From positions 22,727-86,726 of the forward strand of contig CAYZGK010000002.1 of assembly GCA_964478025.1 (NCBI GenBank): a DNA stretch of 64,000 nucleotides, given 5' to 3'. The translations under genes were made by a program, and so were the position numbers. The notes beneath the pieces are model-generated. The model did not search any database. It saw only the letters and a program-made list of their open reading frames with translations, and had not been told where the DNA came from. Below, piece after piece: positions 1 through 64,000 of the stretch. The DNA comes from an uncultured Christensenella sp. (GTDB lineage: Bacteria; Bacillota; Clostridia; Christensenellales; UBA3700). How positions within the stretch are numbered: position 1 is the stretch's first letter; each line of letters starts with the position of its first letter.

Positions 1-754
1 CACCTAAAATTTGATAATTTACTTCCTCTTCTGGAATTTCATACTTTTTTACACCAGTAGCCTTTTTGTATGTAACATTGTCACCGGTTGAATAATACTC
101 TTCATACATATCTGTAATACCAAATGATTTAGAATTTACATAATAATTAGAGCCAATAGAATTTGTTGAATCTTCTGCATCACCCTTGCCTATTCTTACT
201 TTAAAACTTTGAACAGCTTGACTAACATCAAGTCCAATAACAGTAGTAACTACACCTCCATTATTACAAACTTGAGCTACATAATCTGCATTATAGTAAT
301 TATCTACAACAGCTAAACACATTTCTCCTGCTGTCATTTTACTATTTATAGCAGTATGAGCTGTAGCTGTTGGAACTTTTGTTCCAAGTGCACCTGTATA
401 TGCTTGAGCTGCATTTGCCTCAATAGTTTTACTGCCACCAAAAATTTTAATACCTAATCCAAATTGTAATACAAGTATAGCGATTAAAACAACAGCAACT
501 ATAGAACCTAATGTAATACCTGTTATTGCACCTGCACCTAATTTTTTCTTTGATTTCTTTTGATTGGATTTTAAACCTTTTCCAGATGGAGCATCAACCA
601 TTGCATAATCTGCATCGTCGTCCTCTTCATCTTGAACTTCAGCTACATCATCAACATCGTCAATAACATCATCATCTACGATTTCATCATCAACTACATC
701 ATCAACAATTTCGTCATCAATTTCGATATCTTCGATTTCGTCTTTCTTTTTCAT
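1..754 (-). CDS. hypothetical membrane-anchored protein (C-terminal part lies outside the window)
   Basis: The minus-strand frame is open from the left edge to an ATG at 754-752, with AGGAG (763-767) 8 nt upstream. My translation gives MKKKDEIEDIEIDDEIVDDVVDDEIVDD (acidic tail), then KKKLGAGAITGITLGSIVAVVLIAILVLQF (one TM helix), then a soluble domain. I recognise no family. Confidence 0.6.
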   Translation of the reverse strand, partial: MKKKDEIEDIEIDDEIVDDVVDDEIVDDDVIDDVDDVAEVQDEEDDDADYAMVDAPSGKGLKSNQKKSKKKLGAGAITGITLGSIVAVVLIAILVLQFGLGIKIFGGSKTIEANAAQAYTGALGTKVPTATAHTAINSKMTAGEMCLAVVDNYYNADYVAQVCNNGGVVTTVIGLDVSQAVQSFKVRIGKGDAEDSTNSIGSNYYVNSKSFGITDMYEEYYSTGDNVTYKKATGVKKYEIPEEEVNYQILG

Positions 755-922
755 AATAACTTCTCCTAATTTTTTAATACATTTATAATTTTAAGATATA
801 TATACTTTCTTTGCAAGTAAAAAATCTTAACCTAAACTTTTCACAAAATTTACAAAATCTCAATTTGTTTGATTTTTCAAGCCAATATGTTATATAGTAT
901 AGATGTATTATGTGAGGTGTTT

Positions 923-1813
923 ATGATTATAATTTCAACAGAAGCAACTGCTGACTGTCCTGAATCTATCTTTCGCGATGATTTAAAAATTATTCCAATG
1001 GGATATACAGTTAATGGCATCGGCTATGATGGCATTAATGAAAAATTATCCCCTCATGAATTTTATGAGGCTGTTGCTAATGCAAAAACAAAATCTGATT
1101 TACCACAAACAACAATGGTTACAGAATATACTGCAACTGAGTTTTTTGAAAATCTATTAAAGCAAGGCCACGATATAATTCATATTGGTTTTTCTTCTCA
1201 TTTATCTGGTACATTCGAGCAAGAAACTAAGGCAGTAAACGCATTAAAAGAAAAATACCCTGAAAGAAAGATAACTTTAATAGATTCTTTCTCTGCATGT
1301 TTTGGCGAGGGTTTAATTGCCTATTATGCACTACAAAAGAAAGATGAAGGTGCATCATACGAAGAGATCGTTGAGTATACTAAAAGCATTATTCAAAATT
1401 CAAATGCTATATTTGTAATTGATGATTTAATGCATCTATGTAGAACTGGAAGAGCTGCAAAGTCTGAAGCTTATCTTGGAACAGCATTCCATGTTAAACC
1501 AATTTTATATATTGCTAATGATGGATCTTTACAACCTTTTGCTAAAGAAATCTCTCAAAAGAAAGCATTAAAGACAATGCTTAAAGTTTTTGAAAATAAT
1601 GCATGGTCTCCTGAAAAAACTAAACTTATAGGAATTGGACATGCTGATGATTTAGAAAGTGCTAACTTAGTTATCGATTCTATAAAAGAAATGGGATATA
1701 AAAATGTTATACCTTTTGATGTAGGACCAGTTATAGGAACTCATGTAGGAAAAGGTATGATATGCATTATCTTTATGGGTAACGAAAAAGATCAAACAAT
1801 AAAAAATAGATAA
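923..1813 (+). CDS. DegV family fatty-acid-binding protein
   Basis: This is track ORF 869-1813. I prefer the in-frame ATG at 923, which follows GAGGTG and gives MIIISTEATADCPESI, a DegV-like N-terminus. Length and overall sequence are typical of DegV. Confidence 0.85.
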   Translation: MIIISTEATADCPESIFRDDLKIIPMGYTVNGIGYDGINEKLSPHEFYEAVANAKTKSDLPQTTMVTEYTATEFFENLLKQGHDIIHIGFSSHLSGTFEQETKAVNALKEKYPERKITLIDSFSACFGEGLIAYYALQKKDEGASYEEIVEYTKSIIQNSNAIFVIDDLMHLCRTGRAAKSEAYLGTAFHVKPILYIANDGSLQPFAKEISQKKALKTMLKVFENNAWSPEKTKLIGIGHADDLESANLVIDSIKEMGYKNVIPFDVGPVIGTHVGKGMICIIFMGNEKDQTIKNR

Positions 1814-1823
1814 TTATTTACTA

Positions 1824-1866
1824 CAAAAAAAACTCTGCATGAACAACTCATGCAGAGTTTTTTTTG
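1824..1866. terminator. bidirectional rho-independent terminator between convergent genes
   Basis: A perfect 13-bp stem pairs AAACTCTGCATGA (1830-1842) with TCATGCAGAGTTT (1848-1860) around a 5-nt loop. It has an A-run on the left and a T-run on the right. Confidence 0.8.
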
Positions 1867-1876
1867 TAACTAATTT

Positions 1877-3292
1877 TTATATTTCTCTTCCTATTAAATA
1901 CAAGAAAGCTACTGCGGGAATTCTATATAATTTTGTGTTTTTTCTTTCACTAATTCCAAAATCATCAATGTTTTTTGTTATTACAAATTCCGGTGTATCC
2001 TTCATTCCAAAAACTACAATTCCATCACTATCTTTAATCGTTGAATTATTTCTATTTTTTGCCTCTATATATTGAATATCTACATTTTTTTCTTGAACAG
2101 CAATATCTATCTCTTGACCTTTATTATTTCTTATATAACCAACTCTATAAAGTTCATCATCTAAACTATCAAAATAATCTCTTACGTGTTTGTAACTTAA
2201 AGTTTCCATTGCTGCAACAAACTCTGTTAAATTAGTTTCAATATCATTATTTCTTGTTACCGCACATCTTATTCCATTATCTAGAATATAAACTTTTCTT
2301 CTAGGTTTTAAAGGCTTTTTCCCTCCAACTTCTAATTGGTCTGAGATATAAATTAGATTTGCCTTTTCAAGTGCTGTTATATAGTTATTACAAGTTAGTC
2401 TATCTATATTTAATTCTTTAGATAACACTTCAGTATTTACAGTTGTTGATGTATTATAACAGAAAAATGTAAACAAGTTTGTTAGTGCGTCAATATTTTT
2501 TATATCAAAGCTTCGTGTAATATCTTGTTTTATGGCTTTTGTAATTATTTGATCTCTTATAAGTTTACTTATATAAGAAAAATCATCACTCTTTGAATAC
2601 TCAGGAAAACCACCTATTTTCATATATTTAATCATTTCTGAATATAGACTTCCTAGTTTCATTATTATTGAAGACTGCTCTTGTAAAGGTAAAGTATAAA
2701 TTTTAAACACATCGAATTTTGGAACATCTACCTCTTTGCCATTTAATACACAAAATTCATAAAATGACATTGTAGGTATTTTTATTGTGTAAAATCTTCC
2801 AGCACCACTATCTACACTATCATTTTCTAAATCAACTGATGCAGAGCCTGTAATCATTACTCTAACGTCTTTATTCAAATCAAAGAGTTTTTTTACATAG
2901 TTTTTCCATGATTTATCTTTTTGCGCTTCATCTATGAATAAGTAAAAATCATTTTTATCATAGATATACTTATTATAAACATCTAGAGCTTCCTTAATAG
3001 AAATACCATCATTTGGAAACTCATCCAAGGTATAAAACAAAATTCTTTGAGGATTTATTCCTTTATTTAAAAGTTCATTAATTATTTGAAAGACAATGGT
3101 AGATTTACCAACACGTCTTGGTCCAGACAATACTGGAAATCTTCTTATTTGATTAAAAAAGACCTTTTGTACTCTATCAAACTCTTTCCTTTTAAATTCA
3201 GGAACTAGACTTTTATCTACTTTTCCTGTTACCCACCAAGAGTTTTGCTCCTTTAAGTTCTTTAAAATATCGCTTTCTTTCAACAAAGACAT
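1877..3292 (-). CDS. stand-alone AAA+ ATPase with C-terminal DUF4143/PD-(D/E)xK-like domain (COG1373-type), paralog 1
   Basis: Motifs seen: Walker A GPRRVGKST, Walker B FIDEAQ, sensor ITGSAS, GAGRF, an HTH-like LTCNNYITALEKANLIYI, and C-terminal EIDIAV...YIEAKN. Confidence 0.85.
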   Translation of the reverse strand: MSLLKESDILKNLKEQNSWWVTGKVDKSLVPEFKRKEFDRVQKVFFNQIRRFPVLSGPRRVGKSTIVFQIINELLNKGINPQRILFYTLDEFPNDGISIKEALDVYNKYIYDKNDFYLFIDEAQKDKSWKNYVKKLFDLNKDVRVMITGSASVDLENDSVDSGAGRFYTIKIPTMSFYEFCVLNGKEVDVPKFDVFKIYTLPLQEQSSIIMKLGSLYSEMIKYMKIGGFPEYSKSDDFSYISKLIRDQIITKAIKQDITRSFDIKNIDALTNLFTFFCYNTSTTVNTEVLSKELNIDRLTCNNYITALEKANLIYISDQLEVGGKKPLKPRRKVYILDNGIRCAVTRNNDIETNLTEFVAAMETLSYKHVRDYFDSLDDELYRVGYIRNNKGQEIDIAVQEKNVDIQYIEAKNRNNSTIKDSDGIVVFGMKDTPEFVITKNIDDFGISERKNTKLYRIPAVAFLYLIGREI

Positions 3293-3313
3293 ATCTAACC
3301 TACCTTTTAGCTT

Positions 3314-3342
3314 ATTTTATCACTAAAACAATTCATTGTCTA
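3314..3342 (-). promoter_or_regulatory. putative sigma-A promoter of ATPase paralog 1
   Basis: Read on the minus strand: TAGACA (3342-3337), 17 nt, TAAAAT (3319-3314). The RBS AAGGTAGG precedes the ATG at 3292. Confidence 0.45.
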
Positions 3343-3348
3343 TAATTT

Positions 3349-3399
3349 TGTGGAGTCTACTCCACATTATTTACAATATTTTGTGGAGTCTATTCCACA
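3349..3399. promoter_or_regulatory. two copies of an 18-bp palindrome (operator-like), 33-bp period
   Basis: TGTGGAGTCTACTCCACA at 3349-3366 has perfect 8-bp arms. TGTGGAGTCTATTCCACA at 3382-3399 has one arm mismatch. Both copies share the TTT 5' flank. The proximal copy ends 6 bp from the predicted -35. Confidence 0.6.
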
Positions 3400-3421
3400 T
3401 AGTTTATGTTTTTCCAATAAA

Positions 3422-3450
3422 AAAAGTGACACTTTAATAGCATCACTTTT
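3422..3450 (-). terminator. probable ilvE terminator
   Basis: AAAAGTGA (3422-3429) pairs with TCACTTTT (3443-3450) around a 13-nt loop. A T-run follows on the minus strand. The stem is AT-rich, so support is moderate. Confidence 0.5.
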
Positions 3451-3473
3451 AATTTATTGTCTTTTATTTAGTA

Positions 3474-4535
3474 TTAGTTAACTTTTGTTACCCAACCAAA
3501 TGGATCTGGTTTTGTTCTATTTTGGATACCAGTAATTTCGTCATATAAGAATTGAGTAATTTTACCCATCTTTTGATCGTTAATTATAATATCTTTTCCT
3601 TTATATCCAAGAACGCCAACTGGAGAAATAACAGCTGCTGTACCAGAACCAAAGGCTTCATTTAATCTACCCTCATTTGCAGCTTTAATAACTTCATCCA
3701 TAGAAATTCTTCTTTCTTCAACAGGCATATTGTGAGCCTTTAATACTTGGATACATGAATTTCTTGTAATACCTGGCAAAATTGATCCTACAAGAGCTGG
3801 AGTTACAACAACACCATCAATAACGAAGAACATATTCATAGAACCAACTTCTTCTACATATTTGTGTTCAGCTGCATCTAACCATAGACATTGATCATAA
3901 CCTAATGAATTAGCTTTTTCACCACCCATTAATGAACAAGCATAGTTACCTGCACATTTAGCTTCACCTGTACCACCAATAGTTGCACGTGTATAATAAT
4001 CTTCAACTAAAATCTTTGTTGGCTCTAATCCATGAGCATAGTATGAACCAACTGGAGATAGAATAATAAAGAACTTATAAATCTTTGAAGCATGAACTCC
4101 TAATTGTTCTTGATCAGCAATCAATGTTGGTCTAATGTATAAAGCAGTACCTGGAGCTGTAGGAATCCAACTTTCTTCAAGTTTTAATAAATCAAATAAT
4201 GCAGCCTTTACTTTTGCTGAATCAAATTCAGGCATACACATTCTCTTTGCAGAATTATTCATTCTTATAAAGTTGTCATCAATTCTAAATACTGTAATTT
4301 CACCTTTATCGTTCTTATATGCTTTAGCTCCTTCAAAAATAGCTTGAGCATAATGTAAAACGTTTGATGCTGGTGACATTGCAAATGGTTGGAAAGGAAC
4401 AATTTCAGGTTCTCCCCATGCACCATTCTTGTATTCCATAAGAAGCATGTGATCTGTGAAATACTTACCAAATCCTAGTTTAGTAAAATCTGGCTTTTCT
4501 TTACGTTGTTTAACTAATGTTGTTTTTGTTGCCAT
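3474..4535 (-). CDS. ilvE: branched-chain amino acid aminotransferase
   Basis: 353 aa. N-terminal FGKYFTDHM and the class IV aminotransferase pattern (YIRP, GTGEAK.AGNY) are typical of long-form IlvE. Confidence 0.9.
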   Translation of the reverse strand: MATKTTLVKQRKEKPDFTKLGFGKYFTDHMLLMEYKNGAWGEPEIVPFQPFAMSPASNVLHYAQAIFEGAKAYKNDKGEITVFRIDDNFIRMNNSAKRMCMPEFDSAKVKAALFDLLKLEESWIPTAPGTALYIRPTLIADQEQLGVHASKIYKFFIILSPVGSYYAHGLEPTKILVEDYYTRATIGGTGEAKCAGNYACSLMGGEKANSLGYDQCLWLDAAEHKYVEEVGSMNMFFVIDGVVVTPALVGSILPGITRNSCIQVLKAHNMPVEERRISMDEVIKAANEGRLNEAFGSGTAAVISPVGVLGYKGKDIIINDQKMGKITQFLYDEITGIQNRTKPDPFGWVTKVN

Positions 4536-4536
4536 T

Positions 4537-5172
4537 TTATTTCGCCTCTTTTATAAATTTATTGTATTTTGTTTCTAATATTTCAATTTGTGCTTGTCCA
4601 TTTGATTTATCTATTACTGCCTTTTTGCATTCTTCTACATCTTCTTTTGGAAGAATTGCCTTTACAGTAATTTTATCTAAATATTCAATGTCTTGCACTT
4701 GGCCATTATAGTTTTCAATTATCTCTTGTATTTTTTTATACGTAGAATAATCCGTATGTACTACAAAACCATTACTCTCTTTATACTCCACTATTTTAGC
4801 CTTGTCAATAGCACTAGCTACACAAGATGAATATGCACCCACTAGGCCACTTGCACCTAACTTTATGCCACCAAAATATCTAGTAACAACAGCAAGTGTC
4901 ATATAAACCTTTCTCTTCTTTAAAACCTCAAGTATTGGAACTCCTGCTGTGCCTTGAGGCTCACCATCATCAGAAAATTTTTGTTCCAATGCATTTTGAG
5001 AAGATATAAATGCATAGCAATTATGCGTAGCATCAGAGTATTTCTTTTTTATTATGTTAAGTTTCTCTATAGCATCTTCTTGTGAACTAATAGGTGTTAG
5101 TGTTGTGATAAACTTTGACTTACTTATCACTATTAGTTCTTCAAAAGTTTCATCTACTGCTAAATAATTCAT
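4537..5172 (-). CDS. YigZ/IMPACT family protein (UPF0029)
   Basis: 211 aa. HNCYAF and DDGEP.GTAG.PIL are the hallmark motifs of the YigZ N-terminal domain. The start overlaps the tyrS stop at 5172. Confidence 0.8.
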   Translation of the reverse strand: MNYLAVDETFEELIVISKSKFITTLTPISSQEDAIEKLNIIKKKYSDATHNCYAFISSQNALEQKFSDDGEPQGTAGVPILEVLKKRKVYMTLAVVTRYFGGIKLGASGLVGAYSSCVASAIDKAKIVEYKESNGFVVHTDYSTYKKIQEIIENYNGQVQDIEYLDKITVKAILPKEDVEECKKAVIDKSNGQAQIEILETKYNKFIKEAK

Positions 5173-6383
5173 TATTTTGCTGAAACTTTTAAGTGAATTT
5201 TCTTACCTTTATGCAATGTAAATCCATTCTTTAAATCATTTTCCGTTACTTGATATGAAAAATCTGGAATAACTGTATCATCTATCTTTACAGCACCAGC
5301 TTTTATAATATCTCTTGCTTCACTTTTTGATTTACAAGCACCTACACTTACTAAAATATCACAGATATTTAAGCATGTTATATCTACTTTCTTTTCTGGA
5401 AGTTCACCGCCATTTCCACCAAATGCTGCCTCAGCTTGTGCTTGTACTTGTTTTGCTATGTCTTCACCATGAACAATCTTTGTAACTTCATAAGCTAAAA
5501 CTTTCTTAGCTTCATTAATTCTTTCATCTTGATATTTACATAATTCTCTTATTTTATCCATCTCAACGAAAGTAATTAATCTTAAACACTTTTCAACATC
5601 AGCATCTGCTGTATTTCTCCAATATTGATAAAAATCATATGGTGATGTCTTATTTGGATCTAACCAAACAGCTCCCTTTTGAGTTTTACCCATTTTCTTA
5701 CCTTCAGATGTTGTTAATAATTCAAATGTCATAGCATATGCAGGCTTTTGTAATTTTCTTCTAATTAAATCTGCTCCTGCTAACATATTTGACCATTGAT
5801 CAGCACCGCCACATTGTAATTTACATCCAGCATGTTGATATAAATATAAGAAATCATAACCTTGCATTAACATATAGTTAAACTCAAGGAATGATAATCC
5901 TTTTTCCATTCTTTGTTTAAAACATTCACAAGTTAACATTTGATTAACTGAAAAATATCTTCCTATATCTCTAATAAATTCAATGTAATTTAAATTATCA
6001 AGCCAATCAGCATTATTCATAATAACAGCAGCATTTTCACCTTCAAAAGATAAAAATTTGCTCATTTGCTTTTTAAAGCACTCAACGTTATGGTTAATAA
6101 CTTCATCAGTCATCATTTGGCGCATATCAGTTCTTCCTGATGGGTCACCAATTTTACCTGTACCACCACCAACTAGAATAATTGGCTTATGACCAGCTTT
6201 TTGCATATGACTCATAGCCATAAGTGCTAAAAAATGTCCAACGTGCAAAGAATCTGCTGTTGGATCAAATCCAATGTAAAATGGAACACTTTCTTTTCCT
6301 AATAATTCATATAGGTCATCTTCATAAACTGTTTGATGAATAAAACCTCTCTCTCTTAGTGTGTCCATAATATTTTTTGACAT
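5172..6383 (-). CDS. tyrS: tyrosine--tRNA ligase
   Basis: 403 aa with a HIGH-type motif (LHVGH), a KMSKS-type motif (KMGKT) and a C-terminal S4-like domain. Confidence 0.95.
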
Positions 6384-6558
6384 ATTTAAAATTCTCCTAT
6401 GACGCGTTTTTGCCGCAGTCTAAATATTATTATATTTATATATTAATATTTTCTCAACTTAAAATTATTAATAATTTGTTTAATTCAACATTAAACCACG
6501 AAAAATCAAACAAAAACTAATATTTTTTGCTATAAATTATCTTTATTTCATGTAATTT

Positions 6559-7911
6559 TTAAATGAAAACTTTCTCAAGTTCTTCTTCCTTTTCGCATTC
6601 TTTTTCAAATACTGTAAACATCAAAATCATAAATAATTGATAAGGAAGTGGACAAAAATCTCCTGGATTGACGAGTGCTAATAACTCAAAACCTATAAAT
6701 GATAACATTAAAGCAGATGTAAACTTATAGTGACGTTTTCTAAACAAATTTACTCTAAATAAAAATTGATAAACATAAGCTATAATACCAACACTGCCTA
6801 AACTTCCAATAACCTGGAATGGTGTTGAGTGATACCAATACATTGCACCCTTCTTTGGATAGTAATATTCACCATACGCACCTAATCCTTTACCGAATAT
6901 AGGACTTTCTTTAAAACACTCAATTGCATAATTAAATAAACCAAATCTAGCCTCTCCACTTCTTACCTTTAACATGGACACAATTTTATCAAACTTAACA
7001 GCAATTAAAACAACTATACCTGTAAGCATAATCGTTAAAAGTATACTCATAATTATCTTTAAGTTTTTATCATTTGTTTTATAAATGTAAATCATATAAA
7101 GTGGAGACATAACAAGGCCCATAATAATTCCACCACGAGATAATGTACCAAAAAGTGCAATAACTTCAAGCGCACCTAAAAGCAATGCTCTAATCGGTTT
7201 TTCTTCTCTTCGCATATAGTAAAACGCAAAAGGTATCGTATAGAATAAATTTGCGGATAAATTGTTACCCATTTGAAGTTTGTTATTAAAACTTGAAAAA
7301 TCTGTTATAAGTAATTCAAAATTCTCCACATAGAATAATGCTAAAATAAGCACTAAAAACATTCCATAAAAAACCATTGTCTTAGTTAAATTTAAAACAT
7401 AATCAGCTTTAAAATCTATATACGTTCTAAACAAAACATATAATATAACAAGTCCAATTCCAAGACCAAAGACATAATAAAGTGCTGTTAATTGGAAATA
7501 TTCCTCTGCACTTATACTAAATAGCCCACCAAATGTTACAGCGATAGCAACAGCACTTGTTGGGAAAATCATTTTTGAACAATTTAGTTTATGTGGAAAC
7601 CTTACAAAGTGTGTTATCAAACTTGCAATAATAAATATACCAGCAGGCCATAATTTAACCCAATAATCAAAGCTTGCATATTTTCTTAAAACAATTGCAG
7701 TAAATAGTAAAAATGGAAGCAATGGCTTCATAAAGTCATCAATCAATATTAAATCTAAGCAAATAATACTAAATAAGAATATTGCTGCAACATAATTAAA
7801 ACCAAAAGCATAAAATACAAATGTAAAGAATACACAAACAATATTGTAATACTTTGACTCCAAAAATTCTTTAACATCTAAGTAATTTATTTTACTACTA
7901 ATTGCTTTCAT
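6559..7911 (-). CDS. O-antigen ligase (Wzy_C) family polytopic membrane protein
   Basis: 450 aa with many TM helices. The LSRGGIIMG loop motif and the late GKGLGAYG motif resemble the O-antigen ligase/polymerase family. Confidence 0.6.
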   Translation of the reverse strand: MKAISSKINYLDVKEFLESKYYNIVCVFFTFVFYAFGFNYVAAIFLFSIICLDLILIDDFMKPLLPFLLFTAIVLRKYASFDYWVKLWPAGIFIIASLITHFVRFPHKLNCSKMIFPTSAVAIAVTFGGLFSISAEEYFQLTALYYVFGLGIGLVILYVLFRTYIDFKADYVLNLTKTMVFYGMFLVLILALFYVENFELLITDFSSFNNKLQMGNNLSANLFYTIPFAFYYMRREEKPIRALLLGALEVIALFGTLSRGGIIMGLVMSPLYMIYIYKTNDKNLKIIMSILLTIMLTGIVVLIAVKFDKIVSMLKVRSGEARFGLFNYAIECFKESPIFGKGLGAYGEYYYPKKGAMYWYHSTPFQVIGSLGSVGIIAYVYQFLFRVNLFRKRHYKFTSALMLSFIGFELLALVNPGDFCPLPYQLFMILMFTVFEKECEKEEELEKVFI

Positions 7912-8052
7912 AACATTTTTTAGAATATACTATTTAATCCATATTGTCTACTATTTTTTTAATATTAATTAAACAATAACCATAATAAGAAAAATAAATT
8001 TTCCCTCATCTTTGTAAGATCTTATTAAATATTTGAATGATAACTATTTTTT

Positions 8053-9120
8053 TTAATTACAATCAACACTTATTACATCTTTTTTTAAAATCTTTTTTCT
8101 ACATAAGTAATCTACGATTATAGTTAATGCAATTTCGATAACTGTAACAATAATAAGTGTAAGCCAACCTTTAGTAAAGTATGAAAATACATCTAAATAT
8201 TCGTACAATTCACCAGCTTGTAGATAAAACAAAGAAAATAATCCAAATAAAATTTTATTACTTACACCAATGGAATTAGCAATATAGAAAATGCTTCTTG
8301 TTACAAAATACGTTATCACTGTCAAAGAAATAGACATTTTTCTATTTTTTATTAACATTGTTAATTTTGCAAAATTCATCCAAAATAACATAGATAGTAT
8401 TATCGTCACAAACTTTGGCAAAAATACTATTTCTAACGCACTTTTTTCAAAAAAGCCATCTTCACCATACAATAAAAATTTTGCTGCGCTATCAGACCAT
8501 CCCATTATAAACGGAATAACCATTGTAAGTAGTAGATATAAAGTTGATATTAAATATAAAAAAACATTTTTACCAAAAAATACATTTTTTCGGTTGTTAG
8601 AAGAAATTAATATATTTTTTAAAGAATCGTTTATATCTAAATTAAACACTTCAAAAGCCAAAGTTATAGCAAGAATAGGTAAAACTAGCGATAGTGCTTT
8701 AAATACTACAACCATTACATAACTACCCTGATGACTTAAATCAAACGTTTGTTGATGCGTAGTTAAGTAGTCCACCGAAAATGTGTTATTTTCAATCAAA
8801 AAATCATAATATAGATATTCTTTTTCATAATCATAATTAGGAACTATAATCACACCATCTGGCAAATCTCCACTCTGTCCATCAAGATAATCCAATATTT
8901 GTTTATAGAATTCTCTTTGTTCTATATATTCAACTCTAAGCACAACTTTATCTTCGTTAGATAATTCTTCTTTTTCATGTAAAGGAAACGAAAATGCATA
9001 AATCAAGACTATACTAAAAAAAACAATAAAAAATAACAACCACAACAAAAAGATGTCTTTATTCCTTATTGTTTTATTCATTTCTAAATATAAAGTCGTT
9101 TTAACTGCAGATTCTCTCAT
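8053..9120 (-). CDS. hypothetical polytopic membrane protein (ABC-2-permease-like topology)
   Basis: 355 aa: an N-terminal TM, an approximately 100-aa extracytoplasmic loop, then about 5 TM helices. No ATPase partner is adjacent and I recognise no motif. Confidence 0.45.
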   Translation of the reverse strand: MRESAVKTTLYLEMNKTIRNKDIFLLWLLFFIVFFSIVLIYAFSFPLHEKEELSNEDKVVLRVEYIEQREFYKQILDYLDGQSGDLPDGVIIVPNYDYEKEYLYYDFLIENNTFSVDYLTTHQQTFDLSHQGSYVMVVVFKALSLVLPILAITLAFEVFNLDINDSLKNILISSNNRKNVFFGKNVFLYLISTLYLLLTMVIPFIMGWSDSAAKFLLYGEDGFFEKSALEIVFLPKFVTIILSMLFWMNFAKLTMLIKNRKMSISLTVITYFVTRSIFYIANSIGVSNKILFGLFSLFYLQAGELYEYLDVFSYFTKGWLTLIIVTVIEIALTIIVDYLCRKKILKKDVISVDCN

Positions 9121-9204
9121 GATTACTCTCTACTTGTCATCAATGTACCACACACAGTATTTATTGTCAATACACCCATTTTTATTCATATTTTTTATAT
9201 CATA

Positions 9205-9242
9205 ATAAAAAAAAAGCTGCCTACTTTTTATAGACAGCTTTT
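9205..9242 (-). terminator. terminator downstream of the M28 peptidase gene
   Basis: The stem pairs AAAGCTG with CAGCTTT. On the minus strand a long T-run follows (the A-run at about 9205-9215 on plus). Confidence 0.6.
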
Positions 9243-9258
9243 AAATTGTTTTTATTAA

Positions 9259-10509
9259 TTATTCACCATACTTTTTATCAAAATTCTCTAACATTTTTAC
9301 TGAAACTGCATAACAATCAGCAAGTGCTTCTTGATCAAGGTTAGTCCATGTATCTTTTCTTGTATGATAATATGGTTGTAAGTTATAATCCATAGCACCT
9401 ATAGATATAGTTTTAAAACCACCAAATTTTTTAAATGCTGCAGCATCTGTTGCGCCACCAAAAGGAGGAATAATACCTTTTGAACATTTAATACCAAGTT
9501 CGTCTGCAGCCTCAACAAAGGCATCTCCTACTTCTTTATCTAACGCAACAGTTGCGTTTAAATCTCTATAGTTTGCAGCTAAGAATTTTCCTTCTCTTAT
9601 AGTATCGTAAGATATAATCCATGTTGGGACATCTTTATAATCATTTTTATGAGCTTCAGCCCATGCCCAAGCACCACGAAGACCAGCCTCTTCAGAACCT
9701 GTTGTAATAACACCAATTTCAGTATGCTCAAGTTCTATTCCTTGTTCCTTTAGTGCCTTTAAAATAGCAATACCCATGTAACAACCAGATAAGTTATCAT
9801 TTGCACCATCTACAATAATTTTTTCATTCCACATAAAGCAAAGAGCAATAAACCAAGGAATAAAGAAAAATCCTATTAAAGATAAAATTAAATTTAGTGT
9901 CATTGTTGTCTTCATAACAGGAATAACCGGTCCTAGCATTGCAGTATTAATTATTCCTACTACAAACATATAAACAAGTCCAAGTCCACCAAATATATAT
10001 TGAGAAATATGTGCAATACCACCATATTTTTCATTTACGGGCCATAACCAACAAGCATCAGCATGTCCATTAAAGAATATTCTAGCTTTAACCTCGCCAC
10101 TTGGCTTTTTTATAGCTGTCATATTATGTCCTGTTTCTTCTTTAAATAATGGGTCTAATAATTTCTTATATAATCCAAATTGTAAAAACAAAATAACAAG
10201 TGCAATAAAAGATAAAACAATGCCAACTACTGGAACAAAAAAGTTTGCTATAAATGCAGCAATACCTAATGCAACACAATAATAAATCCAACCAAAGAAT
10301 GAACCTGGATTTTCTTTAAAACTTTCAAGCTTAGTATATTCTGCTCCACCTTCTTTCACCATAACCTCACCCATATATTCACAGGCCATTTTCTCGCCTT
10401 CTGAACCTGGGTTTCTTTTTGGCATATCACGACAAATATGAGTGATTTCATCCATCATAAATTTTGCCGATTCATTTTTATTCTCAATTAATTTTGATAA
10501 ATCTGCCAT
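9259..10509 (-). CDS. M28 family metallopeptidase with membrane-spanning insertions
   Basis: 416 aa. M28 ligand motifs are present: NGHADA, DGANDNLSG, TGSEEAGLRGA and a late HT.KD. Hydrophobic helices interrupt the domain at approximately residues 73-112 and 160-228. Confidence 0.75.
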   Translation of the reverse strand: MADLSKLIENKNESAKFMMDEITHICRDMPKRNPGSEGEKMACEYMGEVMVKEGGAEYTKLESFKENPGSFFGWIYYCVALGIAAFIANFFVPVVGIVLSFIALVILFLQFGLYKKLLDPLFKEETGHNMTAIKKPSGEVKARIFFNGHADACWLWPVNEKYGGIAHISQYIFGGLGLVYMFVVGIINTAMLGPVIPVMKTTMTLNLILSLIGFFFIPWFIALCFMWNEKIIVDGANDNLSGCYMGIAILKALKEQGIELEHTEIGVITTGSEEAGLRGAWAWAEAHKNDYKDVPTWIISYDTIREGKFLAANYRDLNATVALDKEVGDAFVEAADELGIKCSKGIIPPFGGATDAAAFKKFGGFKTISIGAMDYNLQPYYHTRKDTWTNLDQEALADCYAVSVKMLENFDKKYGE

Positions 10510-10591
10510 ACAATAAATCCTCCACGTTTTTTATTTTAGCAAAAACAAATACTCTTTTTAATAGGAAAATTAAAAATCTATGTAAAATACA

Positions 10592-10623
10592 TAAAAAAAT
10601 AGCTACCCATTAAGAGTAGCTAT
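10592..10623 (-). terminator. terminator downstream of the GGGtGRT gene
   Basis: An 8-bp stem pairs ATAGCTAC (10599-10606) with GTAGCTAT (10616-10623). A T-run follows on the minus strand. Confidence 0.7.
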
Positions 10624-10642
10624 CCTAAATTTATATTTAAAT

Positions 10643-11650
10643 TTATTTGTTCATTGCTTGAGATACAGCAACTGCAACAGCAACTGTAGCACCAACCATT
10701 GGGTTGTTACCCATACCGATTAATCCCATCATTTCTACGTGAGCAGGAACTGATGATGAACCAGCAAATTGAGCATCTGAGTGCATACGTCCCATTGTAT
10801 CTGTCATACCATATGAAGCAGGACCAGCAGCCATATTATCTGGGTGTAATGTACGTCCTGTACCACCACCTGAAGCTACTGAGAAGTATTTCTTACCCAT
10901 TTCGATACATTCTTTCTTGTATGTTCCAGCAACTGGATGTTGGAATCTTGTTGGGTTTGTAGAGTTACCAGTAATTGATACATCAACACCTTCTAAGTGC
11001 ATGATTGCAACACCTTCTCTAACATCATCTGCACCATAGCATCTTACAGCTAATCTATCTGGATTTGAACCATACTTTGTTTCCTTAACAATTGATACTT
11101 TACCTGTTGCATAATCAAAAGATGTTTCAACATGTGTAAATCCGTTAATTCTAGAAATAATCTTAGCTGCATCTTTTCCTAAACCATTTAGAATAACTCT
11201 TAATGGCTCTTTTCTAACTTTGTTTGCAGTTTTAGCAATACCGATAGCACCTTCAGCAGCAGCAAATGATTCATGTCCTGCTAAGAAAGCAAAACATTTA
11301 GAATTTTCATTTAATAACATAGCACCTAAGTTACCATGTCCTAAACCTACCTTTCTATCATCAGCAACTGATCCAGGAATACAGAATGATTGTAAACCTA
11401 CACCAATCCACTTTGCAGCTTCTTCTGCTGTCTTTGCTCCTTTCTTAATAGCAATAGCAGCACCTACCATATATGCATAACATGCGTTTTCAAAACAAAT
11501 AGTTTGGATATCCTTTACCATTTGGTAAACATCTAATCCCTTTTCTTTTGTTATTTTTTCTGCTTCTTCAATAGAAGAAATACCAGCTTCGTTTAAAGCT
11601 TTATTAATTTGGTTAATACGTCTTTCGTATCCTTCAAATGTGATTGCCAT
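10643..11650 (-). CDS. GGGtGRT protein (conserved, unknown function)
   Basis: 335 aa containing the literal signature SGGGTGRTLHP that names this family. Confidence 0.85.
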   Translation of the reverse strand: MAITFEGYERRINQINKALNEAGISSIEEAEKITKEKGLDVYQMVKDIQTICFENACYAYMVGAAIAIKKGAKTAEEAAKWIGVGLQSFCIPGSVADDRKVGLGHGNLGAMLLNENSKCFAFLAGHESFAAAEGAIGIAKTANKVRKEPLRVILNGLGKDAAKIISRINGFTHVETSFDYATGKVSIVKETKYGSNPDRLAVRCYGADDVREGVAIMHLEGVDVSITGNSTNPTRFQHPVAGTYKKECIEMGKKYFSVASGGGTGRTLHPDNMAAGPASYGMTDTMGRMHSDAQFAGSSSVPAHVEMMGLIGMGNNPMVGATVAVAVAVSQAMNK

Positions 11651-11668
11651 AGTTAATATTCCTCCTTA

Positions 11669-12361
11669 TTATTCTTTACGTGGATCAATGTACTTAACAG
11701 CATCATTGTATCTTCCGTATTGGCCTTTTGCCTTTTCAAGAGCTTCTTCAGCTTTTAAGCCCTTCTTCATGAAGTCTGTAAACTTACCTAATGATAGATA
11801 TTGATAACCACAAATTTCATTATTTTCATCAAGTCCGATAGATGTAATATATCCTTCAGCTAGTTCAAGATATCTTGGTCCCTTTTCTTTTGTAGAATAA
11901 ATTGTACCAACTTGTGAACGTAATCCCTTTCCTAAGTCTTCAAGACCAGCACCGATAGGTAAACCATTTTCAGAGAAAGCAGATTGTGTTCTACCATAAA
12001 CTATTTGTAAGAATAATTCTCTCATAGCAGTATTGATAGCATCACATACTAAGTCTGTGTTAACAGCCTCTAAAACTGTCTTACCAACAATTGCTTCACT
12101 TGCCATAGCAGCAGAGTGTGTCATACCTGAACAACCAATTGTTTCAATTAAAGCTTCTTCAATAATGCCGTTTTTAACATTTAAAGAAATCTTACAAGCA
12201 CCTTGTTGTGGAGCACACCAGCCGATACCATGAGTGAAACCATTGATATCTTTGATTTCTCTTGAGTATACCCATTTTCCTTCTTCAGGAATAGGAGCAC
12301 ATCCATGTGAAGCGCCACAAGTAACTTTGCACATATTTTGTACATCTTTTGTGTATTGCAT
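11669..12361 (-). CDS. NifU/IscU-like Cys-rich protein co-transcribed with the GGGtGRT gene
   Basis: 230 aa. Cys-containing motifs: CKVTCGASHGC, GWCAPQQGAC, IGCSGMTHSAAMASE, LVCDA. It lies 18 nt upstream of the next gene. The IscU-like assignment is from memory of how this neighbour is usually annotated. Confidence 0.65.
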   Translation of the reverse strand: MQYTKDVQNMCKVTCGASHGCAPIPEEGKWVYSREIKDINGFTHGIGWCAPQQGACKISLNVKNGIIEEALIETIGCSGMTHSAAMASEAIVGKTVLEAVNTDLVCDAINTAMRELFLQIVYGRTQSAFSENGLPIGAGLEDLGKGLRSQVGTIYSTKEKGPRYLELAEGYITSIGLDENNEICGYQYLSLGKFTDFMKKGLKAEEALEKAKGQYGRYNDAVKYIDPRKE

Positions 12362-12471
12362 TTTAAAAATCTCCTTGTTATTTTTTCTATCTTGTTTATT
12401 ATATAATATTTTAAAATTATTTCAAACAAAATAATTATCTAAGTTCATACATTTTGATATATAATCATACT

Positions 12472-13089
12472 ATGAAAATTTATATCGTAAGACATGGAGA
12501 AACAGATGCTAATAAACAAGGTAAACTACAAGGTTTATCTGATGAACCATTAAACATAAATGGTATAAATCTAGCAAAAATAACTGGCAAGGCTTTAAAA
12601 GATATAAATTTTTCTAAGGCTTATTCCTCTCCACTTTTACGAGCAAAAACAACAATTTCAACTATATTAAGTGAAAATAATAATCCATCTACCACAATAA
12701 CTTTAGATAATAGATTAATTGAGGTAGATATGGGCGATTGGCAAGGTAAAAAATTTAAAGAACCTAATGCTGAAATTAATATAAATGATGTAAATCAATT
12801 TTTCACAAATCCTTTTGAATTTAGTGGAATTCCAAATGGAGAATCAGTTTATTCAGTTTGCAATAGAACTCAACAATTCATAAAAGAATTAATTTCATTA
12901 AATGATGATAATAACTATCTTGTAGGAACACATGGTTTTGCTATGCGTGCTATGCTTAATTTTTTATATAAGGATAAACATAATTTTTGGCATGGACATG
13001 TTCCTTATAATTGTTCAGTTAGCGTTATTGAAGCAAAAGATGGCGATATTAAGCTAATTCAAGACGATATAATCTTTTATAATAAGTAA
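12472..13089 (+). CDS. histidine phosphatase (phosphoglycerate mutase-like) family protein
   Basis: The RHGETDAN motif is at the N-terminus when the ATG at 12472 is used (MKIYIVRHGET), and a later GTHG motif is present. The track ORF starts at a TTG at 12454. Confidence 0.85.
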   Translation: MKIYIVRHGETDANKQGKLQGLSDEPLNINGINLAKITGKALKDINFSKAYSSPLLRAKTTISTILSENNNPSTTITLDNRLIEVDMGDWQGKKFKEPNAEININDVNQFFTNPFEFSGIPNGESVYSVCNRTQQFIKELISLNDDNNYLVGTHGFAMRAMLNFLYKDKHNFWHGHVPYNCSVSVIEAKDGDIKLIQDDIIFYNK

Positions 13090-13131
13090 AAAAATACTCC
13101 CTATTTTTGGGAGCATTTTAATAATTTCAAA

Positions 13132-14529
13132 TTATAAATTTTCGTTTCCTGGAAGACCTTTTAAATTTTCTCTATATCTTGCAAGTTCTTCATCTGTTGG
13201 AATTACATCATTCATTTCATGTTTGTTATATTTATCATAAGCAACCATATCGAAAAATCCTGTACCTGTTAATCCAAATAATATTGTTTTTGCCTCTCCC
13301 GTTTCTTTACACTTTAAAGCTTCATCAATTGCTGCTCTAATTGCATGTGAACTTTCTGGAGCTGGCAAAATTGTTTCATATCTTGCAAACATAGTGGCAG
13401 CTTCGAAAACTTTTGTTTGTTCTACAGATACAGCTCTCATATATCCATCATGATATAACTTTGAAACTATTGGTGACATTCCATGGAATCTTAAACCTCC
13501 AGCATGATTTTTTGATGGAATAAATTGAGAACCTAGTGTATACATTTTAGCAAGTGGACATATCATACCCGTATCACAATAATCATAAGCATAAACGCCA
13601 CGAGTTAATGAAGGACAAGAAGCAGGCTCTACTGCAATAAAATCCGTATTAGGTTTTTTACCTAATAATTTATCTCTCATAAATGGAGCAATTAAACCTC
13701 CTAAATTAGAACCACCACCGGCACATCCTATAACCACATCAGGATATACACCTAATTTTTCCATAGCTGTATAAGATTCTAATCCTATTATTGATTGATG
13801 CAATAAAACTTGATTTAATACAGAACCTAATACATAACGAGTTGCGTGATTTGGATCAGATACCGCTGTCTCTACAGCTTCTGATATAGCAGTTCCTAAA
13901 GAACCTGTACACTCTGGATCTTTTGCTAATATTTTTCTACCACATTCTGTAGTTGTAGATGGAGAAGGAATAACCTTTGCTCCAAATGTTTGCATAAGAG
14001 TTTTTCTAAATGGCTTTTGTTCATAAGAACATTTAACCATAAAAACTGTTAAAGGCATTTCAAAATACGCACAAGCCTCAGATAAAGCTGACCCCCACTG
14101 ACCTGCACCTGTTTCTGTTGTTAAAGCTTTTAATCCTTGTTTTTTTGCATAATAAACTTGAGGTACAGCAGAATTTAATTTATGACTTCCTGATGTATTA
14201 TTTCCTTCAAATTTATAATATATCTTAGCTGGAGTTCCTAAAGCTTTTTCAAGATTATATGCACGACAAAGAGGGGCTGGTCTATACTGCTTATAAATCT
14301 CCATGATTTCATCTGGAATATCTACGTATGCGGTATTATCATCTAATTCTTGATGTGCAAGCTCTTTACAAAAAATGGGATATAATTCTTCTTCTGTTAA
14401 TGGTTTTCCTGTAGCAGGATTTAAAAGCGGATCTGGTTTTTGTTGCATATCTGCTCTTAAATTGTACCATTTTCTAGGCAATTCATCTTCTGTTAAATAA
14501 GTTCTATAAGGTATTCCTTTTTCTTCCAT
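13132..14529 (-). CDS. TrpB-like PLP-dependent enzyme (TrpB2-type tryptophan synthase beta homolog)
   Basis: 465 aa. It has the long N-terminal extension, the HKLN lysine motif and GGGSN typical of TrpB2. No trpA or other trp genes are nearby. Confidence 0.85.
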   Translation of the reverse strand: MEEKGIPYRTYLTEDELPRKWYNLRADMQQKPDPLLNPATGKPLTEEELYPIFCKELAHQELDDNTAYVDIPDEIMEIYKQYRPAPLCRAYNLEKALGTPAKIYYKFEGNNTSGSHKLNSAVPQVYYAKKQGLKALTTETGAGQWGSALSEACAYFEMPLTVFMVKCSYEQKPFRKTLMQTFGAKVIPSPSTTTECGRKILAKDPECTGSLGTAISEAVETAVSDPNHATRYVLGSVLNQVLLHQSIIGLESYTAMEKLGVYPDVVIGCAGGGSNLGGLIAPFMRDKLLGKKPNTDFIAVEPASCPSLTRGVYAYDYCDTGMICPLAKMYTLGSQFIPSKNHAGGLRFHGMSPIVSKLYHDGYMRAVSVEQTKVFEAATMFARYETILPAPESSHAIRAAIDEALKCKETGEAKTILFGLTGTGFFDMVAYDKYNKHEMNDVIPTDEELARYRENLKGLPGNENL

Positions 14530-14736
14530 TATTAAGCACTCCTATATAAAGTATTGTGATCGAAACTTGCGACCTCAAATTTTGCTCTTATTATACTATT
14601 AAATTAAATAATCCGCAATGCTAGAGATTTGAATTATATAAGAAACAAGTCTAATACATTTTCTTGCGCATACATATTAGGTGAAACTATGCAAGTAGGT
14701 GCAAAACATTGCAATTATTTACATTATAACGCAAAA

Positions 14737-15414
14737 TTAATCATTTACTTTCCAGTAACCACCTTTTTTTGCGCCAATACGATCAATAATATTTCTTTCT
14801 TTTAATAATTTTAAATTTTTCTTAACACCCTGTTCAGACAAATTTGATTCAATCATTAATTGATTAATTGTAATATTTGGATTGTTTCTAATTGCAGCTA
14901 CAATTATATCTTGAGATTTATTAAGTTTTTGGTATACTTTTTTGTTTACTTTATTGTCTACTATTTCAAATGAATTTACATTTATCTTATTAAATGGGAT
15001 TGTTACAATGATTCTATTCTTTTCTATTTTTATAGATTCCTTACCATACTTACCAATGATTTTAGGAACACCACGTCCAGAACGTTCACTAATTCTTAAT
15101 TGTAAAAATATAGATGCAAGAATCTCATTTACCGGTATACTTGCGCCATTATAAAATCCTTCTATATCTTGATTAAAAGCTAGTCCACCATGTGATAATA
15201 TTTCAATTCTATCAGTAAATATAGAAATTTGAGGGCCATTTAATGTCAACCATTTATTATGCAACACAGCGTTAACAATCGCTTCATTATACGCTTTTAT
15301 ATCGAATAAAGAAGTCTCTTTTCGCTCTTCTTTTCTCAAACATATTATTTGTAAGGTCACTGTAAATGTCACTGTAAATGTCACTGTAAAAGCAGATTCA
15401 TCTTTTACAACCAA
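14737..15414 (-). pseudogene. N-terminally truncated AlbA_2/HATPase_c_4-type putative DNA-binding ATPase-like regulator
   Basis: Only the C-terminal half of the family is present: IVNAVLHNKW, ILSHGGL, ERSGRGVPKI and a C-terminal wHTH. There is no ATG or RBS. The frame begins in a 12-bp tandem repeat, 13 nt after the stop of the upstream permease. Confidence 0.5.
15356..15391. repeat. 12-bp tandem repeat x3 (GTCACTGTAAAT)
   Basis: The three copies are at 15356-15367, 15368-15379 and 15380-15391; the last copy ends in A. In frame they translate to FTVTFTVTFTVT. Confidence 0.9.
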
Positions 15415-15427
15415 CTTAATTATATTA

Positions 15428-16723
15428 CTAAACTATTATACTTAAACCTAAAAGCGACATTAAAGTTGTTGGAATACAAATAATTATTCCATATTTTATA
15501 AAATCTAAGAAGCTATAATTAACTTCATATTTTTTTAATATATTTGACCACATAATTCCTGCAAGAGCTCCAATTGGTGTTAAAAATGCACCTAAATTCG
15601 AACCAATTATTGTTGCAAATACAGCACTATGAGTTACACCTTTTTCTAGAATAGAAGAAAACAGTACACTCATTGGAATATTATTTAATATATTACACAT
15701 TAAAGTTGAACTTATTCCATATACCCACACTTCGTTTCCTTTGTTTAAAAACTCATAAATTTTCTCTGTAATTCCGTTATAATTTAGTGCTTGTACAATT
15801 ACAAACATAGAAAGAACAAAGGGTATAAGTTCCCAAGGTGCTCTTTTTAAACTCTTTATAACTAAAACTGGCTTTTCTTTCTTTATAAGTCTATATACAA
15901 GTGCTGTTAATATTAAAACAACCGCGCAAGGAAGTGAAACCATCCACATTTCAATATTTATATAATTCGCAATAGAAAGCCCTATAATACATATTATTAA
16001 AATTGCTACTCCAAAATATAGTAAAAACTTTTCTTCAATTACAACATTCTCTACTTCTACATTTTCAATTTTTACCTTTAATTTTTTATAGAAAATTGCA
16101 AATAGTAATAAAAATGAAGTTACACCTGCAAAAATAGTTGGCAAAAACATTGTCTTTATATAATCAAAAAATTCTATATTCAAGGAAGTTGCTAAATAAA
16201 TGTTTGTAGGATTACCTATAATTAAAAACATACTCCATGTATTTGCAGCAACAAACTCTAATATAAGATAAGGCAGTGGATCTATTTTAGCTCTTTTAGA
16301 AAACAAACAAATAAAAGGAGTAAAAGTTAAAATAATAATATCATTTGAGGTAAATATAGTTAAAAATGATATTACTAAATATAAAATAATGAATAGTTTT
16401 ATTTGATTATTCCCGGCTTTTTTTAAAGCAAATGAAGCTGCAAGTTTAAAAAAGCCTACCTCATCCAAAAATACAGATATTATTGTAATGGTTATAAATA
16501 TAACCAATATTTTTATAGGATTTATTGCACTATGGGCAAATATAGCACTAACAACATTATCTAAAGGAACAAGTGATGTAAGTATTAAAATTAATGCTCC
16601 TATTAAGCTTACAACCCAATATGAACCTATAGAAACTCTTTTTATAGTAAATGAAGGCTTTAAAATTATAAAGCCTATCATAGTTAAACAAGTTATTATT
16701 GAAATTACTAAAGTTGCTACCAT
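15428..16723 (-). CDS. ArsB/NhaD (CitMHS-like) superfamily anion permease
   Basis: 431 aa with about 10-12 TM helices. It has the duplicated-hairpin topology and the sequence character of the ArsB/NhaD permease family. Confidence 0.65.
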   Translation of the reverse strand: MVATLVISIITCLTMIGFIILKPSFTIKRVSIGSYWVVSLIGALILILTSLVPLDNVVSAIFAHSAINPIKILVIFITITIISVFLDEVGFFKLAASFALKKAGNNQIKLFIILYLVISFLTIFTSNDIIILTFTPFICLFSKRAKIDPLPYLILEFVAANTWSMFLIIGNPTNIYLATSLNIEFFDYIKTMFLPTIFAGVTSFLLLFAIFYKKLKVKIENVEVENVVIEEKFLLYFGVAILIICIIGLSIANYINIEMWMVSLPCAVVLILTALVYRLIKKEKPVLVIKSLKRAPWELIPFVLSMFVIVQALNYNGITEKIYEFLNKGNEVWVYGISSTLMCNILNNIPMSVLFSSILEKGVTHSAVFATIIGSNLGAFLTPIGALAGIMWSNILKKYEVNYSFLDFIKYGIIICIPTTLMSLLGLSIIV

Positions 16724-16752
16724 AAATAAAGAGAGGTTTTCCCTCTCTAATT

Positions 16753-17256
16753 TTATTCATTTAATGATTTTGGTGTCTTATTCTTATAAGTTGTAAACTT
16801 AATTGAATATCCATTATCTTCCTCAGGTTCGCTTTCTTCTATACATTCCCAATTTGGAAGTTTATCTAGATTTTCATAGAAAACTTGAGCCTCGCCATCT
16901 GCATCAACTTTTGTAACATAAACTGTATCGCAATATGGAAGCATAGTTCTATACATCATAGCTCCACCCATTACGTATACAGTATCTGTATCATAATTTT
17001 TTAAAATATTTAAAAGCTCTTTTAACGATTGAGCCATAATTACATCATCTCTATAAAAAACATCAGATAAAACAATATTTGTTCTATTTGGAAGAGGTTT
17101 TTCATTTGGAAGTGAAAGTAATGTATTTCCTCCCATAACAACTACATTTCCTGTTGTTTTTTCTTTAAAGAATTTCATATCTTTTTTTAAATGGAATAAT
17201 AATCCATTATTTTTACCAATGCCCCAATTTCTATCTACCGCTACTATTGCCTTCAT
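16753..17256 (-). CDS. folA: dihydrofolate reductase
   Basis: 167 aa. The N-terminus MKAIVAVDRNWGIGKNNGL.F...D and the GG motif are typical. It lies 10 nt downstream of thyA. Confidence 0.9.
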   Translation of the reverse strand: MKAIVAVDRNWGIGKNNGLLFHLKKDMKFFKEKTTGNVVVMGGNTLLSLPNEKPLPNRTNIVLSDVFYRDDVIMAQSLKELLNILKNYDTDTVYVMGGAMMYRTMLPYCDTVYVTKVDADGEAQVFYENLDKLPNWECIEESEPEEDNGYSIKFTTYKNKTPKSLNE

Positions 17257-17266
17257 AATTTTTCTC

Positions 17267-18097
17267 CTATTCTGCTACTGGAATTTTTTCACCAAGTTCA
17301 TTATATTTATAATCTACAAGTTGGAAATCCTCTAATTTAAAATCATAAAAGTTTTTAACATCTGGATTTATAATTAATTTTGGTGCATCATATTGTGGAT
17401 TTTCTATAATTTTCTTAACAATTGGAATATGTCTATCATAAATATGAGCATCTGCTATAACATGTACAAGTTCTCCTGGAACAAGACCACTTACTTGAGC
17501 AAACATCATAAGTAAAACACTGTATTGAAATACGTTCCAGTTGTTTGCGGTTAACATATCATTTGATCTTTGATTTAATATTCCATTTAATACATTACCA
17601 GAAACATTAAAAGTCATTGAATAAGCGCAAGGATATAAATTCATTTCATGAAGATCTTGGAATGTATAAATATTAGTCATAATTCTTCTAGAGTTTGGAT
17701 TATTTTTTAAATCATATAATACTCTATCTACTTGATCAAACATACCCTCTTTGTATTGATGTTTTACTCCAAGTTGGTAACCATAAGCTTTTCCTATAGT
17801 TCCATCTTCTCCAACCCATTGATCCCAAATATGAGAATGTAAATCTGCAACTCTATTTGATTTCTTTTGCCAAATCCAAAGAATTTCATCTATCGCATTT
17901 TTAAATGCTGTTTTTCTTATTGTTAAAATTGGAACTTCTTTTTGTAAGTCATATCTATTAACAATACAAAATTTCTTTATAGTATGTGCTGGTGTTCCAT
18001 CTGACCACTTTGGACGTACAGGTAAATTTTCATCTGAAACGCCATTTTCCATTATATCCTTCATGTTTTGTACAAAAACTCTATCTGCGTAAGACAT
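17267..18097 (-). CDS. thyA: thymidylate synthase
   Basis: 276 aa. Active-site region LYPCAYSMTF, RSNDM and DAHIY are typical of ThyA. Confidence 0.95.
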   Translation of the reverse strand: MSYADRVFVQNMKDIMENGVSDENLPVRPKWSDGTPAHTIKKFCIVNRYDLQKEVPILTIRKTAFKNAIDEILWIWQKKSNRVADLHSHIWDQWVGEDGTIGKAYGYQLGVKHQYKEGMFDQVDRVLYDLKNNPNSRRIMTNIYTFQDLHEMNLYPCAYSMTFNVSGNVLNGILNQRSNDMLTANNWNVFQYSVLLMMFAQVSGLVPGELVHVIADAHIYDRHIPIVKKIIENPQYDAPKLIINPDVKNFYDFKLEDFQLVDYKYNELGEKIPVAE

Positions 18098-18114
18098 ATT
18101 TTCTCCTTTTACTA

Positions 18115-21100
18115 CTAGAATGTAGCTTTATCTTCTATTTTATTTCTTCTTGAAGTTATCTCTTCTTTATCTTTATTTATTGATTTAATTTCTTTAATTT
18201 TTTGATTCATCCAAATAAGTGCTGCAATTTCTATACCTAATATAAATGTTAGCACTACAATACCTATTATTTGTGAATTAATAAGTGCAGCACCTAACAT
18301 TACAAGTGGTCCTAAAACTACAGAGTTCGCTGTAACTTTCTTGTTTTTTGATGAAATATCATAGAAATCAACACCAGTTATTACAACAAGCATACCACCT
18401 AGAACGTCTAAGAATAATAGTAAAATTATAAGCCAAGTTAAATTTGTTTCCTTATCATGTTGATTTGCTACAAATGTAATTGTGCCAAGTGAGCTTACAT
18501 CAAATGACATATAACCATCCTTAAATGTTATTTGGTCATTATATATTGTTTTACCACTATTATCTACATACATAACAGCAACGCCATCTCTTCCTTTTAA
18601 CTCATTAGGTATAGCCATCTTTACTGTATATGTTCCAGTAAATTCTTCTTTTGTTGCACTATTATAGATATCAATATTATAGTTTAAAACTAGTTCTTGC
18701 TCATTTTCTATAACTAAATATTCATTTTCACTATTAACTTTTTTAATTTCAATAATTGTTAAAGCATCAAAATCACCTGTGGCTGTTATTTGTGCTTCAA
18801 CATCTGTGTTATTAACTGCAATTTTAGATATAGATACATAAACAGTTACATCAAAATTTTTCACAATAAATGAACCATCTGATTGTTGAACATCTAGTGT
18901 TCTATTTCCATTAGATTCTTTTACAGATATTAGTCCTGCAGTATAGCTACTATTTGTTGAACTTATATCTAAAACATTTATCTTTTGACCATATTCATAA
19001 TCAGATTCTTGTTGATGAGTATCATTTTGTATAATTTTTAAATGCAAGAATGATGGTCTATTTGGATCCTTTTCAATCTTATATCCTAAATTAATGTAAA
19101 CCATTCCATCATCATGATAACAATTAATAGCCGTTTTATCTAAGTCATCACCAGATATTTTATTTCCATTTTCATCACGTATAAATGTTACTCTATCACC
19201 TATAACATCACTTAGATTTTCTTTTATTTTTCCTTCAAGTGTACGAATAGTTGTATTTGCTTTACATAAAATAGCCTTATTTTGTTCTTCTCCATTTATA
19301 GATATATAAAGAAGCATATCAGAAGTTTCAGAAATGGCAAATGATGCTGATACTATTTTACATGTAGCAGATACAGCTCCTCTTTGTGTAGTTGCAATAA
19401 TTGTGGCTTTGCCTAAAGCCAATATTCTAACATTACCTTCATTATCTACAGTACAAACGTCCGTATTAGAACTTGTCCATGTTGCTGTTGTATAATTTTC
19501 AGGATTAATTGTCGCACTTAATTTATATGTTTTTCCAATATAATCAGACAAATATACTTCTTGCTTATTTAAAGTTATCTTTAATTCTCCCCATGCAGCA
19601 AAAATAGTATGGTTATCATTATCAACATCCCAATTAGATATAGACTCACCATCACTATTTGTAAGTTCACCACTTCCACTTGCCGCTGGATTATACCAAT
19701 ATCTAAATACATGGCCATCCCAAATTGGAACTTCTATACTATAACTTTGTCCATAAGTTAATGTTATCTCTTTACTACTTATTGTTCCACCAAGATTTTC
19801 AGCCATTCCAAGATTTAAAATAATTGTATAAGTCTTTGCTTGCCAATTTGCAGTTATTTCAATATTTTCTGCATATTCAAAAGATGAAGTCATAACGCCA
19901 TTTTCATCTGTTATGACAACACTATTATAAGACCAACCTGTAAAGTTATAACCAGTCTTTGTTGGCACATCAAATGTGATATTACTTGTTTTATACACAA
20001 CATTTTTTGAAGTATTTGCAATAGTCATATCACTTTCAGTTTTATAAGTAACAACAAATATTGCTGCTTCAAAATAAGGATTTAAAGTTTTATCCCCCCA
20101 ATACCATGTGCATTGCAAAACACCATCTTTGATTATAGGAGTGCTCTCATCGTCTAAATACCAATATTTAAAATCATAACCTAACTTTTCAGCCTTAGGA
20201 ACAGTAGCTGTAGAATCCTTTAATGAAGACTCACTATATACAACTTGAACAGTCTCTTCTCTGTCTTTAAAAGATATCGTATAAGTTTTATTTGTCATAT
20301 ATGCAAATACATTAATATCTTTTTCATATGTATAAGGCTTTAACATTAAACAGTCATTGTCGGTAATCAAATTTCCATCATACATCCAACCCGCAAATTC
20401 GCTATTTGCATCAGTTCCCGTATAACCTTGATATAATTGTGCTTTTTCACCATATTTTACAGTTTGGGTTTTATTTGGATCACTATCATCTAAATCTCTA
20501 TAAGTAATTGTATATCTTTTCCAGTCCTGTTTTGCAGTAAGTGTAATATTTTCACTCCATGTATAATCTACAATCATATTACCATTTTCATCAGAGACTT
20601 GAGTATCTTCATAATACCAGCCTAAAAATTCTTTGTGCTCATCTGGCGTAATCGTTGCAAGTGTTACTCTTGAATTGTAATATACTTCAACAGTATCAGT
20701 TAAACCATCATAAGAGATTGTATATTTAGGAATTGCTGTCCAATGAGCAGTAATAGTTATAGCCTCTTGATATTTAAATGTTTCAAGAGTTTTTCCATCA
20801 CTTCCTGTAATTTGAGTATTATTAGTATCATCATACCAACCATCAAAAGTATAATGCTCATATGTTGGAACTTCTAATTGAAAACCAGCTTGTGTATTAA
20901 AAGGAATATCTATGCTTGTATTTGTTGTAGTGCCGCCATTTGCATTATAAGTTACTGTATATTCTATGGCTTCATATTTTGCAATAATGGTTTTATTTTC
21001 AAGATAAGTCCAACTTGTAAGCATATTGCCATTTTCATCAGCAAATTTTGTACCATCGCCTAAATACCAACCCAATCTATTATATCCGGCTTTAGTTGGT

Positions 21101-21942
21101 TCAGAACCTACATCGACTGTAGAATTATAATCAACATACGTCAAGCCAAGAGAATTACCACTTTCATCTACTTTAGAAATTGTAAACATTCTTACTTTTG
21201 TTACTGGGCTTACATTTATTGATAAAATTTCATTTTCACTTGAATCAGTAATTACATCACCATAAATTTCATTATCTTTTAATGTAGAAACTGTTAAAAC
21301 ACTGTTATTATATTCCTTAACTTGCCAGCCATAAAATTCATAACCTGTAGGTGGTGTATAACTACTTGATGTGGCTATTGGTAATGCATTACTAAAAGGT
21401 TCATTAAAACTTAATGTAGTAGTATTTCCGGTAGTTATGTTATCAAAAGGAATTTCTTCTTTTGTATCGTCCCCATCTTCATGTAGATCAAATGTTATGG
21501 TTAATGATTTACTACTCATGTCAGTAAATTTTGGATATAAAGTTAACTCTGTACCCATTGAAGAGTCATATGTAAAATTTAGTATAACTCCATCTCCATC
21601 ATAAATCTGTGTTGTGAATGTATTTTCTAAGTACCACCCTTCAAACTTTTGATTTTTTATAATTGGAGTATATGCGTTCCTATTACCAGTGATATTACTT
21701 ATTTGTATTTCAAGAGAATTATTAAAAATAGTTGGGTTGCTATCTAAAACAACATCCCCGTTAACTGGGTCATTATAACCAATATATTCAAAATTTGTGC
21801 AAGATGACATATCAAAACTAACACTAACAGTTGTTTCTTCTGCATTAACGTTTGTATTTACAAATGTAAGAGTAAATGACATGACTATAATTGATAAACA
21901 TAATGCGGTAAATAAATAGAAACTTTTCTTTAGTTTTAACAT
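18115..21942 (-). CDS. giant surface protein with Listeria-Bacteroides (Flg_new) repeats, a Big_2 domain and a C-terminal membrane anchor
   Basis: 1275 aa with an N-terminal signal peptide. At least 9 repeats end in G(Y/H)xFxGW(Y). An Ig-like segment (ATWTSSNTDVCTVDNEGNV) is present. Two C-terminal TM helices are followed by a K/E-rich tail. Confidence 0.8.
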   Translation of the reverse strand: MLKLKKSFYLFTALCLSIIVMSFTLTFVNTNVNAEETTVSVSFDMSSCTNFEYIGYNDPVNGDVVLDSNPTIFNNSLEIQISNITGNRNAYTPIIKNQKFEGWYLENTFTTQIYDGDGVILNFTYDSSMGTELTLYPKFTDMSSKSLTITFDLHEDGDDTKEEIPFDNITTGNTTTLSFNEPFSNALPIATSSSYTPPTGYEFYGWQVKEYNNSVLTVSTLKDNEIYGDVITDSSENEILSINVSPVTKVRMFTISKVDESGNSLGLTYVDYNSTVDVGSEPTKAGYNRLGWYLGDGTKFADENGNMLTSWTYLENKTIIAKYEAIEYTVTYNANGGTTTNTSIDIPFNTQAGFQLEVPTYEHYTFDGWYDDTNNTQITGSDGKTLETFKYQEAITITAHWTAIPKYTISYDGLTDTVEVYYNSRVTLATITPDEHKEFLGWYYEDTQVSDENGNMIVDYTWSENITLTAKQDWKRYTITYRDLDDSDPNKTQTVKYGEKAQLYQGYTGTDANSEFAGWMYDGNLITDNDCLMLKPYTYEKDINVFAYMTNKTYTISFKDREETVQVVYSESSLKDSTATVPKAEKLGYDFKYWYLDDESTPIIKDGVLQCTWYWGDKTLNPYFEAAIFVVTYKTESDMTIANTSKNVVYKTSNITFDVPTKTGYNFTGWSYNSVVITDENGVMTSSFEYAENIEITANWQAKTYTIILNLGMAENLGGTISSKEITLTYGQSYSIEVPIWDGHVFRYWYNPAASGSGELTNSDGESISNWDVDNDNHTIFAAWGELKITLNKQEVYLSDYIGKTYKLSATINPENYTTATWTSSNTDVCTVDNEGNVRILALGKATIIATTQRGAVSATCKIVSASFAISETSDMLLYISINGEEQNKAILCKANTTIRTLEGKIKENLSDVIGDRVTFIRDENGNKISGDDLDKTAINCYHDDGMVYINLGYKIEKDPNRPSFLHLKIIQNDTHQQESDYEYGQKINVLDISSTNSSYTAGLISVKESNGNRTLDVQQSDGSFIVKNFDVTVYVSISKIAVNNTDVEAQITATGDFDALTIIEIKKVNSENEYLVIENEQELVLNYNIDIYNSATKEEFTGTYTVKMAIPNELKGRDGVAVMYVDNSGKTIYNDQITFKDGYMSFDVSSLGTITFVANQHDKETNLTWLIILLLFLDVLGGMLVVITGVDFYDISSKNKKVTANSVVLGPLVMLGAALINSQIIGIVVLTFILGIEIAALIWMNQKIKEIKSINKDKEEITSRRNKIEDKATF

Positions 21943-21960
21943 AAAATGCCTCTTCTTGCT

Positions 21961-22005
21961 TAATATACATTATGTATATTACCATTTAATGAAGTATATA
22001 GTCAA
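21961..22005 (-). promoter_or_regulatory. putative promoter of the surface-protein operon with an overlapping 21-bp perfect palindrome
   Basis: Read on the minus strand: TTGACT (22005-22000), 18 nt, TAATAT (21981-21976). The palindrome TAATATACAT-T-ATGTATATTA spans 21961-21981 and covers the -10 and the likely transcription start. Confidence 0.5.
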
Positions 22006-22083
22006 TTCTATAAAATAAGTGAAACTAAAAAAAATGTGCATCTACTATGATAAACAAAGAAAATAAATACCCATTGTCATTGT

Positions 22084-22198
22084 ATAATTGACCCATATTT
22101 TCCGTTATAACTGACCCAAATTTCTTATGAAAATTGACCGATATTTTTAATTAAAACTGACCGATATTTTGACAAATTTTTGACCGATATTTTTTAAA
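22084..22198. repeat. array of five 23-bp direct repeats (core TGACC[C/G]A[T/A]ATTT)
   Basis: TGACC starts at 22089, 22112, 22135, 22158 and 22181, an exact 23-bp period. Copies 3-5 share TGACCGATATTTT. No ORF of meaningful length lies on either strand. Confidence 0.9.
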
Positions 22199-22309
22199 TC
22201 ACAAAAAAATCAAGGGGGTAAATTCCCTTATTGGAGGAAAATTGTGGTATCAAATATTTCTTTTGTGACTATGTAAAATTTTGACGAATACGATATACAC
22301 TATTTATAA

Positions 22310-22345
22310 CAAAAAAAATAAAACGAACTCAAATGAATTCGTTTT
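22310..22345 (-). terminator. terminator of the tRNA cluster
   Basis: The stem pairs AAAACGAACTC (22320-22330) with GAATTCGTTTT (22335-22345), with one mismatch and a 4-nt loop. On the minus strand a T9 run follows. Confidence 0.75.
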
Positions 22346-22347
22346 AT

Positions 22348-22434
22348 TGGTGCGAGTAAGTGGATTTGAACCACCACGACTGTTAGATCAAGGGATTTTA
22401 AGTCCCTCGCGTCTGCCTATTCCGCCATACTCGC
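22348..22434 (-). tRNA. tRNA-Leu (anticodon TAA), CCA encoded
   Basis: The reverse complement reads GCGAGTA...GGGACTTAAAATCCC...long variable arm...GGTGGTTCAAATCCACTTACTCGCACCA. The acceptor, anticodon and T arms all pair. Confidence 0.9.
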
Positions 22435-22459
22435 AAACGTCAATTTAATTTAGATGCTT

Positions 22460-22534
22460 TGGAGGCACCTCCCAGATTCGGACTGGGGAATAAAGCTTTT
22501 GCAGAGCTTTGCCTTACCGCTTGGCCAAGGTGCC
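22460..22534 (-). tRNA. tRNA-Cys (anticodon GCA), CCA encoded
   Basis: The reverse complement reads GGCACCTTGGCCAAGCGGTAAGGCAAAGCTCTGCAAAAGCTTTATTCCCCAGTCCGAATCTGGGAGGTGCCTCCA. Confidence 0.9.
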
Positions 22535-22550
22535 ACTCTATTACATCTAG

Positions 22551-22625
22551 TGGAGCGGGAGACGAGATTCGGACTCGCGACATTCGCCTTGGCAAGGCGA
22601 CGCTCTACCACTGAGCCACTCCCGC
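22551..22625 (-). tRNA. tRNA-Gly (anticodon GCC), CCA encoded
   Basis: The reverse complement reads GCGGGAGTGGCTCAGTGGTAGAGCGTCGCCTTGCCAAGGCGAATGTCGCGAGTCCGAATCTCGTCTCCCGCTCCA. Confidence 0.9.
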
Positions 22626-22632
22626 ATCACTA

Positions 22633-22708
22633 TGGTGGAAACAATAGGGATCGAACCTATGACCCTCTGCTTGTAAGGCAGATGCTCTCCCAGCTGAGCT
22701 ATGCTTCC
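22633..22708 (-). tRNA. tRNA-Val (anticodon TAC), CCA encoded
   Basis: The reverse complement reads GGAAGCATAGCTCAGCTGGGAGAGCATCTGCCTTACAAGCAGAGGGTCATAGGTTCGATCCCTATTGTTTCCACCA. Confidence 0.9.
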
Positions 22709-22778
22709 ACTTAAAAGTGCTTATTTAATATACCAAAAAAAAATATAGTTGTAAAGCACTTTAAATTATTTTTTTTAT

Positions 22779-23948
22779 TTATTCCTTTGCTTTTTTCTTT
22801 AGTTCATTAAAATAGTCTTTCATTCTCTCACTAAATCTCTTAATCGAAGGATTTTGAGTTTCACCTAGAGAGTCAGAAAATTCCTTTAATAAACTCTTTT
22901 GCTTTGCATTTAGACCCTTTGGAGTTTCTACTTTAATTGTTACATATAGATCGCCATATTCCTCTCTTTGAAGAACTTTCATGCCGTATCCTCTAAGTCT
23001 AATTTTTGTTCCAGATTGAGTTCCTTCTGGTATTTTAGTTTTGGTTAAACCTTTTAGAGTATTAATCTCAAGTTCGCAACCACATGCAGCATTGTAGAAA
23101 GATAAAGGTACATCCATATAAAGGTCATTTCCTACTCTCTTAAATTGGTCTGATTCCTTTACATAAATACTTATAACCAAGTTACCATTTGGACCACCAT
23201 TTTTACCACAATGGCCTTCATGTCTAACTGTCATATTATTTCCTGTATCTACACCTGCTGGTATATGGAACTTCTTAACTTCTTTAACCCTAATTGTACC
23301 TGTGCCACGACAAGTTGGACACTTTTCCTTAATTGACTTACCTTTACCACCACAATGAGAACATACTGTTTGAACAACTTGTTGTCCAAATATTGTATTT
23401 TGAACTTTACGAAGTACACCTGTACCTTTACAATATTGACATGTTTCCATTGAAGTTCCGGCCTTAGCACCTGTACCCTTACAGTCTTGACATGTTGTAT
23501 CCCTATAATACTCAAACATCTTATCAATACCTTGATAAGCTTCTTCAAGTGTTATATCTATTCTTGTTTGAATATCTGCACCTTGTTGTGGAGCATTATT
23601 TCTATTTGAACTTCTTCCACCTCCAAAGCCATCAAATATAGAGCTAAATATATCTTCAAAACCACCAAAGCCACTACCACCAGCGCCACCGCTAAAGCCC
23701 CCAAATCCTTGAGGTCCATCTTCACTTCCGTATTGGTCGTAATTTGACTTCTTTTGTGGATCTGATAGAACTTCATAAGCATGATTTATTTCCTTAAATT
23801 TGTTTTCAGCATCCTTCTTTTCAGCATCGGTAGCAGAAGCAAATCTATCTGGGTGATATTTCATTGCTAGTTTTCTATATGATTTTTTTATTTCATCATC
23901 CGTGGCATTTTTATTAACGCCAAGAACTTCGTATAAATCTTTATCCAT
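22779..23948 (-). CDS. dnaJ: molecular chaperone DnaJ
   Basis: It has a J domain (DLYEVLGV...HPD), a G/F-rich region and four CxxCxGxG zinc motifs. I prefer the ATG at 23948 (MDKDLYEVLGV), which has AAGGAA upstream. Confidence 0.95.
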   Translation of the reverse strand: MDKDLYEVLGVNKNATDDEIKKSYRKLAMKYHPDRFASATDAEKKDAENKFKEINHAYEVLSDPQKKSNYDQYGSEDGPQGFGGFSGGAGGSGFGGFEDIFSSIFDGFGGGRSSNRNNAPQQGADIQTRIDITLEEAYQGIDKMFEYYRDTTCQDCKGTGAKAGTSMETCQYCKGTGVLRKVQNTIFGQQVVQTVCSHCGGKGKSIKEKCPTCRGTGTIRVKEVKKFHIPAGVDTGNNMTVRHEGHCGKNGGPNGNLVISIYVKESDQFKRVGNDLYMDVPLSFYNAACGCELEINTLKGLTKTKIPEGTQSGTKIRLRGYGMKVLQREEYGDLYVTIKVETPKGLNAKQKSLLKEFSDSLGETQNPSIKRFSERMKDYFNELKKKAKE

Positions 23949-24033
23949 AGTATTCCTTTTTCTAAGACAATCTTGGAACCTCATATAGAGATTCCTTGAT
24001 TGCTATAATATATAATGGAGTTTTATTATATGA

Positions 24034-25884
24034 CTATTTATTATTTGAATCATCACCATTATCGATAATGATATCATCTGGATTTGTTCCAGCATTATTT
24101 TGTGCTGCTCCATCTGCTGCTTGTTGAGCATTAGCACTTTCTTGAGCTGCTTGATATAACTTTGTAAAGATTGGAGCATTTGCTTTTGTCATTTCATCAA
24201 TGATAGCTCTTGTCTTTTCAGCATCTTTTGCTTCTTGTAAATCTTTCTTAGCCTTCTCCACAGCTTCTGTTAAAGTCTTCTTATCTTCTTCAGAAATCTT
24301 ATCTCCTGCTTCGCTAATAGCTTTTTCTGTTGCGAAAATCATTTGATCAGCATCATTCTTTGCATCAACAAATTCCTTACGTTTCTTATCTTCTTCAGCA
24401 TACTTTTCAGCTTCTTTTACAGCCTTATCGATTTCATCTTCAGAAAGGTTAGTTGAAGATGTAATTGTTACAGATTGTTTCTTACCTGTACCTTTATCGA
24501 TAGCAGTAACATTAACAATACCATTAGCATCGATATCGAAAGTAACTTCAATTTGTGGAATTCCACGAGGAGCTGGAGCGATACCATCTAGTTGGAATCT
24601 ACCTAATTCCTTATTATCATTAGCCATTGGTCTTTCACCTTGTAATACTCTAATATCTACTGCTGTTTGGTTATCTGCAGCTGTTGAGAATACTTGTGAC
24701 TTTTGTGTAGGAATTGTTGTATTTCTATCAATTAATTTTGTAAATACACCACCCATTGTTTCAATACCAAGAGATAGTGGAGTTACATCAAGTAATAATA
24801 CATCTTTAACATCGCCTGCAAGTACACCACCTTGAATAGCAGCACCTAATGCTACGCATTCATCTGGGTTAATACCCTTAAATGGTTCCTTACCTGTAGC
24901 TTTTCTTACAGCGTCTACAACAGCTGGGATTCTTGTTGAACCACCAACTAAGATAACCTTAGATAAGTCGTTTGCTGTTAAGTTAGCATCAGCTAAAGCT
25001 TTCTTTAGAGGAATTAATGTCTTATTTACAAGGTCTGCTGTTAATGCATCAAACTTAGCTCTTGTTAAGTTCATATCGATGTGTTTTGGACCATCAGCTG
25101 TCATTGTAATATAAGGAAGATTAATATTTGTACTTGTTACGCCAGATAGATCGATCTTTGCTTTTTCTGCAGCTTCCTTAATTCTTTGCATTGTAGCTTT
25201 ATCTGTAGATAGATCAATACCTTCTGCTTTCTTAAATTCATCAAGGATGTACTTAATAATTATATTATCAAAGTCATCACCACCTAAGTGTGTATCACCA
25301 TTTGTAGATAGAACTTCAAATACGCCATCTTCAATCTCAAGGATTGATACATCGAATGTACCACCACCTAAGTCGTAAATTAAGATCTTTTGTCCTTTGT
25401 TTTCACCTTTATCTAGGCCATAAGCAAGAGCTGCTGCTGTAGGTTCGTTAATAATTCTTAAAACTTCAAGACCTGCAATCTTACCAGCATCTTTTGTAGC
25501 TTGTCTTTGGCTATCACTAAAGTAAGCAGGAACTGTAATAACAGCTTGAGTTACCTTTTCTCCTAAATAACTTTCAGCATCTTGTTTTAATTTTGTTAGA
25601 ATCATAGCTGAAATTTCTTGTGGACTATAAGATTTGTCATCAATCTTAACCTTATAATCTTCACCCATATGTCTCTTGATTGAGCTAATTGTTCTTGAAG
25701 CATTAGCTACTGCTTGTCTTTTAGCTACTTGACCTACAAGTCTTTCACCATCTTTAGCAAAACCTACAACTGATGGAGTTGTTCTTCCACCCTCAGAGTT
25801 TGCTATAACTGTAGCATCGCCACCTTCCATAATAGCTACGCAAGAGTTTGTTGTACCTAAGTCAATACCAATAATTTTACTCAT
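24034..25884 (-). CDS. dnaK: molecular chaperone DnaK (Hsp70)
   Basis: 616 aa. [17 protein letters not shown] and the rest of the sequence are canonical Hsp70. Confidence 0.97.
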
Positions 25885-25919
25885 ATTCTTTATCTCCTTT
25901 AAAAATTTATTTCTTTATA

Positions 25920-26426
25920 TTATTGTCCAACTACGCACATAGAGTGTCTTAAGACTTTATCTCCACGTTTGTAACCGGTTCTAAACACTTGAATTACTTT
26001 ACCTGCATTTTCTGGATCATCTTTGTTCATTACAGCTTCATGTAGATTTGGATTGAATTCCTCACCTAAAGCTTTAATTTCTTCAACATTGAATTTAACA
26101 AGAACATCCATAAAAGCTTTCTTTACTAGTTCTATTCCTTTTTTGTTATTTTCATCTACTTGAGCATTAATTGCCATATCAATAGAATCAATAGTTGGCA
26201 AAATTGCTATGATTGCATCATTAACCCCATCGTTATACATTGAAGTTCCTAAAGACGCATTTCTTTTTTTGTAGTTGTCAAAATCAGCTTGCAATCTAAC
26301 GAATTGGTTATACAATGTATCATATTTTTCATCAGATGCAGATTTCTTTGCTTCAGTTTTTTCGCCTACATACTCAAAACTTTCAGCTTGTTCATCCATC
26401 TTTTCATCTTTTTTTTTCTTTGCCAT
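25920..26426 (-). CDS. grpE: nucleotide exchange factor GrpE
   Basis: 168 aa. RLQADFDNYKKR and the C-terminal GY....V.R...V are typical of GrpE. It sits between hrcA and dnaK. Confidence 0.9.
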   Translation of the reverse strand: MAKKKKDEKMDEQAESFEYVGEKTEAKKSASDEKYDTLYNQFVRLQADFDNYKKRNASLGTSMYNDGVNDAIIAILPTIDSIDMAINAQVDENNKKGIELVKKAFMDVLVKFNVEEIKALGEEFNPNLHEAVMNKDDPENAGKVIQVFRTGYKRGDKVLRHSMCVVGQ

Positions 26427-26435
26427 ACTTTCTCC

Positions 26436-27446
26436 TTAATCTTGGCTTTCGAACAACTTGCCTATTTCCTTTAGAACAGCAATTACTTTTTTGTAATTCA
26501 TTCTTTGAGGTCCTATTACACCAATTTGTCCTACTTCTTCGCCTTTCATTTTATATTTAGCACTTACGACAGCCATATCTTGAAGTTTTTCATCATCATC
26601 TTTACCGATTTTAACGGAAACTTCAATTGAGCCGTTTTTATCGTCAACTATTTCATGAAGTTTTTTATTATCATCAACAATACTTATAAAGTTTTTAACA
26701 TTATTAATATCGTTGTATTCTGGATAATTAAAGATTTTATCTTTTCCTTCAACTAATACTTGATTTTCTCTAGCCTTTTTGTAGCTTACAATCATATTAA
26801 ATACTTCATCAAAAACTAATTTGAATTCTTGTAATTGTGGATCAATCATATTATGTGAATGAACTACTTCTACAAGTTTTTTACCAGCAAATGTTCTATA
26901 TAATAGATTATTTGCAACTTCAATATAGTTTTGCATAGTATTTTCAGGTATTTTAATTTCCTTGTTTTTAATTGTTCCATTGTTTGTAACAATCAAAACT
27001 AGTGCTGAACCATCATACATATCTACAAGTTTAACATCGTTAATAACAATATTATCTGTAGACGAAATCATAAGTAATGATGTGTAGTTTGTTATATCTG
27101 AAACAATTTTTGCTCCATTATCTACAATTTCTTGCAATGATGAAAACTTTGTTTCAAACATATCTCTAACTTGATTTAACTCATCATCAGATATTTCCAT
27201 TATATTTTGAACATAATATTTATATGCTTTAGAAGATGGAATTCTTCCTGATGATGTATGTGGTTGAGTTAAATAACCCATATCTTCTAGTGTTGCAAGT
27301 TCAGATCTAATCGTTGCTGAAGATACATCTGGAAGATATTTTTCTTGAATTGTGGAAGAAGAAATAGGTTCAGCTTCACTAATATAACTATCTACTAAAG
27401 CTGTTAGTATTTTTTTCTTTCTATCAGATAATTTTTCTTCACTCAT
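26436..27446 (-). CDS. hrcA: heat-inducible transcription repressor HrcA
   Basis: The N-terminal wHTH reads LSDRKKKILTALVDSYISEAEPISS. It is the first gene of the dnaK operon. I prefer the ATG at 27446, which has AGAAGGT upstream. Confidence 0.9.
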   Translation of the reverse strand: MSEEKLSDRKKKILTALVDSYISEAEPISSSTIQEKYLPDVSSATIRSELATLEDMGYLTQPHTSSGRIPSSKAYKYYVQNIMEISDDELNQVRDMFETKFSSLQEIVDNGAKIVSDITNYTSLLMISSTDNIVINDVKLVDMYDGSALVLIVTNNGTIKNKEIKIPENTMQNYIEVANNLLYRTFAGKKLVEVVHSHNMIDPQLQEFKLVFDEVFNMIVSYKKARENQVLVEGKDKIFNYPEYNDINNVKNFISIVDDNKKLHEIVDDKNGSIEVSVKIGKDDDEKLQDMAVVSAKYKMKGEEVGQIGVIGPQRMNYKKVIAVLKEIGKLFESQD

Positions 27447-27468
27447 TTTATTACCTTCTTTAACAATT

Positions 27469-27495
27469 TTGGCACTCTCGTCTTTCAATTGCTAA
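27469..27495. promoter_or_regulatory. CIRCE-like element (degenerate), just downstream of the -10
   Basis: TTGGCACTC-N9-AATTGCTAA, compared with the consensus TTAGCACTC-N9-GAGTGCTAA. Confidence 0.6.
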
Positions 27496-27499
27496 ATCT

Positions 27500-27527
27500 A
27501 TTATAACACCCCATTTTTCAATGTCAA
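27500..27527 (-). promoter_or_regulatory. hrcA-dnaK operon promoter
   Basis: Read on the minus strand: TTGACA (27527-27522), 16 nt, TATAAT (27505-27500), with a TG extended -10 (TGTTATAAT). Confidence 0.75.
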
Positions 27528-27555
27528 CACTTTTTGAATAAAAAAATGAAAAATT

Positions 27556-27582
27556 TTAGCACTCTTTTGTTTAGACTGCTAA
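27556..27582. promoter_or_regulatory. CIRCE element (HrcA operator), upstream of the -35
   Basis: TTAGCACTC-TTTTGTTTA-GACTGCTAA has one mismatch to the CIRCE consensus. Confidence 0.8.
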
Positions 27583-27607
27583 AATAGAAATTATTTGTCT
27601 TATTATA

Positions 27608-30529
27608 CTATTGTTGAGATTCTTTTTTCTTTAACTTTTTTGCCCTTATATCTAAAGCTATAAATACAATACCTGCTATTATTATAATACCTGGAATTAT
27701 AGTTGCCATGTACCAAATCTTAGAATAGTCTATATCATTTTTGGTTTCACCAAGTTTAGATACAGCAATGTAATCAAAGTTAATTGGAGTTTCGCTATCT
27801 GAAATTATCTTTATTGTATGATCTCCATCACTAAGGTCTTTACTAAATACAAGTTGAGCACACTCTATCTTGTCGCTATAGAAAGATATTGTTTCAACTT
27901 CTTTATCATCTATATAAACTGTAGCTGATCCAAATTCTGGTCCATTTACCGCATAAAGCGCAACTCTATTTCCGTTAAATGAGTATGAGAATGTTGCTCC
28001 CTCAGCTTTTGAAACGACAAGCGTTCCATTTATTCCAATGTATGAATAGTCTGTATACCACTCACCTATAAATTCTATCTCGGTACTTGAAGATGGGATT
28101 ATAGACATCTTTTCTAACTTATAAGATATCCTAATATTATCTACACATACCTTATAGTCCTTCTCCCCTCTAAAATAGAACATTATAAGCGATGCTCTAA
28201 TTTCTTTACCCTCAATTATATTCTCACCATTTTTTAGCGTTATAGTTTCGCCATACTTAAGTCCACTATCATACATAACATACATGCTAACGCCTTCCAT
28301 AGACTCAACATCTATATTTATGTAATTTATTCTGCTAGTATCATTAAGTGTAACTTTTAATATTGTATCTTTATTTGAGGTACCATCAACGCTATCTTTA
28401 AAGCTATATTCATTGTCATTAATTTTCATACTTGAAACAACAACATCATTATAAGTTTCGCCTTGAGTTGTAAGTGTCTCTACTTCCTTTTGAGGAACTG
28501 AAAATTCTACTATTTGACTTCTACTTAATTTTGGATATATTAGATAATCAACACCTATATCTTCAATATTTTCCCAATCATCCATTTTAATTCCAAGAGA
28601 AGCATATCCTACACCCTTGTTTGCAAGATTATAAATTGTAAAATAGTATGTATAACCTGTCTGCAACTTTACTCTATAAGAAAGTTCTGATGTATATGCA
28701 GGCACTGTTAAAATATTACTTAAGATAGTTGTATAGTATTCCTTAACACCAAAATCTACAGAACATAGTCCCGCGCTCTTTAAATAAATCGTATAATAAC
28801 CATCCTTAGGCACTTCTATACAACCATTTGTTACCACAAAGCTCTTTTTTGTATCATCAATAGTATCTTCTTTCTCAACTTGAGCATAAAGGATGGACTC
28901 GCTTTTTGTTGGAGTAGAATCTTTATAATGCTTGGTTGCATCCTCAAGTGATGTAAAAGACACATCTTCATAAATTATCGTCGAGCAAACTGCAATATCT
29001 ACAGTTATATTGTTTTTTAAATAAACTTCACTATCTCCATTTTTTAATACTAATGTGAAATTATCTTGTAAGTTCTTAGAATCTGGAGTATATGAATAAA
29101 CTCCATTAGAAACCTTATTCCAAAGACCTGCAGTTCCCTTTAAATCAGAAACTTCCCAGCCATCTCCTACTATGCTTTCATTAAAATTAAACGTTGTGGT
29201 TTCACCTATCTCAACATGAAGTCCAGTTTGATTTTCAAATAAAGTTCCACCTGATACTAAACTTGATGAAACTAAATAAAATTTGTTTAAGGTGTTATCT
29301 GACACTGTATAAGAAATATCATAAGCTGAGGCTAAAGATGTAAAATCAGTATTTAAAATTCTTGTAGCTTCATTTAAAACTTCACTTAAATCTAAACAGG
29401 TTTTGCTTGCTCCTAAACAAGAGTATGTTTGTTCTTCTCCAAAACCATAATAAATATTCATAAATAATGACACATTTTTATCACTATAAGTTTTATCAAT
29501 AGCATCTTTAACAATGTTTTCTACATGTAAAATTTTGTTAGCATCAATATCTAAAGATAAATATGAATCAACCATACTAGCATATGTTAAAGAAGAAACT
29601 ATACTAGATATAGAATCTTTTAAAATAGAGTTTTCAAAACATTGCGTCTTTTCTTCTTTTTCTTGAACAATAACTTTTAAAACTTCTAAGATTGTGCCAT
29701 TATTTCCAGATATTAAATTGTCATAATTTACAGCCTCTTCAATATAAGATACAGGCAAATAAATTTTATTTTCTTCCACATCATAGCTTGGATTTAATAC
29801 AAGGTCTTTAAAGTATATCTTTAATGGCGAATTATCATTATTAAAAAACGACAAATTAAATAATTTATCCATTGAAACAAGTGCCATTCTCCACCAAAGC
29901 ATTGTATTTGAAACGTCATTTATTTTCTCGTTATATGTTATAGGGAAATATAATCTAACATTAGTAGCATCTAAAACAGTATACTCTCCAACGCTATTTA
30001 TACTTTCCTTGCTATCTATTCCATATCTATAAAAAGAGCTTTCAACCGCTCCTTCAATTGTTATACAAAAACTAGTTGACACACTTTCTGACACAAAAAG
30101 CTCTATCTCACCGCCATAATTTGATGTTCTTTCAATTTCAGTTGTTACATCATTTAAACTAACCGAGAATGGTAAAACACCAGATGAGGAAAACATATTA
30201 TCATTACCTAAAATTTTATGACCCTTTCCTACTTGATTTGCATCAATAGTAACTTTTATTGTTTCCCCTTTTGGAATATATAAACCAAGTGAGTGCACTC
30301 CCGTTATTCTATTATCTACAATTATTTTTTTCGTAACACGAGGCACATTTGCATATTCAATTGCATCACTTGGTGCATCACTGCTTGACACAATAGAAAA
30401 CGAATCGCCATATATTGAATCAATCGAATCGTTATAATCAAGCGACTGCTCAACTGAACAAGAAGCCATAATTGTAGCAAATGCTACAACTAGTAAAACA
30501 ATTAAACTTACCATAATTCGCTTCTTCAT
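27608..30529 (-). CDS. large surface lipoprotein with a C-terminal TM anchor (function unknown)
   Basis: 973 aa. The lipobox is ...TIMASC and the C-terminal helix is IIPGIIIIAGIVFIAL followed by a K-rich tail. The N-terminal region is faintly reminiscent of M60-like or enhancin N-domains, but I see no HExxH motif. Confidence 0.6.
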   Translation of the reverse strand: MKKRIMVSLIVLLVVAFATIMASCSVEQSLDYNDSIDSIYGDSFSIVSSSDAPSDAIEYANVPRVTKKIIVDNRITGVHSLGLYIPKGETIKVTIDANQVGKGHKILGNDNMFSSSGVLPFSVSLNDVTTEIERTSNYGGEIELFVSESVSTSFCITIEGAVESSFYRYGIDSKESINSVGEYTVLDATNVRLYFPITYNEKINDVSNTMLWWRMALVSMDKLFNLSFFNNDNSPLKIYFKDLVLNPSYDVEENKIYLPVSYIEEAVNYDNLISGNNGTILEVLKVIVQEKEEKTQCFENSILKDSISSIVSSLTYASMVDSYLSLDIDANKILHVENIVKDAIDKTYSDKNVSLFMNIYYGFGEEQTYSCLGASKTCLDLSEVLNEATRILNTDFTSLASAYDISYTVSDNTLNKFYLVSSSLVSGGTLFENQTGLHVEIGETTTFNFNESIVGDGWEVSDLKGTAGLWNKVSNGVYSYTPDSKNLQDNFTLVLKNGDSEVYLKNNITVDIAVCSTIIYEDVSFTSLEDATKHYKDSTPTKSESILYAQVEKEDTIDDTKKSFVVTNGCIEVPKDGYYTIYLKSAGLCSVDFGVKEYYTTILSNILTVPAYTSELSYRVKLQTGYTYYFTIYNLANKGVGYASLGIKMDDWENIEDIGVDYLIYPKLSRSQIVEFSVPQKEVETLTTQGETYNDVVVSSMKINDNEYSFKDSVDGTSNKDTILKVTLNDTSRINYINIDVESMEGVSMYVMYDSGLKYGETITLKNGENIIEGKEIRASLIMFYFRGEKDYKVCVDNIRISYKLEKMSIIPSSSTEIEFIGEWYTDYSYIGINGTLVVSKAEGATFSYSFNGNRVALYAVNGPEFGSATVYIDDKEVETISFYSDKIECAQLVFSKDLSDGDHTIKIISDSETPINFDYIAVSKLGETKNDIDYSKIWYMATIIPGIIIIAGIVFIALDIRAKKLKKKESQQ

Positions 30530-30559
30530 AGTGCTTATTATAACATATATAAAATAAAA

Positions 30560-30593
30560 AATAAAAAATCCTAGTCAATTTCTTGGCTAGGAT
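30560..30593 (-). terminator. hpf terminator
   Basis: The stem pairs ATCCTAG (30568-30574) with CTAGGAT (30587-30593). A T-run follows on the minus strand. Confidence 0.65.
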
Positions 30594-30614
30594 CCAAATA
30601 TTTTTTTTTAGATT

Positions 30615-31151
30615 TTAGTAAACTAGTTCAATTCTACCTACTTCACCATCTTCTCTATTATAAACAATACTTACCATTCCTGATGCTTCATCCATGTAAA
30701 CATAGAAATCGTGATCAGTCATTGCCATCTTTTCAATTGCCTCTTTTGTTGAAATAGAATTTAGATGTATTGTTTTAGTTCTAACTAGTTGTTTTTCCTC
30801 TGGAATAGTTGAAGCATATAATGCAGATTCATCAAAAGCTTCTTTCTTTAATTTGTCTAGTTGTGTCTTATACTTTCTAATTTGACCTTCAAGTTTAGGT
30901 AAAGCCAAATCTATATTTTTGTACATGTTATCCGAAATAACTTCACTTCTAACAAAATTACTTCCGAAGAAAATGGTTATTTCCATTCCATACTTTACAG
31001 TCTTAGTACCTTCTTTGCCAATTTGCTTTAAAGATACCTTTACACTAGGTTCATCTTCAAAATATCTATCTAGTTTGGATAGTTTATCTTTAATGATGCC
31101 ATCTAGCTTTTCCCCTTTTTTGTAACTTTTTGAAATAATTTCTATACGCAT
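30615..31151 (-). CDS. hpf: ribosome hibernation promoting factor (long HPF)
   Basis: 178 aa. The N-terminal RaiA/HPF fold sequence (MRIEI....Y) is followed by a C-terminal dimerisation domain (KTIHLNSISTKEAIEKMAMTDHDFYVY). Confidence 0.9.
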   Translation of the reverse strand: MRIEIISKSYKKGEKLDGIIKDKLSKLDRYFEDEPSVKVSLKQIGKEGTKTVKYGMEITIFFGSNFVRSEVISDNMYKNIDLALPKLEGQIRKYKTQLDKLKKEAFDESALYASTIPEEKQLVRTKTIHLNSISTKEAIEKMAMTDHDFYVYMDEASGMVSIVYNREDGEVGRIELVY

Positions 31152-31189
31152 AATAGTTTCCTCCTATAGTTTATTTCTAACTCAACTAG

Positions 31190-31198
31190 ATTATATCA
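31190..31198 (-). promoter_or_regulatory. extended -10 element of the hpf promoter
   Basis: The minus strand reads TGATATAAT, a perfect TGnTATAAT, about 40 nt upstream of the hpf ATG. Confidence 0.55.
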
Positions 31199-31204
31199 TT
31201 TTTA

Positions 31205-31245
31205 GGTACCTATTAAAAGATGCAAAATCAACTTTAATAGGCACC
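31205..31245 (-). other. 13-bp stem-loop directly after the clpC stop, with no U-tract
   Basis: The minus-strand RNA pairs GGUGCCUAUUAAA with UUUAAUAGGUACC (one G-U pair) around a 15-nt loop. AAAAAUG follows rather than a run of U. Confidence 0.5.
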
Positions 31246-31254
31246 CTTATTTTA

Positions 31255-33819
31255 TTATTCGCTCTTGTTATCTGAAGGAGCATCGCCACTAGATTCTTCT
31301 TTCTTTACTTCCTTTTTTGCAAAGGTTAAAGCGCCATCTTTTGCGTCAACAACAACTGTATCACCAAGACCAAACTCATTCTTTAACATCTTTGTTGCAA
31401 GTTCATCCTCAACCATAGATTGAAGTGCTCTCTTTAAAGGTCTTGCACCATATTCTGAGTTAAAGCCTTTTTCAATAATAACATCGTATGCTGCATCTGT
31501 TATCTCAACAGTTAAGTTACGTTCTTTTAATCTATTGATTAAGTTATTACCCATCAATTTAGCAATACTATTCATATCAGCCTTTTCAAATGATCTAAAT
31601 ACGATAATATCGTCAATTCTGTTAATAAACTCTGGCTTTAGAGTTCTCTTTAGAGCATCCATTTCTCTTTCCTTCATTTCCTCGTAGCTAATTGTAGATT
31701 TAGCATCACCGAAGCCTAAAGAACCTTTCTTAATTTCTCCAGCACCAATATTTGATGTCAAGATAATAATAGTATTCTTAAAGTTTATAGTTCTACCATG
31801 AGAGTCTGTTAATCTACCATCATCTAGTATTTGAAGTAAGATATTAAATACATCAGGATGAGCCTTTTCAATTTCATCAAATAGTACAACTGAATATGGA
31901 TTTCTTCTTACCTTTTCAGTAAGTTGTCCACCCTCATCATAGCCTACATAACCTGGAGCTGAACCAATTAGTTTAGAAACGTTTGCAGCATCCATATATT
32001 CTGACATATCTATTCTTATGATAGAGTTTTCATCACCAAACATTGCTTCTGCTAATGCTTTTGAAAGTTCTGTCTTACCAACACCTGTAGGTCCTAAGAA
32101 TATAAATGTACCAATAGGTCTCTTTGGATCCTTAATACCTACTCTTGCACGTCTTACAGCTTTAGCAACTGCAGTAACAGCTTCGTCTTGTCCAACAACT
32201 CTCTTTCTCAATACATTCTCCAAATTTAGTAATACATCGGCTTCTGATTGAGTCAACTTAACTACTGGAACTTTCGTCCATGCAGAAACAACTTTAGCAA
32301 TATCTTCTTCAGTTAAAACTAGATCTTCATTACTCTTAGAGGTCTTCCATTTAGCCTTTAGATTATTGTATTCTTGTTGCATTTTCTTACGTTCATTTTC
32401 AAGTTGATCAGCCTTAGCGAAATCTCTACGGCTAACAGCACCATTAATATCTAGTGAAATCTTAGCAATCTTATCTTCATATTCACTAATATCCTTTGGC
32501 ATTACTGAAGCACCAACGTGTTTAGCAGCTGCAGCCTCATCAATTAAGTCAAGAGCTTTATCTGGTAAGAATCTATCTGTTATATATCTATCTGATAAGT
32601 TAACAGCAGCCTTTAAAGCCTCATCTGTAATTTTTACTTTATGGTGATCTTCATATTTCTTTCTAACACCTTTTAAGATACATAAAGCATCTTCTGTTGA
32701 TGGTGGATCTACCATAATTGGTTGGAATCTTCTTTCAAGTGCTGGGTCCTTTTCAATAAACTTTCTATATTCTGTAATTGTTGTAGCACCAATAGTTTGA
32801 ATTTCACCTCTTGCTAATTGTGGCTTTAACATATTAGCAGCATCCATAGAACCGCCTTCTGATTCACCTGCACCTACTATCATATGAATCTCATCAATAA
32901 ATAAGATTACATTTGGATTTTGTTTTAAAGCATCAAGCATTTTCTTGATTCTCTCTTCAAACTCACCTCTATACTTTGTACCAGCAAGCATACTAGTTAA
33001 ATCAAGTGAGAATATAGTCTTATCCTTTAACATTTCAGGAACATCGCCTGCAACAATTGCTTGAGCAAGTCCATCAACGATAGCACTCTTACCTACACCT
33101 GGTTCACCAATTAGTACTGGGTTATTTTTAGTCTTTCTTGATAGAGTTTGAATAATTCTATCTGTCTCATTCTTTCTACCAATAACAGGGTCTAGCTTAC
33201 CTTCACGAGCTTTTCTTGTTAAATCAACACCAAACTTTTCTAGTCCTTTTAAAGAACTATCATTATTCTTACTATCAGTATCACCAAAAGAAGAATCTTG
33301 GTCATCAACTGGTTCATTAAATATTTGACTTAAGATATCCTCATTATTATCGTCATCATCAAGGTTACCAAACAAACCCATTAATTCATCCTCAAGCGAT
33401 TTATTTTCTGGTGAAAATTTACTAGCAAGTGATGAATATACAGCATTTAGGTTAGTTCCTAACTGTATAAGTGCTTTTACACCATAAGAGCTTGTATCTT
33501 TCAAAATTTCAAATAATAACAAATCTGAGTATAGGTATTCAGCTTTTAAAGATATTGCTCTTTTACATGCAGCTTGCAATGCTTGTTGTACTCTTGCAGA
33601 AGCCTTATAGCTTTCACTTGCATGATCCATATTAATAGATATTGATTGATATTCCTTTGGATTTACACCAAAGTTTCTTAATAATTGGCCACCTTTTGAC
33701 TCTTCAGTGTTAAGCATCGCACTAATAACTTGCTCTGTTCCCATTAAGCCGCCAGATTTTCTAGCTAATTCTTGCGCATTTAATATTACTTTTTGTAATT
33801 CTTTACTGTATCCGTTCAT
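31255..33819 (-). CDS. clpC: ATP-dependent Clp protease ATP-binding subunit ClpC
   Basis: 854 aa with a Clp_N domain, two AAA+ modules (GEPGVGKS and GPTGVGKT) and a UVR-like middle domain. It is the last gene of the ctsR operon. Confidence 0.95.
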   Translation of the reverse strand: MNGYSKELQKVILNAQELARKSGGLMGTEQVISAMLNTEESKGGQLLRNFGVNPKEYQSISINMDHASESYKASARVQQALQAACKRAISLKAEYLYSDLLLFEILKDTSSYGVKALIQLGTNLNAVYSSLASKFSPENKSLEDELMGLFGNLDDDDNNEDILSQIFNEPVDDQDSSFGDTDSKNNDSSLKGLEKFGVDLTRKAREGKLDPVIGRKNETDRIIQTLSRKTKNNPVLIGEPGVGKSAIVDGLAQAIVAGDVPEMLKDKTIFSLDLTSMLAGTKYRGEFEERIKKMLDALKQNPNVILFIDEIHMIVGAGESEGGSMDAANMLKPQLARGEIQTIGATTITEYRKFIEKDPALERRFQPIMVDPPSTEDALCILKGVRKKYEDHHKVKITDEALKAAVNLSDRYITDRFLPDKALDLIDEAAAAKHVGASVMPKDISEYEDKIAKISLDINGAVSRRDFAKADQLENERKKMQQEYNNLKAKWKTSKSNEDLVLTEEDIAKVVSAWTKVPVVKLTQSEADVLLNLENVLRKRVVGQDEAVTAVAKAVRRARVGIKDPKRPIGTFIFLGPTGVGKTELSKALAEAMFGDENSIIRIDMSEYMDAANVSKLIGSAPGYVGYDEGGQLTEKVRRNPYSVVLFDEIEKAHPDVFNILLQILDDGRLTDSHGRTINFKNTIIILTSNIGAGEIKKGSLGFGDAKSTISYEEMKEREMDALKRTLKPEFINRIDDIIVFRSFEKADMNSIAKLMGNNLINRLKERNLTVEITDAAYDVIIEKGFNSEYGARPLKRALQSMVEDELATKMLKNEFGLGDTVVVDAKDGALTFAKKEVKKEESSGDAPSDNKSE

Positions 33820-33832
33820 AGTTCTTTACCTC

Positions 33833-34831
33833 CTATTTTAATCCATTCTTGATAACACTAGCCCTATCTATATCTCTAGTTAGTGGATCAAGTTCTTTTT
33901 TTGCTATGTAACATAACATACCCGGTTGTATAAGTACAATTAATCTGTTTAATGTATCTATATCCTCTTCTATATATCCTAAGGCTACACCTAATTTAAC
34001 CATTGCTAAATTTTGCATTGCCTCCTTTGATGAAATCTTTACGCAATATTTTAATATTCCATAAGAAATCATTATTTCATTTTTTAGTTCAAAGTTTTGT
34101 TCATTTTTTAATCTTTCTCTTGCCTTATCTTCAGCTTTGCAAATACTTTCAACAACAATTTTTACCTTCTTTATAATTTCGTCTTCGCTAAGTGCTACTG
34201 CTGCCTGATTAGATACTTGATATATATAACCATCTGCATTTGAGCCTTCGCCGTATAAGCCTCTAATTGTCATTCCAGCTTGTTTGCATTGAAGTATTAC
34301 ATTTTCTATAGTTCCAAGTCTTGATAGTCCTGGTAAGAATAACATTACAGATGCTCTCATAGCACTTCCAAGATTTGTTGGGCAAGCAGTTAAATATCCT
34401 AATTTTTCATCATAAGCTATATCCAAATTATTCTTTAACGCTTTGTCTACTTTAGCAGCTGTATTGTAGGCAGCTTCAAGATTAAATCCATTTACTATAC
34501 TTTGAACACGAATATGATCTTCCTCATTTACCATAATAGAAACATCTTCTGATTTATTGATAAAAGCCCATCCATATTCAGATTCTTTTAAATCCTTACT
34601 AATTAAATGTCTTTCAACTAAAGCGTTTGCTATTATGTTGTTGATAGAATTCATTTGAAAACTATCATACTGTGAACCAAAAACTTCTTTACAAGATTTT
34701 TCTACTCCACGAACAAGTACGCTATATATTTCTTCCTGGTTAGAAAGTCTATTAGGAAATGGTAGGTTATTAATATTTCTAGCTAATCTTATACGTGTAG
34801 ATATAACTGTATTTTTATATTGATTATCCAT
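33833..34831 (-). CDS. mcsB: protein arginine kinase McsB
   Basis: 332 aa. The guanidino kinase motif CPTNLGSAMRASV and the operon context support the call. Confidence 0.9.
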   Translation of the reverse strand: MDNQYKNTVISTRIRLARNINNLPFPNRLSNQEEIYSVLVRGVEKSCKEVFGSQYDSFQMNSINNIIANALVERHLISKDLKESEYGWAFINKSEDVSIMVNEEDHIRVQSIVNGFNLEAAYNTAAKVDKALKNNLDIAYDEKLGYLTACPTNLGSAMRASVMLFLPGLSRLGTIENVILQCKQAGMTIRGLYGEGSNADGYIYQVSNQAAVALSEDEIIKKVKIVVESICKAEDKARERLKNEQNFELKNEIMISYGILKYCVKISSKEAMQNLAMVKLGVALGYIEEDIDTLNRLIVLIQPGMLCYIAKKELDPLTRDIDRASVIKNGLK

Positions 34832-34840
34832 AACGCCCTC

Positions 34841-35368
34841 CTATTTATTTATCTTGCTTTTTAGCTCTTGGATCTTTTTATCATAAGTTCCAGCAAGTGC
34901 ATATTGTCTGTTGTTTACAGCTTCATTTAATTTTGCTTCTAGCTCTTTAATTTGGTCTTCAATAGATGGTGGAGTAACTCCATTTTTTATTATGTGCTCA
35001 GGAGCTTTACCTGCATAGGTCTTACCACCAAGCTCATTTACATATCTATCTACTACATTCTTAAATGTTTTATAACATTCAGAACAACCAAATCTTCCTG
35101 TATTTAAAATATCTTCTTCTGTACAACCACATTTACATCTTAATGTATATTTTGGTGCTTTTTCCTTTTCCACATAAGAATTGAAAAAGTCAGAAAATGG
35201 AGTAAAGTAATTGTCAAAGAATGAAGTTGAAAACATATTTTCAAATGCATTTTCATATTGGTAATTTGCATAACAATTTGCACATAGTGCTAACTTTTGA
35301 TCACCAATTTTTAAATTTGCTACTGCATATTCTTGATGACAACAATCACAAAGTTTCCTTTCACTCAT
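34841..35368 (-). CDS. mcsA: McsA (UvrB/UvrC motif-containing activator of McsB)
   Basis: 175 aa with N-terminal CxxC zinc-finger pairs and a C-terminal UVR-like helix. It lies between ctsR and mcsB. Confidence 0.85.
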   Translation of the reverse strand: MSERKLCDCCHQEYAVANLKIGDQKLALCANCYANYQYENAFENMFSTSFFDNYFTPFSDFFNSYVEKEKAPKYTLRCKCGCTEEDILNTGRFGCSECYKTFKNVVDRYVNELGGKTYAGKAPEHIIKNGVTPPSIEDQIKELEAKLNEAVNNRQYALAGTYDKKIQELKSKINK

Positions 35369-35371
35369 ATA

Positions 35372-35830
35372 CTACCTCCTCATTAATCCGAAGATTATTT
35401 CCTTAAAAATATTTTTTCTTAATCCATTTGCTTTTAGTGGAACCGCTAAAGCTTTATCTGATATTGCACTCTTAATTAGATTAGATTCCTTTTCATCAAT
35501 TACATCTTCTCTAACCAATCTTTCAAGAATGTTACAAGCTTTTTGATAAGTAAGTTCTGGAAGCTCATCAACCTCTTTTATTATTTGAGGCAATAATTCA
35601 TCAGGATTAGAAGAAAGTTTTATTATGGTTACATAACCGCCTCCACCTCTTCTTGATTCAATTACATAACCTTTATCTGTTCCAAATCTTGTTGTAAGTA
35701 CATAATTAATCTGGCTAGGAGCAACAGAGAAATAATTAGCTAAATCATTTCGAGATAGTTGAACTTGCTCGTCATCACCAAATATTGACTTTATGAACTC
35801 TTCTATAACATTTGATATATTAGATGCCAT
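35372..35830 (-). CDS. ctsR: class III stress gene repressor CtsR
   Basis: 152 aa. The N-terminus SNVIEEFIK......V.L.RN.LA..F...PSQINYV and the glycine-rich loop RRGGGGY are typical of CtsR. Confidence 0.9.
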   Translation of the reverse strand: MASNISNVIEEFIKSIFGDDEQVQLSRNDLANYFSVAPSQINYVLTTRFGTDKGYVIESRRGGGGYVTIIKLSSNPDELLPQIIKEVDELPELTYQKACNILERLVREDVIDEKESNLIKSAISDKALAVPLKANGLRKNIFKEIIFGLMRR

Positions 35831-35868
35831 TATTTATCACTCCTTTTTGTTTTATTAGCCTCTAAAAG

Positions 35869-35885
35869 TTTGACTTTCTTTGACT
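35869..35885 (-). promoter_or_regulatory. CtsR operator (tandem heptad)
   Basis: The minus strand reads AGTCAAA-GAA-AGTCAAA, matching the consensus (A/G)GTCAAA-NAN-(A/G)GTCAAA. It sits just downstream of the -10. Confidence 0.85.
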
Positions 35886-35893
35886 TTTAACTA

Positions 35894-35922
35894 ATTATAT
35901 TCACTAATTTTTGTAATGTCAA
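35894..35922 (-). promoter_or_regulatory. ctsR operon promoter
   Basis: Read on the minus strand: TTGACA (35922-35917), 17 nt, TATAAT (35899-35894). Both hexamers are perfect consensus. Confidence 0.8.
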
Positions 35923-35940
35923 TAGAAAATCTACAATAAT

Positions 35941-35969
35941 TTGAATATTTTTTTTCATGATAGTATAAT
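35941..35969 (+). promoter_or_regulatory. galU promoter
   Basis: TTGAAT (35941-35946), 17 nt, TATAAT (35964-35969). Confidence 0.65.
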
Positions 35970-36004
35970 GTGAGTTAGTAAAAAGTTTTAACGAGGTTTA
36001 TTTA

Positions 36005-36889
36005 ATGAATAAAATAACTAAGGCAGTTATACCTTGTGCTGGATTTGGAACACGTTTTTTACCAGCAACCAAGGCTATTCCAAAAGAAATGTTCCCAATA
36101 ATTGATATTCCATCACTTCAATTAATTTGCCAAGAATGCGTAGATAGTGGAATTACAGATATTTTACTTATAGTTTCTGTATCTAAAGATTGTATTAAAG
36201 AACATTTTTCAACAAATGAAAGACTAGAAGACTTACTTAAAAGCACAAATAAAACGGAACTATTAAACATGGTTCAATCTATAAACAAGATGGCAAACTT
36301 CCACTACACTATTCAATATGTAATGAATGGAACAGCAAATGCCGTATATCTTGCAAAAGATTTTGCAAATGGCGAACCTTTTGCTCTTTTATATGGCGAT
36401 GATTTAATGTATGTTGGAAATGGAACTCCTGTTACTAAACAATTAATTGATGCTTATGAAAAAACAGGAAAGTTAATTGTAGGTTGTCAAAGTATGCCAA
36501 GAGAAGAGGCTACAAAGTATGGAGTTGTAGATCCAGGTAAGGTGGATGGAAGATTAACTGAAATTAAAGGCTTTGTAGAAAAACCACCAATAGATAAACT
36601 ACCTTCTACTCTTGCCTCTTTAGGTAGATATATCTTAACTCCAGATATCTTTGAAGTAATTGAAAAAGAAAAAGATGATACTAAAAAAGAACAATATATA
36701 ACAGATAGCATATTAACTATTGCTAAAACAAAAGGTGCTTATGCTTATGATTTTGTTGGAAGACGTTATGATATAGGCGATAAAGAAGGTTTTATTGAAG
36801 CTACAATCGAATTTGGTTTAAGACATAAAGAAACAAAAGAAAAATTAAAAAAATATCTAAAAAATTTAGATATCGATAAAATAGATTAA
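36005..36889 (+). CDS. galU: UTP--glucose-1-phosphate uridylyltransferase
   Basis: 294 aa. The N-terminal signature is AVIPCAGFGTRFLPATKAIPKEMFPI. Confidence 0.93.
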   Translation: MNKITKAVIPCAGFGTRFLPATKAIPKEMFPIIDIPSLQLICQECVDSGITDILLIVSVSKDCIKEHFSTNERLEDLLKSTNKTELLNMVQSINKMANFHYTIQYVMNGTANAVYLAKDFANGEPFALLYGDDLMYVGNGTPVTKQLIDAYEKTGKLIVGCQSMPREEATKYGVVDPGKVDGRLTEIKGFVEKPPIDKLPSTLASLGRYILTPDIFEVIEKEKDDTKKEQYITDSILTIAKTKGAYAYDFVGRRYDIGDKEGFIEATIEFGLRHKETKEKLKKYLKNLDIDKID

Positions 36890-36895
36890 CAAATC

Positions 36896-36929
36896 ATATA
36901 GGAGACAAAAGCCTCCTATATTTTTTTTA
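36896..36929 (+). terminator. galU terminator
   Basis: A 9-bp stem pairs ATATAGGAG (36896-36904) with CTCCTATAT (36913-36921) and is followed by T8. Confidence 0.8.
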
Positions 36930-37296
36930 TTAAATTTTGCTGATTATATAGTTATATAATTTCTCTACAGACATTCCGCATTCATCTAAAAGCTTGTCTG
37001 CAATAAAATCTGAATGGAATTTCTTAGTTAAACCATAATTTTTAACCATCATGCTTGTATCTGAATAGTAAGATGCTATATTTTGGCCATAACCACCCAT
37101 TAATTCCCCATCTTCTATAGTCACAATAAGTTTATGATCCAATTTTAAGTTTTCAAGAAGTTTATAATCTAAACTAGATAATACAAGTGGATTTATAACA
37201 GTAATATCTAAACCTTTTTCATCCTTTAATTTCTTTGCAACACTAAGTGCTATATCCACCATTTTCCTACAGCAAAAATAGCAACATCTTTTCCCT
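36930..37296 (-). pseudogene. remnant of the C-terminal domain of a DXS/transketolase-family enzyme
   Basis: Only about 120 C-terminal residues remain: LKGKDVAIFAVGK, a frameshift, then MVDIALSVAKKLKDEKGLDITVINPL...IVTIEDGELMGGYG. The frame switches at the A4 run (T4 at 37262-37265 on plus). The N-terminal roughly 500 aa are absent. Confidence 0.7.
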
Positions 37297-37386
37297 TTAG
37301 TCAGTATTTCCTTTTTCAATATTTTCAATACCATGTGCCATATAGTTCTCACCTACATGAGAAAAATAAATTACTAAACTTTTCAT
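37297..37386 (-). pseudogene. 29-codon N-terminal stub of a flavodoxin-like gene
   Basis: A good RBS (AAAAGGAG) and ATG at 37386 give MKSLVIYFSHVGENYMAHGIENIEKGNTD followed by a stop. That is the typical start of a flavodoxin-family protein, joined directly to the DXS remnant. Confidence 0.6.
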
Positions 37387-37455
37387 ATACTATTTCTCCT
37401 TTTTTGGTAAATATTCAAGTTTACCCTCATCATATAATTTTATTTTTAAATTTAA

Positions 37456-37770
37456 TCAATCTAACGCTTTTTGCATCCTATTTAATCTTTCAATTAAAGC
37501 TTCTCTTTCATTAATAAGAATTTCCCTTCTTTCTTTTTCTGTTGATAGTCCCATATCATATAATGAAATATATTTTTTTAATGCATCAATTGGCAAATCT
37601 GCTCCCCTCATACATTTAATAAATCTAATGCGGGCAATATCATTGTCATTATAATTTCTAATGCCACCTTTAGTTTTTGTAATCGGACCACCTATTAGTC
37701 CTTCCTTCTCGTAATACCTTAAAGAATCTGGCGTTAAATCCTCTTGTGTAGCTACTTCTTTTATTGTTAT
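37456..37770 (-). CDS. MerR family transcriptional regulator, apparently with a non-canonical ATA start
   Basis: An uninterrupted 104-codon frame reads ITIKEVATQEDLTPDSLRYYEKEGLIGGP...GIRNYNDNDIARIRFIKCMRGADLPIDALKKY..., a MerR HTH plus coiled coil. AAGGAGG lies 5 nt upstream of the ATA at 37770. There is no in-frame ATG, GTG or TTG near the 5' end, which explains its absence from the ORF track. Confidence 0.65.
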   Translation of the reverse strand: MTIKEVATQEDLTPDSLRYYEKEGLIGGPITKTKGGIRNYNDNDIARIRFIKCMRGADLPIDALKKYISLYDMGLSTEKERREILINEREALIERLNRMQKALD

Positions 37771-37812
37771 ATATGCCTCCTTTTGCTTCTTACAAATTAA
37801 TAGTAAACCTTG

Positions 37813-37836
37813 GAGTTAACTCTAAGTTAAGAGTTA
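37813..37836. promoter_or_regulatory. overlapping palindromes upstream of the MerR gene (candidate MerR operator)
   Basis: GAGTTAACTC at 37813-37822 is a 10-bp palindrome. TAACTCT-N6-AGAGTTA spans 37817-37836. Confidence 0.45.
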
Positions 37837-37864
37837 TTTTAATATTTTTTTTGCAAAATATTTT

Positions 37865-37901
37865 TTCGGCTAATTTTGGGTAATTATAAAAATTAGCCGA
37901 A
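37865..37901. promoter_or_regulatory. 13-bp-arm inverted repeat abutting the -35 of ATPase paralog 2
   Basis: TTCGGCTAATTTT (37865-37877) and AAAATTAGCCGAA (37889-37901) form perfect arms with an 11-nt spacer. The repeat ends 7 bp before the -35. Confidence 0.6.
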
Positions 37902-37908
37902 GTTTTTA

Positions 37909-37937
37909 TTGATTTAAATTTATTATTTTCGTATAAT
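37909..37937 (+). promoter_or_regulatory. promoter of ATPase paralog 2
   Basis: TTGATT (37909-37914), 17 nt, TATAAT (37932-37937). The RBS AGAGGA precedes the ATG at 37963. Confidence 0.65.
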
Positions 37938-37962
37938 AAAAGAAAAAAAATAGAGGATTTTT

Positions 37963-39192
37963 ATGAAATACTTAAAAAGACATATTGAAGACATAGTTTT
38001 ACAGGCAAGCGAATCTTACTCTGCAATACTATTAACTGGTCCACGTCAATCAGGAAAAACCACTATGCTTTTAGAACTTTCAAAAAGAGAAAATAAAAAT
38101 AGAGAGTATGTCACGCTTGATGATTTATCCAATCGTGAAATTGCAAAAAAAGACCCTGCTCTATTTTTACAAATTCATAAACCTCCCGTTTTGATTGATG
38201 AAGTTCAATATGCGCCAGAATTATTTACTTATATAAAAATATATATAGATACTCACCATAATCCCGGTGACTTTTGGATGACAGGATCTCAAATTTATCG
38301 TTTAATGAAAGGCGTACAGGAATCCCTTGCCGGAAGAGTTGCCTTGCTTCATATGTCTCCAATGTCTCAAAGAGAAATTGAAGGTTATCCTCTAAAGCCA
38401 TTTAAAGTAAATTTAGAAGAGTTATTAAAGGAAACTAATATAATAAAACCAAAAACTACACCAGAAGTTTTTCAAAATATTTGGCGTGGCTCTATGCCAG
38501 GTATAATAAGCGGTGAATATAAGAATAGAAACCTATATTACTCTTCTTATATCTCAACATATATAGAACGTGATGTTAATGATATCGCAAAAAATATTAA
38601 CGCACTAAAATTTAATAATTTTATAATTTCACTTGCTGCTAGAACATCACAATTATTAAATTATAGCGCCCTTGCAGAAGATGCGGATATTGACATCCAA
38701 ACGGCAAAAAACTGGCTAAATATATTAGAGACACTTGGAATTATATTCTTACTACACCCATACTCTAACAATACACTAAAACGAACTATAAAAACACCAA
38801 AAGTGTATTTCTATGATACTGGACTTGTTTGCTATTTAACAAAATGGTCATCGCCAGAGGTCGCAGAATACGGTGCAATGAATGGTGCACTACTTGAAAA
38901 TTATACAGTTTCCGAAATAGTAAAAGGTTATCAAAATGCTGGACTTGAACCTTATTTATATTTTTATAGAGATAAAGATAATAAAGAGATTGATGTTGTT
39001 CTAGAAGGAGATGGAAAACTTTTTCCTATAGAGATAAAGAAAACAGCAATACCTGACAAAAAAATAGTTAAAACATTTAATGTTATAGATAAATCACCTT
39101 TACAAAAAGGAACAGGTGCCGTACTTTGCATGGCAGAAAAAGTTAACGCTTTTGATAAAGACAATCTAATTATTCCTATCTGGATGATTTAA
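37963..39192 (+). CDS. stand-alone AAA+ ATPase with C-terminal DUF4143/PD-(D/E)xK-like domain, paralog 2
   Basis: 409 aa. Motifs seen: Walker A GPRQSGKTT, Walker B LIDEVQ, MTGSQ, LAGRV, PKVYFYDTGL, and C-terminal EIDVVLE...FPIEIKK. Confidence 0.85.
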   Translation: MKYLKRHIEDIVLQASESYSAILLTGPRQSGKTTMLLELSKRENKNREYVTLDDLSNREIAKKDPALFLQIHKPPVLIDEVQYAPELFTYIKIYIDTHHNPGDFWMTGSQIYRLMKGVQESLAGRVALLHMSPMSQREIEGYPLKPFKVNLEELLKETNIIKPKTTPEVFQNIWRGSMPGIISGEYKNRNLYYSSYISTYIERDVNDIAKNINALKFNNFIISLAARTSQLLNYSALAEDADIDIQTAKNWLNILETLGIIFLLHPYSNNTLKRTIKTPKVYFYDTGLVCYLTKWSSPEVAEYGAMNGALLENYTVSEIVKGYQNAGLEPYLYFYRDKDNKEIDVVLEGDGKLFPIEIKKTAIPDKKIVKTFNVIDKSPLQKGTGAVLCMAEKVNAFDKDNLIIPIWMI

Positions 39193-39202
39193 ATAATAAA
39201 AA

Positions 39203-41920
<2,718 letters not shown>

Positions 41921-41933
41921 AATGTTTTATGCC

Positions 41934-43694
41934 TTAGTTTTCTTTTCTTTCCTTATAAGAATTTAAAAATTCTTTAGATAATTTTAAAATTTCTTGTTTT
42001 ACATCATCTGCAAGTATTCCTAACTCATCTATTTCTTGACATACATGTGATGCATTATGCTCAATATATTTAATTAATTCCCTCTTAAATACATTAATTT
42101 CTTTAAGCGGAACAGTTTGCATAATATGATTTAGTGAAGCTACAAGTGTAATTACTTGTTCATGCTGACTCATTGGATGATATTGCTCTTGTCTTAATAA
42201 GTACATAAGTCCCATACCATATTGAAGTTGACTTCTTGTTACATCATCAAGTTCACTTGAAAATTGTGTAAATACTTCCATTTCTCTATATTGAGCTAAA
42301 TCCAAACGAATAGCACCTGCTGCTTTTTTCATAGCCTTTGTTTGAGCATCTCCACCTACACGGGATACAGAAATACCAACGTTTACAGCTGGTCTTTGTC
42401 CTTCAAAGAATAAGTCACTTTCTAGGAATATTTGTCCATCTGTAATAGAAATTATATTTGTTGGAATATATGCTGATACATCCCCTGCTTGTGTTTCAAC
42501 AATTGGAAGTGCTGTCATACTTCCGCCGCCCTTTGCATCAGATAAATGAGCAGCTCTTTCAAGCAAACGTGAGTGCAAATAGAATACATCTCCAGGATAT
42601 GCTTCACGGCCTGGCGACCTTTCTAGCAATAATGAAAGAGCACGATATGCAACAGCATGTTTAGATAAATCATCATAAACAATAAGTACATCCTTGCCTT
42701 TATTCATAAAATATTCTCCAATTGCACATCCTGAGTATGGAGCAATATATTGAAGTGGTGCTGAATCACTTGCACTTGCACAAACAACAATAGAATATTT
42801 TAATGCATCATTTTTTCTTAAAACTTCAACAAGTTGAGCTATGGAACTTGCTTTTTGTCCAATAGCTACATATATACAAATAACGTTTTTGCCTTTTTGA
42901 TTTAATATAGTATCTAAGGCAATAGCTGTTTTTCCTGTTTGTCTATCACCAATTATAAGTTCACGTTGTCCTCTTCCTATTGGGAACATAGAGTCAATAG
43001 CCAATAAACCTGTTTCCATAGGCTTATTTACTGGTTGTCTATCTATAATACCTGGAGCTGGTGACTCAATAGGATTGTATCCTGTAGCTTTTATATCACC
43101 TTTTCCATCTATTGGGGAACCTAGTGCATCAACAACTCTTCCAATAAGGTCTTCCCCAACTGGAACGCCTGCTGTTTTTCCTGTTCTTTTAACAGTACTT
43201 CCCTCAACTATTTCTTGATCATCTCCAAATAAAATACAACCAATACTATTTTCTTTTAAATCTTGAACCATTCCGCGAATACCTGATGAGAAAATTAATA
43301 TTTCTCCATAGGTTGCGTTATCTAGACCACTTACTGTTGCAATTCCATCTCCAACACTTAAAACAGTACCAACTTCCTCTGCTAAAACTTTTGGAGTCCA
43401 GTTTTGAATAGTTTCTTGTAAAAGAGGAATAACATCTTTAGAATTAGATTTGCCTATATTTAAGATTTTCTCTTGTAATTGTTTAACAAGTCCACTAGTG
43501 CTCCAGTTATAAACATCAGCACCTACAACTAATTTAAAACCATTTTTAAAAGAATCATCTTTTACCCATTCAAGTTGGATATCTTCAGAATACTTATTTT
43601 TTAAGAATTCTAAAAATTTTCCATAGCGAACTTCATCAGGTTTACTAGCGCTATATAATATGGCTTTTTTATTTATTTTTGTTTTTCTCACCAT
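41934..43694 (-). CDS. atpA: F0F1 ATP synthase subunit alpha with an N-terminal delta(OSCP)-C-terminal-like extension
   Basis: The alpha core is present ([17 protein letters not shown]..., GDRQTGKT). About 85 extra residues precede it: [12 protein letters not shown]...[40 protein letters not shown], which resembles the C-terminal domain of subunit delta. I prefer the ATG at 43694, with AGGAGA 9 nt upstream; the track start at 43718 is a GTG. Confidence 0.85.
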
Positions 43695-44178
43695 TTTCTT
43701 CGCTCTCCTGAGTGGCACTTAAAAACTCATCATATGAACTTTCTAATGATTTTTGAGCAAGTTTTTCTACTGCAGATGCAGTTAATTTTGCAATTTCTTT
43801 TTGAGCTGATGAAATAATCTTTTCCTTTTCATTTTCAGCACTAAGTTTTGCATCTGAAACTATCTTTTCTGCTTCTTTCTTAGCGTTTTGTAATTGATCT
43901 TGACTGCTCTTTTCAGCTTCTTTTTCAGCAACAGCTTTTAAATTAGAAATTTCCTCTTCAGCTGAATTTAACTTTTCTTGATAAGTTTTTTCTAGCGAAT
44001 TTGCATTTTCTAATTTTTTATTTGCTTCATCATCCATTTGCTTATAGTATGCACTTCTCTTGTCCATAAACTTTTTTACGGGCTTATATAGCAAGAAATA
44101 CAAACCTGCTGCTAAAATTGCAAAATTTAGCAAGTGAAGCAATATTTGTTGCCAATCTATATTCAAAGGAATATTCAT
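43669..44178 (-). CDS. atpF: F0F1 ATP synthase subunit b
   Basis: 169 aa with a single N-terminal TM followed by a long charged helix. It lies between the c and alpha genes. Confidence 0.85.
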
Positions 44179-44194
44179 GACCTTTTCCTACCTT

Positions 44195-44563
44195 TTATAA
44201 AACGAATATTATTAATATAGCAACTATTAATGCATAAATAATAGCTGTCTCAACGAATACTAGACCAAGCATAAGACTTGTTCTAATTTTTCCTTCTGCT
44301 TCTGGTTGACGAGAAATACCCTCAACTGATTTTGCTATAGCAATACCCATAGCAACGGCACCTGCTGCTGCAGCTAAGCCGATTGCAAGACCAGCAGCTA
44401 AAGCCTTTGAACCTGTTGAGTTCTCGCTTGTTTGTTCACTTGCGGTTGTTTGAGAAGTTGTTGTATCTTCTGCAAATACTGTAGCTGTAAATGAAACTGA
44501 TATAATAGATATAAGTATCAATAGCACGAATAGTGCAGGAATAATTCTTTTCATTGTTTTCAT
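44195..44563 (-). CDS. atpE: F0F1 ATP synthase subunit c with an N-terminal signal-peptide-like extension
   Basis: The c-subunit hairpin reads ...GISRQPEAEGKIRT...LVFVETAIIYALIV. It is preceded by MKTMKRIIPALFVLLILISIISVSFTATVFA and a Ser/Thr-rich linker. The ATG at 44563 lies 8 nt after GGAGG. Confidence 0.85.
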   Translation of the reverse strand: MKTMKRIIPALFVLLILISIISVSFTATVFAEDTTTSQTTASEQTSENSTGSKALAAGLAIGLAAAAGAVAMGIAIAKSVEGISRQPEAEGKIRTSLMLGLVFVETAIIYALIVAILIIFVL

Positions 44564-44579
44564 TTTAATTACCTCCAAT

Positions 44580-45416
44580 CTAAGCTTTTTGTGTAATTTT
44601 TTCTTTCTTTATTTTTTTATGTGGTTCTGAAACTTCTCCATAGAAAAGTGCTGTTAACATCGTTAATACATATGCTTGAATTAAAGCGTGTAACAATGTA
44701 AATACAACACCTACAACTACTGGAAGAACAAAACTTAATTGCAAATAATAATAAACGAGTTCTGTAACTAATAGTCCACTTAAAAGTGCACCAAATAAAC
44801 GGAAACTCATGGAAATTGGTAATGAGAAATCTTTTAAGGTATTACCTACCCCTCTTAAGCCATTTCCTGCTATACCACCAGATAAGATAATACAATAAGA
44901 TAAACATCCCATAGCAATTGCAGCATTTATATCCGATAGTGGTGCTGGAAGTGCTATTGAATGACCTTGAATTGTAACGCCTTGAAGTCCTATTAATTCA
45001 AATAATGTACCCACAAATATATATACACCGGCTGCAAAAATATAAGCCCCTAAAAATCCATTTCTATGAGGGCTATTTGATTTTGCCATTCCATCAAACA
45101 TGCCAACTAATTTTTCAAGTAATAATTGGAACTTTCCTGGAATATATTTAAATTTAGGTATTGCAAATATTCTAATTAAAGCAGCAACAACCAATAAGAC
45201 AATTGTTACAACATACGCGGAAATCAAAGCAGGATTAACATCTTTTATACCAAAAAGACTAATCTTACCCGTCTCATGAAGAACAGCATCCTTCATTGTC
45301 TCTTGAATAGATTCTGCTCTTTCAACTTTATTGTTTGTAAGTATGATTCCAACAAGCAAAGCTATTACGATTAAAACCAATAGCCCAATGGATATCAATT
45401 TTTGCTTCTTGCTCAT
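44580..45416 (-). CDS. atpB: F0F1 ATP synthase subunit a
   Basis: A polytopic membrane protein with the conserved Arg region (SMSFRLFGALLSG). I prefer the ATG at 45416, which has AAAAGGAG upstream. Confidence 0.88.
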   Translation of the reverse strand: MSKKQKLISIGLLVLIVIALLVGIILTNNKVERAESIQETMKDAVLHETGKISLFGIKDVNPALISAYVVTIVLLVVAALIRIFAIPKFKYIPGKFQLLLEKLVGMFDGMAKSNSPHRNGFLGAYIFAAGVYIFVGTLFELIGLQGVTIQGHSIALPAPLSDINAAIAMGCLSYCIILSGGIAGNGLRGVGNTLKDFSLPISMSFRLFGALLSGLLVTELVYYYLQLSFVLPVVVGVVFTLLHALIQAYVLTMLTALFYGEVSEPHKKIKKEKITQKA

Positions 45417-45570
45417 AAGCAACTTACTCCTTTTTAATAAAAAAAATAATGTTCCTTCACCGTCTGACATTAGCGAAGTAACATTTATTGTCTATAGTTC
45501 AAAACTATCGCACAACGTCATATTAAACGCCTGTAGGACCTAGTTTTTTTACTATGTAGTAATATACCAA

Positions 45571-45595
45571 AAATGCTCAAAAAACACAAGCATTT
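45571..45595 (-). terminator. weak terminator after the trkA-like gene, just upstream of the atp promoter
   Basis: The stem pairs AAATGCT with AGCATTT around an 11-nt loop, and a T-run follows on the minus strand. An extended -10, TGGTATATT (minus strand, 45569-45561), follows. Confidence 0.4.
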
Positions 45596-45620
45596 TTTTA
45601 AATTCATAAAAGAACGAAAA

Positions 45621-46301
45621 TTAACTTTCTTCTTTAGAAGCCTTTCTTCTTATATATTTAACAATAGCATCTTGATCTTGATAAGAAGTTACGACGAATA
45701 ATTTATCTCCAAGTTTTATCTCTGTAGAACCTGATGGAATTAAAACTTGTGTCTTTCTAGAGATACATGCAATAGTATAAAGATTAGTATTTTCAAGCTG
45801 CATTAAGGTCTTTCCTATTATTGCAAGATTTGGAGAATCTAATTTTATTTCAAGCATGGATATTTTATCTTGTTCAAATGCAAGTGAATTAACAACATTT
45901 TCAAAGTTAACTTCAGATTGAATTGTTCTTACCAAGAATTCTGCTGAAGATACAACGGATTTTATTCCAAGTTCATGGAATAAATCAACGTTCTTAGGGT
46001 TTGTAACAGTACAAATAATTTTATCTATATTAAATACTTTTTCTGCAATTTGACAAATAACGAAATTATCTTCATCCTTTGCACATAGTGCTACTACCAT
46101 ATCGCAACCTTGAATTCCTGCTCTTTCAAGAACCGATATCATTGTTGGATCATCGTTATAAACCTTAACTTTATACTCTTTAGATAAATTCTTTGAGTAA
46201 TCTAAATCTTTGTTAATAATAACTAGTTGGTGTTTTTCTTCTCTAAACTTTTTAACTATATAGTCTGCCTCATGACGACCACCAGCAATTAAAATCTTCA
46301 T
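45621..46301 (-). CDS. TrkA/KtrA-like K+ transport regulatory protein (TrkA-N plus TrkA-C)
   Basis: The Rossmann-like N-terminus is MKILIAGG and a TrkA-C-like C-terminus (GKTLMQL...GDKLFVV) is present. The ATG at 46301 lies 8 nt after GGAGGA. Confidence 0.7.
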   Translation of the reverse strand: MKILIAGGRHEADYIVKKFREEKHQLVIINKDLDYSKNLSKEYKVKVYNDDPTMISVLERAGIQGCDMVVALCAKDEDNFVICQIAEKVFNIDKIICTVTNPKNVDLFHELGIKSVVSSAEFLVRTIQSEVNFENVVNSLAFEQDKISMLEIKLDSPNLAIIGKTLMQLENTNLYTIACISRKTQVLIPSGSTEIKLGDKLFVVTSYQDQDAIVKYIRRKASKEES

Positions 46302-46302
46302 A

Positions 46303-46713
46303 TTAGTCATCCTCCGCAGATATTTCGTTATACTTTTTAATAGATAAATCAAATGGATCTATAACATTGTATTTTGTAAGTTTAAACAATTGATCTTTAT
46401 CATCGTTACTTTGTCTTACAAATATTTTCTTTGCATGATAAATATTGTCACAAATAGCTGCTAAGAAAATATTAGTATTATCGCTTTCTGTTGCTATAAT
46501 AACTTGAGCAGATTTTGAAACTTCTGCTTCTTCCATAACATGAGCTTCAAAAGCGTCATCTACTATTTCTATTCCAGTAAAATCTGAAGATACTTGCTTA
46601 AACGCTTCTTGTTTTTTATCAATAAGCACTACATCCTCTCCATCAGCAGAAAGTTTACTAGCTAAGTATGATCCAAACTTACCGCAACCTATTATAACTA
46701 TATGATCTCTCAT
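46303..46713 (-). CDS. TrkA-N domain protein (NAD-binding, no C-terminal domain)
   Basis: 136 aa. The N-terminus is HIVIIGCGKFGSYLASKL, a GxGxxG motif. Confidence 0.7.
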   Translation of the reverse strand: MRDHIVIIGCGKFGSYLASKLSADGEDVVLIDKKQEAFKQVSSDFTGIEIVDDAFEAHVMEEAEVSKSAQVIIATESDNTNIFLAAICDNIYHAKKIFVRQSNDDKDQLFKLTKYNVIDPFDLSIKKYNEISAEDD

Positions 46714-46780
46714 CTTATCTCCACTTAAGTTTTTATTCTATATATTATTACACCATTTTCACTAATAAAGTCAAACCTCT

Positions 46781-47143
46781 CTACTTTAAATCATAAAATG
46801 GACTTGTGTCTCTATCTCTATATTCATGCTTCTCATAGTAGCCAATAAGTTCATCATTTTCATCACGCAGTGCTACCATATACACATCCTTATTATGCTT
46901 TGGATTATAAAATGTATGAACTATATTGTTATCCTTACTCTTTTTAAACCAATCAACAACTTTTACTATTAATTCTTGAGATTTTGGATTATGGCAGTCA
47001 AATATGCTCTTATTTAAAATACTATCTCCGTATGCCTCTCTCGCTCTTTTATTTAAATAAATTACATTGTGATCTAAATTGCATATAACAATCTTTGCTG
47101 TATCTTGTTCAATAATACTTTTTAAAAATTTTTCTATTTCCAT
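46781..47143 (-). CDS. small PAS-like domain protein
   Basis: 120 aa. IVICNLDHNVIYLNKRAREAYG...DCHN resembles a single PAS fold. This is a weak call. Confidence 0.4.
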   Translation of the reverse strand: MEIEKFLKSIIEQDTAKIVICNLDHNVIYLNKRAREAYGDSILNKSIFDCHNPKSQELIVKVVDWFKKSKDNNIVHTFYNPKHNKDVYMVALRDENDELIGYYEKHEYRDRDTSPFYDLK

Positions 47144-47150
47144 ACACTAC

Positions 47151-48530
47151 CTATTTTATTTGTTTTACTAGATTATCTATATCGTTTAAATTTATTCTTT
47201 TTGAAGCAATATATGTTTGACCAGATTTATCAAACTCTCCATATGTGTCAATAACAAATGTTCCATCCTTTAAACATACATTTCCAGAATATCCTGTATC
47301 TGAATCTGAATATTCCCCATAAGAAGTTACATCTTCTGAGTAAATATGAGCTAGCCTTATTTCATATTGGCCAGTTGAACTTGTATCACCATTATACCAC
47401 TTTTCAAGATCTTCAAATGTTCCTACCCAAGCACACCAACCACGGCTACTTATAGAACCTACTGATGTTGTTTTATTTATAATATCTCTATACGTAATTA
47501 ATATTCTACCTGAATTGTCCGTACAATATTCTGCTTTATGTCTATCTCCATTTAATGAATCAGGTACATATTTTAATTCAGTCCAACTCTCCCCCTCATC
47601 ATAAGAAAATGCCATCATCGAATTGCTCTTATGAGTATTATTTCTAGCAATCATTACGAGTTTATCTCCAAGACCATTATCTGATCTTATAACCTCAACT
47701 TCGCATAATTTATTTTTTTTAGCAATACTTCTTTGTGATGAACTTAAACCTTTTTTGCTATTAGATAAATATTCCTCAGGCTTTGACCATTGCATATTAC
47801 CATCTACATCAAAAGTTAAAATTGATTTATATAACTTAAAACTTGCATCATGAAAAAGCCCCATCCATTTATCTACAAACTCTCCATTTTCTTTTAATTG
47901 TGTTAGTGAGCTCATAGCAACTATTGCAGCAACATATCCATCGCTTCCATATTCATAAAATGTTTTAAACTCAGACCAAGTTTCACAATTATCTAGAGAA
48001 ATTGAAGCATTAAATCCATTTCCATGATCATAATTTTCAAAAACATTAACGCCATTTTTACCCCATTTAGGATTTGCAGAAATTAATATATGTTTTTTAT
48101 CTCCATTTTTAAAATTTAGTTCATAAATAGTTGGAGTTTCTTCACTATAAAGCCATGAATTTGGTGTTGTTTTTCTTTCCGAATAAGTTAAGCCTCCATC
48201 ACTTGATGTCTTAACCAAAATAGGACCTTTTCCATGGCCATGCACATATGCGGTCCATATTACTTCATTATCCGTTCCTTTATTTAATAAAACACTATCT
48301 GGATGAGCTAAATAATTCCACTCGCCACCTTCTAAATTACAATTACTTTCACATCTATCTACTTCTGTTAAATCATATAAATAAGAATATGCTTCATCAA
48401 TATTATCCGGCTTTTGTGTTAGATCAATAAAAACAGCTGCTCTTGTAGTTTCTTTAGTACTACAAGAAACACTAAATATAATGGTTAACAACAAAACTAA
48501 AATAGTTAAAACTTTTATTGTTTTTTTCAT
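47151..48530 (-). CDS. BNR/Asp-box repeat lipoprotein (sialidase-like beta-propeller)
   Basis: 459 aa. The lipobox is FSVSC and the Asp-box motifs are SSDGGLTYS, SLDNCETWS and SYDEGESWT. Confidence 0.7.
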   Translation of the reverse strand: MKKTIKVLTILVLLLTIIFSVSCSTKETTRAAVFIDLTQKPDNIDEAYSYLYDLTEVDRCESNCNLEGGEWNYLAHPDSVLLNKGTDNEVIWTAYVHGHGKGPILVKTSSDGGLTYSERKTTPNSWLYSEETPTIYELNFKNGDKKHILISANPKWGKNGVNVFENYDHGNGFNASISLDNCETWSEFKTFYEYGSDGYVAAIVAMSSLTQLKENGEFVDKWMGLFHDASFKLYKSILTFDVDGNMQWSKPEEYLSNSKKGLSSSQRSIAKKNKLCEVEVIRSDNGLGDKLVMIARNNTHKSNSMMAFSYDEGESWTELKYVPDSLNGDRHKAEYCTDNSGRILITYRDIINKTTSVGSISSRGWCAWVGTFEDLEKWYNGDTSSTGQYEIRLAHIYSEDVTSYGEYSDSDTGYSGNVCLKDGTFVIDTYGEFDKSGQTYIASKRINLNDIDNLVKQIK

Positions 48531-48596
48531 TTAATCACCCATTTACCCATAACTTATAAGTATTATACAATTTATATTTACTTTATTAAACAATGA

Positions 48597-49949
48597 TTAT
48601 TTTATAAACACATCACTTGTTTGATTAGGTTTAAAGAACATTACATAATAAATAGGAAGATATACAATTCCATTTTCCGCAACTTTAACTTGGCGTGAAT
48701 TAGATAATACTATTCCTTTTTTAACATTATAATCTGAATTAGAAAGAAAACCATTAATTGCATTATGAACCATATAGTCTTTACCGGATTTGACATCTAT
48801 AGGTAAGGCGGATAAATTATCGTAATCATCAATTATAAAATCAACCTCTCCCTTACTTCTTACGTCATAATAGTAAAGTTCAAAACCATGTGCTTTTAAT
48901 TCTGTAGCAACAACATTTTCATATACTGTACCTAAATTAATACTATTTATATTCTCCAAAATAGCAGTTGGATTGTTTCTATATAAAAGCATAGTAAGAA
49001 TACCTACATCATTTAGATATAACTTAAGCAGATTCTTCTTGCATGATTGGACAACTGGAAATTTTGGCTCAGTAATAGCATTTACCGAAAGTGCAATACC
49101 AGCACTTGTTAGATACTCAAACTCATCTTGATAATTCTCATATAAGCCTTTTTTATTAGAGTTAATATCCTTAAAAACAATGCGTTTCTTCTTGTTTTCA
49201 AGATTTGATGGTATCATATCATAAATTTTACGAATAACAAGTTTCTTTTCTTCATCATATTTTGATGCATCAAAAGCATAGAAATTATGTGTTTCTTCTT
49301 GTATAGCTCGAATTTTTGTAAGATTTTGAGTTTCTATAAAAGTGTTTACCGCATCTGGAAGTCCACCTACAAGAAGATATTTTTTAAACAAGTCCATTAA
49401 GCGATTATGTGTGGATTCATCTAAAGATTTGTTTTGTAAATAAAATTGATAAATTGTATTTATAGCGTAATCATTAAACCCATTTGCCCTTAAAAATTCT
49501 TCAAAATCTAAAGGATACATTCTAATAACATGGATACTTCCCATTGGTATTGAAGATGTCATAGACAAAGTAACGCCAAGCAATGACCCACTTACTATAT
49601 ATGTATATTTATTGTCTTGTTGTAAAAATTTAAGTAATGTAATTAATTCTGGATAAGTTTGAATTTCATCTAAAAAAACAAGAGTATTATCTTTTGTATC
49701 CATTAAATTACCATATTTTGTGCTTAACTTAAAATAGAAATCATTAATTGAGGTAATATTAGCAAATAAACGATCCCTTTTAAAGTCTTCCATAAGATTA
49801 ATTTCAATATAATTTTTATAAAGGCTCTTGCCTACATGTCTAATAATAAAAGTTTTTCCTACTTGTCTTGCACCATCAACAATCAAAATCTTATTTGTAT
49901 TAGATTGCAAGTGTTCTCTAATTGTTGATTCAATTTTTCTAAAAAGCAT
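48597..49949 (-). CDS. stand-alone AAA+ ATPase with C-terminal DUF4143/PD-(D/E)xK-like domain, paralog 3
   Basis: 450 aa. Motifs seen: Walker A GARQVGKTF, Walker B FLDEIQ, VSGSLL, LYLNDVGIL, and C-terminal EVDFIID...LPIDVKSG. Confidence 0.85.
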   Translation of the reverse strand: MLFRKIESTIREHLQSNTNKILIVDGARQVGKTFIIRHVGKSLYKNYIEINLMEDFKRDRLFANITSINDFYFKLSTKYGNLMDTKDNTLVFLDEIQTYPELITLLKFLQQDNKYTYIVSGSLLGVTLSMTSSIPMGSIHVIRMYPLDFEEFLRANGFNDYAINTIYQFYLQNKSLDESTHNRLMDLFKKYLLVGGLPDAVNTFIETQNLTKIRAIQEETHNFYAFDASKYDEEKKLVIRKIYDMIPSNLENKKKRIVFKDINSNKKGLYENYQDEFEYLTSAGIALSVNAITEPKFPVVQSCKKNLLKLYLNDVGILTMLLYRNNPTAILENINSINLGTVYENVVATELKAHGFELYYYDVRSKGEVDFIIDDYDNLSALPIDVKSGKDYMVHNAINGFLSNSDYNVKKGIVLSNSRQVKVAENGIVYLPIYYVMFFKPNQTSDVFIK

Positions 49950-49984
49950 GATAATATCCCCTATTTTGCTTATTTTTCAATATA

Positions 49985-50013
49985 ATAATATCATGTAAAA
50001 AGGAACTTTTCAA
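49985..50013 (-). promoter_or_regulatory. promoter of ATPase paralog 3, with its -35 inside repeat copy 0
   Basis: Read on the minus strand: TTGAAA (50013-50008), 17 nt, TATTAT (49990-49985). Confidence 0.55.
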
Positions 50014-50128
50014 TATATTTTATTGATAAAAATTGGAACTTTTCACTATTTTTCAAGGCTAAATTTTGGAACTTTTCACTATTTTTTTAAGACTAAAATT
50101 GGAACTTTTCACTATTTTTCAATTTTAA
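49997..50128. repeat. four head-to-tail 33-bp direct repeats (core TTGGAACTTTTCACTATTTTT)
   Basis: GGAAC starts at 50002, 50035, 50068 and 50101, an exact 33-bp period. Copies 1-3 share an identical 21-nt core. Copy 0 has diverged (GGAACTTTTCAATATATTTT). Confidence 0.92.
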
Positions 50129-50145
50129 ATTTATATAATTTGAAC

Positions 50146-50187
50146 AAAAAAATAGCCACCTTCAAATTAGAAAGTGGCTATTTTTTA
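50146..50187. terminator. bidirectional terminator (phoR 3' end)
   Basis: A 9-bp stem pairs AATAGCCAC (50151-50159) with GTGGCTATT (50174-50182). An A-run and a T-run flank it. Confidence 0.75.
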
Positions 50188-50204
50188 ACTATCTTTTATA
50201 TAAA

Positions 50205-51866
50205 TTATTTATTAAAAGTAACTGTTATTGTAGTGCCTACTCCATATTTAGATTTAAGCTCAATATCTGCCTTATATAAAAGACAAATATGCTTTACTAT
50301 TGCAAGTCCAAGTCCTGTTCCACCAGTTTCCCTAGAGCGTGATTTGTTAACTCTATAAAATCTTTCAAAGATTCTTGCTTGATGTTCTTCTTCTATACCT
50401 ATACCATTATCTTCTACAATAAGTTTAGTGCTCTTTTTATCATCAATAATATTTACCTTAACAAAACCACCTACATTATTATATCTAACACCATTTTCAA
50501 CTAGATTTTTAATAAGTTCTACAGCATGTTCTTTATCCATGTCTATAGTAGCATCACCACTTATTTCTATATTTACTTTTTTATCTTCAGTAAGCTTAGA
50601 TAAACTATTTTTAACATCCTCAGCAACTTCTTTTAAGCTTACCTTTTCTTTTGACTCAATTTTATTTGTTTCAAGTTTAGACAAATTCAACATATCTGAT
50701 ATAAGAACTAAAATTCTAGATAATTCCTTGTCTGTTTTAGCAGTAAATTCCTTTATATCTTCATCAGTTGTTTTCATTGATATTAAATCATTAAATCCCT
50801 TTATTGCAGTAAGAGGAGTTTTTAATTCATGAGACGCATTATCAAAGAATTCACTTCTCATCTTTTCAGCATTTTTTACTTCTGTTATATCCGTAAGAAC
50901 TATTACAACATAATCATTCTCTAAGTAGTTAATATTAGCTTTATAAATTCTTCCATCACTTTCAAAAATAGTATCGCTTGATTCTTTATTGGTTATCGAA
51001 TTAGAAATTGTATCTAAAAATCCTTTATCTGCACAAAGTGCTTCATAATTTCTATTTAAGTATCCTTCACCCTTAAAGATCTCTTTTGAAATCTTATTCA
51101 TAACTCTAACAATACCATCTTCACCAATTACAACAATTCCATCAGATATATTGCCTAAAATATAATCTAAACGTTCTTTGTCTGTTTTTACTTCCTGAAT
51201 TGTATCTTGAAGTTTTTCACCAACGTTATCTATATCCTTTAAAACAATATCAACATCTTTGTCTCCACTAGATTCAAAACCACTTTTAAATTCACCATCT
51301 TTTATTGATATTAGTTTTCCTTTAACAACTTTTAAAGGTTTTAAAATACCATTAGTACCAAAGGCAACAACTACTCCTGATATAACAAGAGCAACAATTA
51401 AAACATAAATCATTGTAGGAATAGTATTATTTACATAAGTTTCAATGCTTTCAACAGGTATAGCTGCTCTTACAATTACAAAACTTTCTCCTACTTCTAC
51501 TTTTTCGGCATAATAAACAAAAGTCTTCTTTAAGGATTCACTATATCTTTTTACTACCTTAGGATTTCCTTCCCATGCAGCAGTTATTTCCTCACGATTA
51601 TCATGAAGTGTCCCAACTAAACTTGTATCTTCACTATCTTTTATAACTTTTTTATCTGCCCCGATTATTGTAACTCTGACATTTTCTGGAACATTTTCAG
51701 TTATTGTTTCACTATAATTTTCTTTATATATTTGTGTTATTGCTATTACTTCTTTTTCAGCTTCTTTTAAATGTGATGATTTATTTACTGAGATTCCAGA
51801 AAATAACATAACAAGTAAAGTTGCTGTTATAAGAACCATATTAAATATTAAAATTTTCTTTTTCAT
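50205..51866 (-). CDS. phoR: PhoR-type sensor histidine kinase
   Basis: 553 aa with an N-terminal TM, an extracytoplasmic domain, a second TM, PAS-like and HisKA (SEFFDNASHELKTP) domains, and an HATPase domain (GGTGLGLAI). It lies downstream of phoP and phoU. Confidence 0.85.
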   Translation of the reverse strand: MKKKILIFNMVLITATLLVMLFSGISVNKSSHLKEAEKEVIAITQIYKENYSETITENVPENVRVTIIGADKKVIKDSEDTSLVGTLHDNREEITAAWEGNPKVVKRYSESLKKTFVYYAEKVEVGESFVIVRAAIPVESIETYVNNTIPTMIYVLIVALVISGVVVAFGTNGILKPLKVVKGKLISIKDGEFKSGFESSGDKDVDIVLKDIDNVGEKLQDTIQEVKTDKERLDYILGNISDGIVVIGEDGIVRVMNKISKEIFKGEGYLNRNYEALCADKGFLDTISNSITNKESSDTIFESDGRIYKANINYLENDYVVIVLTDITEVKNAEKMRSEFFDNASHELKTPLTAIKGFNDLISMKTTDEDIKEFTAKTDKELSRILVLISDMLNLSKLETNKIESKEKVSLKEVAEDVKNSLSKLTEDKKVNIEISGDATIDMDKEHAVELIKNLVENGVRYNNVGGFVKVNIIDDKKSTKLIVEDNGIGIEEEHQARIFERFYRVNKSRSRETGGTGLGLAIVKHICLLYKADIELKSKYGVGTTITVTFNK

Positions 51867-52534
51867 TTTAAAGTGTACCCCACACCTCTTATTGTCGCAA
51901 TTTCAGCACTTGAATTTTCAATAAATTTTCTCAAATTGCCTATATGTATATCCAAAGTTCTAGTTTCGCCATAATTTTCGCCCCAGACTTTGTCTAACAA
52001 TTCATCTCTAAGCATAACTTTTTCAGCATTAATAACAAGTAATCTTAAAAGTTCATATTGCTTTAATGTAAGATTTAAAACTTCATCTTTTACCTTAATT
52101 TCATGCTTAGTATCGTCTACATAAATATCTTTATAAGATAAAATATTATTTTTTGCTTTTGATTTTCTAAACTTAGAGTTTATTCTAGCTATTAGTTCCA
52201 TTATTCCAAAAGGCTTAGATATATAGTCATCTGCACCTAAATCTAGTCCTTTTACTTTATCAATTTCTTCATTTTTTGCAGAAACCATCATTATTGGAGT
52301 ATCTTCAGTTTTTGAGTTATTTCTTAACATTTTTAAAATGTCATAACCATCTTCTCCATCAAGCATAATGTCTAGCAAAATTAAATCTGGAATTCTTTTA
52401 TCAATAGCTGACGCAAGTTCGCTAAAGCATGAAAAACATTCTATTTCAAAGCCCGCACTTTTTAATGCATAAGAATAAACTTCTCTTATAGACTTTTCGT
52501 CATCAACGGCATAAATAATTTTCTTATCTTCCAT
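51863..52534 (-). CDS. phoP: OmpR/PhoB-family response regulator
   Basis: The receiver domain (IIYAVDDE...LLDIMLDG) is followed by a winged-helix domain (LTLKQYELLRLL...VRGVGY). The ATG at 52534 follows GAAGGAG. Confidence 0.88.
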   Translation of the reverse strand: MEDKKIIYAVDDEKSIREVYSYALKSAGFEIECFSCFSELASAIDKRIPDLILLDIMLDGEDGYDILKMLRNNSKTEDTPIMMVSAKNEEIDKVKGLDLGADDYISKPFGIMELIARINSKFRKSKAKNNILSYKDIYVDDTKHEIKVKDEVLNLTLKQYELLRLLVINAEKVMLRDELLDKVWGENYGETRTLDIHIGNLRKFIENSSAEIATIRGVGYTLK

Positions 52535-52554
52535 AAAACTCCTTCGATTTATAA

Positions 52555-53208
52555 TCAACCCGGTTTATGATATCCAGTAGCTGCATACTCAACCCATTCT
52601 CCAATATTTACAGCATGATCTCCAATTCTTTCAAGATATTTAGCTATCATCATAAATAATATTGCTTGATCTGCATTGTTCGGATCACTTCTTATAAGGT
52701 CAATCAAATCTGACTTTATTGTTAAGAATAATTCATCTACTCTATCATCTCTTTTATCAAGACCTCTTGCTGTATCTAAATCTCTATTGATATAACTTGT
52801 AACTCCATCTTTTACCATACCTGAAACAATCTTTGCCATCATTTCAATATGCTCTGGTTCCTTGATATATTTTTCAGAACCAAATTGCAATGAAATTTCA
52901 GAAATATCTGCTGCCTGGTCTGCAATTCTTTCAAGGTCTGTTATCATTTTTAATGCCGCAGATACATCTCTAAAATCACTAGCAACAGGGTGTTCCATCA
53001 ATAGAATTTTTAAACAATCTTGTTCTATCTCTCTTTCTTGATTATCAATAATCTTATCTTCTTGCATAACCTCTTTTGCTAAATCATTATCTCTATGCTT
53101 AAGTGCATTTATAGATTTTTCAATAGCAAGTTCTGTTTTATGACACATACTGATAAGCTTATCAAAAACACTAGATAGTTCATTTTCGTATTTTGTTCTA
53201 ATGCTCAT
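52555..53208 (-). CDS. phoU: phosphate signalling complex protein PhoU
   Basis: 217 aa with a duplicated PhoU repeat: DLERIADQA and YLERIGDHA. Confidence 0.92.
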   Translation of the reverse strand: MSIRTKYENELSSVFDKLISMCHKTELAIEKSINALKHRDNDLAKEVMQEDKIIDNQEREIEQDCLKILLMEHPVASDFRDVSAALKMITDLERIADQAADISEISLQFGSEKYIKEPEHIEMMAKIVSGMVKDGVTSYINRDLDTARGLDKRDDRVDELFLTIKSDLIDLIRSDPNNADQAILFMMIAKYLERIGDHAVNIGEWVEYAATGYHKPG

Positions 53209-53245
53209 TTATTATTTTACTCCTTTTTATATATTTTTTAAATAA

Positions 53246-54025
53246 TCAACCGAATCTTCCGGTTATATAATTTTCTGTTCTCTTATCATTAGGCGATGAG
53301 AATATTTTTTCAGTATCACCAAACTCTACTAAATCACCAAGCAAGAAAAATGCAGTTTTATCTGCAACACGAGTTGCTTGTTGCATATTATGAGTAACTA
53401 TAACAATTGTTATGTCTTTCTTTAATTCCTCTATAAGCTCTTCAATCTTACCTGTAGATATTGGATCTAGGGCTGATGTGGGTTCATCCATTAATAGAAT
53501 TTTAGGGTCAGCTGCAAGAGCTCTTGCAATACACAAACGTTGCTGTTGACCACCAGATAGACCTAAAGCTGATTTATCTAATCTATCTTTAAGTTCATCC
53601 CACATACTAGCTCCCTTTAAGGATTTTTCTACAATTTCATCAAGCTCAGATTTTTTATGTATTCCAAGTGTTCTTGGACCATATGCAACATTGTCATAAA
53701 CACTCATTGGGAATGGATTTGGCTTTTGAAAAACCATTCCTACATTTCTTCTTAGTTCATTAATATCTATCTTTCCATAAATATCTACATCTCCTATTTT
53801 AAAATCTCCTTCAATTTTACATCCAGCAACTAAATCGTTCATTCTATTAAAGCATTTTAAAAATGTTGATTTACCACATCCAGATGGTCCAATGAAGGCT
53901 GTAACTTTTCTTTCTGGTATTTCAATGCTTATATCTTTTAAAGCTTGAAAATCTCCATACCAAAGTTTTGCATTATGGACAGATATATTTTGACCAAGAT
54001 TTAACTGTTCTGTACTTTTTTTCAT
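53246..54025 (-). CDS. pstB: phosphate ABC transporter ATP-binding protein
   Basis: 259 aa. Motifs seen: Walker [10 protein letters not shown], signature LSGGQQQR, Walker [12 protein letters not shown]. Confidence 0.95.
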
Positions 54026-55797
54026 TTCTTACTTCCTCTTAATTTTTTATCTAATTTATTTGAGATTATTCCTGCTAATAGATTTAGTACTAAAACTATA
54101 ACTAGTAGTACAAAAGCTGTAGCATATGCTTCATCTAAATATTTACCCTCGCCTGCAAGTCTATATAAAGCAACTGCAAGTGTTGCGCCACCATCAAGTG
54201 GACTTGTTGGTGTTTCCATAATTGTTGAGCCCATTGTATACATAAATGGAGCTGACTCAGAGACAACTCTTCCCATTGCTAGAATTATTGCTGATGTTAT
54301 ACCTGGAAGTGCACTTGGCAAAACTACTTTAAATATAGTTCTAACTTTACCAGCACCTAACGCATAGCTTCCTTCTCGAAGAGAATCAGGGACAGATTTT
54401 AAACTTTCCTCTGTTGATCTAACGATTGTTGGAAGGAGCATTATCGAGATTGTAAAACTACCTGCTAGAATTGACATTTTATTTCCAAACCATACAACGA
54501 ATGTTACCATACCAAATAAGGCATAAACTATGGATGGAATACCACTTAATATATCTATTGCTGATCTTATAACTCTAACTATCTTGCTATCTTTCTTTGT
54601 ATATTCATTTAAGAATATTGCCGTAAATACACCAATTGGAACAGCAATAATAAGACTTATTACAACTGTCATAAATGTAGTTACTATAGATGGGAATATA
54701 CTTATATCTCCAGCCATTTCATATTTACCAAATAAGAAATTTAATGATACATGTGGAATACCTTTAATGCATACAAATAAAATTATAGCTACAAGACCTA
54801 TAAGTCCTATCAAAGCACATACATATGAGAAAATTTTACCAATAAACTCAATTTTAATTGCTTGTTTTATTTTTTCTAATATTTCAAAATTATGTTTTCT
54901 TTTTCCCTTAACATTCTTTGCTTTTCCTGTTATTAAGCCTAGCAATACATTAACAATAAATATAAATACTAAAAGGACAACGCCAGTTGCTATTAAAGCG
55001 CCTAATTGAACTTCTCCTGCATATCCCATCTCCATAACAATATTAGCAGTAAGTACTCTAAAACTTTTAAATATTCCTTCTGGATAGTTTACTGCGTTAC
55101 CAGCAACCATAATAACCGCCATTGTTTCGCCGACTGCTCTTCCTATACCTAAAATTATTGAGGCAACTATTCCTGATTTTGCAGCTGGAACCACTGTTCC
55201 AAAAACAGCCTGTTCATGTGTAGCACCAAGTGCTCTTGCACCTTCATAATAATTCTCTGGCACTGCGTCTATACTCGTTTTAGATAAAGATACAACTGTT
55301 GGAAGTATCATAAAACCTAGAACAAGCGATACCGCAAGAAGACCACTACCACTTCCATTTTCTGAATAATTTCCAAGAATAGGTAGTAAAATTCTCATTC
55401 CAAAGAAGCCATAAATAACTGATGGTATTCCTGCTAATAAATTAATTATAGAACTAAATATTTTCTTTATTTTCTTAGGACAAAACTTAGAAATGAATAC
55501 TGCTGTAAAAAATCCTAATATTCCGCCAAACGCAACAGCTCCTATTGTTGCTGTTAGCGTTCCTATTATCATTTTAAATACGCCGTACTCACCAGTAAGT
55601 TCTGCATCGTATGTATCATTTGCACTAGGATACCAATTTTTTCCAAATACGAAATCAAAAAATCCTATTTTTCTAAATGCTGGAACACTTTGTGCAATTA
55701 AGAACGCAAAGATTGCTACTACCGCAACAATACATATTAATGCGGTAATAGCAAATATAATTTTGAAAAATTTTTCTTTAGTCTTTAATTGATTCAT
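54022..55797 (-). CDS. fused phosphate ABC transporter permease PstC-PstA
   Basis: 591 aa. Two tandem permease modules each carry an EAA-like loop ([13 protein letters not shown] and [13 protein letters not shown]). This is one continuous ORF. Confidence 0.88.
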
Positions 55798-55799
55798 AA

Positions 55800-56669
55800 C
55801 TATTTAATTTCACTAAACTTTGTAACTTTTCCTGTATAAATATTTTTAAGTATTTCTGCAGTTACATTTGAAATTTGATCATTATCTTTGTTAACAATTA
55901 CTGCTACTGCATCTAAACAAATTGTTGTTTCTGTATAAGCATCATTCTTTGAAGATGAACTAGCAACACCAATAACTGTACCATTTGTATCACCCTTAGC
56001 AGCTGTTCTTCCTTCGCTTGATCCGTTAAAGCTAATTGTAAATTTAACGTTTGCAACTTTATCTCCAAGTAATGCTTTATAGTTTGCAATTAATTTTTCC
56101 ATTAAATCTGTCATTGATGTAGAACCCTTTACTACAACATCACCACTTAGCGCTGTTGCTGGAACAGTGTATTCACTACGGCTTGAGAAATCACTTGGTA
56201 GAATACCATGAGTTGCTGTAATACCATCTTTTGCTGTTGAAGACATACAATAATTAAAGAAGTCTTGAGCTGCTGGTTGTAAAGTAACACTATTATTTGT
56301 TAATAATAAGAATGGTCTTTGAATCTTATATTCTCCTGAACGAACATTTTCTTCAGTTGCCTCTACTCCATTTACCTTTAAAGCCTTAACGCTATCATCA
56401 ACTGATGCTAAGGAAATATAACCAATAGCTGTCTTTGTTGTAGCAACTTTTTCACGAACGTTAGCTGTAGAACTATACTCTTCCTTATCTGAGATTAATT
56501 CACTAGCTTGAAGTCCAACGAACTTATCAAAAGCTTCTCTTGTTCCACTTGCTGCATCTCTACATACAACTAGAATGTTTTTCTCTGTATTGCTAGAACA
56601 ACTAGCAAAAGTAAATAATGTAACAACTGCCATAATACCTGCAATTATCATTAATAATTTCTTTTTCAT
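55800..56669 (-). CDS. pstS: phosphate-binding lipoprotein PstS
   Basis: The ATG at 56669 follows AAAAGGAG. The signal and lipobox read MKKKLLMIIAGIMAVVTLFTFASC. The sequence is PBP-like, and this is the first gene of the pst operon. Confidence 0.85.
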   Translation of the reverse strand: MKKKLLMIIAGIMAVVTLFTFASCSSNTEKNILVVCRDAASGTREAFDKFVGLQASELISDKEEYSSTANVREKVATTKTAIGYISLASVDDSVKALKVNGVEATEENVRSGEYKIQRPFLLLTNNSVTLQPAAQDFFNYCMSSTAKDGITATHGILPSDFSSRSEYTVPATALSGDVVVKGSTSMTDLMEKLIANYKALLGDKVANVKFTISFNGSSEGRTAAKGDTNGTVIGVASSSSKNDAYTETTICLDAVAVIVNKDNDQISNVTAEILKNIYTGKVTKFSEIK

Positions 56670-56753
56670 ATTTTTTTTCTCCTTTTTTTTCGTGATATAA
56701 AATTGTTTTTTCATATCTACACTTAAAATATATACAAAACAAAAATTATTAAC

Positions 56754-56792
56754 TGACAAACTTTAGTAAAACAATTGTAATGTTTTTGTAAA
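56754..56792 (-). promoter_or_regulatory. Pho-box array (four hexamers, 11-bp period) upstream of pstS
   Basis: The minus strand reads TTTACA-N5-ATTACA-N5-TTTACT-N5-TTGTCA (plus-strand starts 56787, 56776, 56765, 56754). This matches the Bacillus-type PhoP box TT(A/T/C)ACA-N5 repeats. Confidence 0.7.
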
Positions 56793-56830
56793 GTGACCTA
56801 TTATTTCTACTTATTTATTTAAAACAATAA

Positions 56831-56859
56831 TTGACTTAATAAAATACTTTTGCTATTAT
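56831..56859 (+). promoter_or_regulatory. promoter of ATPase paralog 4
   Basis: TTGACT (56831-56836), 17 nt, TATTAT (56854-56859). Confidence 0.65.
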
Positions 56860-56869
56860 AAATTTGTCA

Positions 56870-56895
56870 AATCGTAATTAGACTAATCGTGATTA
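56870..56895 (+). repeat. 11-nt direct repeat pair in the 5' leader of ATPase paralog 4
   Basis: AATCGTAATTA at 56870-56880 and AATCGTGATTA at 56885-56895 are 15 bp apart. They lie between the predicted transcription start and the RBS. Confidence 0.5.
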
Positions 56896-56925
56896 TACAA
56901 AATTAAACAAAGGAGAATCATACAA

Positions 56926-58356
56926 ATGTTTATAGGAAGGGAAAATGAATTAAAATTTCTTAATGATGCATATTTTTCTAATAAAGCTGAATTCATTATT
57001 TTATATGGTAGACGCCGTATAGGAAAAACTGAACTTTTAAATGAGTTCGCTAAAGGTAAAAAATGCATTTTTTATACTTGTAGAGAATATACTGACAAAA
57101 TTCAATTACAATCATTTACAAACAAAATTCATTCCTATAATATTTCAGAGTTTAAATATGTTGATTGTTTTTCAGATTGGGAAAAAGCTTTTTCTTCTGT
57201 CTTACATATTGATTCTAACGAAAAAAAATTAATAATAATAGATGAATTTCCTTATGCTTGCAAGGTTAATAAAAGTATACCTTCTATATTGCAAGTTTTA
57301 TGGGATGAAAAATTACGTCATGAAAATGTTATGATTGTTCTTTGTGGAAGTGCTATGAGTTTTATCGAAAAAGACTTACTTGCAGAAAAAAATCCACTGT
57401 ATGGAAGAACTACAGGAATTTATAAAATGAATCCACTTCCCTATCTTGATGCTTTTAAGTTCTTCCCTAATTTTTCAGATGAAGATAAATTATTAGCTTA
57501 TTCCATTTTAGGTGGAGTTCCTCAGTATTTAAGACAATTTAATGATAAATTATCTTTAGAAGATAATATAAAACAAAATATATTAAAAAAAGGCTGCTCT
57601 CTTTATAACGAGGTAGAGTTTTTATTAAAACAAGAATTACGTGAAACTTCTGTTTACAATACAATTGTAGAAGCCATTGCTCTTGGTAATAATTCTTTTA
57701 ATGATATTTTAAACAAAACACACCTAGAGAAAAGCAAACTAAGTGTCTATCTTAAAAGTTTAATAGATTTATCTATCATAGAAAAAGAAACACCTGCTTT
57801 ATCTTCCAATAAAGATATACACAATATATCAAAAGGCAATTATGTCCTTGTAGATAATTTCTTCCGTTTTTGGTATGCTTTTGCATATCCTAATTTTACG
57901 GATCTTGAAAATGATGATATAGATGGTGTATGGGAAAATGATATAAAAAATAACCTACATAATTTTGCGGCTCGACCTTTTGAGAAAATTTGCTTGGATT
58001 ATTTATATATTCTAAATAAAAATAAAAAATTACCATTTAGAATCCATAATGCTTCTAGATACTGGGGGAAAACCCTTCAACTAATCAATGGTAAAAAAGA
58101 ATCTATTAATCTTGAAATAGATATCCTTGCACCAGATGAAAAAAAGGAAAACTTTATTTTTGGGGAATGCAAATTCACAAAAGAAGCCTTTGATATGCAA
58201 CAACTAAAAAAATTGCAAAATAAAGTATTTTTAAATGGAAATATATATTATTACCTATTCTCTCTTTCTGGTTTTACTAGTTCAATAAAAGAATATGCAT
58301 TAAATAATAAAAATTTAATTTTAATAGAAACAAAAGACATTATAAATGTGAATTAA
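56926..58356 (+). CDS. stand-alone archaeal-type AAA ATPase with C-terminal DUF234/PD-(D/E)xK-like domain (COG1672-type), paralog 4
   Basis: 476 aa. Motifs seen: FIGRENEL start, Walker A GRRRIGKTE, Walker B IIDEFP, LCGSAMS, PLYGRTT, and C-terminal LEIDILAP...IFGECKF. Confidence 0.85.
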   Translation: MFIGRENELKFLNDAYFSNKAEFIILYGRRRIGKTELLNEFAKGKKCIFYTCREYTDKIQLQSFTNKIHSYNISEFKYVDCFSDWEKAFSSVLHIDSNEKKLIIIDEFPYACKVNKSIPSILQVLWDEKLRHENVMIVLCGSAMSFIEKDLLAEKNPLYGRTTGIYKMNPLPYLDAFKFFPNFSDEDKLLAYSILGGVPQYLRQFNDKLSLEDNIKQNILKKGCSLYNEVEFLLKQELRETSVYNTIVEAIALGNNSFNDILNKTHLEKSKLSVYLKSLIDLSIIEKETPALSSNKDIHNISKGNYVLVDNFFRFWYAFAYPNFTDLENDDIDGVWENDIKNNLHNFAARPFEKICLDYLYILNKNKKLPFRIHNASRYWGKTLQLINGKKESINLEIDILAPDEKKENFIFGECKFTKEAFDMQQLKKLQNKVFLNGNIYYYLFSLSGFTSSIKEYALNNKNLILIETKDIINVN

Positions 58357-58434
58357 AAAAACAATGGTAAAATCTCCTTACCATTGCTTTTTATATTCGT
58401 TGCTTAATTATTAATTTGTTTATAGTATAAACTT

Positions 58435-60240
58435 CTATTTACGAATGTTTCTATACATAGGACCAAGTGCATCACAGGCTCTATAATCTTGTCCTTCCTT
58501 ATCCATTCCGAATGCATTCCATGTTGATGGACGGAAAATATCTTTCTCATCTACATTATGCATACAAACTGGAATACGTAACATACTGCACATTGTAATT
58601 AAATCTGCACCAATATGACCATAAGAAATAGCTCCATGGTTTGCTCCCCAGTTATTCATTACATCGTAAGCTGAGGCGAATGCGCCCTTACCTGTAACTC
58701 TTGGAGTAAACCAAGTACAAGGCCATGTATAGTCTGTACGTTTCCAAAGCGTATCAGTAACCTCATCTGGAAGTTTTACAGTCCAACCTTCAACTATTTG
58801 CATTACAGGTCCTAATCCCTTTATAAGGTTAAGACGGATCATAGTTGCTGGCATTTCTGCTCTTGTTACAAATCTACTTGAATAACCACCGCCACGGAAA
58901 TATCCTAGATCAGCATAAGGCCATGTTACATGAGACATAATAGTATCTATATCTTTATCTGTAACATTCCACCACTGCTTCATAACGGCATTGCCTTTTT
59001 CATCTTTTAATTCACCACAAGCATCAACACAACAAGCACCTGAGTTAATTAAATGAATAAATCCATCAGCCTCTTTTGCTTTACCCTCTAACTTATATCC
59101 AGTAACACGTTTAACTGCATCACCTGACCAATATGTACGAACATCGGCAAACATTTGAGCTCTTCCTGTTAATAATTTCATAAACAACATACTTGTTGCA
59201 TTTAAAGTATCATTTTCTGTACCTAAAACATATGGTTCTCTTGCACCATTCCAATCGAATGATGAATTAAGTATACTTTCTGGGAAATCGCAGTTTGGAT
59301 AGAAATCTGTCCATTGACGTTGTCCTTGGAAGCCACCGACGATTGCATTATGTCCAACAGATTCTTCTGTAAAGTTCTTACGAAGTGCTTTATTACCATT
59401 ATAAAGGTCCTTTATAATACAAGCCATCTTAGCTGTAAATTCCCAATCTTTTTCTTTTTGAGCAGGAGTTTTTTGCATTTCTACTGGGTTCTTATCAAAA
59501 TCTGGACGACATTTTTCTTTTACCCAAGCTAGAGCTTTCTTGTATTCATTCTTATCATAAATACCTTCAGTCATTCTACGAATAATTTCAACTTCATCAA
59601 CTGATTCAACTCTCATACCAAGATATTCTTCAAAGAAATCTGGAGAAATAATACTTCCACCAATACCCATAGTAACGGAACCAATTTGCAAATAAGATTT
59701 ACCACGCATTGTAGCAACAGCAACTGCAGCTCTAGCAAAACGTAAAATCTTTTCTTGAACGTCATTAGGAATAGTTGTATCATCAGCATCTTGAACTTCA
59801 TGTCCATAGATACCAAATGCAGGTAATCCTTTTTGGCTATGTGTAGCAAGTACAGAAGCTAAATATACAGCCCCTGGTCTTTCAGTACCATTAAATCCCC
59901 AAACAGCTTTAATTGTCATTGGGTCCATATCCATTGTCTCTGCACCATAGCACCAACATGGAGTAACTGTAAGTGTAATATCTACATTGTTCTTTTTAAA
60001 TTTATCTGCACATGCTGCAGCCTCAGCTACTCTACCTATTGTTGTATCAGCAATAATAACCTTAACTGGCTCACCATTTGAGTATCTAACATTTTCAGAA
60101 ATTAATTTAGCGGCAGCCTTAGCCATATTCATAGTTTGGTCCTCTAGGCTCTCTCTAACCTTAATTTTGCCTCTACGTCCATCAATTGTTGGACGAATTC
60201 CAATAACAGGATAATCTCCTATCAATCTTGATTGTGCCAT
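58435..60240 (-). CDS. fucI: L-fucose isomerase
   Basis: 601 aa. [11 protein letters not shown]...[16 protein letters not shown]...TVTPCWCYG closely parallels the E. coli FucI N-terminus as I remember it. Confidence 0.9.
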
Positions 60241-60428
60241 AATAATCTCCTTTATTTCTTATTTTTTATATTTAATTTTGTTTAATGAAAATCTAAATAT
60301 CTTACTTTTAAATCATAACACAATTAATTTAATAAATAAATAGCAAAAATGTCGACAAAATAGATATTTTCTAATTCAAATTACTTATATTTTTCATAAA
60401 AGACTATTTATTTTTTCTCAATATTTTT

Positions 60429-61397
60429 TTATTCACTTAAAATGCTTATACGTGTTGAAATTATATTATTTAATCTCTCTTTTATATTTTCTCCAATATA
60501 TGATTCTTCAACCATTTTAAGTAGATTTTCTTTTTCTTTGATAATTTTAGTAATAAATTTTTCAGCTGTTATTTTTTCTATACCAATATCTTTTGCAAAA
60601 TTTAAGAAATCTTTTCTACAAAGTTTATTTCTTTTGCTACACATTGTTAAAACAAATTCTTCTTTATCTTCAGGTATAATAGCATTAACAGGAAGCATGT
60701 CATAAGCACTAGATAGAACATATACACCACTGCCTTCTTTCTTTTCTATTAATGAAAAATTTTTCAAATGCATATCAGAATTTCCTACAACAAAAGAAAA
60801 AACTAATCTAAAATAAAGCTCTGTTAAATCAAACATTTTCATAGAGGAATATTTATTTATAACCTTTGCGCATCGCTCATAAGAACCTTTATACTTATCC
60901 TCAGTTAATCGCTCATCAAGTTGACAAAAATCCTCCATAGCAAGCATTTGAATATTACCATCACTTTGATCTCTATCAATTCTTTTTGTTATATAAGCAA
61001 GTTCTCCTTTATTATTCATTTTAATTAAAGCAAAAGGTACAGTTTTAATTCCCAATTTCTTTGCCATTTGCATAACTAAATATTCTGCTTCTGGCAAGTT
61101 TTCATAATCCTTTGTTTGTGGCTTAAATATATAACCTGTTGGATAATTTACAAGAGTTAGCCTTGGATGTTTTTCATTTGTTAAATGTAAAGATAATTTC
61201 TTTTGAACTCCAGGAACAGTAAATCCCTTATCTACTGTTTCATTGGTAAGTTTTTTTAATGTTTCTTCTGAAATATCTAAAAGTGGCAATTCTTTACTTC
61301 CAAAAAAAGCTTTTATACATTTTCTATGCCAGCCATTTTCTAATTCTTCTATAGGAGCATTAAGTGCAAATTCTTTGCCACAACACAAGCATTTCAT
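60429..61397 (-). CDS. hipT: HipT-like Ser/Thr kinase toxin (HipA C-terminal kinase core)
   Basis: 322 aa. The Gly-rich loop is TVPGVQKKLSL, the catalytic motif is GNSDMHLKNFS and the Mg-binding motif is AYDMLP. The N-terminus carries C-x-CC...H-xx-C. The ATG overlaps the upstream stop (ATGA). Confidence 0.85.
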   Translation of the reverse strand: MKCLCCGKEFALNAPIEELENGWHRKCIKAFFGSKELPLLDISEETLKKLTNETVDKGFTVPGVQKKLSLHLTNEKHPRLTLVNYPTGYIFKPQTKDYENLPEAEYLVMQMAKKLGIKTVPFALIKMNNKGELAYITKRIDRDQSDGNIQMLAMEDFCQLDERLTEDKYKGSYERCAKVINKYSSMKMFDLTELYFRLVFSFVVGNSDMHLKNFSLIEKKEGSGVYVLSSAYDMLPVNAIIPEDKEEFVLTMCSKRNKLCRKDFLNFAKDIGIEKITAEKFITKIIKEKENLLKMVEESYIGENIKERLNNIISTRISILSE

Positions 61398-61726
61398 AGT
61401 CTTTCACTCCTTACACTTACATTTCCTATTGCATCTCTACATGCAACTAAAAGTACCCCAAATCTATCATTTGGGGATATTTTCCAATTATGTGTCACAA
61501 CATCAAACAACCAGCCTTCTGGAATTAGTCCATCAAAAAATGGAAATAGTGTTTTTGATTGATACTCTTTTTTAGAAATAGGCAATGTTAAACTTACTGC
61601 TAATGCTTTGTCATTTTTTAAATATTTTTCATCATATGAAAAAGAATATCCATAATCATTTTCTGACAATACCCCTGCAAAGACATTGCAAACATATATA
61701 TAAGCATTTCTATATGTATCACTCAT
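61394..61726 (-). CDS. hipS: HipS-like protein (stand-alone HipA N-terminal subdomain)
   Basis: 110 aa. FPFFDGLIPEGW is the hallmark of the HipA N-terminal coupling domain. The ATG at 61726 overlaps the hipB stop by 8 nt. Confidence 0.8.
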   Translation of the reverse strand: MSDTYRNAYIYVCNVFAGVLSENDYGYSFSYDEKYLKNDKALAVSLTLPISKKEYQSKTLFPFFDGLIPEGWLFDVVTHNWKISPNDRFGVLLVACRDAIGNVSVRSERL

Positions 61727-61925
61727 CACGCTCTATTCTCCCAACAGTTACTTGTGCTCCAAAAACAGCAAGTGCTTGATTTACTTTATCTAAACGTAAA
61801 GTTTTTTTGCCTTGCTCTAGTTCACGAACGAACCTTAAGCCAAGTCCAGCGCGCATGGCAAACTCTTCCTGCGTTAAACCTAATTCTTTTCTATTTAGCT
61901 TTATAAACTCACTTATGTTGTTCAT
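61719..61925 (-). CDS. hipB: HipB-like Xre-family HTH protein
   Basis: 68 aa. LGLTQEEFAMRAGLGLRFVRELEQGK is a Cro/C1-type HTH. It is the first gene of the three-gene module. Confidence 0.85.
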   Translation of the reverse strand: MNNISEFIKLNRKELGLTQEEFAMRAGLGLRFVRELEQGKKTLRLDKVNQALAVFGAQVTVGRIERDE

Positions 61926-61960
61926 ATTATTCCTTTATAGATTGATTTATAACATAATTT

Positions 61961-62062
61961 TATACCCTTTCGGTACTCTTTACAATATATTTTACTTGTT
62001 TTATACCCAAACGGGTATTATTTACTATAATTATACCAAATTTATACCTAATCGGGTATAAA
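61961..62062. promoter_or_regulatory. hipB promoter region with three TATACC/GGTATA palindromic operators
   Basis: O3 is TTTATACC-N6-GGTATAAA at 62041-62062. O2 is ATACCC-AAAC-GGGTAT at 62003-62018. O1 is TATACC-CTTTC-GGTAC at 61961-61976 and is imperfect. An extra half-site lies at 62032-62037. An extended -10, TGGTATAAT, reads on the minus strand at 62038-62030. Confidence 0.65.
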
Positions 62063-62082
62063 TTTATTTTTTATCTAATACA

Positions 62083-62116
62083 TAAAAATAGGCAACCAAT
62101 ATTCTTGATTGCCTAT
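62083..62116 (-). terminator. ppdK terminator
   Basis: The stem pairs ATAGGCAACCAA (62088-62099) with TTGATTGCCTAT (62105-62116), with one mismatch. A T-run follows on the minus strand. Confidence 0.7.
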
Positions 62117-62146
62117 AAATTTTACTTTAAAATCCGTTTATTCTAA

Positions 62147-64000
62147 TTATTTTCTAGGATTCTTTATATTAGCTTGAGCAGCTGCAAGTCTTGCAATAGG
62201 TACTCTGAATGGAGAACAAGATACATAATCTAATCCGATATTATGACAGAATTCGATTGATGATGGATCTCCACCATGTTCACCACAAATACCACAATGG
62301 ATATCAGGTCTTTGTTCATGTCCTAACTTAACAGCCATATTCATTAACTTACCTACACCTACTGTATCTAACTTAGCAAATGGGTCAAATTCATAAATCT
62401 TTGCACCATAGTAAGCAGGAAGGAACTTACCAGCATCATCTCTTGAGAAACCAAATGTCATTTGTGTTAAGTCATTTGTTCCGAAGCAGAAGAATTCAGC
62501 TTCCTTAGCAATTTCATCAGCAGTTAAAGCAGCTCTTGGAATTTCAATCATTGTACCAACTTCATACTTTAAGTTAGAACCTGATTCTTTAATGATTGCA
62601 TCAGCTGTTTCTACAACAGTCTTTTTACAATATGCTAATTCCTTAACGTCTCCAACAAGTGGAATCATGATTTCTGGAACAACGTTCCAATCTGGATGTC
62701 TCTTTTGTACAGCGATAGCAGCCTTAATTACAGCCTTTGTTTGCATTACAGCAATTTCAGGATATGTAACAGCTAAACGGCAGCCTCTATGTCCCATCAT
62801 TGGGTTAAATTCATGTAATGAATCACAGAATAATTTAATTTCTTGTTTTGTCTTACCTTGAGCATTAGCTAACTTTTCAATATCTTGCTCTGTTGTAGGA
62901 ACGAACTCATGTAGAGGTGGGTCTAAGAAACGAATTGTAACTGGTTGACCTTTTAATGCTTCCATTAATCCTTCAAAGTCTGATTGTTGCATTGGCTCAA
63001 TTGCATCAAGAGCTTTAACTCTCTCTTCAGCTGTTTCTGAACAAATCATTTCACGGAACTTATCAATTCTTCCTTCACCAAAGAACATATGCTCTGTACG
63101 GCAAAGACCAATACCTTGTGCTCCTAATTCTGCAGCTCTTTGAGCATCAGCTGGAGTATCAGCGTTTGTTCTTACACCTAAAGCTTTATATTTATCTGCA
63201 AGCTTCATGATTCTTCCAAAGTATCCTGTGTTAGGATCTGCTGGAACTGTATGAATCATAATGTCATAAATATTTCCTGTTGAACCATCTAAAGATAAAT
63301 CATCACCTTCATGGAATACCTTTCCACCAAGTTCAAACTTCTTGTTTTCTTCATCCATCTTGATATCGCCACAACCAGATACACAACATGTTCCCATACC
63401 ACGAGCAACAACTGCAGCATGTGATGTTTGTCCACCACGAACTGTTAAAATACCTTGAGCATATTTCATACCTTCAATATCTTCTGGAGATGTTTCAAGT
63501 CTTACTAAGATAACTTTCTTACCCTTCTTTCCTTCTGTAACTGCATCTTCTGGAGTAAATACAATCTTACCAGCAGCAGCACCTGGAGAAGCAGCAATAC
63601 CCTTACCTACAATATTCTTCTTATCTGCTTCTTTTAATGCTTTAGAATCAAATGTTGGGTGTAATAACATATCTAAAGTCTTTGCATCAATTTGCATTAA
63701 AGCTTCTTGCTCTGTAATCATACCCTCATCAATTAAATCACAAGCAATTCTAATAGCTGCTTGAGCTGTTCTCTTACCGCTACGACATTGAAGCATATAT
63801 AACTTACCATTTTCAACAGTAAATTCCATATCTTGCATATCTCTATAGTGGTTCTCAAGTTTATCACAAACTGCTAAGAAATCTTTATAAGCTTCTGGGA
63901 ATCTTTCTTCCATTTCAGAAATCTTCATTGGAGTTCTAATACCAGCAACAACGTCTTCACCTTGTGCGTTTACTAGGAATTCACCCATAAGACCTTTTTC
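62147..64000 (-). CDS. ppdK: pyruvate, phosphate dikinase (N-terminal part lies outside the window)
   Basis: The phospho-His motif GGQTSHAAVVARGMG and the PEP-utiliser C-terminal domain (CGEHGGDP) are present. The frame stays open to the right edge. Confidence 0.93.
   Translation of the reverse strand, partial: EKGLMGEFLVNAQGEDVVAGIRTPMKISEMEERFPEAYKDFLAVCDKLENHYRDMQDMEFTVENGKLYMLQCRSGKRTAQAAIRIACDLIDEGMITEQEALMQIDAKTLDMLLHPTFDSKALKEADKKNIVGKGIAASPGAAAGKIVFTPEDAVTEGKKGKKVILVRLETSPEDIEGMKYAQGILTVRGGQTSHAAVVARGMGTCCVSGCGDIKMDEENKKFELGGKVFHEGDDLSLDGSTGNIYDIMIHTVPADPNTGYFGRIMKLADKYKALGVRTNADTPADAQRAAELGAQGIGLCRTEHMFFGEGRIDKFREMICSETAEERVKALDAIEPMQQSDFEGLMEALKGQPVTIRFLDPPLHEFVPTTEQDIEKLANAQGKTKQEIKLFCDSLHEFNPMMGHRGCRLAVTYPEIAVMQTKAVIKAAIAVQKRHPDWNVVPEIMIPLVGDVKELAYCKKTVVETADAIIKESGSNLKYEVGTMIEIPRAALTADEIAKEAEFFCFGTNDLTQMTFGFSRDDAGKFLPAYYGAKIYEFDPFAKLDTVGVGKLMNMAVKLGHEQRPDIHCGICGEHGGDPSSIEFCHNIGLDYVSCSPFRVPIARLAAAQANIKNPRK

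Follow-up and report, generated by a model that had tools for sequence, protein, structure and literature searches.

Several well-described groups of proteins resemble those encoded by the four genes analysed here, P1 to P4, which lie in a single 64,000-nucleotide stretch of DNA (the window). Archaeal orc1/cdc6 genes adjoin origins with repeated ORB elements, which are bound by the encoded protein, and the STAND ATPase MalT binds direct-repeat arrays upstream of its target promoters. Archaeal Orc1/Cdc6 proteins and eukaryotic ORC subunits have the same AAA+, lid and winged-helix fold as P1–P4, and the placement of a gene beside its own array (ORB elements there, promoter repeats here) is a further likeness. 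Here, however, the repeats are direct, have a 33-bp period and overlap a promoter, with no duplex-unwinding element, and P1–P4 have a predicted C-terminal nuclease domain, are multi-copy and are dispensable. STAND ATPases (Avs3, 8dgc; MalT, 8bob; Apaf-1; NLRs) are also structural neighbours, and the Avs anti-phage proteins couple an ATPase switch to a nuclease (some with Mrr/REase-type effectors), as we propose here. Unlike them, P1–P4 have no C-terminal TPR, WD40 or LRR sensor: the nuclease occupies the C-terminus, the winged helix is the only candidate sensor, and the Pfam families are AAA_14/ATPase_2 rather than NB-ARC/NACHT. A similar working principle is suggested by type IV restriction systems that depend on ATP or GTP, McrBC and others, in which, as predicted for P1–P4, an AAA+ motor is coupled to a DNA-acting PD-(D/E)xK nuclease. 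McrBC, however, comprises two proteins, uses GTP and has an N-terminal DNA-binding domain for modified bases, whereas P1–P4 are single polypeptides of a different AAA+ clade with putative cognate sites at their own promoters. Iteron-binding plasmid Rep proteins and centromere-binding autoregulators resemble the proposed P1–P4 modules as winged-helix proteins that auto-repress and bind direct repeats arrayed in tandem beside or over their own promoter, the repeats being a whole number of helical turns apart; Rep proteins have no ATPase or nuclease domain, unlike P1–P4, for which an origin function of the arrays is hypothetical.

The PADLOC phage-defence candidate PDC-S01 (AAA_14 + DUF4143; COG1373) has the domain order and single-gene organisation of P1, P2 and P3, and does not differ from them at the protein level. 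P1 (1877..3292, minus strand; 471 aa) matches the Pfam families AAA_14 over residues 54-181 (3e-30) and DUF4143 over 256-412 (1e-21), as do P2 (37963..39192, plus strand; 409 aa) over 20-139 (2e-30) and 202-360 (6e-48) and P3 (48597..49949, minus strand; 450 aa) over 19-153 (6e-25) and 227-389 (2e-21). P4 (56926..58356, plus strand; 476 aa) has ATPase_2 (2-204; 4e-24), a winged helix-turn-helix (wHTH; about 241-308) and DUF234 (316-419; 8e-21). Since these matches are far over the gathering thresholds, the common layout reflects homology rather than chance. In order, each protein comprises an AAA+ ATPase and lid that resemble those of ORC/Cdc6 and STAND proteins, a wHTH and a C-terminal domain carrying a PD-(D/E)xK motif. 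The initial annotation had described this three-part architecture and matched the genes to COG1373 and COG1672 (ATPase_2 + DUF234); we recovered all four ORFs and those families, and the translations contain all the strings that it quoted for the two Walker motifs and the acidic/(D/E)xK pair. In P1 the motifs are GPRRVGKST (Walker A), FIDEAQ (Walker B) and EIDIAV..YIEAK (nuclease). In the P2 model the wHTH lies at about 214-283, and the P2 nuclease motif is E312...E342-I-D344...E357-I-K359; P3 has K32 (Walker A), D94/E95 (Walker B) and nuclease residues E344, E368-V-D370 and D385-V-K387, and the nuclease motif of P4 is E353...E397-I-D399...E414-C-K416.

Three PDC-S01 profiles matched P1 (PDLC04787, 6e-54), P2 (PDLC04790, 3.5e-105) and P3 (PDLC04792, 3e-171), and a PDC-S27 profile matched P4 (PDLC04984, 2e-57). 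The architecture is therefore not new, and the initial annotation's idea of a defence-like repertoire is prior art (10.1101/2024.01.29.577857; PMC12988326), in which these families are candidates only. The description of four diverged paralogs likewise overstated their kinship: with mutual identities of 22-29% over partial alignments and four different PADLOC models, they are four old subfamilies, not recent duplicates. A literature search for binding, ATPase, nuclease or defence activity of these proteins found none.

Invariance among homologues indicates that the predicted nuclease site is intact and selected for. Across 39 P3-family sequences (27-82% identity), K32, D94/E95, E344, E368 and K387 are present in all 39, and D370 and E/D385 in 38. 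In 46 P4-family sequences E397-I-D399 and E414-C-K416 are invariant, as are E312, E342 and D344 over the P1, P2 and P3 subfamilies. Both DUF4143 and DUF234 were included among restriction-endonuclease-like families by Steczkiewicz 2012 (PMC3424549), and the only secondary Pfam matches of the C-terminal domains are to Mrr_cat, NERD and UPF0102, all of them PD-(D/E)xK families (P4 against Mrr_cat scored E 0.0026, below threshold). AlphaFold models P4 with a pLDDT of 87 and P2 with a pLDDT of 74, the latter poor over the ExK strand (about 45). The P4 model shows an alpha-beta-beta-beta-alpha-beta topology; together with the invariant residues and the Pfam matches, this upholds the earlier assignment of a restriction-endonuclease-like C-terminus. 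The top Foldseek matches were 2fna, ORC/Cdc6 subunits, Apaf-1, plant NLRs, Avs3, MalT and RuvB; these came from full-length models and are ATPase-dominated, and the nuclease fold is a prediction from the motif, the P4 topology and Pfam. The best match to P4 was the structural-genomics protein SSO1545 (PDB 2fna; Foldseek E 4.7e-10, target-normalised TM 0.65, rmsd 4.2 Å), on whose ATPase and winged-helix parts P4 superposes. Those two parts make up the 352 residues of 2fna, whereas P4 has an extra 140-residue DUF234 nuclease-like domain; a PDB sequence search with the DUF234 C-terminal profile gave no match.

Each subfamily travels with its own conserved promoter DNA repeats. The P3 array (49966..50132, minus strand) is built from (A/T)TGAAAAGTTCC, repeated every 33 bp exactly in four good copies and a degenerate one; it is the top-scoring tandem repeat of the window, and the good copy nearest the promoter provides the -35 (TTGAAA) of a promoter-like site at 50013-49985. 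Of 29 non-redundant regions upstream of P3-family genes, 24 contained three to five direct repeats with a 32-33-bp period, as against 2 of 336 control windows. For 50 non-redundant family genes, a locus sample weighted towards the P3 family, periodic upstream repeats occurred in 46%, compared with 1.5% of 1261 control genes. P3-family arrays keep their core motif while the spacers diverge, whether they lie on chromosomes, ICEs or plasmids, and do so in Bacillota, Bacteroidota and Actinomycetota; in Vibrio (Pseudomonadota), a homologue with 27% identity keeps the spacing of about 33 bp with a different, palindromic motif. Copy number differs even between two near-identical loci (three copies in L101, four in L102). 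In a co-variation test of motif against protein residues, the motif classes coincided with clades. At locus L114 three tandem paralogs have a single motif in common, so the binder is not necessarily the strictly adjacent protein. The arrays overlap the -35 or -7 box in some clades and lie upstream in others, so repression is not their sole reading. The literature that we searched on PDC-S01 does not mention promoter-proximal repeat arrays. These subfamily-specific repeats were absent from the initial annotation and are the most informative feature of our analysis.

The other three genes have elements of different geometry. P4 has a promoter-like site TTGACT-17-TATTAT with a TG extension (56831-56859, plus strand), followed by a putative operator over the transcription start (56866-56898, plus strand) with tandem sites GTCAAATCGTAATTAGAC and (GAC)TAATCGTGATTATAC, 15 bp apart. 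The family pattern, two tandem copies of AAATCRYGATT right behind the -10, recurs in three homologues (L094, 75% identity; L229, 54%; L230, 50%). The promoter-like site of P1, TAGACA-17-TAAAAT with a TG extension (3314..3342, minus strand), lies between a terminator-like hairpin of ilvE (3450-3422) and the P1 ATG. Abutting its -35 is a putative operator (3349..3399) of two 18-bp palindromes, TGTGGAGTCTA(C/T)TCCACA, 33 bp apart, which are unique in the window (chance expectation 0.02 matches); their conservation is seen in conspecific alleles only, and in contig L191 they are gone together with the gene. P2-family promoters carry an inverted pair of TTCGRCTAATTT. At P2 itself the putative operator (37865..37901) is an inverted pair of TTCGGCTAATTT with a 25-bp offset just upstream of the promoter-like site (37909-37937); it could alternatively be a hairpin terminator. 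The same pair, with identical geometry, precedes a gene with 43% identity that is carried by a Treponema succinifaciens plasmid, a homologue 75% identical to P2 (P0101) has a single copy upstream, and across 223 loci there was only one unrelated match. Promoter-like hexamers in our scan were no more frequent than in shuffled sequence, so we based the promoter assignments on where the sites lie and on their conservation in homologues.

We infer from these patterns that the repeats are putative operators of the proteins encoded next to them, and we put it somewhat above even that each of P1–P4 is a self-contained accessory ATPase-nuclease module, with its promoter repeats as its own operators and a likely role in conflict or defence. 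The encoded protein would recognise the repeats as cognate binding sites and assemble on them cooperatively in an ATP-dependent manner; a 33-bp period is three helical turns, so all sites would face one side of the DNA. Binding would auto-regulate a potentially toxic nuclease, whose role may be ATP-gated recognition and cleavage of invading phage, plasmid or ICE DNA. A conflict or defence role agrees with the catalogue status of the families as PDC-S01 and PDC-S27, and for these candidate families it is plausible. The conserved repeats are the first concrete handle on what these proteins bind.

The same arrays might instead point to mobile-element biology, with P1–P4 as leftover or domesticated ORC/Rep-like iteron binders that served plasmids and ICEs in replication control, partition, stability or anti-defence. 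Three to five direct repeats beside the gene with a period of 23 or 33 bp (roughly two and three helical turns) are iteron-like, and the fold resembles Orc1/Cdc6 on origin DNA (2qby). Homologues lie beside a replication initiator and a recombinase in Moraxella, ParM in Vescimonas, type IV coupling proteins in Treponema and Acinetobacter, and, on a conjugative element, ArdC and MobL. Moreover, a study that challenged E. coli B with T7, T5 and T4 reported protection by four of eight candidates, and the single representatives of PDC-S01 and PDC-S27 in it did not belong to those four (10.1101/2024.09.26.614923). However, the window genes sit between housekeeping operons without other mobile-element genes and with genome-typical GC3, P3-family loci share neither a conserved AT-rich unwinding element nor a conserved partner gene, and homologues occur in only 61-377 of 72,556 plasmid records (0.1-0.5%). 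An invariant nuclease site would also be unexpected in a partition or initiator protein, and we regard this explanation as rather unlikely.

The ATPase-nuclease modules that we favour appear to stand alone, as the initial annotation had proposed: the 362 ORFs around 28 non-redundant P3-family loci fell into 355 clusters with no conserved partner gene, and the sole recurrent neighbour was another family member. Its further claim that each is a single-gene unit with its own promoter fits P2 and P4, whose neighbours on both sides are on the opposite strand, and the upstream sides of P1 and P3. P1 and the convergent degV have in common a bidirectional terminator hairpin (1822..1868; 20-pair stem, then a T run), and a terminator-like hairpin (58362..58386, plus strand) directly follows the P4 stop codon. 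The predicted phoR terminator (50147..50186, minus strand; an inverted repeat, I4, with 20-nt arms, 90% complementary, and a T run) would insulate P3 from the pho operon. The claim falters downstream of P3, where we found no terminator before the BNR gene 66 bp away, so read-through is possible. HipST toxin-antitoxin genes neighbour the window genes.

Stand-alone genes with putative operators over their promoters, which suggest tight autoregulation, could also be selfish addiction-like modules: auto-repressed toxic nucleases whose loss or dysregulation is costly and from which the host gains nothing. The extreme abundance of the family, with many diverged copies per genome (PMC12988326, PMC13356809), and the toxin-antitoxin neighbours here (HipST) and at homologue loci (PemK, RelE/HigA) are in keeping with this. 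We nevertheless consider it improbable: no antitoxin-like partner was found among neighbour ORFs at P3-family loci, and loss of P1 or P2 is evidently tolerated, since conspecific strains have cleanly deleted them.

These deletions show that the genes are dispensable within the species. In contig L191 P1 is missing (about 1908-3409) with its last 8 codons left, and in contig L202 the deletion of P2 spared the inverted repeat, along with a relic of the promoter and a diverged 3′ remnant of about 12 codons. P3 is present in all eight conspecific contigs covering its site, and both P3 and P4 are fixed in all those sampled; in 80 related species the sequence up to 10 kb from pst-pho contains no gene resembling P3 or P4. 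Accessory status is thus confirmed, but recent insertion into 'slots' is not: the genes match the rest of the genome in GC3, and the empty alleles arose by deletion and retain gene remnants, as for long-term residents that can be lost. A housekeeping function (DNA repair, replication restart or ordinary regulation of host genes) would suit the fixation of P3 and P4, the native codon composition and the strong conservation of the P2 subfamily, which has thousands of sequences at 75-78% identity. It is very improbable given the strains without P1 or P2 and the syntenic sites without P3 and P4; in addition, within the 64-kb window each putative cognate motif is confined to the promoter of its own gene, which leaves no visible regulon. 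Barely credible is a nuclease-driven homing or transposing cassette with the upstream repeats as element ends. A single gene with repeats in unrelated contexts, and the variable repeat number noted above, would fit, but there is neither an inverted motif copy downstream nor a target-site duplication, and the imprecise empty sites, neither pristine nor precisely excised, largely refute it.

The surroundings of homologues, some of them plasmid-borne, also speak for accessory status. One P4 homologue has a strain-variable left flank and a PemK toxin gene on its other side, a P3 homologue (82% identity) belongs to a conjugative element, with an AbiLi-like ATPase and ArdC as neighbours, and a P2 homologue (75% identity) in a defence island adjoins a DrmD-like helicase, a TIR protein and a type III methyltransferase.

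The initial annotation had singled out four genes with an AAA+ ATPase, a winged helix and a nuclease-like motif, and its coordinates proved exact, with every motif it quoted found in the translations. Three of these genes, P1 (1877-3292, minus strand, 471 aa), P2 (37963-39192, plus strand, 409 aa) and P3 (48597-49949, minus strand, 450 aa), encode AAA_14 plus DUF4143, and the fourth, P4 (56926-58356, plus strand, 476 aa), encodes ATPase_2 plus DUF234, with a secondary AAA_14 match in Pfam. The assignments made earlier to COG1373 (AAA_14 + DUF4143) and COG1672 (ATPase_2 + DUF234) hold, with Pfam matches far above the gathering thresholds: the AAA_14 bit scores of P1, P2 and P3 are 105, 106 and 88 (cut-off 27) and those for DUF4143 are 77.7, 163 and 76.6 (cut-off 28.1), while P4 scores 86.1 for ATPase_2 (cut-off 33.2) and 74.9 for DUF234 (cut-off 22.5). 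The Walker motifs GxxxxGK[ST] and hhDE are intact in P1-P3 and invariant among homologues. In PADLOC-DB, P1-P3 match full-length profiles of the phage-defence candidate PDC-S01 (PDLC04787, 6e-54; PDLC04790, 3.5e-105; and PDLC04792, 3e-171, respectively) and P4 matches one of PDC-S27 (PDLC04984, 2e-57); the NCBIfam search returned no specific model for any of the four. P1-P4 belong to known families without an assigned function and are not a new architecture. They had also been described as four diverged paralogs, but they are not recent duplicates: pairwise identities of just 22-29% over partial alignments, together with matches to four different PADLOC profiles, imply four old subfamilies. 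The P3 subfamily comprises 758 clusters at 50% identity (E up to 1e-30). The 64-kb window contains four family genes versus none in ~1.1 Mb of related loci, and tblastn found no more family remnants in the window.

Of the overall interpretation offered in the initial annotation, the family assignments, the nuclease-like C-terminus and the reading of the genes as accessory stand, whereas the ATPase-nuclease architecture and the defence idea are prior art, already published as a prediction. The placement of DUF234 and DUF4143 in the PD-(D/E)xK superfamily dates from 2012, their function being given as "unknown" (PMC3424549), and PDC-S01 and PDC-S27 have been described as ATPases fused to PD-(D/E)xK domains, validation pending (PMC12988326). 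The PDC candidates are predictions by "guilt by embedding", as such genes are sometimes found inside BREX, DISARM or type I restriction-modification loci (bioRxiv 10.1101/2024.01.29.577857). PDC-S01 is reported as the fourth commonest "defence" system detected among prokaryotes, with ~39,500 loci from 47,747 genomes, from which ~8,100 PDC-S27 loci were also reported (PMC12988326), and in rumen genomes no other single locus was reported to be as common (PMC13356809). When one PDC-S01 and one PDC-S27 were challenged in E. coli B with T7, T5 and T4, they fell outside the four of eight candidates reported as protective (10.1101/2024.09.26.614923). The statement that no function had been shown for this architecture holds in the literature that we searched, and these genes should not be counted as validated immunity.

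AlphaFold models of P4 (pLDDT 87, pTM 0.81) and P2 (pLDDT 74) share the same order of parts: a P-loop alpha/beta domain, a helical lid, a winged helix made of three helices and a hairpin (~214-283 in P2 and ~241-308 in P4), and a C-terminal alpha/beta domain. The top Foldseek match in the PDB was the structural-genomics protein SSO1545 (2fna; for P4, E 4.7e-10 and a target-normalised TM-score of 0.65), followed by ORC and Cdc6 subunits and then by Apaf-1, plant NLRs, Avs3, MalT, RuvB and RFC; the Foldseek probability was 1.0 to ORC1-5, Cdc6 and archaeal Orc (2qby, 1fnn, 1w5t). These neighbours imply that the P2/P4 motor is of the ORC/Cdc6 and STAND kind. Orc1/Cdc6 initiators have the AAA+ domain, lid and winged helix in common with both models, but they bind origins, load the helicase and occur as one essential copy per replicon, whereas the P1-P4 genes are multi-copy and dispensable, and none of the four matches the Pfam Cdc6/ORC family. 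In STAND NTPases (Avs, NLR, MalT) an NB-ARC or NACHT NTPase is followed by a repeat sensor (TPR, WD40 or LRR); the likeness to them is structural only; P1-P4 terminate in a nuclease-like domain, and Pfam found neither sensor repeats nor STAND families in any of them.

The C-terminal domain of these families is likely to adopt a PD-(D/E)xK nuclease fold. Structure prediction, which had been proposed as a check on this fold, is consistent with it in P4: in a region with pLDDT 82-96, a helix (344-365) is followed by three strands (377-387, 390-403 and 409-416), a helix and a further strand. The second of the three strands carries E397-I-D399 and the third carries E414-C-K416, as in the canonical layout. 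The P2 model, however, is poor at residues 350-383, which include the ExK strand, and the full-length Foldseek matches are driven by the ATPase and so do not probe the nuclease domain; it is for these two reasons that we grade the fold as no more than likely. The presumed catalytic residues are kept among homologues, in agreement with the nuclease-like domain proposed from the sequence. In an alignment of 39 P3-family sequences (27-82% identity, four phyla), K32, D94/E95, E344, E368 and K387 are found in all 39 and D370 and E/D385 in 38; E353, E397, D399, E414 and K416 are invariant in 46 sequences of the P4 family, as are E312, E342 and D344 among the P1, P2 and P3 subfamilies. Isolated C-terminal domains matched only PD-(D/E)xK families, all sub-threshold (Mrr_cat 0.0026, NERD 0.18, UPF0102 0.03). 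By sequence the fold has no anchor to a solved structure, since a PDB search gave no match for P2 and just a weak one, 2qen, for P4, and the DUF234 C-terminal profile retrieved only spurious ribosomal-protein matches from the PDB.

The host belongs to an uncultured, low-GC gut lineage of Clostridia of the Christensenellales type, and its best species representative is 83% identical in PstCA. Within the species, P3 is present in all eight and P4 in all seven of the contigs that cover the respective site. P1 is absent from one conspecific strain with an identical IlvE, where the deletion corresponds to window ~1908-3409 and has removed the palindromes, promoter and ORF, leaving the last eight codons. 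P2 is absent from one conspecific strain with an identical AtpC, and that allele retains the inverted repeat ahead of the gene, the relic of a promoter and, from the 3' end, a diverged stretch of ~12 codons. Among 80 related species, none has a P3- or P4-like gene within 10 kb of its pst-pho operon, and synteny beyond that operon is wholly lost in them. The accessory status suggested earlier is thus upheld by the conspecific deletions of P1 and P2 and by the lack of P3 and P4 near pst-pho in the related species. Because the deletion alleles carry remnants, P1-P4 are ancestral residents open to loss; their native GC3 (z-scores of -0.45 to +0.88) agrees, and recent horizontal transfer, of which this composition bears no signal, was rejected.

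The window supplies natural loss alleles, which mark these genes as dispensable. A housekeeping function, third in weight among the rival explanations, is at odds with such variable presence, and no regulon is visible in the 64-kb window. The second in weight, that each gene is a selfish, addiction-like module, is opposed by the clean natural deletions. Last in weight is the idea that each gene is a self-mobile cassette, against which the make-up of the empty sites speaks almost conclusively: we rejected an insertion sequence or transposon because there are no terminal inverted repeats, no inverted motif copy and no target-site duplications, and the empty alleles are imprecise deletions with 3'-end remnants.

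The "gene-decay patch" described upstream of P2 (36930-37860) is a wrecked MerR-flavodoxin-CMD-cupin-DXS-like operon. The P2-less conspecific strain has this operon intact (L202, 4142-7414), and the two lineages hold reciprocal halves of one ancestral arrangement; a MerR-type palindrome persists at ~37806-37835. The nearest relatives of P2 outside its own species are thousands of sequences forming a tight cloud at 75-78% identity, with names that include Ruminococcus, Eubacterium and Clostridia, a uniformity that is unusual for a supposedly fast-evolving defence gene.

The initial annotation had treated each gene as a single-gene unit, and the boundaries of P1, P2 and P4 agree: P2 and P4 have neighbours on the opposite strand on both sides, and P1 lies between a terminator-like hairpin of ilvE and a bidirectional terminator common to degV. 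P3 follows the phoR terminator hairpin, but no terminator was detected between it and the BNR-repeat gene 66 bp downstream. At 28 non-redundant P3-family loci, the 362 neighbouring ORFs fell into 355 clusters and the sole recurrent neighbour was another family member, which marks these as stand-alone genes. P1-P4 sit among housekeeping operons, and the only defence- or toxin-like genes nearby are those of the HipS/HipT pair. This pair had been flagged earlier and is real: it is a split HipA kinase toxin module (60429-61729) in which Couple_hipA (HipS-like, 111 aa) and HipA_C (HipT-like, 322 aa) overlap by 4 bp. The stop codons of P2 and the convergent atpC are 10 bp apart (39192-39203) with no terminator detected between them, and given this gap the transcripts of P2 and the atp operon may overlap in antisense. 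In the pst operon, PstC and PstA are fused into a protein of 591 aa (54022-55797). In the comparison loci L009-L088 they are likewise fused in ~65 related Christensenellales-type MAGs, whereas they are two separate genes in more distant loci from Lachnospiraceae, Tissierellia and Oscillospiraceae (L077-L088).

The new contribution on these families is a conserved architecture of promoter repeats, which makes them directly testable and of which we found no description in the literature searched. P3 is preceded by an array of (A/T)TGAAAAGTTCC, four copies of it good and one degenerate, at a spacing of exactly 33 bp; the promoter-proximal good copy provides the -35 hexamer, and the array is the highest-scoring tandem repeat of the window. 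P3 homologues in unrelated contexts repeat this arrangement: those on the conjugative element have three or four copies, varying between near-identical loci, metagenomic homologues at 53-64% identity have three to five copies of GAAAAGTGTA, GAAAAGCGTG, GAAAAG(T/C)GCG or GAATAAGTGG, those of Segatella hominis and Collinsella aerofaciens have four copies each, and that of Vibrio coralliilyticus, at 27% protein identity, has three palindromes spaced ~33 bp. The exact P3 motif, GAAAAGTTCC, is mostly missing from homologues at 53-64% identity; its core has drifted, for instance to GAAAAGTGT, GAAAAGCGTG or GAATAAGTGG, but the period of 33 bp stays. Of 29 non-redundant P3-family upstream regions, 24 have repeats with a period of 32-33 bp, whereas only 2 of 336 control windows taken from those loci do; shuffled sequences score ~0.3. 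Among 50 non-redundant family genes, a sample that takes in all fetched loci and is biased to the P3 family, 46% have periodic upstream repeats versus 1.5% of 1261 control genes; the period is 33 bp in 17 genes, 32 bp in two and 23 bp in three.

The other three genes have promoter elements of their own. Next to the -35 element of P1, and abutting it, are two palindromes of 18 bp, spaced 33 bp and unique in the window; their backing comes from conspecific alleles only. For P2 the element is an inverted pair of TTCGRCTAATTT, offset by 25 bp, and this pair recurs in identical geometry ahead of the 43%-identical gene on a Treponema succinifaciens plasmid; a single copy lies upstream of the 75%-identical homologue P0101, and 223 loci held just one unrelated match. 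In P4, the -10 element is immediately followed by two sites of the AAATC(R)(Y)GATT type, spaced 15 bp, and these are kept in homologues at 75%, 54% and 50% identity. The position of the arrays varies by clade, over the core promoter in some and upstream in others, and when motif class was compared with protein columns in the P3 family, the classes coincided with clades and no region stood out.

Further promoter motifs were seen in the comparison loci. At L114 (356-6350), three AAA_14/DUF4143 paralogs of different subfamilies stand in a row; a motif of the GGAAAAGCGTG type, common to all three, precedes each of them and is suggestive of shared regulation or cross-regulation. Another PDC-S01 subfamily (Walker A G(A/P)K(W/F)CGKT) has upstream direct repeats with a 23-bp period at L113 ~6400-6590 (GCCAAAACACGGA, four copies), L125 ~300-505 (GCCAAATTCCCAA, three copies) and L100 ~8250-8435 (ACAATCTTGGGAATTTTT, two copies), and the L100 member also has P4-type AATCGTGATT sites farther upstream.

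Several homologues keep different company from that of P1-P4. The P2 homologue P0101 is followed, after 53 bp, by genes for a DrmD-like helicase, a variable product (TIR or SH3) and a type III methyltransferase; a P3 homologue (82%; P0244) shares a conjugative element with MobL, TraG, ArdC, an AbiLi-like ATPase and another PDC-S01 gene; and a P4 homologue (75%; P0142) edges a strain-variable region beside a PemK toxin gene. Homologues were found in 61 to 377 of 72,556 plasmid records, and family proteins in 8-13 of 50,697 phage records, nearly all of them unverified faecal virome scaffolds. Such plasmid and ICE neighbours, together with the iteron-like appearance of the arrays, are what commends the weightiest rival explanation, that the genes serve mobile-element maintenance or anti-defence; the chromosomal housekeeping context of P1-P4 and the invariance of the nuclease site weigh against it. 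The conjugative element L100 (ENA ERZ27271039 k141_406270) encodes MobL, TraG, an ArdC-MPTase and a giant MutS_I/Eco57I/helicase protein of 3724 aa, with two PDC-S01 genes and an AbiLi-like ATPase in an apparent accessory or leading region.

On balance we lean slightly towards reading P1-P4 as auto-regulated, stand-alone, ATP-dependent DNA-binding nucleases with a conflict or defence role. The simplest inference from the repeats is that the encoded protein binds those of its own promoter, since the core of the motif is kept while spacers and genomic context change and only the gene travels with it. A period of 33 bp amounts to three helical turns and would therefore place all sites on one face of the DNA, an arrangement that would suit the cooperative assembly of an AAA+ oligomer. 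Self-binding is qualified by the clade-dependent position of the arrays, by the coincidence of motif class with clade and by the motif that the three L114 paralogs have in common. That the arrays are the proteins' own recognition sites, and the proteins sequence-specific, array-assembling ORC-like ATPase-nucleases, is a more tentative proposal, which we regard as possible but rather doubtful. Under it, an oligomer would nucleate on phased repeats. At rest these would be the repeats of its own promoter, whereas an invasion would have it form on foreign DNA or be freed by a signal, and ATP-dependent assembly would then activate the fused nuclease. We know of no defence system for which such a mode has been described. 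The defence role predicted for the four genes is plausible. Phage-borne arrays were considered as targets and rejected: two array patterns had one and four exact matches in 2.9 million viral contigs, one match being simply another family gene, and these contigs gave no sign of viruses that carry such arrays.

If this proposal is true, the DNA specificity of PDC-S01 could be read straight from the sequence upstream of each gene. The family-wide cis-element, whether 33-bp phased repeats, an inverted pair or tandem promoter sites, predicts a DNA ligand for each subfamily, and a family known from annotation only becomes open to simple experiments.

Two other repeats in the window lie away from these genes. 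A 23-bp tandem repeat of 3.6 copies (TGACCCATATTTTTAATTAAAAC; 22089-22170), the only other strong periodic repeat in the window, occupies the intergenic region between dnaJ and the gene for a 1275-aa Flg_new/Big_2 surface protein (18115-21942), and the 5' end of the ORF at 14737-15414 contains 2.9 perfect tandem copies of a 12-bp unit (GTCACTGTAAAT; 15356-15390).
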